Assembly: GCA_030390025.1 (NCBI GenBank)
Contig: JASTWF010000138.1
Location: 682,001-746,000, forward strand
Direction: 5' to 3'
Length of the DNA: 64,000 nt
Source: Squalus acanthias
Lineage: Eukaryota
The position numbers and the translations under genes are program-made. The notes below the pieces were generated by a model that was given only the letters and a program-made list of their open reading frames with translations, ran no database searches and was not told the DNA's origin. Below are positions 1-64,000 of the stretch, in pieces (within the stretch, counting starts at the first letter, position 1; every line of letters starts with the position of its first letter).

Positions 1-1263
1 TGGATGCCCGTGAATGGAAACACCCCGAGCTGGGCTACAGTCAGTGTCCTTACAGGGGAATGGTTCCGCTTTTCGAGACCGGGTGGGAATGAAACACTTG
101 TATGCTTATTGTAATTTGAAAGCAGTGGGTTATAAATGGGTTTGGTTCATTCCGGCGTCAATGCGATCTCTAGAATTCGGTTCGCCTTACCATCAGGACA
201 CTGGTAACCGTGACTCCAGTGCGCTTTCCCGGTCAATGAACTCGATATTTCAGCTGAATGATTTGTAGATCCGTGATATTAGAGCGATGATAGTTGCTGT
301 TACTGAACAAACAATTGAACAGACTTAAAGAATAAACTCCTGCTGTAATTTAAACAGGGTTTCGAGAACCGCCCTTTCTGTGGTTTGCATTTAAAATTTG
401 TTTAAATTCTATCTGTTGAGTTCTCCGCTTCTTTGTGCCAGTTCTTTAAATCTTTCATTCTTTAAAGATTCATAATCTTCAGATGTTGGATTTGCAATGA
501 GAGAGAATGAAGGGAGCGGCGCATCCGCGCTTTTCAACAATTTCCCGCTCATCTGCTTAAAGTGCCCAGGAACAGAGCGCGAGGAGCGGGTTCAAAGGGT
601 GAGGTGTCGGGCGGGATCTCGTTAACAGAAGCTCAACACCAGCAGGGCTTGTAAAACTCCTTACAACTTTCACTCATAATAGAAAAGGATGAGGCTCAGA
701 GAAATAAACACAATGCAGGCAGTTTCGGTTTGTGTTTCGCCCCTTTAACATCGATCTCCAGCATCGGTACAGTTAATGGCTTCAGAAATCAGATCTCAGG
801 CTGTGTCTTTCATTCACATTTTAATATTTCTTGCCCCATCTTCCACACCCTTCCACTCACTGGTCCTGCCCACTGGTTAGTATCAGAAGTCAATGCTTCG
901 CAATGAGCGATGTCTTTTTCTGACGATTATTGCCCGAAGTGCCGACCCAGCCAATTGTGGCAAATTAATTTCAAATATTAATCATCTTTTGATTCAGAAA
1001 TTGACACAACTGTTAGAAAAACAGCATTTAACTCGCTGCCCGGGGTCTGCGTCGAAAATGGAATATTGTGACCTGACGCCCTCTTGTGGATATTCTGAGA
1101 ACGGTTCAGATGTCGGTGGACAGGGTGAGAAATCCTGTGTTTTTTCTCTGCCCTGTCTGTAGTTCCTGTTTATGGGAAGCTGGGTTGGAGCGGTTCTGAA
1201 TTAATATGCGGAGCAGCAGCAAAGGCCTTTCATCGTTAAACTAAAGACTGGACGAAGGAGGTT

Positions 1264-2171
1264 AGAGTCATAGAGTCATAGAGTTATACAGCACAGAAAG
1301 AGGCCCTTCGGCCCATCGTGTCCGCGCCGGCCATCAAGCCCTGTCTATTCTAATCCCATTTTCCAGCACTTGGTCCGTAGCCTTGTGTGCTATGGCGCTT
1401 CAAGTGTTAATCTAAATGCTTCTTGAATGTTGTGAGGGTTCCTGCCTCTACCACCCTTTCAGACAGTGAGTTCCAGATTCCAACCACCTTCTGGGTGAAA
1501 AAGATTTTCCTCAAATCCCCTCTAAACCCCCTGCCCCTTAACTTGAAACTATGCCCCCTGGTTATTGACCCCTCTACTAAGGGGAAAAGTTCCTTCCTAT
1601 CTACCCTATCTATGCCCTCATAATTTTGTACACCTCAATCAGGTCACCCCTCAGCCTTCTCTGCTCTAAGGAAAACAACCCCAGCCTGTCCAGTCTCTCT
1701 TCATAGCTGAAGCGCTCCAGCCCAGGTAATATCCTGGTGAATCTCCTCTGCACCCTCTCCAATGCAATCACATCCTTCCTATAGTGTGGCGACCAGAACT
1801 GCACACAGTATTCCAGCTGTGGCCTAACTAGCGTTTTGTACAGCTCCATCATAACCTCCCTGCTCTTATATTTTATGCCTCGGCTAATAAAGGTAAGTAT
1901 CCCATTTGCCTTTTTAACCACCTTATCTACCTGTCCTGCTGCCTTCAGGGATCTATGTACATGCACACCAAGGTCCCTCTGATCCTCTGTCCTTCCTAGG
2001 GTCCTACCATTCATTGTGTATCCCCTTGCCTTGTTAGTCCTCCCAAAATGCATCACCTCACACTTTTCAGGATTAAATTCCATTTGCCACTGTTCTGCCC
2101 ATCTGACCAACCCATCTATATCGTCCTGTAACCTGAGGCTTCCCTCCTCGCTATTTACCACTCCACCAATT
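1264..2171 (-). mobile_element. CR1 LINE, 5'-truncated
   Basis: ORF 1610-2161 is the RT C-terminus (LVRPQLEYCVQFWSP); short tandem-repeat tail. Confidence 0.9.
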
Positions 2172-2314
2172 CACAGGTTCATAGGATTATGGGTAAAGAG
2201 TGGAGACAGGGGATGAGAAGGGAGAGGCAGGCACGGAAAGAGCATCGAAAGACAAAAGGTGAGTAAGGCACCACAGATACATTTGCGACATGTATTTTTA
2301 TTATTAATACACAG

Positions 2315-2665
2315 GAACATAAGAACATAGGAACAGGAATAGGCCATACAGCACCTCGAGCCTGTTCCGCCATTCAATGAGATCATGGTTGATCTCTGAC
2401 CTAACTTCATATACTCACCTTTGCCCCATATAACTGAATACCTTTGATTAACAAAAATCTCTCAATCTCAGATTTAAAATTAACAATTGACCCAGCATCA
2501 ATTACCGTTTGCCGAAGAGAGTGCCAAACTTCCACCACCCTTTGTGTGTAGAAATGTTTCCTAACTTCACTTCTGAATGTCTGTCTCTAATTGTTAGACA
2601 CTGCAACCTAGTCCTACAATCCCCAAACAGCGGAAATAGTTTCTCTCTATCTACCCTATCTGTTC
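2315..2665 (-). mobile_element. CR1 3' end fragment
   Basis: (AAGAACAT)n tail and CR1 3' UTR. Confidence 0.8.
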
Positions 2666-2829
2666 CCCAATATGAGCTGTAATCAACAACCAATATAATT
2701 CCGCAAATGGATCTCACCTGTTGTTGTTAAGTGTGGTGGTTTTTGCCATTTTAAGGAGGACCCTGTGACTCTCACTGTGGAGGCTGAATTATCGCTTCCG
2801 TTTATCGTTGTGAGAGCGCCCTCTGGTGA

Positions 2830-4037
2830 TAAAGGGGAACCAGTGAATGTAGTATATTTGGATTTCCAAAATGCATTCGATAAGGTACAACATAAAAGGT
2901 TATTACACAAGATTAGGGCTCATGGGATTGGGGTTAATATAGTAGCATGGGTAGAGGATTGGTTAACGGACAGAAAACAGAGTGTAGGGATAAACGGATT
3001 TTTTTCAGTTTGGCAGACTGTAACTAGTGGGGTGTCGCAATGATCAGTGTTGGGGCCTCAGCTATTTAGAATCTATATTAATGACCTAGATGAAGGGACC
3101 GAGTGTAATATTTCCAAATTTGCTGACGATACAAAGCTGGGTGGGACTGTAAGCTGTGAGGAGAACACAAAGAGTCTTCAAAGGGATATAGATAGACTAA
3201 GTGAGTGGGCAGTAAGGTGGCAGATGGAGTATAATGTAGGGAAATCTGAGGTTATTAACTTTGATAGGACGAATAGAAAAACAGAATATTTTTAAATGGT
3301 GAGAAACTTTGAAATATCGGTGTTCAGAGAGATTTGGGTGTCCTAGTGCAAGAAGCTAGCATGAAGGTACAGCAAGAAATAAGGAAGGCAAATGACTTGT
3401 TGGCTTTATTGCAAGGGGGTTAGAGTATAAGAGTAAGGAAGTCTTGCGACAATTGTACAGGGCCTTGGTGAGACCACACCTGGAGTACTGTGCACAGTTT
3501 TGGTCTGCTTTCTAAGGATGGATGTATTTGCCTTGGAGGCGGTGCAACGAAGGTTCACTAGATTCATTCCTGGAATGAGAGGGCTGTCTTATGATGAGAG
3601 ATTGTATAGAATGGGCCTATATTCCCTGGAGTTTAGAAGAATGAGAGGTGATCTCATTGAAACATACAATATTCTGAAGGGGATTGACAGGGTAGATGCT
3701 GAGAGGTTGTTTCCCCTGGCTGGAGTGTCTAGAACTACGGGGCATAGTCTCAGGATACGGGGTAGGCCATTTAAGACCGAGATGAAAGGGAATTTCTTCA
3801 CTCAGAGGGTTGTGAATCTTTGGAATTCTCTGCCCCAGAGGGCTGTGAATGCTGAGTCTTTGAGTATATTCAAGGCTGAGATAGATAGATTTTTGGACTC
3901 TAGGGGAATCAAGGGATATGGAGATCGGGCGGGAAAGTAGAGCTGAGGTCGATGATCAGCCATGATCTTATTGAATAGCGGAGCAGGCTCGAGGGGCCGT
4001 ATGGCCTCCTCCTGCTCCTATTTCTTATGTTCTTATG
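2830..4037 (+). mobile_element. CR1 LINE, 5'-truncated
   Basis: Degenerate RT (YLDFQNAFDKV, FADD) and (TTCTTATG)n tail. Confidence 0.92.
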
Positions 4038-4062
4038 AGCACTAACTGGAAGTCTCAGTGTA

Positions 4063-4102
4063 GGTCTTTGTACGGGATCCGCTATATCTCTGCAGCAGTG
4101 TG
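4063..4102 (-). other. RSS CACACTG-24-ACAAAGACC
   Basis: Directly follows YFCAMS on the minus strand. Confidence 0.85.
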
Positions 4103-4574
4103 CGGCTCATGGCACAGAAATACACGGCGGTGTCGGAGATCAGGGTGTTGCTGATCGTTTGCTCGGTAATCTTGATAGTTGTCTTAAACGTAGAAGAGAA
4201 TCGGTCACTGAAGTCGGGGTTCCGGTTTACTCTCAATACAATAACATAAAACACGTACTGTGGAGGCTGCCTGGGGTGCTGACTGTACCAGTACATATAA
4301 TGGTTAGGGCAGCTTGTTTTCAAGGTACAGGTTAGAGTGACATTACTTTCCTTTTCAACTGTCATTTCTTGGTGGCTCCATTCTAAAATAAAATAATAGT
4401 AATAGTCATCATCTTATCACCATCATCTCAATAAACATAATCTTCATCATCATCATTTCATCAATAATAACATCTGGGTTACAGTAGTCAGAGGAAGAAT
4501 GAATTTTTAATGGGAAGGAAATACTTACTGAGAAGTGATATAATGATGAGGAGCGATGCGAGACGGTTCCACAT
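4103..4574 (-). CDS. TCR alpha/delta-type V segment (family A copy 1), in frame but with an 8-aa FR1 deletion
   Basis: Leader MWNRLASLLIIISLL (4529-4574) + GTAAGT; exon from 4382: ...VTLTC...YWYSQ...DTAVYFCAMS. Lacks the 24 nt encoding DTVEQPIP seen in the paralog at 42205. Extra Cys in CDR1. Confidence 0.85.
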
Positions 4575-5356
4575 GATGCTCCCTGAGTCTGTAACTTTTT
4601 AGTCCGGGAAATCCTCTGTCGGAGCAGAAATACAGATCCCCTTCCCACTGCACTGCTGATCCAACCAATGCCAAACAGGGAACAGAGGCAGCAATCTCTC
4701 CAATAACAAAGTGCAGACAAGGCGGGTCAGAGTGAGAGCAGCAAACGGAAGCAGTGGGCGAGGCTGCCGCGGGCGGTGTTATCACACGTTAGGTCCACCT
4801 GTGAGGAACTGAACTCAATAATAATGTCTTCTTCGGAAATTATATAGCTCTGTCTCTCTATGAGGGCTGTGTCCCTTTCACATTCGTTACAAATTCGGAG
4901 CAAACAGACTCGCGATAGGAATTGCAGATTATTATATTGTTCAATAGTTAACGAAGTCTTCAACAGTGAATTGGGTGTACCGGGCACAATTTCATAATTT
5001 GCAAATGACACAAAACTTGGAAGTATAGTAAACAGTGAGGAGGATTATGATAGACTTCAGTAAGGCATAGACAGACTGGTGAAATGGGCGTACACGTGGC
5101 AGATGAAATTTAATGCAGAAATTGCGAAGTGATACATTTTCGTAGGAAGTACGAGGAGAGGCAATATAAACAAAAGTATACAATCCTAAAGTGGGTGCAT
5201 GAATAGAGAGACCTGGGGGTATGTATGCACAAATCATTGAAGGTGACAGGGCAGGTTGAGAAAGCGGTTAAAAAAGCATACGGGATCCTGGGCTTTATAA
5301 ATAGAAATGAGAAGTCGCACAACACCAGGTTATAGTCCAACAGATTTATTTAATTT

Positions 5357-5397
5357 TACAAGCTTTCGGAGCAGTTCGCTCCTTCGTCAGGTAAGTT
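5357..5397 (-). ncRNA. Second hammerhead ribozyme copy (inverted pLTR)
   Basis: Core is the reverse complement of 6472-6505. Confidence 0.75.
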
Positions 5398-5615
5398 TAG
5401 CAGTGAGAGAATCTCCCAGAATTCACAATTTAAACACAGACAAAATATATTCAAATCTTTCCCACATCAAAGAGCATAGCCAAGACAATGAGATGTGTCC
5501 CAGGGGGTCCAACGTGTCAAACCACCTGCTGGCTGCATATCCTGTCAATCTGTGTAGGTTCTTGTGTTAGCCTTTTTTTAAAAAAACACCTGGGAAGACC
5601 GGCCATGATGTCAAG

Positions 5616-6374
5616 TCACGTTCTGTATCGTGACATGAACCCGATATCGCGATTGAGGCCCTCCTCATGAGTGCGGAACTTGGCTATCAGTTTCTGCTCT
5701 ATGATTTTGCGCTGTCGTGTATTTCGAAGGCCGCCTTGGAGAACGCTTACCCGCATATCCGAGGCTGAATGCCCCTGGCTGCTGAAGTGTTCCCCGACTG
5801 GGAGGCAACCCTCCTGCCTGGCGATTGTTGCGCGGTGTCCGTTCATACGTTGTCTCAGTGTCTGCATGGTCTCGCCGATGTACCATGCTCTGGAGCATCC
5901 TTTACTGCAACGTATCAGGTAGACAACGTTGGCCGAGTCACATGAGTATGTACCGTGTACCTGGTGGGTAGTGTCCTCACGTGTGATGATGGTATCTGTG
6001 TCCATGATTTGGCATGTCTTGCAGAGGTTGCCGCGGCAGGGTTGTGTGGTGTCTTGGTTGCTGTTCGCCTGAAAGATGGGTAATCTGCTGCGAACGATGG
6101 TACTTTTGAGGTTAGGCGGCTGCTTGAAGGCGAGTAGTGGAGGCGTGGGGATGGCCTTAGCAAGGTGTTCGTCGTCATCGATGACATGTTGAAGGCTGCG
6201 AAGAACATGGCGTAGTTTTTCCGCTCCGGGGAAGTACTGGACGACGTAGGGTACTCTGTTGGTTGTGTCCCGTGTTCGTCTTCTGAGGAGGTCTATGCGG
6301 TTTTTCGCTGTGGCCCGTCGGATATGCAGCCAGCAGGTGGTTTGACACGTTGGACCCCCTGGGACACATCTCAT
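5616..6374 (-). CDS. Penelope-like ORF C-terminus (linker + GIY-YIG endonuclease), truncated
   Basis: CxxxxCKTC motif, NVVYLIRC, YIGET...RMNGH, GLNRD. Confidence 0.85.
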   Translation of the reverse strand: MRCVPGGPTCQTTCWLHIRRATAKNRIDLLRRRTRDTTNRVPYVVQYFPGAEKLRHVLRSLQHVIDDDEHLAKAIPTPPLLAFKQPPNLKSTIVRSRLPIFQANSNQDTTQPCRGNLCKTCQIMDTDTIITREDTTHQVHGTYSCDSANVVYLIRCSKGCSRAWYIGETMQTLRQRMNGHRATIARQEGCLPVGEHFSSQGHSASDMRVSVLQGGLRNTRQRKIIEQKLIAKFRTHEEGLNRDIGFMSRYRT

Positions 6375-6464
6375 TGTCTTGGCTATGCTCTTTGATGTGG
6401 GAAAGATTTGAATATATTTTGTCTGTGTTTAAATTGTGAATTCTGGGAGATTCTCTCACTGATA

Positions 6465-6505
6465 AACTTACCTGACGAAGGAGCGAACTGCTCCGAAAGC
6501 TTGTA
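6465..6505 (+). ncRNA. Minimal hammerhead ribozyme in the Penelope pLTR
   Basis: CTGACGA-A-GGAGC-gaact-GCTCC-GAAA-GCTTGTA: catalytic core, stem II and a palindromic AAGCTT stem III. Confidence 0.75.
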
Positions 6506-7346
6506 AAATTAAATAAATCTGTTGGACTATAACCTGGTGTTGTGCGACTTCTCATTTTTGTCCACCCCAGTCCAACGCCGGCATCTCCACATCATGACCT
6601 TTATAAATAGAGGCATAGAGTCCAAAAGCAAGGAAGTTATGATGAACCTTTATATAACACTGTTTCGGCCTCAACTGGAGCATTGTGTCCGATTCTGGGC
6701 ACCGCACATTAGAAATGATGTTAAGGCCTTAGAGATGGTGCAGAAAAGATTAACGAGAATGATTCCAGGGATGAGGGACTTCAGTTACGTGGATAGACTG
6801 GAGAAGCTGGGGTTGTTCTCATTAGAGCAGAGAAGAGTGAGAGGCGATTTTATAGAGGCGTTCAAAATCATGAGGGGTCTAGAGAGAGTAGATAGAGAGA
6901 AACTGTTCCCATTGGTGGAAGGGTCGAGAACCAGAGGTCACAGATTTAAGGTGATTGGCAGAAGAACCAAAGGCGACATGAGGAAAAACATTTTTACGTA
7001 GCGAGTGGTTAGGATCTGGAATGTACTGCCTGAAAGGGTGGTGGAGGCAGATTCAATCACGGCTTTCAAACGGGAATTGGATAAGTACCTGAAGGAAAGA
7101 ATTGCAGCGCTACGGGGAAAGGGCGGGGAGTGGGACTAGCTGAAGTGCTCTTGCAGAGAACCGGCACGGGCTCGACGGGCCGAATGACCTCCTTCTGTGC
7201 TGTAACCATTCAATGAATCTATGAACCGGAGGCTGAAACTAGCCTTGGGAAATAGAACAACATGGCAACTGGTCCAAAGGTTCTGGAAAGGCACATCTCG
7301 TTTCCACTTAACTAAATTCCGAAATTATGAAACTGTAAATGAATGT

Positions 7347-8592
7347 CATAGAAACATAGAAACATAGAAGATAGGAGCAGGAGTAGGCCATTCGGCCCCT
7401 CGTGCCTGCTAGGCCATTTAATGAGATCATGGCTGATCATCCAAATTCAGTACCCTGTCCCTGCTTTCTCCCCATATCCCTTGATCCCTTTAGCCTTAAG
7501 ATATATATGTAACTCCTTCTTGAATATATTTAATGAATTGGCCTCAACTGCCTTCTGTGGTAGAGAATTCCACAGGTTCACCACTCTCTGGGTGAAGAAA
7601 TTCCTCCTCATCTCTGTCCTAAATGGCTTACCCCTTATCCTTAGACTGTGACCCCTGGTTCTGGACTCCCCTGCGAACGGGAAGATCCTTCCTGCATCTA
7701 GTCTGTCTACTCCTGTTAGAATTTTATAAGTTTCAATGAGATCCCCTCTCATTCTTCTAAACTCGAGCGACTACAAGGCCAATCGTCCCAATCTCTCTTC
7801 ATACGTCATTCCTGCCATCCCAGGTATCAGTCTGGTAAATCGTCGCTGCACTCCCTCCATGGCAAGAACATCCTTCCTCAGATAAGGCGACCAAAACTGC
7901 ACACAGTACTCAAGGTGTGGTCTCACCAAGGCCCTATTCAACTGCAGCAAGACATCCTTGCTCCTGTACGCGAATCCTCTCGCTATGAAGGCCAACATAC
8001 CATTTGCCTTCTTAACCGCCTGCTGCACCTGCATGCTTACCTTCAACGACTGGTGCACAAGGACTCCCAGGTCTCGTTGCACTTCCCCTTTTGCCAATCT
8101 ATTGCCGTTCAGATAATAATCTACCTTCCTGTTTTTGCCACCAAAGTGGATAACCTCGCATTATACTGCATCTGCCACGCATCTGCCCAATCACCCAACT
8201 TGTCCAAATCATACTGGAGTTTCTCTGCATCCTCCTCACAACACACGCGCCCACCCAGCTTTGTGTCGTCTGCAAACTTGGCGATATTACATCTAGTTCC
8301 CTCGTCTAGATCATTGATATATATTGTGAATAACTGGGCTCCTAGCACCGATCCCTGCAGTACCCCACTAGTCACTGCCTGCCACTCGGAAAAAGACCCG
8401 TTTATTCCAGCTCTTTGCTTCCTGTCTGCCAACCAGTTCTCTATCCAAGTCAGTACTTTACACCCAATCCCATGTGCTTTAACTTTGCACGCCAATCTCT
8501 TATGCGGGACCTTATCGAAAGCCTTCTGAAAGTCCAAATACACCACATCCACTGGTTCTCCCTTATCTATTCTACCAGTTACATCCTCAAAA
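7347..8592 (-). mobile_element. CR1 LINE, 5'-truncated
   Basis: Frameshifted RT ORFs 7447-8639; (ATAGAAAC)n tail. Confidence 0.92.
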
Positions 8593-8714
8593 ATGTCAAA
8601 CATTAATGAGCATAAAAGTGAGATAAAAAGCAATTTCACGTTACTTTATGTTGAGAAAGTGTCAGTCAATATTGGTTGATGTAAGGTGACCGGCGGTGGG
8701 AATCCGCGCTCTGT

Positions 8715-8731
8715 CAGCGCCACCTAGTGGC
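8715..8731 (-). promoter_or_regulatory. CTCF-binding motif GCCACTAGGTGGCGCTG
   Basis: Matches the vertebrate CTCF core CCASYAGRKGGCRS; about 40 bp downstream of the RSS nonamer. Confidence 0.8.
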
Positions 8732-8812
8732 TGGGTTTAAAGTATCTCCTTTGAGCTGATCTCACAGAACACGGTTTGTGTTCGAGGTGTCCAGAGGCCC
8801 CTTCTCACTGTG

Positions 8813-9687
8813 GGCCTCAGTGCACAGTAGTACACGGCGCTGTCAACGAGTTGCAGCTCAGTCAAGTTGAAAACAGCGATATTTCTGGACTTTTCCAGAA
8901 TGACAGAGAAACGACCGTTAATTTCGCCCTTTCCAAATGAATGTGCCTGAATTACAAAAGTCGGAGCCTTGTTCTGGCTCTGACGGTAAAGCTGCAGGGA
9001 ATAGCTCACTTCTGACATTGAATAGTTACAATTAATGCTCATCGACGTTCCTTCCGGATATTGGGCTTCTGTTGGCCACTGATCGACGGAGTCTCCAGAA
9101 CTCATCCTGCAGAAAACATTCCTGGTTACCCATGGAAACAGAGAGGAGCACAGATCACACGTTTCTCATTCTTTAAGAATATATCTGTCTAACTCTCTGT
9201 GTATACACAGGGAGACAAAGAGAGAGGAAGCGATAGCATTAGAATAATGGATAGACAGTGACAGATACACAGGTTGATAAAAAGAGAGATAGACAGAGGC
9301 ATGAAAACGGACAGAAAGACAGAAAGACAGGCAGAGTGACAGACATAGAGACAGAGGGACCAACAGTAAAGCAGGCAGATAGACAGACAGTCAGATAGAC
9401 GGACAGAGACAGACAGACAGACAGACAGATAGCGAGACAGACAGGCAGACAGACAGACAATTCGATAGACAGGTGGATAGACCTAGAGATCGAGGAGAGA
9501 GAGGGCGACCGAGAGAGAGAGAGAGAGAGACGCAAAGAGACAGAGAGAGAGAACGAGACAGGCCTAGAGATCGATGAATTGAAGACAGTTGTGTCAATAG
9601 TGGAATGGACAGACAGATGCATCAATAAATAAACCAACCGAATAACAACGTAGGAAAGGACCAAATAACGAAAAGCCCAAACTCCCT
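8813..9687 (-). pseudogene. TCR V segment (family B copy 1), probable pseudogene
   Basis: Open V exon SSGDSVDQWP...SINCNY...LQLYRQ...DSAVYYCALRP (8813-9106). Leader 9639-9687 has ATG->AGG (paralog at 47945 has ATG). Exon start is 1 nt shorter than the paralog at 41024, breaking the phase. RSS CACAGTG-24-ACACAAACC at 8773-8812. Confidence 0.8.
9200..9590. repeat. AG/GACA microsatellite-rich intron
   Basis: (AGAC)n and (AG)n runs; paralog at 47450-47830. Confidence 0.85.
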
Positions 9688-10349
9688 AATGGCCGCAGTC
9701 TCCCCACACCGGAAGCCCGCACTTCACCCGGTGCCTCCTCTCAGCTGCAGCTTTCGGACTGAAGGGGAGAATTTGAAATGTTTCCGTCAGCACACCGAGT
9801 CCCCGTCATTTCCTGAATCAAACCAGGAGCCTGGTTTCAATGAGCTGCCGGTGATCATTGTCCCTCTCTGTGTTCATTATCACAGCCCGCGGTCCTGGCG
9901 CACAGGCTCCGTGAGCTGTTCTGCTTTGTCCCGGACATCTTATCATCCGATCCCGGGAATGGGTGAGGATTCTGTCTGACCGTTACCGGTGTTTTGAAAT
10001 TGATGCTCATGGTTAACGAGGAATCGATTTTCGGGTTTTCTTGTTGATGGAATATATTCCATTCGATAGAAATGAAAACCTGACACGATGTTGTCGGAAT
10101 TCCCATTAACGACAGTTTAATCTCGAACATTTTTGTCTGTATTTGTGTTTGTTTATCTGAACATGTCGGTATATGCATTTCTCTGTTTGTTTCCAGTGCT
10201 CCTAGTCAGGCTTGTAGTGGACACAGGAGGGCGCTCTCTGATCACTTGTGCAGATCATTCGTCTGAAACAACTTTCAGCTGAATACGCCTCAATACCTCC
10301 ACGCAGATCCACCAGTTGTGTGTAGCGGGGTTTGCTTTGGTGCGTGGGT

Positions 10350-10545
10350 GCATGTATATGTCTGTGTTTAGGTCTGTATGTATGTGTCTGTGTTTGTGTA
10401 TAAATATCTATGAGCGCGTGTCTGTGTGTAGGTCATTGTTTGTGTATGTGCCTATGTGCATGCATATGTCTGTGTGTGTGTGTTTGTGTGTGTGTATGTC
10501 AGTGTGTATGTGTATGTGTGTGTGTATGCATGTGTCAGTGTTTCT
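10350..10545. repeat. (TG)n microsatellite
   Basis: Imperfect TG/TATG repeats. Confidence 0.85.
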
Positions 10546-10787
10546 GTTTCTAATACACTGTGTTTCTAATACGTGAAGCTTGTACTGTCCACAGGAGGGC
10601 GCTCTCTGATCACTTGCTAAAGGACATGATCCCCAACTACAGGAAGTGGCTGTATCGAGGGATACAAATGGCGGGGAGAAGAAATCCCAGCAGATCTGAT
10701 GAGATCATCGCGCTGTTTCAGTTCCTCCCATTCCAGGCCTGGTACGTGCAGTGATCACAGTCTGTTTCTGGAGTTCAGACTGAAACC

Positions 10788-11260
10788 ATGGAGGTGAAAC
10801 GTTGCCTGACTTTGGTTATTGTCTTGATCACAGGTCTGTGATATTAGAATCTTCCTACAATATTCCCCAATCCTCATACGATTTCCTATCTTCATCTCCG
10901 GGTGATTATTTCTCGGTCTAACCCGCTGCGTGTCCGCTGTTTATTTTCGGAGATGCGTAACAGAGACTCGGTGTTCCAGTCAGAGCAAGGACTCCGATAA
11001 GAAGATGGTGCAGATGCAGCAATAACCTGCAGTTAAACTGTATCAGGTTCAGCTACAAACTATGGCCTGTTCTGGTATCGCCAGTGTCCTCACAAAACCC
11101 CTCAGTATCTGCTCAGAGACGATAGTTATGGGAATAACGAGACAGCTCCGGGTTTTGAACACTTCAGCGGAAATCTCAACCAGACACAAGGCACTTTTCA
11201 CTTATCCATGAAAGGCTTGAAGGCCACAGACAGCTCCGTTCATTACTGTGCCCTGAGACC
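10788..11260 (+). pseudogene. TCR V pseudogene (family C)
   Basis: Leader MEVKRCLTLVIVLIT (10788-10833); V exon ...ITCS*...LFWYRQ...DSSVHYCALRP with two TAA stops; RSS CACAGTG-22-ATAAAAACA at 11261-11298. Confidence 0.85.
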
Positions 11261-12239
11261 CACAGTGAATAAAGACCATTGAACCGAATATAAAAACAGG
11301 GCATCGGTCGGCATCAACGGTTGGCCTTCAGCAAAATACCAGGGACTAAATCCCAGAGAGTTTGTGGAGAAAACGAATGGGAAAATAAAGCCTGATCCAT
11401 GCGGTTTTCTTCAGTTAAAGTCATTGTTGTCAGTGTTGGGATAAATTACATTTCTCTACCATTTTAATCCAGGGTCCAATTCAGAGATTTCCAGCTGCCT
11501 GTTAGCACAGACCTGCAGATTTTTCGGATGAATAACAGGATCAATCTCTACAAGTAAAAGTCCTGGATAAGGATCAGATCCGTCAGGTGTCATCATTCAA
11601 AAGTGATCTAATCTCAAATGAGGCCTTAGGCGCGTCACACTTCAAAGATCTGGTGTCCCAGGGGTAAAAAATAGTGACTGACTGAAATCATCACTTTACT
11701 GGTACAAGTTGAGCCCCAGTGGTATCGCATCCTGGCTTGAAGAGGTATGACTGCTTATCATGTCCCTCTTGGCCTTAAGACTATAACTATTAATGGAGCT
11801 CATTGACTGGAGCGAATTCATTAAAACCAGGGCCTGAGACTAATTTCGAATTCTTTCATTTTTCACCTTAATTAGAGAGAGATCTATCTATCTATAGACA
11901 GAGACATTGAGTTCAACAGAAAGAGACACAAAGCGAGAAAGAGACAGAAAGACTGACCGAGAGACACAGAGCAAGAAACTGAGACAAAGAGAAAAACGCA
12001 CAGACACTGATAGGGATGGAAAGAGTTCGGAGAAAACCAGGAGTCATTTTTCCTCAACTGACACTGATTGGTCCACAGCTGACGTTAGTTCTGTGTGACC
12101 AGCCAATCCCGGCCCTGAGAAACGCCCCATGGTTTCCAAATAAGTGAAGCCTGCCTCTGATTTAGATTTACTGTTTAATATCAGACTAGAATGGTTTAAA
12201 CCATCCTGCTATTTTCTGTCTAATTCTAAACCAGACACC

Positions 12240-12678
12240 ACGTGCTCCCGATGTTCCATTCTGATGTTGATGGTCGTACTGCCCGGTGAGTCTATGTTTA
12301 AATGGTCAGTGTGTGTTCCATGGGTTATATTTACTCCCAGACTTTTGAATCATTTTGTATTTTGTTACAGGAACGAATGGCAAAGACTCAGTTTCCCAGG
12401 ATCCGTCGGAGTTAAAGGTTCAGGAAGGACAGACCATAATACTGAACTGTAGTTACTCCACATCTGATACCTTTCCCTACCTCTTCTGGTACATCCAGTA
12501 CCCCGGGGAAACTTCGAAATATCCACTGAAGAGATACGGCAAGGGGCAGGGGGAAAGGTCTCCAGATTTCCCAGACCGGTTCTCTGCTGATTTGGACCAA
12601 GACAAGAAAACGGTTCCTTTAAATATCTCCGGGGCTCTTGTCTCTGACTCCGCCGTGTATTTCTGTGCGCTGAACCCC
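12240..12678 (+). CDS. TCR V segment (family D copy 1); open V exon, leader start ATG->ACG
   Basis: Exon from 12371: KDSVSQDP...LNCSY...LFWYIQ...DSAVYFCALNP. Leader 12240-12285 begins ACG (ATG in paralog at 49941). RSS CACACTG-23-ACAAAAACC at 12679-12717. Confidence 0.85.
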
Positions 12679-14029
12679 CACACTGTTACAGGGGCGCAGT
12701 CAGTCCGTACAAAAACCAGCAAAGGACTCTCACTCACTCTCACTGAAACAGATCTGGGACCTCGATTGTGACCTGATAATAGAACAGAAATCAAATAATA
12801 GAGATAAACAGAAGGATCAATAAATAGATGGATAGGTAATTAAATAGATAGACAGACAGAGAGATAACTCTACAGTCTCCCTCTCCTCATTGTCTCTCCC
12901 AGTGACCCCTTCCTCCTTTGTTTGACAGTATCCGTCCCATGCAGACAAAGCCCAGCCCGTGTGGATTCCGGCTGCGGAGTCCGCGAGTGTAAAACGCGAT
13001 GTATTTCACGGCTCTGTAACGTGTTTGTTCTTGTTACATTAGGAGCTGACTGATGAGATAGTTGAACAGTAGCGCTTCGATCATCATCCTGAGTGCCCGA
13101 CTGCAATGACACCAAGAGGTAAATAAGATCGTGAAGAGTATTAAAAAAGCTAACTGAATATTTATTCAAAATTAAACTGCTGAAGTAGAACGGGTTCAAA
13201 CTATGAAAGGTCAGTTTTAGGCTGATATCAGGAAATTCTTCAAAAACAGAGAGTGATTAATGTGTGGAATCAGCTTCAAGATGGAACAGCAGAGGGAAGA
13301 ACCTGTGAACAATTTCGGAAAACAATGGATATTCCAATGGGGAGGGGGAGTTAGCATCACTCTGGATGAACTAAGAGGGGCCGAATACCCTCTCACATCT
13401 GGAATTATATTGTGATCTTCTGAACTGCATTTGCAGGAGTTGGCGCTCGGAATTGCACCTTGTAGTTACATTTAGTCACCACCAGAGGTCGGTGCGATGT
13501 TGTGCTCGCTCTATTGGTTTAAGTGCAGATCCAAGTTAGACTGAAAACATTATTCAGTGATTTTACTGAAGAAACTGAGTAAAGAAACAGATTCGGAAGT
13601 GGGGCATACATTTCAAATGCAAGTTGCGTTGTATTTAAATGTTATTATGAATTATTAAAGTATTATGAATGTCAATGCGTTGTAAATATATTAAAAAGCA
13701 GCTCACCCCAGTATCACTGACCCTATCTACTGTTCGTACCTACCCATTCTGCTCAAACCTGTCAGTCACTCCCCATTTCATTTGTCTAATTTACCGCATC
13801 GTTGTGTTCAAATTGCACAGGACCGGTTGGCCGTCTATATATATTGGCTTTATATCGGCTGTGGGTGGTTCTAATGGTCAGTTTGCAGCTCCTTTAATGG
13901 GATTCTCCGGCACGGATACCAGAACAACAATCTGTTCCCCTTCACAGACTGACCCTGCTAAATGGCTCATTAATCCCCGTCCAGTTCCGTGTTGTGCGGA
14001 AACCAATTTCACGCTTTTCCCTCATCCCC

Positions 14030-14130
14030 GCTCTGACGTCATGAATTGGAGAACAAAGGAGCTGTGAGCTGATTGGATGTCACATGACACTGTCAGCAAC
14101 GAACCAATCGACACAGAGGCCGGCTATTAC
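14030..14130 (+). promoter_or_regulatory. V promoter with CRE (TGACGTCA) and CCAAT/ATTGG boxes
   Basis: TGACGTCA at about 14035 plus several ATTGG/CCAAT motifs 100-180 bp upstream of the leader; conserved at 50750-50920. Confidence 0.6.
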
Positions 14131-14211
14131 TCAACATCTTCCCAACTATTGACCACAACAGTTTCAGGTTCAACACATTCTGTTCAAATCCGCCATCAAC
14201 GCTCTGCAAGC

Positions 14212-14263
14212 ATGTTGGCTGTTACTTTCTGTTCATTTATCACAGCTGCAGCTCTCTTAACTG
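14212..14263 (+). pseudogene. V-gene leader exon (MLAVTFCSFITAAALLT)
   Basis: Hydrophobic 17 codons + G|GTAAG; paralog of the leader at 50996; followed by a 3.6-kb CR1. Confidence 0.75.
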
Positions 14264-14577
14264 GTAAGTGACACAACTCTGTGTTGTTTCACATCTGCAT
14301 CATACCTTATATTAAATCGGTCAGTTCCCTGAACGTATGAATATCAATAGATTAATACGAAGTGAAGAAATCCATCCAGACCAACCTTGATTCAACACTG
14401 AAAATTATTTGGGGAAACTCGACAAATTCCCCCAGTAAATGAAAACGGAAATTTGAAGTAAGGTTACAGGCGAATGGCAGACAGACCCGCCCCGAGCTGC
14501 TGGGGCCAATGACGGACTTTGACAGACTCACGAGTCTGAAGCCAACAGACCGTTTGAAGTTTTCCCTTCACCTCACA

Positions 14578-17500
14578 AGACCGGTGCCAGGGTTAAGGAC
14601 ATCTCCTCTGGGCTGGAGAGAAACTTGGAGTGGGAGGGGGAGGATCCAGTTGTCGTGGTCCATGTTGGTACCAATGACATAGATAGGACAAGGAAAGAGG
14701 TTCTGCTGAGGGAGTTTGAGCAGCTAGGGGCCAAATTAAAAAGCAGAACCTCGAGGGTAATAATCTCTGGATTACTACCTGAGCCACGAGCAAATTTGGC
14801 TAGGGTAAATAAAATCAGGGAGTTGAATGCGTGGCTCAAAGACTGGTGTGGGAAAAATGGGTTTTGCTTCTTGGGACACTGGCACCAGTACTGGGGCAGG
14901 AGAGAGCTGTTCCGTTGGGACGGACTTCACTTGGCCAGTGCTGGGACTAGTGTCCTGGCGAATCGAATAACTAGGGCTGTGGAGAGGGCTTTAAACTAAT
15001 TAGTGGGGGGGAGGTTTCAAGAGAGCAAAAAATAAAAATGACAACAGAGAGGGTCATAGACATAGGTAGCAGTAGGGGAGTCACAAATCAGAGCGTGGCA
15101 GGAAGGGACAGAGTGTGTGGAGTAAAAGGTAAACTGGTAAAAAGTGAAAAAGCAGGAACTAAGTGCCACAAAGCATATTTGAAAGTTCTCTATCTGAATG
15201 CACGTAGCATTCGTAACAAAATAGATGAGTTAATGGCACAAATAACTACATATGGTTATGATATTGTGGCCATTACAGAAACATGGCTGCAGGGTGACAA
15301 TGCCTGGGAATTAAACATACCAGGTTATTTAACGATCAGGAAGGACAGGCAGGAAGGAAGGGGAGGTGGGGTGGCTATGTTAATAAAGGAAGGAATCACT
15401 GTAATACAGAGTAATGATATTGGGTCAAAAAATCATGATAATGAAACAGTTTGGGTGGAGATAAGGAATAATAAGGGGAAAAAAACATTAGTGGGCGTAG
15501 TCTATAGGCCTCCGAACAGTTGCAACTCTATTGGACGGAGTATCAATCAGGAAATAGTTGAGGCATGTAATAAGGGAACATCTATAATTATGGGGGATTT
15601 TAACTATCATATTAATTGGACAAATCAAATGGGGCAGGGCTGCCTTGAGGATGAGTTCATTGAGTGTATTAGGGATGGGTTTCTTGAGCAGTATGTAACT
15701 GAACCGACCAGGGGGCAAGCAACCTTAGATCTGGTCCTGTGTAACGAGACAGGATTAATTAAAAATGTCCTAGTAAAGGATCCCCTTGGAATGAGTGACC
15801 ATAACATGGTTGAATTCCATATTCAATTAGAGGGTGAGAAGGTTGGATCTCAAACAAGCGTGCTAAGCTTGAATAAAGGAGACTATGAAGGTATGCGAGC
15901 GGAATTGAGTAGAGTGGATTGGGAAAATAGATTAAAGGGTAAGACGACACATGATCAGTGGTGTACATTCAAGGAGTTATTTTACAACTTCCAAAAAATA
16001 TATATTCCACTGAAAAGAAAAGGGTGTAAAAGAAAGGACAGTCATCCGTGGCTAAGTAAAGAAATTAAGGATAGTATTCGACTATAAACAAGGGCATATA
16101 AGGTAGCGAAATCTAGTGGGAGGACAGAGGATTGGGAAAACTTTAAAAGGCAGCAAAAAATAACAAAAAGATTGATTAAGAAAGGGAAGATAGATTATGA
16201 AAGTAAATTAGCAAAAAATATAAAAACAGATAGTAAGAGTTTTTATAGTTATATAAAAAGAAAAAGGGTGGCTAAAGTAAATGTTGGTCCCTTAGAGGAT
16301 GAGACCGGGAAATTAATGGTGGGAAATATGGAGATGGCAAAAACACTGAATGAATATTTTGTATCAGTCTTTACAGTAGAGGACACTAAGAATATCCCAA
16401 CACTGGACAAACAGGGGGCTATAGGGGGAGAGGAGCTAAACACGATCAAAATCACTAAGGAAGTGGTACTCGGTAAAATAATGGGACTCAAGGCGGATAA
16501 ATCACCTGGACCTGATGGCTTACATCCTAGAGTCTTGAAGGAAGTGGCGGTAGGGATTGTAGATGCATTGGTAATAATTTTTCAAAACTCCCTGGATTCC
16601 GCTAAGGTCCCGGCAGACTGGAAAACTGCTAATGTAACACCCTTATTTAAAAAGGGCAGTAGACAGAAGGCTGGTAACTATAGACCGGTTAGCCTAACAT
16701 CTGTGGTAGGTAAAATTTTGGAGTCCATTATTAAGGAAACAGTAACAGGACATTTGGATAATCATAATTTAATAGGACAAAGTCAGCATGGTTTTACGAA
16801 GGGGAAGTCATGTTTGACAAATTTGCTGGAGTTCTTTGAGGAAGTAACATATAGAGTGGATAAAGGGGAACCAGTGGACGTAGTGTATTTAGACTTCCAA
16901 AAGGCATTTGACAAGGTGCCACACAAAAGATTATTGCTTAAGGTAAAAAATCACGGAATTGGGGGTAATATTCTGGCATGGATAGAGGATTGGCTATCTA
17001 ACAGAAAGCAAAGAGTTGGGATAAATGGTTCATTCTCAGACTGGCAATCAGTAACTAGTGGTGTTCCACAGGGGTCAGTGCTGGGTCCCCAACTCTTCAC
17101 AATCTATATTAACGATTTGGAGGAAGGGACCAAGTGTAACATATCAAAATTTGCAGATGATACAAAGATGGGAGGGAAAGTAGTGAATGAGGAGGACATA
17201 AAAAACCTGCAAGGGGACATAGACAGGCTAAGTAAGTGGGCAGAGATTTGGCAGATGGAATACAACACTGGAAAGTGTGAGGTGATGCACTTTGGCAGGA
17301 AAAATCCTAGAGCAATTTATTATCTTAATGGCAAGAAACTGGAGAGTACTGAAGTGCAAAGGGATCTGGGGGTCCTGGTGCACGAAACTCAAAAGGTTAG
17401 TATGCAGGTGCAGCAAGTGATTAAGAAGGCAAATGGAATGTTGGCTTTCATTGCTAGGGGGATAGAATATAAAAATAGGGAGGTATTGCTTCAGTTGTAC

Positions 17501-18228
17501 AAGGTATTGGTGAGACCGCACCTGGAATACTGCATACAGTTTTGGTGTCCTTACTTAAGGAAAGACATCCTTGCTCTCGAGGCAGTGCAAAAAAGGTTCA
17601 TTCGGTTAATCCCGGGGATGAGGGGGTGGTCATATGAGGAGAGGTTGGGTAGATTGGGACTCTACTCATTGGAGTTCAGAAGAATGAGAGGCGATCTTAT
17701 TGAAACATATAAGATTGTGAAGGGGTTGGATCGGGTGGATGCGGGGAGGATGTTCCCGATGACGGGTGAGACGAGAACTAGGGGACATAGTCTTAGAATA
17801 AGGGGCTGCTCTTTCAAAACTGAGATGAGGAGGAACTACTTCACTCAGAGGGTGGTAGGTCCATGGAATATGCTGCCACAAAAAGCTGTAGAAGCTACAA
17901 CATTAATTAAATTTAAAACAGAAATAGACAGTTTCCTAGAAGTAAAGGGCATTAAGGGTTACGGGGAGCGGGCAGGAATTTGGACATGAGTCTAGGTTCG
18001 GATCGGTCATGGCCCTGTGGGTAGTGGAGCGGGCCCAGGGACTGTGTAGCCTGATTCTGCTCCTATTTCGTGTGTGCAATTCTGTTAGATGCAGGAGATG
18101 GTTCTGTGATAGATAGTAGATTGGCGGTTAGGATCAGATCAGCCATGATCTTATTGAATGGTGGAGCAGGCTCGAGGGGCCGATTGGCCTACTCCTGCTC
18201 CTATTTCTTATGTTCTTATGTTCTTATG
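14578..18228 (+). mobile_element. CR1 LINE, near full length (ORF1 esterase C-terminus + ORF2 with an internal stop)
   Basis: ORF1 SGNH-like (HVGTND, DGLHL) 14625-14999; APE endonuclease 15038-16087; RT 16172-17989; doubled 3' tail. Confidence 0.95.
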
Positions 18229-18450
18229 TAACTGATCCCGTTGGAAGGTGCTGAAGGTTCATTAAAGGAAGGTTTATTCGGTCGATCCCAGCACGTTTTC
18301 GTTGCAGCCGCTGAGCTGTGGGGGGATGTATTTCTGTTTAACTGCCCTGATTTACTTCTCAGGGAAATGTTGAGGGTGACGGGCTGATTCTGGGGGATAG
18401 ACACAGTGAAGTGACATTGTTTAATTTAGTGTCGCTCTGGGCCCTTGCAG

Positions 18451-18705
18451 GATATTGTCGAGGAGACTCCGTTTCACAGACACCGGCTGCAACTACAGTC
18501 AGTGAAGGAGACGATGTTCAGTTGCATTGTAATTATACAGCTCCAAGCACCAACCCTTACCTATTCTGGTACCGTCAGTATCCCAGCGGATCCATGGAGT
18601 ATCTGCTGCAGATAAACAAATACAGCGAGAACGAAGGGACAGTTCCAGGGGTCCGTTTTTCAGTGAAGCTCAATGATTCGATCCGAACCGTCCCGCTGAA
18701 TATGA
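18451..18705 (+). pseudogene. 3'-truncated TCR V exon (family E)
   Basis: Acceptor ttgcag|, then GDSVSQTP...LHCNY...LFWYRQ...RFSVKL...VPLN; the YYC motif and RSS are missing. Confidence 0.85.
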
Positions 18706-19042
18706 GAAAGGAATCACTGGACACCGGGGAAAGCGGGAGGGAAAACATACTGACTGGAACCTGTGCACACACAAAGATCACGGGCATCCAGCATCAGTTG
18801 AACTGAAAAGAAATAAAAGTCAGTTTTTGTGAATGCGGATTGCGGTTTGTTGTTGTTTATTGTGGGGATCAGAAAGGTTCAAATCTCCCAGCGAAAACTG
18901 TGAATTTACAAGCTCCACTTCATCTTCTTTATGTTTCTGTCCCTGTAAGTTTTGATGTATAAGGCTCGACATTCACCATCAGCTTCACTGCAACACACCT
19001 CCCCAAATGTGGACACTGGGAACTGGCCCATACACACACATA

Positions 19043-20636
19043 GGGCTGGATTTTGATACTGGGGCGGGTTGAAATCGTGTCATCCGCATTTCGTGTTATC
19101 CATCCGCCTGCAATTGGATGTGGGAGATTGATGCAATTTTCACTTAATTGGGCAATTGAGTTCCAGCATGTGGGAACCCATGAACCAATTAGTGGTTTCA
19201 GTCTGAAAGTCGCCTTTGATGATGTCATCATTGCAGGTCAGAGACTGCCTGGTCTCAGAGATTGCCTGGCTTTTGCTGTGAGAGGTCCTGGATGCAAAAT
19301 AAGCAGCATCTCAGAGAGAGAGAGAGAGAGAATTATTTTGCAACCAAGTCCTCCCACGCAGTCTCTGAAGACATTCAATGGGCTGGATTTTGAATGACCC
19401 GTGGAGTCGGGGTTGGAGTCAGGGCGGGGGGGGGGGGCGGTTAAATTTGCAGATTCGGGGGTCCCGACCCCATCCCGACTCCAACCCGCCTCCATGCCAA
19501 TTTCTCTGGCGGCGGGTACCCGACCTGATCTGAGACCCGACTCCCCGAGGCGGGAAGTGATTAGTGACAATTAACTGCCTGTTAACAGGTAGTTAACAGG
19601 CAGTTTTTTGCATAATCCCTATTTTAAAAACAAAAGTGTAGGTTTCCCGACAGGTGGCAAACACTCCAAGTTATTGGGTCAGGGCGTGGGTCTGCAGGGG
19701 TTGGAGGGGTCGATATGTCCGGTGGGCAGGTGAGTGATGGGTGCATGTGTACAGAGGTAAGTGTATAAGGTAAGTGCTAAGTGTTGGAAAAAGTTTTACT
19801 TACCTTAACTTCCTCCTGCAGGTGTCAGCCCTTCAGTTCTCGGGAGTTAGAAATCTCACCGGCACAGAAAGCAGGAAAGCCGTGGACCTGTCAAAAACAG
19901 CAGCCTTATGTTTTCTGTGCTGGAATGATTTCTAACTCAGCCTGAAAGGAAGGACTGAAGTTAGAAATCATATTGTGAGTGTTTGACAGCTTCACAGAGC
20001 TGTCAAACGCTGATATTTCATCTGTCAAAAGCTCTTGACAGATGAAATGTCAGTCTGTGACATCACCTGTTGCCGGGTGGCCCTTAATTGGCCTGCTGAG
20101 CCCACTGGGCGGGCTCAACAAGGTCAATCAAGGGAAAATACAGTGGGTTGGCCACATCTCGATGGAGGCGGATTCACAAGCCAGAATGTGTGATTCCCGA
20201 CCCCAACTCGACTCCAACTTCAAAATCCAGCCCAATGCAGCATCATCAGAGGCAACTTTCAGACCTAATACTACTACTACCTTCATCACATCTCCGTTGT
20301 AATAGTGGACCTGCAGCTGATAGTCAGCTATGCACTTGTGCTCCCGCCAGGTTTCACTGGCGTGTTTCACATCAGGCGTACTTCACGTCGGAAAAGGGTT
20401 AAACTAGCTAAAACGTTTCAAAATGGCATCACAGAGCCAATTTAGGGCTTGTTAAGGGCTTTAATGGCTTCTCCCGCCTCTTGGAGGCGGGACAGAGTCG
20501 GGAACCCCCGACTGATTTTGTCAAAATTGCGTGGAGGCGGAATGGAGTCGGGATGGGATCGGGACCCCCGAATCTGCAACTTTAACGCCCCACACGCCTC
20601 CAAACCCGACTCCACGGGTCATTGAAAATCCAGCCC
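19043..20636. mobile_element. Non-autonomous TIR element(s), MITE/foldback complex
   Basis: GGGCTGGATTTT termini at 19043 and 19380; AAAATCCAGCCC ending at 20233 and 20636; about 180 bp inverted similarity 19380-19560 vs 20465-20636. Confidence 0.75.
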
Positions 20637-20688
20637 TTATTGTCTGTTTTCACCCAATATCCGAACAATGTAAAAAGTCTCATCGTAT

Positions 20689-20703
20689 CCGCCAGAGGGC
20701 GCC
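20689..20703 (+). promoter_or_regulatory. CTCF-binding motif CCGCCAGAGGGCGCC
   Basis: Strong core match, intergenic. Confidence 0.7.
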
Positions 20704-21876
20704 GTGGTCGCAAGGTTCTCGCTGCTCCCTCGGGACTCGAACCGTTGTTCTTCCTGATTTGTGTAAAAGCATCATAATTTCAAAGCCTATTGCGTTTGTG
20801 TTCGTGCGATTCAGCAAAGTTTCCCCCCATCTCTTTTAATTGACAGCTATTCATCGTCACAATCTCTACCACGCTTATGAATTATTTCCTTATACTGCAA
20901 ATCTTAAAGCGACTGTGAGTGACATCTTTGGTAGCTGCCGTTTGAAAAAAACCCTTATATCTTAAAATCTGGAATGAATGACACACTCAGAGAGACGGGA
21001 CTGTAACCCGGGTGAGGAGTATCTCCCGTGTCAATAAGCACCATTTCCCTTCCCATGTGATTAATTTCAGCACAGTGGAATGGCGCCTCCTGTGAGTTTC
21101 AGGCAGACATTAATCTAACAGGTTCAGCAGATATTTGGGGAAGGGGCTCATGTTCCCCTCCGAGCAATTACCAACACAGTCGGTTGATGGCGGTAAGATA
21201 TTATCCCGAAGTGACAATATATCGGTTTGAAAGTAGATGAAGCTGTTGTTTATTTCAATCACTGCCACTAATCAGACTGAGGTGGTTGACGGGGAGTCGG
21301 GTTTGATTAACCTGCTTGGGACCCATAGTGGGAAGATTTCCTCCGGTCTCTCTCTGGAAATCTCATCCACAAGTTGTTTTAACGAAATCGCAAGCTGATT
21401 ATTTTAGAATGCGTTCACTATTTCGTTAGAAATAGCGACCAGAGTAAATCTACCGCACAGAGCGGATAGTTCAGTGTAAACAAAATTGTTACGGGAGAAG
21501 GAAGTTAATGCTCTCGGTGAGCCGTAACACACCGACATAAAATAAACAAACACACAATGTGACCAATTCGGGCCCATTAAATAAATCCCCAAACCTCAGC
21601 AAAACTGAAACTTTCTTCACACCACAGGCAGCGCTCACTGAGTGATTGGCTCCACCTTCTGATACTTTATACCGTGGTTCAAAGGGCTTCAACTGAGCCA
21701 TGAGCCTCACTTGAATCTCATTTCAATATATGGCGGGTATATTGGAGAAGGTGTCATTGGAGGGGAACAATGAGAGCAGGAAGTGACGTTGGACCAATAG
21801 GAGCATCTGACGAGGTCGATTCCGGTCCGGAATTGGGCTTTTCAAGAGACCGACAGGTTCGGGCTCGGCAGCGGCC

Positions 21877-22331
21877 ATGCGGATATTCAGCGCCTGGGTT
21901 TTCTTTGGGGTGTTTATTGTCGGTAAGGATCAATCCAATTGTGTCGTGTTCAAACTAAAGTGTTAATATTATTTCAGCTTTTAATACTCGGTCTTATCTT
22001 GTTACTGAACACATGTTACAGATCAGAGTGATGGAGATTCTGTTACTCAGTCCCAGATTTCAGTCAGCAGGAGAGAAGGTGAAGCGGTGACTATGAGATG
22101 TACCTACAGTAACACAGCCAACGACTATTATTTATATTGGTACCGGGAACAACCAGAGAAGGAGCCCCAGTTTGTAATAAGGAGACGTTCTTGGGACACA
22201 CAGGAACGGAGAGGAGAAGGTTTCGGAATCTGTTTTTCTGCTCAGCTCCAGACCTCGACTAAATTCACCAGTTTAACCATCTCCGGGCTGCAGCTGACAG
22301 ACTCTGCCGTCTATTACTGCACCCTGGGTCT
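21877..22331 (+). CDS. Intact TCR alpha/delta V segment (family F copy 1)
   Basis: Leader MRIFSAWVFFGVFIV (21877-21922) + GTAAG; exon from 22022: GDSVTQSQ...MRCTY...LYWYRE...DSAVYYCTLG, no stops. Confidence 0.92.
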
Positions 22332-22370
22332 CACAGTGATGGAAAGCAGTCTCACTCCCGTACAAAAATT
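22332..22370 (+). other. 23-RSS CACAGTG-23-ACAAAAATT
   Basis: Consensus heptamer, 23-nt spacer, near-consensus nonamer. Confidence 0.92.
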
Positions 22371-22552
22371 GCCATTGGACGGTAGGGCGGAGCTCCTGTC
22401 TGTTGGGGTTGTGTAGAATCGCGGGCAGATGCAGCCACAATGTGCAGCGCGCTGTCAGGCGCTCAAACACACACCGAGAGGAAAACAAATTAACCTCGAA
22501 TCAAACTCTCACCCAACTGTTTCCAGGAGCGGCCGGGAAAACAAACTGGTGA

Positions 22553-23157
22553 TGGTGAGCCGCATACTTGAACCGCTGCAGTCTGTGTGGTGAAGGTACT
22601 CCCACAGTGCTGTTAGGGAGGGAGTTCCAGGATTTTGACCCAGCGACGATGAAGGATCTCGATACTTCGAAGTCAGGGTCCTGTGTGATTTGGAGGGGAA
22701 CTTGGAGGTGGTGGTGTTCCCCTGCACCTGCTGCCGTTGTCATTCTAGGTGGAAGAGGCCGCGGGTTTGGGAGGTGCTGTCGAAGAAGCCTTGGCGAGTT
22801 GCTGCAGTGCATCTTGTAGATAGTACACACTGCAGCCACGGTACGCCGGTGGTGGAGGGAGTGAATGTTTTAGGTGGTGGATGGGGTGTCAATCAAGCGG
22901 GGTGCTTTGTCCTGAATGGTGTCGAGCTTCTTGACTGTTGTTGGAGCTGCACTCATCCAGGCAAGTGGAGAGTATTCAATCACACTCCTTACTTGTGCCT
23001 TGTAGATGGTGAAAAGGCTTTGGGGAGTCAGGAGGAGAGACACTCGCCGCAGAATACCTAGACTCTGACCTGCTCTTGTTTGCACACTATGGTCCAGTTA
23101 AGTTTCTGGTCAATGGTGACCCCCGGGATGTTGATGGTGGGGGATTCGGCGATGGTG
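22553..23157 (-). mobile_element. LINE fragment (CR1/L2 superclade, a different family)
   Basis: RT C-terminus LGILRR...YKAQVRSVIEYSPLAW. Confidence 0.8.
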
Positions 23158-23467
23158 TGGACATCAGTGAACTAAATCGTTTTTTACAACAATATGATAA
23201 TTTCATGGTTACCATTACTGATACTAGCTTTTTATTTCAGATTTATTTTAATTAACTGAATTTAAACTGATAGTTCAGTGAAGTGGCGTTGAGATAGAAG
23301 ATCAGCCATGATATTGAATGGCGGAGCAAGCTCGAAGGGCCAAATGGCCTACTCCTGCTGCTATTTCTTATGCTCTTATGTTCTGAGTCTTTTGTATTCA
23401 GTCGGTCCTCTGACTATCTGGCACGGAGCTAAGAACACACCATGTGTGTCGTTAGAGATTATTATTC

Positions 23468-26400
23468 ATAGAAACATAGAAACATAGAAAATAGGTACAG
23501 GAGTAGACCATTCGGTCCTTCGAGCCTGCACCGCCATTCAATGCGTTCATGGCTGAACATGGTACCTCAGTACCCCATTCCTGCTTTCTCGCCATACCCC
23601 TTGATCCCCTTAGTTGTGAGTGTTATATCTAACTCCCTTTTGAATATATTTAGCGAACTGGCCTCAACAACCTTCTGTGGAAGAGAATTCCATAGATTCA
23701 CCACTCTCTGGGTGAAGAAGTTCCTCCTCAGCTCAGTCCTAAATGGCTTCCCCTTAATCCTTAGACTGTGACCCCTGGTTCTAGTTTTCCCTACCATTGG
23801 GAACATTCTGCCTGCATCTAATTTGTCTAAACCAGTCAGGATTTTAAATGTCTCTATAAGATCCCCCCTCATTCTTCTGAACTCCAGAGGATACAAGTTC
23901 AGTTGACCCAATCTTTCTTGATATGTCAGTCCGGCCATCCCAGGAATCAATCTAGTGAACCTTCGCTGCACTCCCTCAATAGCAAGAATGTCCTTCCTTA
24001 AGTTAGGAGACCAAAACTGCGCACAATACTCCAGGTGTGGCCTCACCAAGGCCCTGTACAACTGCAGCATCACCTCCCTACTCCTGTACTCAAATCCCCT
24101 TGCTATGAAGGCCATCATTCCGTTTGCTTTCTTGACTGCCTGCTGCACTTGCATTCCCACCTTCAGTGACTGATGTACCATGACGCCCAGGTCTCGTTGC
24201 ACCTCCCCTTTCCCTAATCTGCCACCATTCAGGTAATAGTCCGCCTCTCTATTTTTACCACCAAAGTGGATAACCTCACATTTATCCACATTGTACTTCA
24301 TCTGCCATACATTTGCCCATTCACCCAATCTGTCCAAGTCACTCTGTAGCCTCCTAGCATCCTCCTCATTGTTCACACTGCCTCCCAATTTAGTGTCATC
24401 CGCAAATTTGGAGATATTACATTTAATCCCTTCGTCCAAATCATTAATATATAATGTAAACAGCTGGGGTCCCAGCACCGAACCCTGCGGTACCCCGCTG
24501 GTCACTGCCTGCCATTCTGAAAAGTACCCATTTACTCCTACTCTTTGTTTCCTGTGTGCCAACCAGTTCTCAATCCACGTCAACACATTACCCCCAATCC
24601 CATGTGCTTTAACTTTGCTCACCAATCTCTTGTGTGGGACCTTGTCGAAGGCCTTCTGAAAGTCCAAATACACCACATCTACTGGTTCCCCCCTGTCCAC
24701 CCTATTGGAAACATCCTCAAAAAATTCCAGAAGATTTGTCAAGCATGATTTCCCTTTCACAAATCCATGCTGACTTGGACCTATCATGTCGCCACTTTCC
24801 AAATGGTCTGTTATGACATCTTTAATAATTGCTTCCATCATTTTACCCACGACCGATGTCAGGCTGACCGGTCTATAATTCCCTGCTTTCTCCCTCCCTC
24901 CTTTTTTAAAAAGAGGGGTTACATTGGCCACCCTCCACTCCATCGGAACTGATCCAGAGTCTAAGGAATGTTGGAAAATGATCGTCAATGCATCCACTAT
25001 TTCCAAGGCCACCTCCTTAATTACTCTGGGATGCAGACCATCAGGCCCCGGGGATTTTTCAGCCTTCAGTCCCATCAATTTCCCCAATACCTTTTCCCGA
25101 CTAATAAGGATTTCCCTCAGCTCCTCCCTCTTACCAGATCCTCTGACCCCTTTTATTTCTGGCAGGTTGTGTGTGTCCTCCACAGTAAACACCGAACCAA
25201 AGTACTTGTTCAATTGATCTGCCATTTCCTTGTTCCCCATTACGACTTCCCCTGTTTCCGACTGCAGGGGACCTACGTTTGTTTTTACTAACCTCTTTCT
25301 TTTTACATATTTATAGAAGCTTTTGCAGTCCATTTTAATGTTCTCTGCAAGCTTCCTTTCATATTTTATTTTCCCTGCCCTAATCAAACCCTTCGTCATC
25401 CTCTGCTGAGTTTTGAAGTTCTCCCAGTCCCCGGGTTTGCTGCTACTTCTGGCCAATTTGTATGCAACTTCCTTGGTTTTAATACTATCCCTGATTTCCC
25501 TTGTTAGCCATGGTTGAGCCACCTTCCCTTTTTTATTTTTACGCCAGACCGGGATGTACAATTGTTGTAGTTCATCCATGCGATCTCTAAATGTCTGCCA
25601 TTGCCCTTCCACTGATAGCCCCTTAAATATCGCTTGCCAATTTAACCTCGCCAATTCACGCCTCATACCCTCAAAGTTGCCCTTATTTAAGTTCTGGACC
25701 ATGGTCTCTGACTTAACTGTTTCCTTCTCCATCCTAATGTAGAACTCCACCATACTATGGTCACTCTTCCCCAGGGGGCCTCGTACCACAAGATTGCTGA
25801 TTAGTCCCTCCTCATTACACAACACCCAGTCCAGGATGGCCTCCCCTCGAGTTGGTTCCTCAACATATTGGTTTAGGAAACCATCCCTTAAACACTCCAG
25901 GAAATCCTCCTCCACCGTATTGCTTCCAGTTTGAGTAGCCCAATCTATATGCATATTAAAGTCACCCATGATAACTGCCGTGCCTTTTTTGCACGCACCT
26001 CTGATTTCCTGTTTCATACCCTCCCCCACCTCACTACTGCTGTTTGGAGGTCTGTACACAACTCCCACTAACGTTTTCTGCCCTTTGGTGTTCTGCAGCT
26101 CAACCCATATTGATTCCACATCCTCCAAGCTGATGTCCTTCCTAGCTATTGCATTAATCTCCTCTTTAACCAGCAATGCTACCCCAGCCCCTTTTCCTTT
26201 TATTCTATCCTTTCTGAATGTTGAATACCCCTGGATGTTCAGTTCCCAGCCTTGATTGTTCTGGAGCCACGTCTCTGTAATCCCAATCACATCGTATCCG
26301 TTAACATCTATTTGCACAGTCAATTCATCCACCTTATTACGGATACTCCTTGCATTAAGACACAGAGCCTTTAGGCTTGTTTTATTAACATCCTTTGTCC

Positions 26401-26676
26401 TTTTAGACTTATGATTTAGTATGGCCCTTTGTGTTTCTTGCCTTTGTTTACTCGGCCTTCCCCTATTGTTTCTCACCCTTCTAACATTTGTTTCTGACTG
26501 CATATTACTTCCCCCTGTTTCGCTACATAGGTTCCCATTCCCCTGCCATATTAGTTTAAATCCTCCCGAACTGCTTTAGAAAATATTACCCCGAGGACAT
26601 CGGTTCCAGTCCTGCCCAAGTGCAGACCGTCCCTTTTGTACAGGTCCCACTTCCCCCAGAACTGGTTCCAATGCCT
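23468..26676 (-). mobile_element. CR1 LINE with intact ORF2
   Basis: 978-aa ORF with APE + RT domains; end of ORF1 at 26550-26676; (ATAGAAAC)n tail. Confidence 0.96.
23567..26503 (-). CDS. CR1 ORF2 endonuclease/reverse transcriptase
   Basis: LNARS, ITETW, GDFN, SDH (APE); GVPQGSVLGP, FADD (RT); uninterrupted. Confidence 0.95.
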   Translation of the reverse strand: MQSETNVRRVRNNRGRPSKQRQETQRAILNHKSKRTKDVNKTSLKALCLNARSIRNKVDELTVQIDVNGYDVIGITETWLQNNQGWELNIQGYSTFRKDRIKGKGAGVALLVKEEINAIARKDISLEDVESIWVELQNTKGQKTLVGVVYRPPNSSSEVGEGMKQEIRGACKKGTAVIMGDFNMHIDWATQTGSNTVEEDFLECLRDGFLNQYVEEPTRGEAILDWVLCNEEGLISNLVVRGPLGKSDHSMVEFYIRMEKETVKSETMVQNLNKGNFEGMRRELARLNWQAIFKGLSVEGQWQTFRDRMDELQQLYIPVWRKNKKGKVAQPWLTREIRDSIKTKEVAYKLARSSSKPGDWENFKTQQRMTKGLIRAGKIKYERKLAENIKMDCKSFYKYVKRKRLVKTNVGPLQSETGEVVMGNKEMADQLNKYFGSVFTVEDTHNLPEIKGVRGSGKREELREILISREKVLGKLMGLKAEKSPGPDGLHPRVIKEVALEIVDALTIIFQHSLDSGSVPMEWRVANVTPLFKKGGREKAGNYRPVSLTSVVGKMMEAIIKDVITDHLESGDMIGPSQHGFVKGKSCLTNLLEFFEDVSNRVDRGEPVDVVYLDFQKAFDKVPHKRLVSKVKAHGIGGNVLTWIENWLAHRKQRVGVNGYFSEWQAVTSGVPQGSVLGPQLFTLYINDLDEGIKCNISKFADDTKLGGSVNNEEDARRLQSDLDRLGEWANVWQMKYNVDKCEVIHFGGKNREADYYLNGGRLGKGEVQRDLGVMVHQSLKVGMQVQQAVKKANGMMAFIARGFEYRSREVMLQLYRALVRPHLEYCAQFWSPNLRKDILAIEGVQRRFTRLIPGMAGLTYQERLGQLNLYPLEFRRMRGDLIETFKILTGLDKLDAGRMFPMVGKTRTRGHSLRIKGKPFRTELRRNFFTQRVVNLWNSLPQKVVEASSLNIFKRELDITLTTKGIKGYGEKAGMGY

Positions 26677-27178
26677 CATTCGATTAATGTTTGTTCAGCA
26701 GCTTCTTCTCTTATCCTGAATTTGACCTTCTGGAACCTGCTTTTACTGCAGATTCTTACTTTATATATGGGCAAGTCTCTATAATTTTGATAAAATGTTC
26801 AATAAAGTTATTAGAATTATACGAGTCTTCCCCACCCGACCTAACTCTGTCTACACTGTAGACTGATATTTTAAACCAATCATTATTTGTCCGTTTGCCG
26901 TGAGTTATATCCGAAGCAGCGGTGCACCAGTTCCAGTACCCGCAGGTGTGTTTATTCTCAATGGGACTGGCGCTTCCTAAAGATACAGAAATACACATCA
27001 ACCATTTTTGATCTCATGCAGTTAATACAATAATCAGACGGAATCAGTATGCGATGTGAACGGTTTTATCTGAGTTTTATGCGGATTCTGCTCGGGGTCT
27101 GCGCACGCAGGAATGTAGTCACGTGTCAGTGTCTGACCCGCTGTGACAAACAGCCCACAACGGGCAGCAGCTGTGACA

Positions 27179-30100
27179 CAGAAACATAGAAACATAGAAG
27201 ATAGGAGCAGGAGTAGGCCATTCGGCCCCTCGAGCCTGCTCCGCCATTCGATGAGATCATGGCTGATCATCCAAACTCAGTACCCTGTACCTGCCTTCTC
27301 CCCATGTCCCTTGATACCTTTAGCTTTAAGAAATATATCTAAGTCATTTTTGAATATATTTAATGACTTGGCCTCAACTACCTTCTGTGGTAGAGAATTC
27401 CACAGGTTCACCACTCTCTGGGTGAAGAAATTCCTCCTCATTTCTGTCCTAAATGGCTTACCCCTAATCCTTAGATTATGACCCCTGGTTCTGGACTCTC
27501 CGACCATCGGCAACATTCTTCCTGCATTTAGTTTGTCCAGACCTGTCAGAATTTTATATGTTTCGATGAGATCCCCTCTCATTCTTCTATACTCCAGCGA
27601 GTATAAGTCGAATCGACCCAATCTCTCCTCATATGTCATTCCTGCCATCCCAGGTATCAGCCTCGTGAATCTTCGCCGAACTCCCTCCATGGCAAGAACA
27701 TCCTTCCTCAGATAAGGCGACCAAAACTGCACACAATATTCAAGGTGTGGTCTCACCAAAGCCCTGTACAACTGCAGCAGGACATCCCTGTTCCTATACT
27801 CAAACCCTTTCGCTATGAAGGCCAACATACCATTTGCCTTCTTCACCGCCTGCTGCACCTGCATGCTTACCTTCAGCGACTGGTGCACAAGGACACCCAG
27901 GTCTCGTTGCACTTCCCCTTCTCCCAATCTATTGCCTTTCAGATAATAGTCTGCCTTTCTGTTTTTGACACTAAAGTGGATAACCTCGCATTTATCCACG
28001 TTATATTGCATCTGCCACGCTTCTGCCCACTCACCCAACCTGTCCAAATCATCCTGGAGTTTCTCGGTATCCTCCTCGAAGCACACACTCCCACACAGCT
28101 TTGTGTAATCTGCAAATTTGGAGATATTACATTTACTTCCCTTATCTAGATCATTAATGTATATTGTGAATAGCTGGGGTCCAAGGACCGATCCCTGCGG
28201 TACCCCACAAGTCACTGCTTGCCACTCGGAAAAAGACCCATTAATTCCTACTCTTTGCTTTCTGTCTGCCAACCAGTTCTCTATCCAAGTCAATACCTTG
28301 CCCCCAATCCCATGTGCCTTAACTTTACACGCTAGTCTCTTATGCGGGACCTTATCGAAAGCCTTTTGAAAGTCCAAATACACCACATCTACTAGTTCTC
28401 CCTTATCTATTTTCCCAGTTACAGCCTCAAAAAATTCCAGTAGATTAGTCAAGCACGATTTACCTTTTGCAAATCCATGTTGACGTTTTCCGATCCTGCC
28501 ACTGTTTTTCAAGTGCTCAGCTATTACATCCTTTATAATGGACTCTGGCATTTTCCCCACTACCGATGACAGGCTTACTGGTCTGTAATTCCCCGCTTTC
28601 TCTCTACCACCCGTTTTGAATAGTGGGGTAACATTAGCTACCCTCCAATCCATGGGTACAGTTCCAGATTCCATCGAATGTTGGAAGATGATCAGCAATG
28701 CATCTACTATTTCTAGGGCCACTTCCTTAAGTACCCTAGGATGTAGAATATCAGGCCCTGGGGATTTATCGGCCTTCAATCCCGTCAATTTCCCTAACAC
28801 CATTTCCCTGCAAATACTGATTTCTTTCAGTTCCTCCCTTTCATCAGACCGTATGTTCTCCAACATTTCTAGGAGGTTATTTGTGTCCTCCTTTGTGAAG
28901 ACAGAACCAAAATATGCATTTAATTGGGCTGCCATTTCTTTGTTCCCCATTATAACTTCCCCCGCTTCTGACTGCAAGGGACCTACACTTGATTTCACTA
29001 ATCTTTTTCGCTTCACATATCTATAAAAACTCTTACAGTCTGTTTTTATGTTCCCTGAAAGCTTACTTTCATATTCTATTTTCCCCTTCTTAATTAATCC
29101 CTTTGTCCTCCTTTGTTGAATCCTAAACTACTCCCAATCCTCAGGGTTACTGCTTTTTCTGGCCAATTTATATGCCCTCTCCTTGGATCTTATGCTATCC
29201 CTAATTTCCCTTGTTAGCCACGGTTGAGTCACCCTTTTTGTTTTATTCTTATGCCACACTGGGATGAACAAATTCTGTAGTTCATCCATGCAGTCTTTGA
29301 ATGTTTGCCATTGCCTTTCCACCGTCAACCCTTTGAGTGACATTCCCCAATCAATCCTACCCAATTCGCGCCTCATACCATCATAGTTTCCTTTATTTAA
29401 ATTCAGGACTCTATTCTCTGATTCAACTACTTCACTCTCCATCCTAATGAAGAATTCTATCATATTATGATCACTCTGACCCAAGGGGCCTCGTACAACA
29501 AGATTGCTAATTAATCCTTTCTCGTTACATAATACCCAGTCTAAGATGGCCTGATCTCTGGTTGGTTCCTCGACATATTGTTCCAAAAATTCATCCCGTA
29601 AACATTCTAGGAATTCCTCCTCCACAGTATTTTTACTAATTTGGTTAGCCCAATTTATATGTAAATTAAAGTCACCCATGATGACTGCTGTGCCCTTACT
29701 GCATGCTTCTCTAATTTCCCTTTTAATGCCATCCCCAACCTCCGTATTACTGTTTGGAGGTCTATATACCACTCCCACTAACGTTTTCTGCCCCTTGTTA
29801 TTTCTCAGTTCTACCCATACCGATTCCGCATCATCAGATCTAATATCCTTCCTTTCAATTGTGTTACTCCCCTCTTTAACCAGCAATGCTACCCCACCTC
29901 CCTTTCTTTTTTGCCTATCTTTCCTAAATATTGAATACCCCTGGATGTTGAGTTCCCAGCCTTGGCCACCCTGGAGCCATGTTTCTGTAATCCCAATCAA
30001 ATCGTATTCATTTACCTCTATTTGCGCAGCTAATTCATCCACTTTGTTCCGAATGCTCCTTGCATTAAGACACAAAGCCTTCAGGCTTGTTTTTTTAGCG

Positions 30101-31530
30101 CTCTCAGACCTGTATGAATTATTATTTACTGTGACCATGTTTGATTTAAACCGTTGAGTTCTTTGCCTTCTACTTTTGTTTTTCTCCTTCCTGTCTTTTG
30201 CTTTTATCCTTGTTTCCCTTTCCTCTGTCTCCCTGCTCAGGTTCCCAACCCCCTGCCACTTTAGTTTAAACCCTCCCCAACAGCACTAGCAAACACTCCC
30301 CCTAGGACATCGGTCCCGGCCCTTCCCAGGTGCAGACCGTCCCGTTTGTACTGGCCCCACCTCCCCCAGAACCGGTTCCAATGTCCAAGGAATTTGAATC
30401 CCTCCCCCTTGTACCATTCCTCTAGCCACGTATTCATTTGAAATATCCTCCTATTTCTACTCTGACTAGCACGTGGCACTGGTAACAATCCTGAGATTAC
30501 TACCTTTCAGGTCCTATTTTTTAATTTACCTCCTAACTCCCTATATTCTGCTTTTAGGACCTCATCCCCTTTTTTACCTATATCGTTGATGCCTATGTGC
30601 ACCACGACAACTGGCTGTTCGCCCTCCCCCTCCAGAATGTTCTGTAGCTGCTCCGAGACGTCCTTGACCCTTGCACCAGGGAGGCAACACACCATCCTGG
30701 AGTCTCGTTTACGGCCGCAGAAACGCCTATCTATTCCCCTTACAATTGAATCCCCTATCACTATAGCTCTTCCACACTTTTTCCTCCCAGCCTGTGCAGC
30801 AGAGCCACACATGGTGCCAGGAAGTTGGCTGCTGCTGCCTTCCCCTGATAAGTCATCCCCCCCAACAGCATCCAAAGTGGTATATCTGTTTGAGAGGGGG
30901 ATGGCCACAGGGGACCCCTGCACTACCTGCCTGCACCTCTTACTCTGCCTGGTGGTCACCCATTCACTTCCTGCCTGTACACCCTTTACCTGCGGTGTGA
31001 CCAACTCTCTAAACGTGCTATCCACGACGTCCTCAGCGTCGCGAATGCTCCAATATGCATCCATCCGCAGCTCCAGCGCCGCAATGCGTTCCATCAGTAG
31101 CTGCAGATGGATACACTTCCCACACACATGGTCGTCAGGGACACAGGAAGCGTCCCTGATTTCCCACATATAGCAGGAGGAGCATATCACAGGGCGGAGC
31201 TCTCCTGCCATGACTTACCCTTTAATTAATTAATTAAAATTAAATTAAATGAATCCCACCAATTTCACTTCAATTAAATGGTATACTCAAGGGCCCTTGT
31301 TTAACAGCAGTCCCCGCTGCACCACAGAGACTCTAGAAACTATAAACCACAGAATTTAAGTATGGAAAAAGAAGAGAGAAATACTCACCAAGCAATCACT
31401 TACCTGCTTTCTGATGACGTCACACTTCGATTACTTTTTACTTCTGTCTCCCGCTCTGAGATTGGTAAACCTACCTGCTCCCAGGGCTCGCTTTTATCCT
31501 CTGCCGCCGCCGCTCCTCCTAGGTCCGCAC
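27179..31530 (-). mobile_element. Full-length CR1 LINE (5' UTR, ORF1 Zn-finger/SGNH esterase, ORF2), disabled
   Basis: ORF1 30261-31211 (CxxC...CxxC, GDSIVR, frameshift); ORF2 27277-30138 with a stop. Confidence 0.95.
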
Positions 31531-31581
31531 CGCCGCTGCGGCAGTTATTGGACGAGGCTTTAGCTCGTTTCCATCACTGTG

Positions 31582-31885
31582 AGCCTCAGTGCACAGTAAT
31601 ACACCGCGGTGTCAGTCAGCCGCAGCCCCGAGATGGTCAATCGGTACAACTTCTCTGACTGCTGGACTGTATCAGAAAACCGGCCTTGAGCGGAATCCGC
31701 CTGATATTCAGAACCGCCGCTCGTGTGCCTCTGGACAGCAAACTCGGGCTGTCTGCCTGGGTATTGGCGGTACCAGAACAAGTAATAACCATCGCCGGAA
31801 TAGGTGCAGGTTAATGTGGCCTCTTCTCCCTCTGTCTGTGTGAGCGAGGACTCCCGCTGAGTAACAGAATCTGCATCGCTCAGAT
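31582..31885 (-). CDS. TCR V exon, open reading frame, no intact leader recognised
   Basis: ttccag|...ADSVTQRESSLTQTEGEEATLTCTY...LFWYRQ...DTAVYYCALR; RSS CACAGTG-23-CCAATAACT at 31543-31581; a CR1 fragment lies about 90 bp upstream. Confidence 0.85.
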
Positions 31886-32969
31886 CTGGAACACACGGTT
31901 AAAGAAAGCGGAAATCATCGGTTAAAGGTTCAAACTGAACCAACTGACGGTGAAAATGCGCAGTGATTTTCACATAAAATTAAATGGAATTTACTGCACA
32001 GAAAAAGGTCATTCGTCCCAACCAGTCTATGCCGTGTTTATGCTCCACACAAGCCTCCACCCAGCCTTCTTCATCTCTCCCTATCAACATATCCTTCTAT
32101 TCCTTTCTCCCTCGTGTACTTATCTAACTTCCCCTTCAATGAATCTATGCTGTTCGCCTCAACTATTGCTTGTGGCAGCGGATTCTACATTCTAACCTTG
32201 GTAAAGACGTTTCTCCAGAATTCACAATTGGATCTTTTGTGATTATGTAGATGAAGATGTTCAGCGTGTTTCTCTCACTGTCAGTAATCAGGCTGAGGTT
32301 GTTGACGGGGCTCGGGTTTGATTAACCTTCTGCTGGGGACAAACAAGGGGAAGATTTCCTCTGGTCTCCCAAACACAGCGGGAAATCCCGTCCGATCGCT
32401 AGTTTAGTAGAATCGTCATTCATTATTTTAGAACGCGTTCACTATGTCACTAGAAGTGGCGACCAGAGGAAATCTCCCGCACAGAGCGGACACCTCGGTG
32501 TAGACACGAATATCACAGGAGAATGAGATTATTGCTCTCGGTGAGCCGTCACACACCGTCAGAAATTAAACCAACACGCAGAAAAGGGAAGGTTTAGAGC
32601 CCTTTGAATATAATCCCAAATCTAAGCAAAGCTGCACACTTCTGTGCTAGTGTAAGGGGTGTGGAAATGAAATAAACACAGCGGCAGTGAGGAGGGAAAC
32701 TTGAAATTGAACAGACATTACACGGTACATTGGGCTATTAAACCTGCGCGTGTTTTCTCCTGTTCATCCCTCATTATAGAGTGAATGAAATCTAAAATCA
32801 TACTCCTCTATTCAGAGCTGTTGGGAGCTGCCCTGTCGGAATATTCTGTCCTGACAGTAACTGTCCTAATCAGGTCATCACAGGCGGGTATTCCGGCCAC
32901 ACACTGTTCATTTTAAACACGGTGTGCTGCAGTTTTTGTACAGGGCGAGCACAGAGCTGTGCAGCTGTG

Positions 32970-33411
32970 GGTCTCAGAGCGCAGTAATACACGGCGCCGT
33001 CTGACAGCTCCAACCCAGAAACTGTCAGCCGAACCGCGCTCTCCTCTGCGCTCAGCTCTGCTGTGAAACGGTCCTTGGCGAAGTCGGCTGGGAAGGTGCC
33101 GTATATGGTGATAAGCAACACGTTCACCGGAGGCCGACCGGGAAGCTGCCGGTACCAGAAAAGTCGAGGGTTTGTATCTGTTGTTGTAAAACTACAATTC
33201 AACGTCACCGTTTCTCCTTCCCGCACCGTCCTGGTCGAATAGTCTTGGTGCACGGAATCACCGCCAACGCTATTGGCTGGAAGAGAAATTGAACATTTAC
33301 AAATATCTGCCCCACTAACCGGACCTATTGGTGTCTTTCCTGCTCGGATTCCACATGTACTTACACAGCACAGAGAGCGCCAACACCACACTGAAATAAA
33401 CGGAAACACAT
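32970..33411 (-). CDS. TCR V segment, open V exon, leader apparently out of phase
   Basis: Exon 32970-33276: GDSVHQDY...TLNCSF...LFWYRQ...DGAVYYCALRP. Leader-like exon 33365-33411 is 47 nt (phase 2). RSS CACAGCT-23-ACAAAAACT at 32931-32969. Confidence 0.85.
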
Positions 33412-34564
33412 CGCTATCCGGGGGCCACAATATGAGCATCGCCCCTTTCTCTGCTGCAGCAAAAACTGCCACCAGTACTGGACCAGGCTGAGCTATTTAA
33501 ACCTGTGACAAGCATAGAAAGGGAAGTGACCCTGCAACTATGTCACATCCGTTTGGGATAATTTCACACCATCAGGGAGTGGGGAGAATTGCTCTGGTCA
33601 CTGTGGGTGCAGCAACATCCGAAATGTTTCAATGGAGATTCCTCTGGTCGGCATTTCTAGGGAAATCTTAAACGATTCCTTTTTTAACTACTTAATTGCA
33701 AAAAGAACGTATTTAAGATTAATTTAGAGAGAGACTAGAGGAGATCTTCGTGGAACGATTTAAGATTCGCTGCACTCAGTGAACAGAGACCCTTCCTTAG
33801 TTCATTGCATGTAGCAGTGGCACTTTTCATAGACAGTGTTGAGCTGCCCTTAGCGTTACCCGGGGAAAATAAATGATGTTTTGATATAGCAAATAAAGAC
33901 CGAGAGACGATGGAAATTCGCTCCAAGGCGCCACCAATTGGACGGAGCCAGAAACTACATGCTGACTGCTCTCCTTGGTCACTGTGACCGCCCAGTGTGT
34001 CTTTAACTCTCCTTCTGAGCTCATTTAATAGAAACACGGAAGGTGACCTTTGCCCCAACGTGTCTGTGCTGTTAGTACCACTGCCCTGCTCTTTCCCCAT
34101 AGCCCTGAAAATGTTTCCTTTTCAAGTATATATCAAATTCCCTTTTGCAAATTTCTTTTTATAAGGAAGGCAGCATCCTACACAAGAGTTGCACCAATAT
34201 ATAGAGAGATAATGTAGACCTTTGGTCCTCGGAAATTGCTCGGAGCGCCTCTGTGTGGGTGTGTCTCCCCCAATCTCTATGTAAAGATGAGAGATAATTA
34301 TATAGAAAAATAAATAAAAGGAAGACAGAAGGAGAATGTAAAGTTTGGTTTGTAATATTGGAAAATAATGACCGGTTCAAACTGTTCCTGGTAACCTCGC
34401 CACAAGCAGGCTGTTTAAAATCGATTCAATATACCCATGTGAGTTTGTTGTAAAGTGTTTGTGCAACAGAGCAGCAGCAGGTTATTCGGAAAGAGACGGA
34501 CAGAAGTTCCTCGCAGGTCTCTGTCTCTCTCTCACTGTGAAGTCTGAATTATCGCTTCTGTGAG

Positions 34565-34579
34565 AGCGCCCTCTGGTGA
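34565..34579 (-). promoter_or_regulatory. CTCF-binding motif
   Basis: TCACCAGAGGGCGCT about 25 bp downstream of the family A RSS. Confidence 0.72.
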
Positions 34580-34644
34580 GCACTAACTGGAACTCTCAGT
34601 GTGGAGTTTTTGTACGGGATCCGCTATATCTCTGCAGCAGTGTG

Positions 34645-35144
34645 GGTCTCATGGCACAGAAATACACGGCGCTGTCGGAGATCAGGGCGTTGCTGATCGT
34701 TAGCTCGGTAATCGTGGTAGTTTTATTAAATGTAGAAGAGAATCTGTCTATGTCAGTGAAGTCGCGGTTCCTGTTTACTATCCCTGCAATAATATAAACC
34801 ACGTACTGTGGAGGCTGCCCGGGGTGTTGACTGTACCAGAACACTGTAGGGGTAGTAGTGCTTGTTTTCACGGTGCCGGTTAGAGTGACATTACTTTCCT
34901 CTTCAACTGTCATTTCAGGAACCGGCTGTTCCACTGTGTCTTGGCGGCTCCATTCTAAAATAACATAATAGTAATATTCACCATCATCATCACCTCAATT
35001 AACATAACCATCATCATCACCATCATTTCACCAATACTAACACCTGGGTTACAGCAGTCGGGGGAAGAATGCATTTTTACTGGGAAGGAAATACTTACTG
35101 ACAAGTGATATAATGATGAGGAGCGGTGCGAGACGGTTCCGCAT
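34645..35144 (-). pseudogene. TCR V segment (family A copy 2), ORF open but Cys23->Gly
   Basis: Leader MRNRLAPLLIIISLV (35099-35144); exon from 34954: VTLTGTV...FWYSQ...DSAVYFCAMRP; RSS CACACTG-24-ACAAAAACT at 34605-34644. Confidence 0.85.
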
Positions 35145-35995
35145 GACACTCCCTGGGTCTATAACTCTGCTGTCCGGGAAATTCTCTGTCGGAGCAGAAA
35201 TAAAGACCACCGCGCCACTGCACTGCTGAAACAACCAATGCCAAACAGGAAAACAGCGGCAGCAATCTCTCCAATAACACAGGGCAGGCAAGGCGGGTCA
35301 GAGCGAGAGCAGCAAACGAAAGCTGTGGGCGGGGCTGCCGCGGGCAGTGTCACCGCAAGATTTGTCTCTATAATTTCCAGTTGATAACGGCAACAAACAT
35401 GTGACCACGGCGCCCTCTGCCGGTGACTCTGAGAATTTCACACTGTCAGGATAATGGACAGAATAAAGTGTGAGTTTATCGATGGGGCAGTTTCCAGAGG
35501 CCTGTTATTGGGAGACAATGTGTATTGTTTCAGACAATTCAGCTTTGTAAATAGGGCGAAGGGAAATGTGAATTAATTTAAAGGAAAGGACATTTTACTT
35601 TATTTCTGAATCTCTTTCTTTATGGCTTTCTCTCATGTTTTAGCTTTGTGTTTCTCACTCGTTATTTCTCACTTTCTTTCATTTCTCTTTCCCTCTTTTC
35701 CTAATGTGCTGTCAGCTACACTCTCATTATTTCACCGCTTTTTCTCTTTCTCTCTCTCATTCTCTCTTTGGTGTTTTCTCTTTCTTTTCCTCTCTCTATG
35801 TTTCCACCTCTCTTCATTTCTCACTTTCTTTAAATCTCTCTCTTCAATATATTATCATTGTTCTGTGCTCAGTCCCTCTGCCCTCCGATTATCATAACCG
35901 GGCCCTCCCAATACCGTTACTCCAAACACAGCAGAGCGGCGCTCCCCCTCGGGGCAGGTTTCTGTGCGGACTCTCCGCCTGTTTGTTACACTGTG

Positions 35996-36327
35996 GGCTC
36001 ACGGCGCAGCGATAGGTGGCGCTGTCTGTCACTCGCGCGGCTCTCACAGTCAGGGCACTGAGTTTATTGCCTCCCCCGATTGAAGCAGTGATCCTCCCGT
36101 GTTGATCGGTCCCGCTTGTGGCCATCACCAGGTGCTGGAGGGTCTGATTCGGGTTCTGTCTGTACCAGCTGGACGGTAAACTCAGCGGTAGCAGAGCAGT
36201 TGATCGACACGATTCCATCTTCAGGAACAACCACCCGCCGAGGGAGCTGCTTCACCTCATCTTCACCGCTCACATCCGTGCAGATCAGAGTGTAAATCAG
36301 CAGGGAAATTCTGTAAATCCGGAGCAT
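35996..36327 (-). pseudogene. Single-exon (leader fused to V) TCR V segment with a frameshift
   Basis: MLRIYRISLLIYTLICT-DVSG-EDEVKQ...SINCS, frameshift near 36175, then SWYRQ...DSATYRCAVS; RSS CACAGTG-23-ACAGAAACC at 35957-35995. Confidence 0.85.
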
Positions 36328-36507
36328 TGTCGGATCAGCTGAAAAGGAGGCTGAAATAATTGTACAGAGTGGTCGGGTTTGAACCAGGACACAGATATTA
36401 TATTCAGGATAATTAACAAGGAGACATATACCCGCTTCATGTGCAACTCAGAAGGTTTATTGCTTTCGAACTAACGAAACATACTGTTTCCCGGAGTTTA
36501 CCCATCC

Positions 36508-36830
36508 CGGGCCGCCCTCACTCAGTGTTTCTGAGTGACACCAGCTCACACTGTCTCTGAGCTCACACCGGGTCGCTCACACTCAGTGTCTCACTGACAC
36601 CAGCTCACACTGACTCTGAGCTCACACCGGGCCGCCCACACTCAGTGTTTCTCATTGACATCAGCTCACACTGTCTCTGAGCTCACACCGGGCCGCTCAC
36701 GCTCAGTGTTTCTCACTGACACCAGCTCACACTGTCTCTGAGCTCATACCGGGCCGCCCACACTCAGTGTTTCTCACTGACACCAGCTCACACTGTCTCT
36801 GAGCTCACACCGGGCCGCCCACACTCAGTA
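36508..36830. repeat. Minisatellite, unit about 60 bp, about 5 copies
   Basis: GGGCCGCCCACACTCAGTGTTTCTCACTGACACCAGCTCACACTGTCTCTGAGCTCACACC repeated in tandem. Confidence 0.92.
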
Positions 36831-36854
36831 TATCTCACAAAGCTACTGCTTCCC

Positions 36855-37460
36855 TATGTTGGTGTCTCCTTGCTTCACTCTTCTAAGTCACACCTTTATC
36901 GATCACCCTCTGTTGTTGTCTCTCTGCATCACTAACTGTACTCAGTCTCACCTTTATCTACCTCCTTTTCTTATCACTCACTGTATTCAGTCACACCTTT
37001 ATCTATCTCCCTCTCTTATCACTAACTGTACTCAGTCTCAATTTATCTATCTCCCTCTCTTATCACTCAATGTACTCAGTTATACCTTTGTTTATCTCCC
37101 TCTTATATCACTCACTGTACGCAGTCACACCCTTATCTATCTCTCCCTGTCGGTGTCTCTCTGTATCACTGTACTCAATCACACCTTTATCAATCTCCCT
37201 CTGTTGGTGTCTCTCTGCATCACAATACCCGGTTACACCTTTATTTAACTTTTTTGTTGGTGTCTCTCTGTATCACTCACTGTACTCCGTCACGCCTTTA
37301 TCAATCTCCTTCTGATGGGGTCTCTCTGTATAACTGTGCTCAGTCAAACATTTATCCAGCTCCCACTATTGGTGTCTCTGTATCACTAAATTCTGTCACA
37401 CATTTATCTATCTCCCTCTGCTGGTGTCTCCCTGTATTACTGTATTCAGTACTAAAATCC
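36855..37460. repeat. Diverged minisatellite, unit about 43-55 bp
   Basis: Recurrent TCACTCACTGTACTCAGTCACACCTTTATCTATCTCCCTCT. Confidence 0.8.
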
Positions 37461-37996
37461 CTCCCCTGAGAACGCAGGTTCCTTTTTTAACCCAGAGGAT
37501 TGTTGGGACATGAAATTCCCAACCAAAAGCAGCGAGGAAGCCGAAACCATAATAACACTTCAAATGTAAATAGGTTAATATTTGAAAAAGAAACTTACGT
37601 GTATATTGAAACAGGAGAATAATTGGACTAAATGAACAGTTTGCTCAGAGAACTGTCACAGGTTCAATGTGATTCTTCTGATTACACGAGCCAGCTGGGC
37701 AAAGTAATCGATATATTGATGACCGATTGAGTTTCCCCTGAAGCAGAAGATGTGAGACTGTCACTAACATTAACTCTAGACGATCTCGTATGATTGACAG
37801 CGAAACTGACGTGACAAAGCGTGGTCTTCTATCGCGATATCTCCTGTTTCCTGTACTATTGAAGGGGTCGCTATGAAGTTATACAGAAGCAGAGAGCGCG
37901 GTCTCATGGAGTCTGGGCAAGTTGCAGCCTCCAATAATCACCGCCAGCTTCAATACAGAGTGAGACGGAGCTTTGAGTAAAGAGTATAAATCAGCC

Positions 37997-38480
37997 ATGG
38001 GGGATATTCACCTCTTCCTGTTCGTATTATCCTATGAGTATTACCAATCTGGTTTTAATCTTTCTGCTCTATAAACTGCTGTACCTCAATGTCAATGGGG
38101 TTGGGAGGAGACTCGTGTGGAGCATAAAGACAGGTATTGACCAGTTGGGACGCACGACTGTTTCTGTGATGTACATTCTGTGTAATTCTTAAATTGTGTC
38201 CAAAGATGCTCCAAGTTTGGCCCAGAATTCTCAGCCTGCCCGAGAGTTCGCAGTGGAAGAAAACCCCGATAGGATCCAGTGCGGGTTCAGCACCACAGAC
38301 AACATCTGTTGGTACAGCCGACTGGAGAGCGAGGCCCCGGGATACATCCATTGTGGATTCAAAGGAGTGCGCCACCAAGGCCGGTTTAATATCCACACCG
38401 ACCGGGATCAAAGTCTGAGCACACTCGGCAGCGGCCAGGCAGAGTTGGCGGATACAGGAACCTATTACTGTGCCGTGGGC
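37997..38480 (+). pseudogene. Divergent TCR V segment with an extra Cys pair; leader donor mutated
   Basis: TATAAA at 37985; leader MGDIHLFLFVLS followed by ATGAGT (GT->AT); exon ...IQCGF...ICWYSR...YIHCG...DTGTYYCAVG; RSS CACAGTG-23-ACAATATCT at 38481-38519. Confidence 0.75.
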
Positions 38481-39456
38481 CACAGTGTGGGGGAAAGGTC
38501 CCGCTCTCCTACAATATCTCCTCTCTGAGCAAAGCCTTGGTAGATTGGGTGACAGTCAAATCGGTTCCGAAAACGAACAGTTTGTGCAAAGGGCGGTGGC
38601 ACAGTCCGCAATTATATTGTTAAACTTGATGAGTTATGCCAGAAATGTTAAGCTTTCTTTTAACTTCACTCAGAGAGTCCTTTCAATTCTTTGTCCCAGA
38701 GGGCTGTGAATGCTGAGTCTTTGAGTATATTCAAGTATGAGATAGATAGACTTTTGGACTCTAGGGGAATCAAGGGATATGGGGATAGTGCAGGAAAGTG
38801 GAGTTGAGGTCGATGATCAGCCATGATCTTATTGAATGGCGGAGCAGGCTTGAGGGGACGTATGGCCCACTCCTGCTCATATTTCTTATGTTCTTATGTT
38901 TTTAACTCTGTTGCATTATGGGTAACGAAATAGTAAATCAGATCTTTCGGTACTCAGCACATGGTGGGAACCGACCCTCATATTTGGAATAAATGTAGAA
39001 TTTGCTGGGGCAAAATCTCTTCTACTGCCTATAGCAGAACCAGGGCTAGGAAACGGATATACTTAATTCTGTGGAAATGGCGCAACTTATTATGCCATCA
39101 TAATACGGTAGATGAAAACCTCAATATTGTCCTCAAATAGAAAGAAATACTTGCCTTTAAACAGAGCTTTTCACCACCTCAGGACGTCCCAAAGCGCTTT
39201 ACAGCCAACGAAGTAGTTTTGAATTGTAGTCACTGTTGTGATGTCGGAAACGTGGATTTATTGTGAAACGCGATGCGCGCCTATACAGGTCAGGTTTACA
39301 ATATTACGGCTGATTGTTTGATTGGCTAGTCTGGCGCCAGTTCACTGGTTGAACAGAAGAGATGACTACAATTTAACGCTCTTTGCTTCTTTATTTCTTT
39401 CTTTCTCTCCTTTATTTCTCCCTTTCTTCCTCTCTTTCTCTATTTTATCACTCTTT

Positions 39457-40372
39457 AGGTGGGAAAGCAAGTTGTGAAGAGGTCACAAAGAATCTCCAAA
39501 GGGATATAGGCAGGTTAAGTGATTGGGCAAAAATTTGGCAGACGGAGTTTAATGTGGGAAAATATGAGGTTATCCACTTTGGTAGGAAAAATAAAAAGCA
39601 AATTATTATTTAAATGGAGAGAGATTACAAAATGCTGCAGTACAGAGGGATCTGGGGTTCCTTGTACATGAAACACAAAAAGTTATCAGGCAGGTACAGC
39701 AAGTAATTAGGAAGGCAAATGGAATGATGGCCTTCATTACAAGGGGGTGGAGTATAAAAGTAGGGAAGTCTTGCTACAACTGTAAAGGGCATTGGTGAGA
39801 CCACACCTGGAGTACTGCGTACAGTTTTGGTCTCCTTATTTAAGGAAGGATATACTTGAATTGGTGGCAGTTCAGAGAATGTTCACTAGGTTGATTACTG
39901 AGATGAAGGGGTTGTCTTATGAAGAAAGGTTGAGCAGGTTGGGCCTAAACTTATTGGAGTTTAGAAGAATGAGTGGTGATCTTATTGAAACATATAAGAT
40001 ACTGAGGGGGCTTGACAAGGTAGATGCAGAGAGGATGTTTCCCCTCGTGGGGGAATCTAGAACTCGGGGGCATAGTTTCAGAATAAGGGGTTGCCCATTT
40101 AAAACGGAGATGAGAAGTAATTTGTTCTCTCAGAGGGTCGTGAATCTTCGGAATTCTCTACCCCAGAGGGCTCTGGAGGCTGACTCATTGAATATATTTA
40201 AGGTGGAGATAGACAGATATTTTGAACGATAAGGGAGTCAAGGGTTATGGGGAGCGGGCAGGGAAGTGGAGTTGACGCCAAGATCAGATCAGCCATCATC
40301 TTATTGAATGGCAGAGCAGGCTCGAGGGGTAGAATGACCTACTCCTGCTCCTATTTCTTATGTTCTTATGTT
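39457..40372 (+). mobile_element. CR1 LINE, 5'-truncated
   Basis: RT C-terminus 39792-40232 and tail. Confidence 0.9.
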
Positions 40373-40495
40373 CTTTATTTATTTTTTCTCCTGTATTTCT
40401 CCCCTTCTTTCTTTCACTGATACACTGTTGGAGGGAGAGTGTATTGGAATATAATTTTTTGCTATCGTTGAACCTTCCCTGTATTGTATTCCCAG

Positions 40496-40776
40496 GTCTT
40501 TTGTGCAAAGCCAGAATATCTCAACCTCCTCGGTTGTTCGGAACTGCTGGGGAGAATATTGAACTTTGGTGTAATTACACGATACATGCTGAAGAAAGCG
40601 TGCATTGGTACAGACAATTCCTGAAACACGGGCTGAAGTACATAATCGCGGGGTTCACTGGTGAGACGGTAAAAGGGCGTTTCAGGATTTTGGTCAATAG
40701 AAAAACGGGGTTCGCCAGCCTCAGTGTCGAAGAGATCGCGGGATCGGACGCTGCAGTATATTACTGTACATTGAAG
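40496..40776 (+). CDS. TCR V exon, open, leader not recognised
   Basis: cccag|...ARISQPP...LWCNY...VHWYRQ...DAAVYYCTLK; RSS CACAGCG-23-ACAATAAAA at 40777-40815; upstream region is filled by CR1/SINE pieces. Confidence 0.85.
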
Positions 40777-41023
40777 CACAGCGTTACAAACACTGACTGA
40801 ACGCGTACAATAAAAAACCCCGCCCCTCTACTGAGCTCGCGGTTCCATCGCCACCGAAAATTTTATCAACACGTATGTCTATTTTTAGCCATTAATCTGA
40901 TGGTTTCTCTCGCTGTTTCTTTGTCTCCCTGTGATTACATAGAGATATAGACCCATATATCCTTAAAGACAGAGAAACGCGTGATCTGTTCATTACTTGG
41001 AGTTCCAGGAATGGTTTCTGCGG

Positions 41024-41297
41024 GACTGAGTTCCGGACAATCCGTCGAGCAGTGGCCAACTGGAAGGAACCTCGATGGGCATTGATTGTAATTATTCAAC
41101 CTCCGAACTACTACCTGGAGCTTTATCTTGAGAACCAGAACAAGACTCCCACTCGGATAATTCGAAGACATTCCTTTGGAAAGGACGAAGTTAACGGCCA
41201 TTTCTCCGTCATTCTGAACAAGCCGAAAATTTTCTGTTTTCACCCTCACTCAGCTGCAGCTCGCTGATAGCGCCGTGTATTACTGTGCACTGAGGCC
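41024..41297 (+). pseudogene. TCR V pseudogene (family B copy 2)
   Basis: Acceptor CAG->CGG, frameshifts, no leader; ends DSAVYYCALRP; RSS CACAGTG-23-GCAGTATCC at 41298-41336. Confidence 0.85.
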
Positions 41298-41377
41298 CAC
41301 AGTGAGAAGGGCCTCGGGACGCCTCGTGCAGTATCCGTGTCCTGTGAGATCAGCTCAAAGGAGATACTTTGAACCCG

Positions 41378-41394
41378 GCCACCAGGTGGCGCTG
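41378..41394 (+). promoter_or_regulatory. CTCF-binding motif GCCACCAGGTGGCGCTG
   Basis: Perfect core match, about 40 bp downstream of the RSS. Confidence 0.8.
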
Positions 41395-42038
41395 ACAGAG
41401 CGCGGAGTCCCACCGACGGGCACCTTACATCAACCAATACTGACTGACTCTTCCTCAATACAAATTGAGGTGAAATTTCTTTTTATTTAATATTTCTGCT
41501 CATTAATGTTATCCAATCCCTTGCAGTTGAATAATTTCACAAGTTAGTTAAGTGTAAATAATCTGTGCGCCTGGAGAACGTTTGGATTGGTGGCAGTTTC
41601 TTTCTATTTCCCACCGCTATTTCAGCCCCTGGTTTTAACCCACTTCGCTGATGAAGATTTCAGTAACTTTTGAATAATATAAGAAACCTACAATTCCTGT
41701 CACGAGCATGCTTGCTCCGAATTTGTAATGAATGTGAAACTAACGCAGCCCTTATAGAGAGGCAGAGTTATATCGTTTCCGAAGGGTGCATTATTATTGA
41801 GTTCAGTTCCTCACAGGTGGAAACTACGTGTGACAACACTGCCCGCGGCAGCCCCGCCCACAGCTTCCGTTTGCTGCTCTAGCTCTGACCCGCCTTGCCT
41901 GCCCTGTGTTATTGGAGAGATTGCTGCCGCTGTTCTCTGATTGGCATTGGTTGGATCAGCAGTGCAGTGGGGCGGGGATCAGTATTTCTGCTCCGACAGA
42001 GGATTTCCCGGACTGCAGAGTTACAGACTCGGAGCATC

Positions 42039-42508
42039 ATGCGGAACCGACTCGCACCGCTCCTCATCATTATATCACTTCTCAGTAAGTATATTTTTCC
42101 GAATATGAATCCATTCTCCCCCTGACTGATGTAACCCAGATGTTATTATTTGTAAAATGTTGATGATGATGATGATGATGACTGCTACGAATCTTTTATG
42201 TTAGAATGGAGCCACCAAGACACAGTGGAACAGCCGATTCCCGAAATGATGGTTGAAGAGGAAAGTACTGTCACGCTAAACTGCACCTTGAAAACAAGCA
42301 ATACTTCCCCTTATGTGTTCTGGTACAGTCAGTACCCCGGGCAACCTCCACAGTACGTGGTTTATATTATTGCAGGGATAGTAAATTGGAACCCCGACTT
42401 CAGCAACCGATTTAATTCTACGTTTAATAAAACTACCAAGACTTCCGAGCTAACGATCGGTAAAGCCCTGATCTCCGACGCCGCCGTATATTTCTGTGCC
42501 ATGAGCCC
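42039..42508 (+). CDS. Intact TCR V segment (family A copy 3)
   Basis: Leader MRNRLAPLLIIISLL (42039-42084) + GTAAGT; exon from 42205: QDTVEQP...TLNCTL...VFWYSQ...DAAVYFCAMSP. Confidence 0.92.
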
Positions 42509-42548
42509 CACACTGCTGCAGCGATACAGCGGATCCCGTACAAAAACC
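42509..42548 (+). other. RSS CACACTG-24-ACAAAAACC
   Basis: Consensus nonamer 24 nt after the heptamer. Confidence 0.88.
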
Positions 42549-42572
42549 CAGACTGAGTGTTCCGGTTAGTGC

Positions 42573-42587
42573 TCACCAGAGGGCGCT
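42573..42587 (+). promoter_or_regulatory. CTCF-binding motif TCACCAGAGGGCGCT
   Basis: About 25 bp downstream of the nonamer; paralogs at 2815-2829(-), 34565-34579(-), 44445-44459(-). Confidence 0.72.
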
Positions 42588-43337
42588 CTCACACCGATAA
42601 AAATAATCAAGAATTCAGCCTCCACAATGAGAGTCACCGTGAGATTCTAAAAAGGGCAAAAACACAACTCTTAACAAGAACTGGTGCTCCACGTGCGGAA
42701 TTATATTAGTTGTTGATTTCAACTCGTATTTATAGTAATAATAGAACTGCACAAATCATGTCTGCGGTGCCTCAACACAATTTTTGTGTTTAGATGCCCT
42801 TTCAGTGTCTGCCTGCAGTATTGTGCAGCCCTTTACACATCTCCCCTGTCAGTTTTCTTGACCCTTTCATCGTGGCCTGTACACAGGGTTTATTTGATCA
42901 GAGTATGTTGCTGGGTCAGAGACAGTTTATACATAATGAACAGATTTCACAAGGTAGTGATTTTACTCTTTAATACAGGCCCCAAGCACAGAGTTCCCCC
43001 AATGTCCATTGTCCTTCAGAATGTCTCTTTAATGCTGGAATATTTTCTGCCACCATTAACAATCCCTCAGCTTCCGGGTTACAATAAACGGACAAGAGTT
43101 TCATTCCCACCCCCGGTCTCTAAATGCGGAACCATTCCCCTATAAGGACACTGACTGTAGCCCAGCTCGAGGTGTTTCCATTCACTGGCAGCCAGCTCAC
43201 CACCTACCGGTCTCACACTGGGGACACAAGGAAGTGAGGTGAGAGCATCCTGAGACACGACAGCAGATTATTGAGGGCGGGGGTTAGAACGGGTGTCTTC
43301 AAATATCCAACCCCCTTTTACAGAGCGGACAGCGACA

Positions 43338-43802
43338 ATGCGGCTACTCAGCATCTGGGCTGTGTGGGGGGCATTTCTGACAGGTAATTGTGGACCAAAC
43401 ACATTTAATCTTTTCTCTAATTTCCAAGCATGGTTTGAATCTGAATTTTGAACACCCGCCGGTCTGATCTTTTGCTGGTTGAACATGTTTTTCAGATCTG
43501 AGTCTTGGAGATTCTGTCACTTAGCCGCTGTCCTGAGGAGTTGAGACAGAAGGAGAAGCGGCGAATTTAAGCTGTACCTATGATACTACACAGAGCGGCT
43601 ATTAATTATACTGGTACCGGCAACACCCAAACACACAGCCTGAGTTTATTCTGATGAAATACCCGAGCGGTTGTGAAGTTAAAGCAGAATTTGCTCATAC
43701 CCGCTTCTCTGCAAATCTCCAGATCTCAAGTAAATTCACCAGTTTAACCATCTCGGTGCTGCAGTTGACCGACACTGCAGTTTATTACTGTGCCCTGAGA
43801 CT
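43338..43802 (+). pseudogene. TCR V pseudogene (F-related)
   Basis: Leader MRLLSIWAVWGAFLT (43338-43383); exon from 43496 with three in-frame stops, ...LSCTY...YWYRQ...DTAVYYCALR; RSS CACGGTG-23-ACAGAAACT at 43803-43841. Confidence 0.88.
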
Positions 43803-44459
43803 CACGGTGATGGAAACCCGTTGAACCCTCGTACAGAAACTCCCGGCGCTTTACTGATCTGAGGTGAATCGAGTCCCGAGGGAGCAGCGAGAAACATGTG
43901 ACAATAGCGGCCTCTCGCTGCTATGATGGGAACTTTTACATTGTCGAGATACTGGATGTAAACACACAGTAAGTGAATCTGTGGGGCATTATCCAGCGCC
44001 CGTTTATGGGACGATGTATTGCAGCAATATTGATCACAAATGTCGATAACCATATATGGTCCACTTCAGTTTAAGTCTTGCTGATTCGTTTTCTTTTTTA
44101 CATTTGTCAGGGAAGCCAGTTGATTGAAGCTCGTTCAAAACAACATGAAACCACAGCGATGCCGAATATTAATTGCCGCGCCATAAAGGATGGAGATTCA
44201 TCTCATGATTCCCGTCCATCCAATATACTGTGGGATTATTTAATGTAACTGCAACCATTTTAAACTCTCGCTGAGCTGCCGTTATTATCTTTAATTATTA
44301 ATGCAAGTTGAAATCACCAACCAATATAATTCCGGCAAAGGACCTCACCTGGTCTTGTTGAGCCTTGTGTTTTGTTGCCCTTTTAAGAAGGTTCTTGTGA
44401 CTCACTGCGGAGGCTGGATAATTTCTTCTGTTTAGAGGCGTGAGAGCGCCCTCGGGTGA

Positions 44460-45227
44460 TGTTACGGAGTTGGAAATAGGCGGCGTTACTCATGCCACGG
44501 ATGTGTTGTCGGAAGCTCACTTCAGTGCCAAATATGACACCAAGGTTGCGAACAGTGTGGTTCAGCCTCAGGCAGAAGCTAGGGAGAGGGATGGAGTCAG
44601 TGGTGAGGGAACGGAGTTTGTGGCAGGGACCGAATCAATGATTTTGGTCTTCCCAATATTTAACTGGAGAACATTTCTGCTCATCCAGAACTGGATGTCG
44701 GACAAGCAGTCTGACAATTTAGAGACCATGGAGGGGTCGAGAGAAGACGTAGTGAGGTAGAGCTGGGTGTCATCCGCGTACATGTGGAAACTAACGCTGT
44801 GTTTTCAGATGATGTCGCCAAGGGGCAGTATGTGGATGAGAAATAGGAGGGGGCCAAGGATAGATCCTTAGGGGCTACCAGAGTTAACGATGCGGGAGCG
44901 GGAAGGGACGCCATTGTAGGTGATTCCCTGGCTACGATTAGATAGATAAGAATGGAGCCAGACGAGTGCAGTCCCACCCAGCTGGATGACGGTGGAGAGT
45001 TGTTGGGGAAGGATGGCGTGGTCAACCGTGTCAAAGGCTGCAGACAAGTCAAGAAGGACGAGGAGGGATAGTTTACCTTTGTCGCAGTCAGAAAGGATGT
45101 CATTTGTGACTTTGATGAGAGCTGTTTCGGTACTGCGGCAGAGGTGGAAACCTGATTGAAGGGATTCAAACATGGAGTTGCGGGAAAGATGGGCACTGAT
45201 TTGGGAGGCGACAACACGTTCAAGAAT
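44460..45227 (-). mobile_element. L2-like LINE internal RT fragment
   Basis: QSGF...STETAL...LLDLSAAFDTVDH...YADDTQLY. Confidence 0.88.
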
Positions 45228-45229
45228 AT

Positions 45230-45559
45230 CTCTCCATGGAGATAAAACACGCACTGTGGTGGAGGCTTCCCGAGGTGCTGAATGTACCAGAACACATAAG
45301 GGTTATGATCTCTTGTTTTCAAGGTGCAGTTAAGTGTGACAATACTTTCCTCTTCAACCAACATTTCAGGAACCGGCGGTTCCACTGTGTCTTGGTGGAT
45401 CCATTCTAACATAAAATTATTGTAATAGTCATCATCATGATTTTACCAATAATACCATCTGGGTTACAGCAGTCAGGGGGAGAATGCATTTTTACTAGGA
45501 TGGAAAAATTTGCTGAATAGTGATATAATGATGAGGAGCGGTGAGAGTCGGTACCACAT
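45230..45559 (-). pseudogene. Family A V copy 4, 3' half and RSS replaced by a LINE fragment
   Basis: Leader 45514-45559 (donor GT->GC); exon WIHQDTVEPP...LNCTL...VFWYIQ is cut in FR2/CDR2. Confidence 0.85.
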
Positions 45560-45814
45560 GATCCTCCCTGAGTCTGTAACTCTTCATTCTGGGAAATCCT
45601 CTGTCGGAGCAGAAATACAGATCGCCTCCCCACTGCACTGCTGATCTCACCAATGTCAAACAGGGAACAGCAACAACAAAAAAACTCCAATAGCACAGGG
45701 CAGGCAAAGCGGGTCAGAGCGAGAGCAGCAAACGGAAGCTGTCGGCGGGGCTGCCGCAGGAAGTGTTGTCACGCTTGCAATCCACATGTGCGGAACTGAA
45801 TTCAACAATAAATT

Positions 45815-46957
45815 AGGGCTCCTGGGATTGGTGGTAATATACTATCATGGATTGAGGATTGGTTAACGGACTGAAGGCAGAGAGTAGGAATAAACGGATC
45901 ATTTTCGGGTTGGCAGGCTGTAGCTAGTGGGGTACTGCAAGGATCTGTGCTTGGGACTCAGCTATTCACAATTTACATCAATGATTTGGATGAGAGGACC
46001 AAATGAAGTATTTCCAAGTTTGATGATGATACAAAGCTGGGTGGGAATGTAAGTTGTGAGGAGGATGCAAAGAGGCTTCAAGGGGGTATAGACAGGCTAA
46101 ATGAGTGGGTAAGAACATGGCAAATGGAATATAATGTGGAGAAATGTGAAGTTATCCAATTTTATATGAACAATGGACAAGAAGATATTTTTTTAAATGG
46201 TGAGAGTTTGGGAAATGTTGGTGTTCAGAGGGACCTGGTTGTCCTTGTACACGAATCACTGAAAGTAAACATGCAGGTACAGCAAGCAATTAGGAAAGGA
46301 AATGGTATGTTGGCCTTTGTTACAAGAGGATTTGTGTATAAGAGTAAAGACGTCCTACTGCAATTATATCGGGCCCTGGTGAGACCACACCTGGAGTATT
46401 GTGTACAGTTTTGGCTGCCTTACCTGAGGAAGGATATACTTACCATAGAGGGAGTGCAACGAAGGTTCACCAGACTGATTCCCGGGATGGGGAGATTGTC
46501 GTCTGAGGAGAGACTGAGTAGACTAGGATTATATTCTCTATAATTTAGAGGAATGAGAGGTGATCTCATTGAAACCTACAAAATTCTTACAGTACTTGAC
46601 AGGGTAGATGCAGGCAGGATGTTTCCCCTGGCTGGGGATTCTAGAACCAGGGGTCACAGTCTCAGAATAAGGGGTCGGCAATTTAGGACTGAGATGAGGC
46701 GAAATGTTTTCACTCAGAGGCTGGAGAATCTTTGGAATTCTCTACCCCAGAGGGCCGTAGAGGCTCAGTCGTTGATTATATTCAAGACAGAGATCGATAG
46801 ATTTTTGAATATTAAGGGAATCAATGGATTTGAGGGTAGTGCAGGAAAGTGGAGATGAGGTAGAAGATCAGCCTTGATCTTATTGAATGGCGGAGCTGGC
46901 TCGAAGGGCCAAATGCCCTGCTCCTGCTCCTATTTCTTAAGTTCTTATGTTCTTATG
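45815..46957 (+). mobile_element. CR1 LINE, 5'-truncated
   Basis: Degenerate RT and tail. Confidence 0.9.
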
Positions 46958-47348
46958 TCCCCTTCAGAAAGTATAGAACTCTGCATCTCTATAAGGGCTG
47001 CGCTACTTTCACATTCATTAAAATTCGGGGCAAGCAGGCTCACCACAGGGATAGCAGAATTATTATATTAATCAATAGTTACCGAATTCTTCATCAGTGA
47101 AGTAGGTTAAAACCAGGAGCTGAAGCTAGCGGTGGGAAATAGAACAAAGCGGCAACCGATCCGAATGTTCTGAAGCGCACAGCTCATTAATACTTAACTA
47201 ACTTGTGAAATTATTAAACTGTAAGGGTTTGTCTAACATTAATGAGCAGAAATATGAGAGAAAGATAAATGTCACCTTAATTTATGCTGAAAAATTGTCA
47301 GTCAGTGTTGGTTGAAGTAAAGTGACCGGCGGTGACCGGCGGCTCTGT

Positions 47349-47365
47349 CAGCGCCACCTGGTGGG
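47349..47365 (-). promoter_or_regulatory. CTCF-binding motif CCCACCAGGTGGCGCTG
   Basis: Perfect core match downstream of the relic RSS. Confidence 0.8.
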
Positions 47366-47406
47366 CGGGTTTAAAGTATCTCCTTTGAGCTGATCTCACA
47401 GAACAC

Positions 47407-47945
47407 GATTACTGTACGAGGTGTCCCGATGCCCTTCTCACTGAGGAAACAAAGTAAAAGAGAGATAAAGCAATAGATTAATGACTATATAAAGATAGAT
47501 AGAAAGTTGCATAAACAGAGATAGTGAAACAGAGAGAGAAGGACAGAGAGCCAGAGACAGAGAGACAGACAGAATGAAGGAGAGAGAGCGAGGGAGAGAG
47601 CGACCGAAAGAGAGAGAGAGCGAGCGAGAGACAGATAGAGAGAGAGACAGGGAGAGACAGAGGGAGAAACAGAGAGAGAGACAGACAGATAGACAGAGAG
47701 AGAGAGAGACAGAGAGAAGGAGAGAGAGAGACAGAGAGAAGGAGAGAGAGCTAGGGAGACAGAGAGAGTGACGGAGACAGAGTGAGAGACAGATAGACAG
47801 ACAACTAGACTGATCTAGAGATCGATGAATGGAAGACAGTTGTATCAATCGTGGAATGGACAGACAGACACAAATGTATAAATAAATAAACCAACCAAAT
47901 AACAAACGTTGTTAGACCCCAAAGAATGAAAACCCCAAACTCCAT
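47407..47945 (-). pseudogene. Family B relic: leader and RSS kept, V exon deleted
   Basis: Leader MEFGVFILWGLTTFV near 47897-47945; RSS remnant (CT)CAGTG-23-ACAGTAATC near 47407-47445; flank homologous to 8600-8812. Confidence 0.7.
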
Positions 47946-49940
47946 AATGGCCGCAGTCTCCCCACACTGGGACCCCGCACTTCACCCGATGCCTCCTCTC
48001 AGTTGCAGCTTTCGGACTGAAGGGGAGAATTTGAAGTGTTTCTGTCAGCACACGGAGTCCCCGTCATTTCCTGAATCAAACCAAGAGCCTGGTTTCAATG
48101 AGCTGCCGGTGATCATTGTCGCTGTCTGTGTTCATCATCACTGCCCGCGGCCCCGGCACACAGGCTCCGTGAGCTGTTCTGCTTTGTCCCGGACATCTGA
48201 TCATCCGATCCCGGGAATGGGTGAGGATTCTGTCTGACCGTTAACGGCCTCACCCACAATACCTGGACACATCCCGGAACTGCTCGGAAGTTCGATTGAC
48301 GTTTATTCTTCAAAAGGACTCTCATTTTAACCTTGATTAGAAATCGATGCTCACGCTTAATGAGGAATCGGTTTTAGGGTTTTCTTGTTGACGAAAAATG
48401 TTTCATTTGATAGAACTAGAACTTTTAACACGATGTTGTGGCAATGTCACTACCTCAGAATATTCCGTTAAGGACCGTTTACTCTCCAAAGTTTCAGTCT
48501 GTGTGTGTGTGTGTTTATCTCTCTGTGCTTGTTTCTGTGTATCTGTGTAGCCATTGCTCTATGTCAGGCGTGTGGTGACCACAGCCCTGATAAGTTGTTA
48601 AAGCTCTTTCATCTTAAACAACTCAGCTGAATATACACCAATAAACTCCATAATATATCAACCATTGTGTGTATCTGGATCACCATCACCTTCTCAATGG
48701 TAATTAGGGATGGGCAATAAATGCTGGCGTTGCCAGCGACGTCCACGTCCCATGAATGAATTAAAAAATGCCTGTATGTATTATTATGTGTGTATATGCC
48801 TCTGTGCGTGCAAATGCCTGTGTGTATAAACCTGTGTGTATATTTCTATGTGTGTGTATGTCTGTGTGTATTTATGTTTATATGTAAGTGTGTGTGTTTC
48901 CAATGTACTCGTACTCGTACATGCTCGTACTTTCCACCGGAGGGCGCTCTCTCATCACTTGAAAAAGATAATAATTCCCATCTGCAGGAAGTGGCTACTT
49001 AGAGAAATACGATTGGGCGGCGAAAAGAAATACCAGTCGATCTGATCAGATCCCCGCGTTGTTTCAGTTTCATCCATTTCAGTACAGGCAGTAATCAGAG
49101 TCTCTTGTCTGTGGAGTTCAGACTGGAAAATACAGCCTGATCCGATCGGGTTCCTCCAGTTAAAGTTATTGCTGTCATTGTTGGGATAAGCGAAATTTCT
49201 CAACCATTTTAACCCAGGGTCAAATTCAGACATTTCCACCCCAGTGTTAGCACAGAGCTGACTCTGGGATGAATAACAGGATCGATCTCTACAAATAAAT
49301 GTCCTGGGTGTCGTCAAGATCCGCCAGGTCACATTTTAAAAGCTATCTCACTGGTGCCGAGGGCTGTCCACTTATCATGGCCCTCGTAGTCTTGAGGGTT
49401 CGACTAGTAATGGAGCTCATTGACTGTGGTGGGAACTGAATCATACCGAGGATTGAATTGATTTAGATAATTTTTCTCTTTTCACCTTAATGAGAGACAG
49501 AGAGAGAGAGAGAAAGAGATAGAGAGGAAGACACCGAGTTAAACACAGAGAAAGACACCGAGCTAAACAGAGCGTGTGACACCGAGGCAGAAAGAGAGAG
49601 AGAAAGGGAGAGACAGAGAGAAACAGAGACAGAGAGATAGGCAGACAGAGAGCGAGAGTCAGAGAGGCAGAGAGAGAGATAGAGTCACTGACTCACTCTC
49701 ATAGCTTGGCAAGGATAGGGTTTGTAGGGAGACATCAGTAATTGATCCACAACTAACACTGATTGGTGCACAGCTGGTGTCAGTTCTGAGAGACCAGCCA
49801 ATCCTGTCCTTGGGAAACGCCCCTCAGTCTCCCAATAAGTGAAGTCTGCCCCTGATCTGAATTTACTCTTCAGTATCAGACTAGAAGGGACAACACATTT
49901 CAAACATTGTTATTTTTCATCGCAACCTGAATCAGACACC

Positions 49941-50377
49941 ATGTGCTCCCCATGTTCCTTATTGGTAATAATGATCGTGCTGCCCGGTGAGTCTATCTGT
50001 AAATTGTCAGTGCGTGTTCCATGGGTTATATTCACTCCAGACTTTTGACACATTCTTTATTTTGTTACAGGAACGACTGGCAAAGACTCAGTGTCCCAGG
50101 ATCCGACTGAATTAATGGTTCAGGAAGGACAAACCATTATACCGAACTGCAGTTACTCGGCAGTGTACACTGGCTCAACTCTCTTCTGGTACAGCCAGTA
50201 TCCTGGGGAAGCTCCCAGATATTTACTGAAGCGATATAGCTCGGTGTCCGGAGACAAGTCTCCAGATTTCCCAGACCGGTTATCTGCTGATTTGGACCAA
50301 GACAAGAAAACGGTTCCTTTAAATATCTCCGGGGCTCTTGTCTCTGACTCTGCCGTGTATTTCTGTGCGCTGAGCCC
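49941..50377 (+). CDS. Intact TCR V segment (family D copy 2)
   Basis: Leader MCSPCSLLVIMIVLP (49941-49986) + GTGAG; exon from 50071: KDSVSQDP...PNCSY...LFWYSQ...DSAVYFCALSP; RSS CACACTG-23-ACAAAAAAC at 50378-50416. Confidence 0.92.
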
Positions 50378-50995
50378 CACACTGTTACAGGGACGCAGTC
50401 AGTCCGTACAAAAAACAGCAAAAGTCTCGCACCTCCTCTCACTGAATCAGATCTGCGACCTGGATTGTGATCAGATAATAGAACGCAAACCAAATTATTA
50501 CGACGTGTTTGGCCGAATGGCCTGTTTCTGTGCTGTAATTCTATGTAATATCCCCCTTTATATCGGCTGTGGGTAGTTCTCATGGTCAGTGAGCAGCTCT
50601 TTTAACGGGAACCTCGGGCACTTATACATAACCATTTCCCTTCACTGCCCCCACCGCACATACTGCCCCTGTAAAAGGGCCGACACTGGGTTTAATCCCC
50701 GTCCAGTTCTCTGTTGTGAGGAGAACAATTTCACTCCGTTCCCCGCGCCCCGCTCTGACGTCATAAATTGGAGAACAAAGGAGCTGTGAGCTGATTGGAT
50801 GAAATGGAGAACAAAGGACACGTGTGCCGATTGGATGAATTGGAGAACAACGGACCCCTGAGCTGATTGGATGTCACCTGTTGACTCTGTCAGGAATGAA
50901 GCAATCGGCAGAGAGACCGGCTATTACTCAATATCTTCCAACTCTTGACTAAAACAATTACAGGTGTTCAAATCCGCCATCAACTCTCTGCAAAC

Positions 50996-51519
50996 ATGTT
51001 GGGTGTGACTTTTTACTCAGTCGTCACAGCTGCAGCTCTATTAACTGGTAAGTTCACAAGTTACACAAACTTGCTCTTGCAGGTGTCACTAACATAGAGA
51101 ACCTTTTAACTGTGTTTCTCTATAATTCCCATATATTCCGTCACCATTATTATATTAGTTATAATGAAATGACAGTAAGAGCTTACAGTTCTGTATTTCT
51201 AAATTTTTGCAGGTGTTAGTGGTGCAGACTCGCTCTCACAGGGGCCGATTACAGCGATGCAGTTTGAAGGAGACTCGGTGACCATTAATTACAATTATTC
51301 GATCACTGATACTTTCTATTTCTTACAACTGTACCGTCAGGACTGGGACAAAGGCCCCACATTCTTGATCTACATCCCTTCTGCTGGGGATGTTTCCAAA
51401 CCAGAGGGCGCGGGGGCTCGATTTTCCGCATCTCTCGACACTTCGAAAAGTGAAGGGAATTTCACCATCGGCGGCCTGCGGATGTCTAACAGCGCGGTGT
51501 ATCACTGCGGGCTGAGAGA
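50996..51519 (+). pseudogene. TCR V segment, ORF open but Cys23->Tyr and Trp41->Leu
   Basis: Leader 50996-51047; exon from 51213: ADSLSQGP...VTINYNY...LQLYRQ...NSAVYHCGLRD; RSS CACAGTG-23-ACAAAACGT at 51520-51558. Confidence 0.85.
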
Positions 51520-51589
51520 CACAGTGACAGGAACCAGAGGGAGCCTCGTACAAAACGTGACCTGGGCAGGAGGGAGCGGCTGATTGGGT

Positions 51590-54500
51590 GAGTACGGCAG
51601 GTTAGTATTTATACTACTTTATAGTTTGATAGTTAAGGTTCATAGTTTATAAAGTTTCGAAGAAATTAATTTTGTGATTATTAATTTCTAGTGCTAGTAA
51701 CCAAGGGCCCTTGAGTAATTCATTTAATTGAGTGAAATTGGTGGTATTAATTTGATTTAATTAAAGTTCAATTAATTAAAGGGTAAGTCATGGCAGGACA
51801 GCCCAGCCCCGTGTTGTGCTCCTCCTGCTCTATGTGGGAAATCAGGGACCCTTCCGGTGTCCCTGACGACCATGTGTGCGGGAAGTGTATCCAGCTGCAG
51901 CTACTGACAGCCCGCATTGCGGCGCTGGAGCTGCGGCTGGATGCATATTGGAGCATTCGCGATGCTGAGAGCCTCGTGGATAGCACGTTTAGTGAGTTGG
52001 TCACACCCCAGGTGAAGGGTGTACAGGCAGGAAGGGAATGGGTGACCACCAGGCAGAGTAGGAGGTGCAGGCAGGTAGTGCAGGGGTCCCCTGTGGACAT
52101 CCCCCTCTCAAACAGATATACCGCTTTGGATACTGTTGGGGGGGATGACTTAGGGGAAGGCAGCAGCAGCCAACTTCCTGGCACCATGGGCGGCTCTGCT
52201 GCACAGGCTGGGAGGAAAAAGAGTGGAAGAGCTATAGTGATAGGGGACTCAATTGTAAGGGGAATAGATAGGCGTTTCTGCGGCCGCAACCGAGACTACA
52301 GGATGGTGTGTTGCCTCCCTGGTGCAAGGGTCAAGGACGTCTCGGAGCGGCTACAGAACATTTTGGAGGGGGAGGGCGAACAGCCAGCTGTCGTGGTGCA
52401 CATAGGCATCAACGATATAGGTAAAAAAGGGGATGAGGTCCTAAAAGCAGAATATAGGGAGTTAGGAGGTAAATTAAAAAGTAGGACCTCAAAGGTAGTA
52501 ATCTCAGGATTGCTACCCTGCCACGTGCTAGTCAGAGTAGAAATAGGAGGATATTTCAAATGAATACGTGGCTAGAGGAATGGTGCAAGGGGGAGGGATT
52601 CAAATTCCTGGGACATTGGAACCGGTTCTGGGGGAGGTGGGACCAGTACAAACCGGACGGTCTGCACCTGGGCAGGGCCGGGACCGCTGTCCTAGGGGGA
52701 GTGTTTGCTAGTGCTGTTGGGGAGGATTTAAACTAATGTGGCAGGGGGTTGGGAACCTGAGCAGGGAGACAGAGGAAAGCATGTCAGGAAGGGACAGAAG
52801 GTATGGAGTAAAAGATAAAGTGTTAAATAAGGAAAAAGCAGGAAGTAAGTGTCGCAAAACACATTTGAACGTTCTTTATCTGAATGCACGTAGCATTCGT
52901 AACAAAATTGACGAGTTAACGGCACAAATAACTGTGTATGGGTATGATCTTGTGGCCATTACAGAAACATGGCTGCAGGGTGACAACGTCTGGGAATTAA
53001 ATATGCCAGGGTATTTAACAATCAGGAAGGACAGGCAGGAAGGAAGTGGTGTGGGGGGGGGGGTGGCTATGTTAATAAAGGAAGGAATCACTGTAATACA
53101 GAGAAATGATATTGGGTCAAAAGATTAGGATAATGAAACAGTTTGGGTAGAGATTAGGAATAATAAGGGGAAAAAAACACTGGTGGGCGTAGTATATAGG
53201 CCTCCTAATAGTTGCAACTCTGTTGGAAGAAGTATTAATCAGGAAATAGTTGGGGCATGTAATAAGGGAACAGCTATAATTATGGGGGTCTTTAACTATC
53301 ATATTAACTGGACAAATCAAATTGGGCAGGGCAGCCTTGAGGAAGAGTTTATTGAGTGTCTTAGGGATGGATTTCTTGAGCAGTATGTAACTGATCCTAC
53401 AAGGGGGCAAGCAACCTTGGACCTGGTACTGTGTAATGAATCTGGATTAATTAATAATGTCCTAGTTAAGGATCCCCTTGGAATGAGTGACCATAACATG
53501 GTTGAATTCCATATCCAATTAGAGGGTGAGAAGGTTGGTTCTCAAACAAGCATACTGAGCTTGAATAAAGGAGACTTGATGGCATGAGAGCAGAATTGAT
53601 TAAAGTGGACTGGGAAAATGGATTAAAGGGTAAGACGGTACATGAGCAGTGGTGTTCATTCAAGGAGTTATTTTACAACTTTCAAAATAAATATATTCCA
53701 CTGAGGAAAAAAGGGTGTAAAAGAAATGACAGCCATCCATGGCTAAGTAAAGAAATTAAAGAAAGTATCCAACTAAAAACAAGGACATATAAGGTAGCCA
53801 AAGTTAGTGGGAGGATAGAAGATTGGGAAGTCTTCAAAAGACAACAAAAAGTGCTTAAGGATTGATTAAGAAAGGGAAAATAGACTATGAAAATAAATTA
53901 GCAAAAAATATGAAAACAGATAGCAAGAGTTTCTATAGTTATATAAAAAGAAAAAGGGTGGTTAAGGCAAACGTAGGTCCCTTAGAGGATGAGACCGGGA
54001 AATGAATGGTGGGAAACATGGAGATGGCAAAAATGCTGAACAAATATTTTGTTTCAGTCTTTACGGTAGAGGACACTAAGAATATCCCAACACTGGACAA
54101 ACAGGGGGCTCTAGTGGGGGAGGAGCTAAATACGATTAAAATTACTAAGGAATTGGTACTCAGTAAAATAATGGGCCTCAAGGCGCATAAATCCTCTGGA
54201 CCTGGTGGCTTTCATCCTAGGGTCTTGAGGGAAGTGGCAGTAGGAATTGTGGATGCTTTGGTATTAATTTTCCTAAACTCCCTGAACTCAGCAAAGGTCC
54301 TGGTAGATTGGAAAACTGCTAATGTAACACCCTTATTTAAAAAGGGTTGTAGGCAGAAGGCTGGAAATTATAGACCAGTTAGCCTAACATCTGTGGTGGG
54401 TAAAATTTTGGAGTCTATTATTAAGGAGACAGTAACGGAACATTTAGATAAACATAATTTAATAGGACAAAGTCAGCATGGCTTTATGAAGGGGAAGTCA

Positions 54501-55878
54501 TGTCTGACAAATTTGCTCGAGTTCTTTGAGGACATAACGTACAGGGTGGATAAAGGGGAACCAGTGGATGTAGTGTATTTAGACTTCCAGAAGGCATTCG
54601 ACAAGGTGCCACATAAAAGATTACTACTCAAGATAAAACATCACTGTATTGGGGGTAATATTCTGGCATGGGTGGAGGATTGGTTATCTAACAGGAAGCA
54701 GAGAGTTGGGATAAATGGTTCATTCTCGGACTGGCAACCAGTAGCCAGTGGTGTTCCGCAGGGGTCGGTGCTGGGTCCCCAACTCTTTACAATCTATATT
54801 AACGATTTGGAGGAGGGGACCGTGTGTAACATATCAAAGTTTGCAGATGATACAAAGATGGGAGGGAAAGTAGAGAGTGAGGAGGACATAAAAAACCTAC
54901 AAGGGGATATAGACAGGCTGGTTGAGTGGGCAGAGATTTGGCAGATGCAATACAATATTGGAAAATGTGAGGTTATGCACTGTGGCAGGAAGAATCAGAG
55001 AGCAAGTTATTATCTTAATGGCCAGAAACTGGAAAGTACTGCAGTACAAAGGGATCTGGGGGTCTTGGTGCAAGAAAATCAAAAAGTTAGTATGCAGGTG
55101 CAGCAGGTGATCAAGAAAGCCAATGGAATGTTGGCTTTTATTGCTAGGGGGATAGAATATAAAAACAGGGAGGTATTGCTGCAGTTGTATAGGGTATTGG
55201 TGAGACCGCAGCTGGAGTACTGCATACAGTTTTGGTGTCCATACTTAAGAAAAGACATACTTGCTCTCGAGGCAGTACAAAGAAGGTTCACTCGGTTAAT
55301 TCCGGGGATGAGGGGGTGGACATACGAGGAGAGGTTGAGTAGATTGGGACTCTACTCATTGGAGTTCAGAAGAATGAGAGGCGATCTTATTGAAACATAT
55401 AAGATTGTGAAGGGGCTTGATCGGGTGGACGCGGTGAGGATATTCCCAATGATGGGTGAAACTAGAACTAGGGGACATAATCTTAGAATAAGGGGCTCCT
55501 CTTTCAAAACTGAGATGAGGAGAAACTTTTTCACTCAGAGGGTAGTGTGTCTGTGGAATTTGTTACCCCAGGAAGCTTTGGAAGCTACTTCATTAAATAA
55601 ATTTAAAACAGAAATAGACCGTTTCCTAGAAGTAAAGGGTATCAGGGGTTACGGGGAGAGGGCTGGAAATTGGACATGAATTTGAGTTCGGATCGGTCAA
55701 GGCCCTGTGGGTGGCGGAGCGGGCCCAGGGGCCGAGTGGCCTGGTCCTGCTCCTGCTTCTTGTGTTCTTTAGAGTTGAGGTTGGATCAGATCAGCCATGA
55801 TCTCATTGAATGGCGGAGCAGGCTCGAGGGGCCGATTGGTCTACTCCTGCTCCTATTTCTTATGTTCTTATGTTCTTA
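51590..55878 (+). mobile_element. Near full-length CR1 LINE, disabled
   Basis: ORF1 from 51790, fragmented APE 52736-53865, RT 54006-55679, doubled 3' tail. Confidence 0.95.
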
Positions 55879-56742
55879 TTGTTATCTGGCTTTTTCTTAA
55901 GATTCTGTCCCGGAGCACCGCGTGCAATGCCTGGGTCAACCACCAGGGGGCGGCGGGACTCCACCCTTCCGCTCAGTGAAGACCGTGCCTTAAGTTCAGA
56001 TGGAGTTTGTCAACTGTATATGAGGTACCAGTTGGCTGCCGGAAATTATTGCAATGGAAAAGGGTTCGATCGAAATCAACTCCTGATGTGAAGATCAGAA
56101 AAACAGAGGAACCGTCAACTCACCAAATTGGCACAATATTTGTTTAAAAAGCAAGATGGTGACACCAAGAATTCTATATCCCTGTAATGAACGACCACTG
56201 ACGGTGAAGGAAGGGGAGTGGATACAATGATCAGTGTGAGGTGATGTCAGTCACGTGTTGAATTGGTTCAGGAACATTTTTTATTCATGTTTTTAATTCA
56301 TGTGGACGTCGCTGACAAGACCGGCATGCACTTTCCATCTCTACTTGCACTGATACAACTGACGGTCTTGCTGGGCCGCTTCATAAGACAGCTAAGAGTC
56401 AACCACATTGGTGTGGGACTGGACTGGAGTCACCATTTCAGGGCAACGGGGGACCGGCAATAAAGGCGACTCGCCAGCGACACCTGCAGCCCGAGAATGA
56501 ATTAACATCCCACTTCTATTGATCCAATCAGACTGGGTCTCTCTCTCTCGTATGTCCAATCATCGCAAGGACCGTTAACGGACGGTCCCGATTAGTTTAA
56601 GCTGGAGCACGTGATTTGTCATTGAAGAATATTGCCGCGAGCTGCTTAGTGCAAATACTGGATCAGCTTCCCAGCAAAGGAGAGAGTATTGGAAATCAGC
56701 TCGACCCGGAGAGGCCCACACTGGCTGGGATTGTCGGAGATC

Positions 56743-57207
56743 ATGCATTTCAAATTCACCCTTTTGACTACCCTCACCTGTTTAACATTTGGTAAGTCTT
56801 TTAAGGATGTTATAGTACAAACTACGTGAAACAAAGTTTCATATTAAACCCACAATTAACCTCCAATCAATATTTTCAGTCTTTCCACCAGATCTGAGTC
56901 AGGGAGCTTCTCTGTCTCAGCATTGGTCGGCTGCAGTTCGGAAAATGAGACAGACTTTCAGAACGCAATGTCGCTATTCAACAACAGCAGGCTGGTACGA
57001 CCTGTATTGTACCGAAAGTATCCTGATACACCCCCGGAGATGATCGTGTGGAGAAGTTAGAGAAACAGTTGGGGAAAGGCAAAAAATATTGGGAACCGCT
57101 TCACTTCTGAATTAAAGACATGCTCAGAAGTATCTATTTTATCCGTCACTGATCTCCAGCGGAGTGACACGGCGCTGTACATCTGTGGATTCGCCCCATC
57201 GCTCCGA
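56743..57207 (+). pseudogene. TCR V pseudogene
   Basis: Leader MHFKFTLLTTLTCLTF (56743-56791) + GTAAG; exon from 56892 with a frameshift at the WY motif and a TAG; ends DTALYICGFAPSLR; RSS CACAGAG-23-ACAAAAGCT at 57208-57246. Confidence 0.85.
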
Positions 57208-57325
57208 CACAGAGATATGACCAAGTTCTCCTCTCGTACAAAAGCTGCCTGCGGTCTGTTTTGGCGGTGATGTGTTTCAGTGCGGTCAGAGAGAGCTGCA
57301 ACATCGACTGCAATTCCTATGGGCT

Positions 57326-57780
57326 GAATCATTGAATCATACAGCACAGAAGGAGGTCTTTCGGCCATGGTGCCTGTGTCGGCTCTTTGAAAGAGCTATC
57401 CAATTAGTTCAGTTCCCCGGTTTTTTACCCATAGCCCTGTACATTTTTGCTTTTCAAGTATTTATCCAATTCTCTTTTGAAAGTTATTATTGAATCTGCT
57501 TCCACCATCCTCCCAGGCAGTGCGTTACAGATCATAACGACTGAGTGCCTCAACAAATTTCTCCTCCTCTCCCTTCTGTTGTTTTTACAAATTATCTTAA
57601 ATCTGTGTCCTCCAGTTACCGACCCTCGTGTCAGTGGAAACAATTTCTCGCTATCTACTCTATCACAACTCCTCATAATTTTGAATACTTCTATTAAATG
57701 TCCTCTCAACTTTCTCTGCTCTATTGAGAACAAAACCAGTTTCTCTAGTCTCTCCACGTAACTGACGTCTTTCATCCCGA
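57326..57780 (-). mobile_element. CR1 3' fragment
   Basis: ORF 57425-57775 is an RT C-terminus. Confidence 0.85.
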
Positions 57781-57836
57781 CATGGCAAGAGAGCCCCAGG
57801 TGGGCAGAGGAAACGCTTCAAGGACACCCTGCATCC

Positions 57837-58384
57837 TACAGTTTTGGTCTCCTTGCCTAAGGAAGGATATACTTGCCATAGAGAGAGTCCAACGATGGTT
57901 CACCAGACTGATTTATGGGATGGGAGGATTGTCCAACGAGGAGAGATTGAGTAGACGAGGCCTATATTCTCTAGATTTTAGAAGAATGAGAGGTGATCAA
58001 TTGAAACATACAAAATTCTTACAGGGCTTGACAGGGTAGATGCAGAGAGGATGATTCCCCTGGCTGGGGAGTCCAGAACCAGGGGTCACAGTCACAGAAT
58101 AAGGGGTCGGCCATTTAGGACAGAGATGAGGGGGAAATTTCTTCATTCAGAGGGTGGCGAATCTTTGGAATTCTCCACACCAGAGGGCTGTGAGGGCTCA
58201 GTCGTTGAGTATATTTAAGGTAGAGATCAATAGATTTTTGGATGTTAACGGAAACAAGGTTTATGGGGATAGTGCAGGAAAGTGGAGTTGAGGTGGCGGA
58301 TCAGTAATGGTCTTATTGAATGGCGGAGCTGGCTCGTGGGGCCGAATGGCCTACTCCTGCTGCTATTTGTTGTGTTCTTATGTT
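57837..58384 (+). mobile_element. CR1 3' fragment
   Basis: QFWSP... and tail. Confidence 0.85.
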
Positions 58385-58439
58385 ACCTGAGATAAGGCCT
58401 ATTATAATATAAACAAAGTAAAGGGCTGTAACAAATAAG

Positions 58440-58860
58440 GCAGGGCCTAGTGCAATAATTACTGATACAGCGACTAGTGTAATATAAACTGAGGCAGGGT
58501 CTCGTGTAATATAAACAGAGACAGGGTCTGGTGTAATATAAACTGAAACAGGGCCTAGTGTAATATAAACAGAGACGAGGTCTAGTGCAGTAATAACTGA
58601 GACAGGGCCTAGTGTAATATAAACAGAGACAGGGCCTAGTGTAATATAAACAGAGACAGGGTCTAGTGTAATATAAACAGAGACAGGGTCTAGTGTAATA
58701 TAAAAAGAGACAGGGTCTAGTGTAATATAAGCAGAGACAGGGTCTAGTGTAATATAAACAGAGACAGGGCCTAGTGTAATATAAACAGAGACCGGGTCTA
58801 GTGTAATATAAACAGAGACAGGGTCTAGTGTAATATAAACAGAGACAGGGTCTAGTGTAA
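58440..58860. repeat. 27-bp satellite, block 1
   Basis: AGAGACAGGGTCTAGTGTAATATAAAC repeated in tandem. Confidence 0.95.
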
Positions 58861-59879
58861 TAATAGTCAGATAATTACAAATTGATGAACCTCATGTCAG
58901 GTACAGGTACAGTTTCATTTTTACCATCACTTGCACCAATCATCACACACTCGAGGTGTTTGTCAGGAGATTCTGTGTGATGCTGAGGTGATCACTGGGC
59001 AATAATGCACAGAGTCTGGTGGGTAGCTGCTCATTATCCTCGGTGTGATTTAATCCCCTTTCCAACTGAATACTGCGGACAGTCATGCTTGACTTGGTAA
59101 CGGACTGGTCAGTGACATCGCTTTCAAAACAAGAGCACTCAAGAGAATCGTTTATTAATAAATGTTAAAGATATTAAGCAACTTGCAATTCCATTTTGAA
59201 TAAAAGAAAATGTTCAAAAATAATTGTGAAGATAATCATTTATCGTTGCAGAATGCACTTGCAAACATCAAAAATGATGTATTTTATACACACACACTCA
59301 CACTCACACATATAGCAAACACTTTGTAAGCGCTCTTTTCAGTTGTTCCTCTTAAACAGATTGTAAATGATCCGGTGGCCATTAGGACCCTGCATCCGCC
59401 CATGCGGAGGTGCTGTAAGGTCATGGTTCCAGCTACTGTCACACAATCAGTGGGTGACGTGAAAGCTAAATAGAGAATAATGCAGGAAAAAAATCATGAA
59501 CATTAAAAAAATTGTGAGCAATTGGCACACTGCAACACAAGTATCAATTAGTCAACTTTAACAGAACGGAGCTTGCTACTAAGTAGTGCAAAGTTCAGTG
59601 CACTATTGCTGACGTTTAGTCCTGCCCCTCAATCCCAGTTCATCTCTGGGAGATTGTTACAAGATTCACCCCATCATTTAAACACAAATATTACCGACAA
59701 AATACCAGTTCAATTAGAAATTGCACGCTGCTCCTGATACTGATGAATAACAGTAAAGGTATGCTTCCAACCATAAATGTTTGCATCCTCCCGCCCACTC
59801 ACACATATATCGTTATTTACATTAATACCTGTCTATCCATCCAGCAGAGATATGCTCTGGAACAATGATAGCTGATGAA

Positions 59880-61870
59880 GGGCCTAGTGTAATATAAACA
59901 GAGACTGGGTCGAGTGTAATATAAACAGAGACAGGGTCTAGTGTAATATAAGCAGAGACAGTGTATAGTGTAATATAAACATAGACAGTGTCTAGTGTAA
60001 TATATGTGGAGATGGGTAAATCTGTTGGACTATAACCTGGTGTTGTGCGACTTCTCATTTTAGTGTAATATAAACAGAGACAGGGTCTAGTGTAATATAA
60101 ACAGAGACTGGGTGTAGTGTAATATAAACAGAGACAGGGTCTGGTGTATTATAAACAGAGATAGGGTCTAGTGTAATATAAACAGAGACAGTGTCTAGTG
60201 TAATATAAGCAGAGACAGTGTATAGTGTAGTGTAAACAGAGACAGTGTCTAGTGTAATATAAACAGAGACAGCGTCTAGAGTAATATAAACAGAAACAAG
60301 GTCTACTGCAGTAATAACTGAGACAGGGCCTAGTGTAATATAAACAGAGACAGGATCTAGTGTAATATAAACAGAGGCAGGGTCTAATGTAATATAAACA
60401 GAGACATGGTCTAGTGTAATATAAACAGAGACAGGGTCTAGTGTAATATAAATACAGACTGGGTCTAGTGTAATATAAACAGAGACAGGATCCAGTGTAA
60501 AATAAACAGAGACAGGGTCTCGTATAATATAAACTGAGACAGGGTCTAGTGTAATATAAACAGAGACAGGGTCTAGTGTAATATAAACAGAGGCAGGGTC
60601 GAGTGTAATACAAACAGAGATAGGAACTAGTGTAATATAAATAGAGAAACGGTCTAGTGTAATATAAACAGAGACAGGGTCTAATGTAATATAAACATAG
60701 ACAGGATCTAGTGTAATATAAACTGAGACAGGTTCTAGTGTAATATAAACAGAGACGGGATCTAGTGTAATATAAACGGTGACAAGGTCTAGTGCAGTAA
60801 TAACTGAGACAGTGTCTAATGTAATAAAAACAGAGACAGGGTATAGCGTAATATAAACAGAGACAGGGTCTAGTGTAATATAAACAGAGACAGGGTCTAG
60901 TGTAATATAAACAGAGACAGAGTCTAGTGTAATATAAACAGAGACAGAGTCTAGTGTAATATAAACAGAGACAGGGTCTAGTGTAATATAAACAGAGACA
61001 GGGTCTCGTGTAATATAAAGAGAGACAGGGTCTAGTGTAATATAAAAAGAGACAGCGTCTAGAGTAATATAAACAGAAACAAGGTCCACTGCAGTAATAA
61101 CCGAGACAGGGCCTAGTGTAATATAAACAGAGACAGGGTCTAGTGTAATATAAACAGAGACAGGGTCTAGTGTAACATCAACAGAGACAGGATCTAGTGT
61201 AATATAAACAGAGACAGGGTCTAGTGTAATATAAACAGAGACAGGGTCTAGTGTAACATCAACAGAGACAGGAACGAGTGTAATATAAACAGAGACAGGG
61301 TCTCGTGTAATATAAACAGAGACAGGGTCTAGTATAATATAAACAGAGACAGGGTCTAGTGTAATATAAACAGAGATAGGAACTAGTGTAATATAAACAG
61401 AGACAGGGTCTAGTGTTATATAAATACAGACAGGGTCTAGCGTAATATAAATAGAGACAGGGTCTCGTGTAATATAAATAGAGACAGGATCTAGTGTAAT
61501 ATAAAGAGAGAAACGGTCTAGTGTAATATAAACAGAGACAGGATCTAGTGTAATATAAACTGAGACAGGATCTAGTGTAATATAAACTGAGACAGGGCCT
61601 CGTGTAATATAAACAGAGACATTGTCTAGTGCAGTAATAACTGAGACAGGGCCTAGTATAATATAAACACAGACAGGTTCTAGTGCAGTAATAACTGAGA
61701 CAGGGTCTAGTGTAATATAAAAACAGACAGGTTCTAGTGCAGTAATAAATGAGACAGCGTCTAGTGTAATATAAACACAGACAGATTCTGGTGCAGTAAT
61801 AACTGAGACAGGGTCTAGTGTAATATAAATAGGGACAGCGTCTACTGCTGTAATAACTGAGGCAGGGCCT
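59880..61870. repeat. 27-bp satellite, block 2
   Basis: Same unit, about 70 copies, with interspersed GCAGTAATAACT variant units. Confidence 0.97.
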
Positions 61871-61900
61871 GTTTCGTGGAAGGCAAACAATCGTGTTTTC

Positions 61901-61916
61901 GCTGCCACCTGGTGGC
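61901..61916 (-). promoter_or_regulatory. CTCF-binding motif GCCACCAGGTGGCAGC
   Basis: Perfect core match next to the satellite end. Confidence 0.75.
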
Positions 61917-62546
61917 AAAGCTTTACCATTGCTCCTATTAGGAAAATTAAGATGTCAGTTACTGTTTCTGATATTAATGTAGCAAGAAGCACCTTGCATT
62001 GAAGTACCACCTCATCACATTCTATGGGAGTTCCCGAAGGATTTGAAGTGCAACTAATTGCAGGTGAATGTGGCCGATTCGCGCACAGAAAGATCAGCAA
62101 AAGAGCAAAGTGGCTCGATTCCTGTCACTGTATTTCTGTTGAACTTGCTTGAAGGGAGGAATGTTGACCCGGACACAGTCTGGGACCCTGGGAGCTTTAA
62201 TGTCCACCTCAACAGACAAGATGCGGCGGGCGCGGAGAGATTATTCGTTCAGGAAAGGTAGTTCCTTTTCAGTGCTGCACCGATTCGACGCCTAGATAAT
62301 GTGCTTAGGTTCTGAAGTTGATGTGAAGTCTGCAATCGATTGATTCTGAAACCAGAATAAAGTCACTTTAGCCAAGCTGCTACTAAAATGCTTAATGGGT
62401 TTAGGTGACATTTGCGCAAAGAAAGTTCAGCAAAACTATTTTAAAATAATACCGGTTAACATTTTTGATATTCAGCGTCCATATATCACAAATAGTAACT
62501 TCAACAATACAATTACAAATCTTTTGATTCGTGCAATTTAAATTCA

Positions 62547-63070
62547 CTGAATCATGGGATCTTACGGCACAGAAGGAGGCCACTCGGCCCATCGTGCCTG
62601 TGCCTGTTCCAGCTCTTTGAATGAGCTATGCAATTACTTCCACTCTCCTGTTCTGTCTCCAAAGCCCTGTAAATGTTTCCTTTCAAGTATTTATCCAATT
62701 CCCTTTTGAAAGATACTGTTGAATCTGCTTCCGCCACCCTTTCAGGCAGTGCATTCCAGATCATAACAACTCGCTGCATTAAAGAATCTCCTCATATCCC
62801 CGCTGTTTTTTTGGCAATTATCTTAAATCTGTATCCTCTGGTTACCGACACTCCTGCCAGTGGAAACATGTCTCACTGTTAACTCTATCAAAACCCTTCA
62901 TGGTTTTTGAACAATTCTATTAAATTCCATTTAACCTTCTCTACTCTAAGGAGAACAATCCCAGCTTCTCCAGTCTCTCCACATAACTGAAGTCCCTCAT
63001 CCCTGGTACAATTCTAGTAAATCTCCTCTGCACCCTATCCAAGACCTTGACATCCTTCCTAATGTGTGGA
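62547..63070 (-). mobile_element. CR1 3' fragment
   Basis: QRVVMIWNALPERV and 3' UTR. Confidence 0.85.
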
Positions 63071-64000
63071 TTGAAATAAATTCAATCTTTATTTCTCCTT
63101 CAGATTATTTCTAAGGAATACATGCTCTCTTAAAATTGGACTGAGCAGTAATCTGAGTATTATCAATATTGATAGCAATGATATTCCTTGTTCTGACAGT
63201 GACTTGTGGGCACAGCAACATCGGCGTCTGCACGATTCATGTTTGAATAAGATCACTGTCGCCACCTGCTGATGAACAGCATCTACTACAGTCCCCTGAG
63301 TTTATTAAACATGATTCATAATTCCGCATTTACCGAGTTACGTTCACCTAGAGGAATTTCTCAGGCGAACCAGAAGAGGGGCAATGGATCAGGAGGAATT
63401 AAGGGCGGAATGTCTAAAATTACTGTTATAAATTCAACTTCACCTCTTCTTTGGCCAAAACTTATCGAGCAGTCAGTTTAAGGGTTCCACAGGTGACAGC
63501 CGGGGATTCCAGGAAATACTTCAGTGTTTTAACACCGCACACGCTGGTGTATTTAGGGCAAGAGCCGACACATAAACTGCAGGTGTTAGGTTGCGGGAGA
63601 CTGTGACATGGTCCAATCTCACGGTGTAGTCCGAAGGAGAAGGATAAGAATTCTTCCATCCACAATGTTTCCTCAATGTGTCGTAAACAGACAGACAGAC
63701 AGAGAGATGTGTCGATCATTGTGTAACCATAGCATATTGTAATTATTGACCACAAATTGATATGATCTAGAAAGTACCTGGAATCCCAAATCCCTTCACT
63801 CCTCCACCAGAGTGGGAGTCAAATATACTTTCTGGCAGAGAATTCCACATTCTCACCTCGCTCTGTGTAAATCATGTTTTCTAACCATAAAATGTATCTT
63901 TTGCCGCGTCATGTTTACATAGAATATACAGCACAGAAACAGGCCATTCGGGCCAACTAGTCCATGCAAAAAAGACAATTTCTATCTTGTTTATTTCTGT

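What the first reader, a model, noticed from the sequence alone, without database searches (positions are those of the whole stretch)
1075..63272. Dense CTCF-motif array tied to V-RSS cassettes: a candidate loop-extrusion V(D)J architecture in a shark-like TCR locus
Seen: about 16 matches to the CTCF core at 1075(-), 2815(-), 8715(-), 10221(+), 10589(+), 20689(+), 34565(-), 35409(-), 41378(+), 42573(+), 44445(-, degenerate), 47349(-), 48934(+), 55940(+), 61901(-) and 63258(-). All lie in non-TE DNA. In families A and B the motif sits 25-40 bp 3' of the RSS nonamer and always has the same orientation as its V gene. Others lie upstream of promoters. Established: mouse Igh proximal VH and Tcra V segments carry nearby CTCF-binding elements that promote RAG access during cohesin loop extrusion. 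Inference: V+RSS+CTCF behaves as one duplicating module, and this control logic may date to the base of jawed vertebrates. Unlike mouse Igh, both motif polarities are intermixed here.
Basis: partly seen in the sequence, partly recalled or inferred. Interest (0 to 1): 0.85.

Follow-up and report, generated by a model that had tools for sequence, protein, structure and literature searches.

The report
CTCF motifs linked to shark TCR V genes
A shark T-cell-receptor V-gene cluster carries far more strong CTCF-type motifs than chance allows, about one per V gene and mostly pointing the same way as it, which resembles the mouse elements that steer V(D)J recombination, but binding and function are untested.

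Summary
All 16 listed positions carry a CTCF-core match: 15 of 16 score at least 14 bits, and 44444 is weak at 10.2 bits. Two strong sites were missed, at 13476(+) and 37409(-). That gives 17 hits of at least 14 bits against about 1 expected.

The window is a TCR alpha/delta-like V array with 19 V-domain hits on both strands, interspersed with LINEs.

- **Next to the RSS:** a motif lies about 21-40 bp behind the RSS in only two V families, which is 4 of 17 RSS-bearing Vs plus one orphan RSS.
- **Elsewhere:** the other sites are intergenic or upstream of the next V.
- **Orientation:** 14 of 17 sites share the strand of the nearest V.
- **Conservation:** among paralogues the motif is a conserved island.
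- **Independence:** after collapsing paralogues there are about 10 independent sites.

The best reading is real V-unit-linked CTCF-binding elements, like the RSS-associated ones of mouse Igh and the promoter-upstream ones of mouse Tcra.

First readers noted the same pattern on several other windows of this genome; none has been checked.

The parts
8715..8733 (-). Family A CTCF-type motif, 23.7 bits, about 39 bases behind the V2 RSS
8773..8812 (-). V2 RSS: heptamer CACAGTG, 24-bp spacer, nonamer with 1 mismatch
8815..9093 (-). V2 exon (family A), open frame
41376..41394 (+). Family A CTCF-type motif, 26.0 bits, 39 bases behind the RSS of the truncated V13p
41221..41336 (+). V13p remnant (last 25 codons) with intact heptamer and decayed nonamer
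47349..47367 (-). Family A CTCF-type motif, 22.8 bits, behind an orphan RSS
47405..47443 (-). Orphan RSS remnant. Homology to V2 and V13p starts within a few bases of the coding/heptamer border. About 470 bp holding leader and V are missing.
34564..34582 (-). Family B CTCF-type motif, 17.7 bits, about 22 bases behind the V9 RSS
34605..34943 (-). V9 exon plus RSS (family B; Cys23 replaced by Gly)
42570..42588 (+). Family B CTCF-type motif, 17.7 bits, about 21 bases behind the V14 RSS
42216..42548 (+). V14 exon plus RSS (family B, open frame). Candidate leader ATG at 42039.
2814..2832 (-). Family B CTCF-type motif, 18.5 bits, split from the V1 RSS (4102-4063) by a LINE fragment
2828..4037 (+). 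5'-truncated LINE 3' fragment inserted at the 5' edge of the family B motif of V1
4063..4389 (-). V1 exon plus RSS (family B, open frame)
44444..44462 (-). Degenerate family B motif, 10.2 bits (A to C at a key position). It belongs to the broken V16p unit. A high-copy repeat starts near 44489.
10586..10604 (+). Family C motif, 16.9 bits, 184 bp upstream of the candidate V3 leader ATG (10788)
10218..10236 (+). Family C motif, 14.8 bits. It shares only a 39-bp island with 10586.
48931..48949 (+). Family C motif, 17.7 bits, paralogue of 10586, 992 bp upstream of the candidate V17 ATG
20686..20704 (+). Family D motif, 19.3 bits, 1173 bp upstream of the candidate V6 ATG
35408..35426 (-). Family D motif, 19.8 bits, between V10 and V9, 465 bp upstream of the V9 exon
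1074..1092 (-). Single motif, 16.6 bits, 3 kb downstream of V1, same strand
13476..13494 (+).
37409..37427 (-).
55937..55955 (+). Single motif, 23.6 bits, 58 bp past a LINE 3' fragment, 1.1 kb upstream of V19p
61900..61918 (-). Single near-palindromic motif, 23.5 bits, at the edge of the 27-bp satellite
63257..63275 (-). Single motif, 16.0 bits. No V within 6 kb in the window.

Best explanation
The motifs are genuine CTCF-binding elements belonging to the V gene units of a shark TCR alpha/delta-like V array. There is roughly one per V unit, and each has the polarity of its V.

**Shown:**
- The sequences match the vertebrate CTCF core far more often than chance allows.
- They avoid the LINE copies.
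- In four paralogous groups they are the best-kept stretch of the flank.
- In two V families they sit about 21-40 bp behind the 23-type RSS and were copied together with V and RSS.

**Inferred:**
- CTCF bound there faces its cohesin-blocking side away from the V, towards whatever lies 3' of the RSS.
- Cohesin reeling chromatin from a (D)J recombination centre on that side would stall next to the RSS and prolong its exposure to RAG. This is what the RSS-associated element of mouse VH5-2 does.
- The sites upstream of leaders would act like the mouse Tcra/Tcrd V-promoter elements, as loop anchors or insulators between neighbouring V promoters.
- The mixed polarity most simply reflects whole blocks (V, RSS and motif together) having been inverted or duplicated in inverse. 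If so, inverted Vs would not gain from extrusion coming from the same side and would depend on another centre or on diffusion.
For: - **Enrichment:** 17 hits of at least 14 bits against 1.0, 1.06 and 0.84. The IUPAC core gives 12 against 0.71. At 18 bits or more there are 9 against 0.07.
- **Independence:** self-comparison groups the 17 into 4 families plus 6 singles, about 10 origins. That is still about ten times the whole-window expectation.
- **Position:** 4 of 17 RSS-bearing Vs have a same-strand motif of at least 17 bits within 40 bp of the RSS. Only 1.5% of random 120-bp windows hold a hit of 14 bits or more.
- **Polarity:** 14 of 17 sites are on the strand of the nearest V.
- **Constraint in family A:** the 58 columns from nonamer end to motif end have 5 variable columns, against 33 of 100 just downstream (Fisher 4e-4) and 11 of 40 in the RSS. 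The three variable motif columns fall at matrix positions 2, 3 and 8.
- **Constraint in family B:** a 22-column block holding the core is invariant but for one column across 4 copies whose flanks differ.
- **Constraint in families C and D:** islands of 39 and about 17 columns sit in otherwise poorly alignable DNA.
- **CpG:** CpGs within the motifs are kept in 21 of 30 copy-columns against 76 of 169 in the flanks.
- **Relatives:** contigs from four other organism labels hold the V-RSS-motif blocks at 90% identity or more. None of the 40 differences shown falls in the three motifs laid.
- **Literature (passages read):** skate TAD boundaries carry oriented MA0139.1 motifs (PMC10115646). Mouse RSS-associated CBEs and V-promoter CBEs are described in PMC10293834 and PMC5859386.
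Against: - There is no occupancy, accessibility, contact or repertoire data. The listed runs were DNA contigs only, with no RNA holder.
- 13 of 17 RSS-bearing Vs lack a motif of 9 bits or more behind the RSS.
- Strong motifs persist beside a truncated V (V13p) and beside an RSS with no V at all (47349). So they are not tied to a working V, or the losses are recent.
- Mixed polarity does not fit scanning from a single side. Co-orientation is expected from block inversion alone.
- The families have few copies (2-4), so the conservation tests are small. Gene conversion could mimic constraint.
- In one search, 171 difference rows were hidden, and the relatives are only a few percent diverged.
- The matrix and the IUPAC core were recalled from memory.
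Confidence: 0.55

Rival explanations
1. Passenger motifs. A few chance or ancestral CTCF-like sequences were multiplied by segmental duplication of V units. They have no present role in recombination or folding.
For: - 11 of the 17 strong sites fall in only 4 paralogous families.
- Blocks such as 8594-12796 and 47230-50495 are duplicates at about 80-84% identity.
- Motifs remain next to dead or missing Vs.
- One copy has decayed (44444).
Against: - About 10 independent sites remain after collapsing, against roughly 1 expected.
- The motif is better kept than its flanks in all four families.
- Six single sites score 15-23.6 bits.
- Column-permuted matrices run on the same duplicated sequence never reach 17 (0 of 500).
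Confidence: 0.2
2. Transposon-borne motifs. The sites ride on short mobile elements (SINE or MITE type) that spread CTCF motifs, as SINE B2 does in rodents (recalled, not from a call).
For: - In two family B copies, homology starts right at the motif edge.
- A very high-copy repeat starts about 27 bp from site 44444.
- Genome-wide copy numbers of the single sites could not be measured.
Against: - No strong site lies in the LINE copies or other families of 3 or more copies. The exceptions are the V family itself and one tandem repeat.
- The edge at 2814 is explained by a LINE fragment inserted there.
- Summed contig depth over the family B flank is like that of the V14 exon and far below the repeat at 44489 onwards. 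This is a poor measure by the tool's own caution.
- Rfam finds no RNA-derived element (0 matches).
Confidence: 0.1
3. Real CTCF sites whose role is not V(D)J targeting. They would insulate neighbouring V promoters or mark borders, for instance towards the IgM cluster that an unchecked note places 4.7 kb past the window's end. The RSS proximity would be incidental in a very compact array.
For: - V units lie only 1-3 kb apart, so any intergenic site is near some RSS or promoter.
- Most sites (12 of 17) are not RSS-adjacent.
- 61900 and 63257 lie far from any V in the window (note s1-888250).
Against: - Two unrelated V families each place the motif within 40 bp of the RSS on the V strand.
- In family A the whole nonamer-to-motif stretch is nearly invariant.
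Confidence: 0.15

Closest known systems
RSS-associated CTCF-binding elements of mouse Igh proximal VH segments (VH5-2/VH81X type)
   Same: - The CTCF core lies within 100 bp downstream of the V RSS.
- It has the polarity of the V.
- It is present in whole V families, so it was copied with the V.
- In mouse it stalls extrusion next to the RSS.

Sources: PMC5859386 Table 2 and PMC10293834, passages read.
   Different: - Here the locus is TCR alpha/delta-like, not Igh.
- Only 2 V families in this window have it (4 of 17 Vs).
- Vs and motifs point both ways.
- Binding and function are untested.
CTCF sites upstream of V promoters in the mouse Tcra/Tcrd locus
   Same: - Same type of locus.
- About one site per V: 144 bound sites for 131 Vs in mouse (PMC5859386 Table 2), and 17 motifs for 19 V hits here.
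- Some sites here lie 184-290 bp upstream of candidate leaders.
   Different: - That table lists the mouse Tcra/Tcrd sites as upstream of promoters or intergenic, not at RSSs.
- 129 of 144 mouse sites point to J-C, whereas here the split is 8 to 9.
- The array here is far denser, with one motif per 3.8 kb.
Mouse Igk V region, with Vs and CTCF sites in both orientations
   Same: V segments lie on both strands, so joining by inversion is implied. CTCF sites occur in both polarities (PMC5859386, passage read).
   Different: In mouse Igk there is no correlation between CTCF orientation and V orientation, according to that paper. Here 14 of 17 sites share the strand of the nearest V.
Oriented CTCF motifs at TAD boundaries of the little skate
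   Same: A cartilaginous fish in which the same JASPAR motif, with orientation bias, marks loop-extrusion boundaries (PMC10115646, passages read).
   Different: Those are megabase-scale domain borders found with Hi-C and ATAC in fin tissue. They are not sites tied to antigen-receptor gene segments.

Membership tests
RSS-associated CBEs of antigen-receptor V segments | Match to the CTCF core motif | tested here: met
   17.7-26.0 bits of a maximum of 27.5 at the five RSS-adjacent sites. The IUPAC core matches with 0-1 mismatch. The matrix was recalled from memory.
RSS-associated CBEs of antigen-receptor V segments | Position within about 100 bp downstream of the V RSS | tested here: met
   About 21-22 bases in family B and 39 in family A. 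This applies to 4 of 17 RSS-bearing Vs plus one orphan RSS; 13 of 17 have none.
RSS-associated CBEs of antigen-receptor V segments | Polarity pointing from the V towards the D-J-C end | tested here: inconclusive
   The motif is on the V coding strand in all RSS-adjacent cases. No J or C lies in the window, and Vs point both ways, so the direction towards D-J-C is unknown.
RSS-associated CBEs of antigen-receptor V segments | CTCF and cohesin occupancy in developing lymphocytes | not testable with these tools
   The listed runs are DNA-type contigs, with no ChIP, ATAC or RNA holder.
RSS-associated CBEs of antigen-receptor V segments | Loss of the element lowers use of that V | not testable with these tools
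   This needs repertoire data or editing. The natural split of V1 from its motif by a LINE could serve as a test if V usage were known.
V-promoter-upstream CBEs (mouse Tcra/Tcrd type) | Motif shortly upstream of a V promoter or leader | tested here: inconclusive
   10586 lies 184 bp from a candidate leader ATG. 35408 lies about 290 bp from a leader placed by homology. Other sites are 0.6-1.2 kb away. The leaders are predictions from a simple search.
Transposon-borne CTCF sites | Motif lies inside a dispersed repeat family | tested here: not met
   0 of 17 strong sites lie in LINE copies. 2 of 17 lie in intervals with 3 or more self-matches: one in a tandem repeat and one because the V family has four copies. 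Families absent from the window could not be tested.
TCR alpha/delta V segments | V-set domain ending in YxC and followed by a 23-type RSS, with TCR alpha/delta as the nearest solved relatives | tested here: met
   19 V-domain hits from an HMM built on 10 seeds of this window. RSSs have 22-24-bp spacers. Among single-V-domain chains, TCR alpha and delta give the full-length matches for V14 and V2. No C or J lies in the window, so the assignment to alpha/delta rests on similarity.

The most novel reading that the evidence does not exclude
Coupling a CTCF element to the V RSS, so that cohesin extrusion parks the RSS at the RAG centre, is not a mammalian Igh speciality. It would be an old, or repeatedly re-invented, part of the V(D)J machinery, already at work in a shark TCR locus. 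There the element's polarity travels with each V through inversions, which would sort Vs into those served by scanning and those served by diffusion.
Probability: 0.3. Interest if true: 0.8.

Novelty: new member of a known kind. Interest (0 to 1): 0.6.

Why it matters
How RAG finds distant V segments has been worked out almost wholly in mouse. If sharks also place oriented CTCF elements at V RSSs and V promoters, extrusion-guided V choice would date to early jawed vertebrates or have arisen more than once.

This compact array offers natural tests:
- families with and without the element;
- Vs on both strands;
- one V split from its element by a LINE.

Two full-text searches found no paper on CTCF in shark antigen-receptor loci. 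Subscription journals are largely outside that library.

Tried and rejected
- **Cross-species test failed.** The only relative found for V14 was a Chiloscyllium punctatum hypothetical protein (67% identity; 1 hit among 1 candidate). That protein model reads through the RSS. I considered guessing from its residues whether a motif follows, and dropped the idea as undecidable.
- **No naming from V4 relatives.** A search with V4 gave only two snake V-set proteins, which did not help to name the locus.
- **Rfam** found nothing in the window (0 matches).
- **Sequencing runs.** All holders were contigs and none was on record as RNA, so transcription and copy number could not be read. The lay of four other organism labels shows presence only. 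Depth is summed over contigs, and 171 difference rows were hidden.
- **Mobile-element idea for family B set aside.** I considered that the family B flank is a mobile element because two copies lose homology at the motif edge. One edge is a LINE insertion. The other is probably a decayed RSS with small deletions, but that alignment is weak (score 59.5).
- **No shared origin across families.** I looked for an extended motif common to the families. Beyond the core, only an 11-letter run is common to families B and C, which is within the known consensus, so I claim no common origin.
- **Leader positions** come from a crude search. V2, V5 and V7 gave none, and the V9 leader was placed by homology only.
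- **Supplementary files** of papers were not opened; none was needed for the claims made.


Full report
**What the window is.** The 64,000 bases hold no N and are 45% G+C with CpG at 0.55 of expectation.
- A profile built from 10 V-like frames of the window finds 19 V-domain stretches, 12 on + and 7 on -. They form blocks of alternating orientation.
- 17 of them are followed by a recognisable heptamer, and those the RSS scan found have 22-24-bp spacers.
- The exons end in YFCAM, YYCAL and the like. Among solved chains with a single V domain, the full-length matches for V14 and V2 are TCR alpha and delta chains.
- The one database relative of V14 is a bamboo-shark hypothetical protein. First-reader notes on the same genome speak of NAR-TCR and IgM clusters (unchecked).
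- I therefore read the window as part of a shark TCR alpha/delta-type V array.
- Between the Vs lie four long LINE copies with esterase-like ORF1, endonuclease and reverse transcriptase, many 5'-truncated 3' fragments of the same family, and a 27-bp satellite.

**The observation.** With the MA0139.1 matrix (recalled from memory), every one of the 16 listed places has a hit on the stated strand. 15 of 16 score 14.8-26.0 bits and one scores 10.2. Two further strong hits, 13476(+) and 37409(-), bring the total at 14 bits or more to 17.

Controls:

| Control | Result |
|---|---|
| 300 whole-window dinucleotide shuffles | mean 1.0, max 4 |
| 200 shuffles within 500-bp blocks | mean 1.06, max 5 |
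| 500 column-permuted matrices on the real sequence (keeps all duplications) | mean 0.84, max 11, none reaches 17 |
| IUPAC core with up to 1 mismatch | 12 matches against 0.71 expected |

The excess grows with score: 9 against 0.07 at 18 bits.

**How many are independent.** Self-comparison groups the sites as follows:

| Group | Sites |
|---|---|
| Family A | 8715-, 41376+, 47349- |
| Family B | 34564-, 42570+, 2814-, plus the decayed 44444- |
| Family C | 10586+, 48931+, and 10218+ (shares only 39 bp) |
| Family D | 20686+, 35408- |
| Singles | 1074-, 13476+, 37409-, 55937+, 61900-, 63257- |

About ten origins against roughly one expected is still a large excess. By my own Poisson arithmetic it is about 1e-7.

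**Relation to V and RSS.**
- Only families A and B are RSS-adjacent. That covers 4 of 17 RSS-bearing Vs (V2, V13p, V9, V14), with about 39 or about 21-22 intervening bases, on the V strand.
- 1.5% of random 120-bp windows hold a hit of 14 bits or more.
- A fifth copy follows an RSS whose V and leader are gone.
- In V1 a LINE fragment (2828-4037) was inserted at the motif's 5' edge and moved it 1.2 kb from the RSS.
- V10 has an 11.1-bit match starting at its nonamer's last base. V18 has 8.7 bits, 4 bases after the RSS.
- The remaining Vs have nothing there.
- The other strong sites lie between successive Vs, 184 bp to about 1.2 kb upstream of the next candidate leader.
- 14 of 17 sites share the strand of the nearest V. 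The exceptions are 37409 (in a tandem repeat between divergent Vs) and 61900 and 63257 (no V within 4.7 kb in the window).
- Counted by origin, that is 7 of 10.

**Signs of constraint.**
- Family A: the stretch from nonamer end to motif end has 5 of 58 variable columns. The next 100 columns have 33 of 100 (Fisher 4e-4) and the RSS has 11 of 40 (p = 0.024). The nonamer has decayed in the two copies without a working V, yet the motif has not.
- Family B: four copies keep a 22-column block with one change, amid flanks full of changes and gaps. That one change, in the broken V16p unit, drops the score from about 18 to 10.
- Families C and D: the motif is an island in barely alignable DNA.
- Pairwise identity of the 19-mer exceeds that of both 100-bp flanks in all four families. 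CpGs are kept more often inside the motif (21 of 30 against 76 of 169).
- These samples are small, and gene conversion could contribute.

**Relatives.** Coded runs from other organism labels hold parts of 40400-44600. When laid at 90% likeness, four of them cover the V-RSS-motif blocks with many short contigs. None of the 40 listed differences lies in the three motifs there, but 171 rows were hidden and the relatives are close. The same lay shows a very high-copy repeat from about 44489. This fits a mobile element inside the V16p exon.

**What it most likely is.** The sites are most likely V-unit-linked CTCF-binding elements.
- That cartilaginous fish use this motif with an orientation code is reported for skate TAD borders (PMC10115646, passages).
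- In mouse, CTCF lies within 100 bp of the RSS for the proximal VH families and upstream of many Tcra/Tcrd V promoters. There are 144 sites for 131 Vs, and 129 of 144 point to J-C. In Igk, site and V orientation are uncorrelated (PMC5859386, passages and Table 2).
- The RSS-associated element of VH5-2 impedes extrusion past the recombination centre, and its deletion cuts use of that V 50-fold (PMC10293834, passages).
- The shark arrangement V, RSS, then forward motif matches this geometry for Vs that join by deletion.
- For inverted Vs the element would face away from a centre on the same side. Co-orientation is therefore more simply a trace of block inversion and inverse duplication than proof of function.
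- Binding, looping and any effect on V use are inference.

**Rivals.** Three rival readings are scored in their own section: passenger duplication, transposon carriage, and CTCF sites with a non-recombination role. The enrichment after collapsing paralogues, the permuted-matrix control and the conservation islands weigh against the first. The LINE map and the explained family B edge weigh against the second. The third cannot be separated from the main reading without experiments.

**Novelty.** Two full-text searches returned no paper dealing with CTCF in shark antigen-receptor loci (search listings and abstract starts only). The kind of element is known from mouse. This would be a new member in a distant lineage and in a different locus type, with the twist of V-linked polarity in a mixed-orientation array. 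First readers of this scan noted the same pattern on several other windows of this genome. Those notes are unchecked and add no weight, but they suggest the feature is locus-wide.

Noticed in passing
window 47405-47540 (-), compared with 8773-9283: This is an orphan RSS. Homology to the V2 and V13p units begins within a few bases of the coding/heptamer border. About 470 bp holding leader and V exon are missing, while the RSS remnant, spacer block and motif remain. A deletion ending at the RAG cleavage site could be a germline RAG footprint.
   Followed up: partly
window 8734-8772, 41337-41375, 47368-47406: The 39 bases between nonamer and motif in family A are almost invariant (2 of 39 variable columns). 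They are better kept than the RSS or the V exon end. No function is known.
   Followed up: partly
window 2828-4037: A 5'-truncated LINE 3' fragment is inserted at the edge of the family B motif of V1, moving it 1.2 kb from its RSS. This is a natural separation-of-elements allele.
   Followed up: yes
window 44489-45253: A very high-copy repeat (summed contig depth 26,000 to 800,000 in four runs) lies between the 5' half of V16p (45391-45254) and a possible decayed V end, RSS and motif.
   Followed up: partly
window 14523-18075, 23467-26673, 27177-30383, 51692-55765: There are four long LINE copies with a GDSL-esterase-like ORF1, an AP-endonuclease and a reverse transcriptase. One has a 1002-codon open frame (23570-26575, -).
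   Followed up: partly
window 58441-58862 and 59879-61844: A 27-bp satellite of about 16 and 72 copies starts right at the 3' end of a LINE fragment (58384). It ends about 55 bp before the near-palindromic motif at 61900.
   Followed up: no
window 8815-9093 (-) and 51227-51517 (+): V2 and V18 read LQLYRQ where V domains usually have W-Y/F-R-Q, so Leu stands in place of the conserved Trp.
   Followed up: no
window 36507-37450: A block of 45-111-bp tandem repeats between the divergent V10 and V11 is rich in CACTGT- and CACACT-like strings. It holds the 15.0-bit motif at 37409.
   Followed up: no
window 43869-43973 (-) compared with 20636-20740: Behind the V15 RSS, on the opposite strand, lies a decayed homologue of the family D flank without a scoring motif.
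   Followed up: partly
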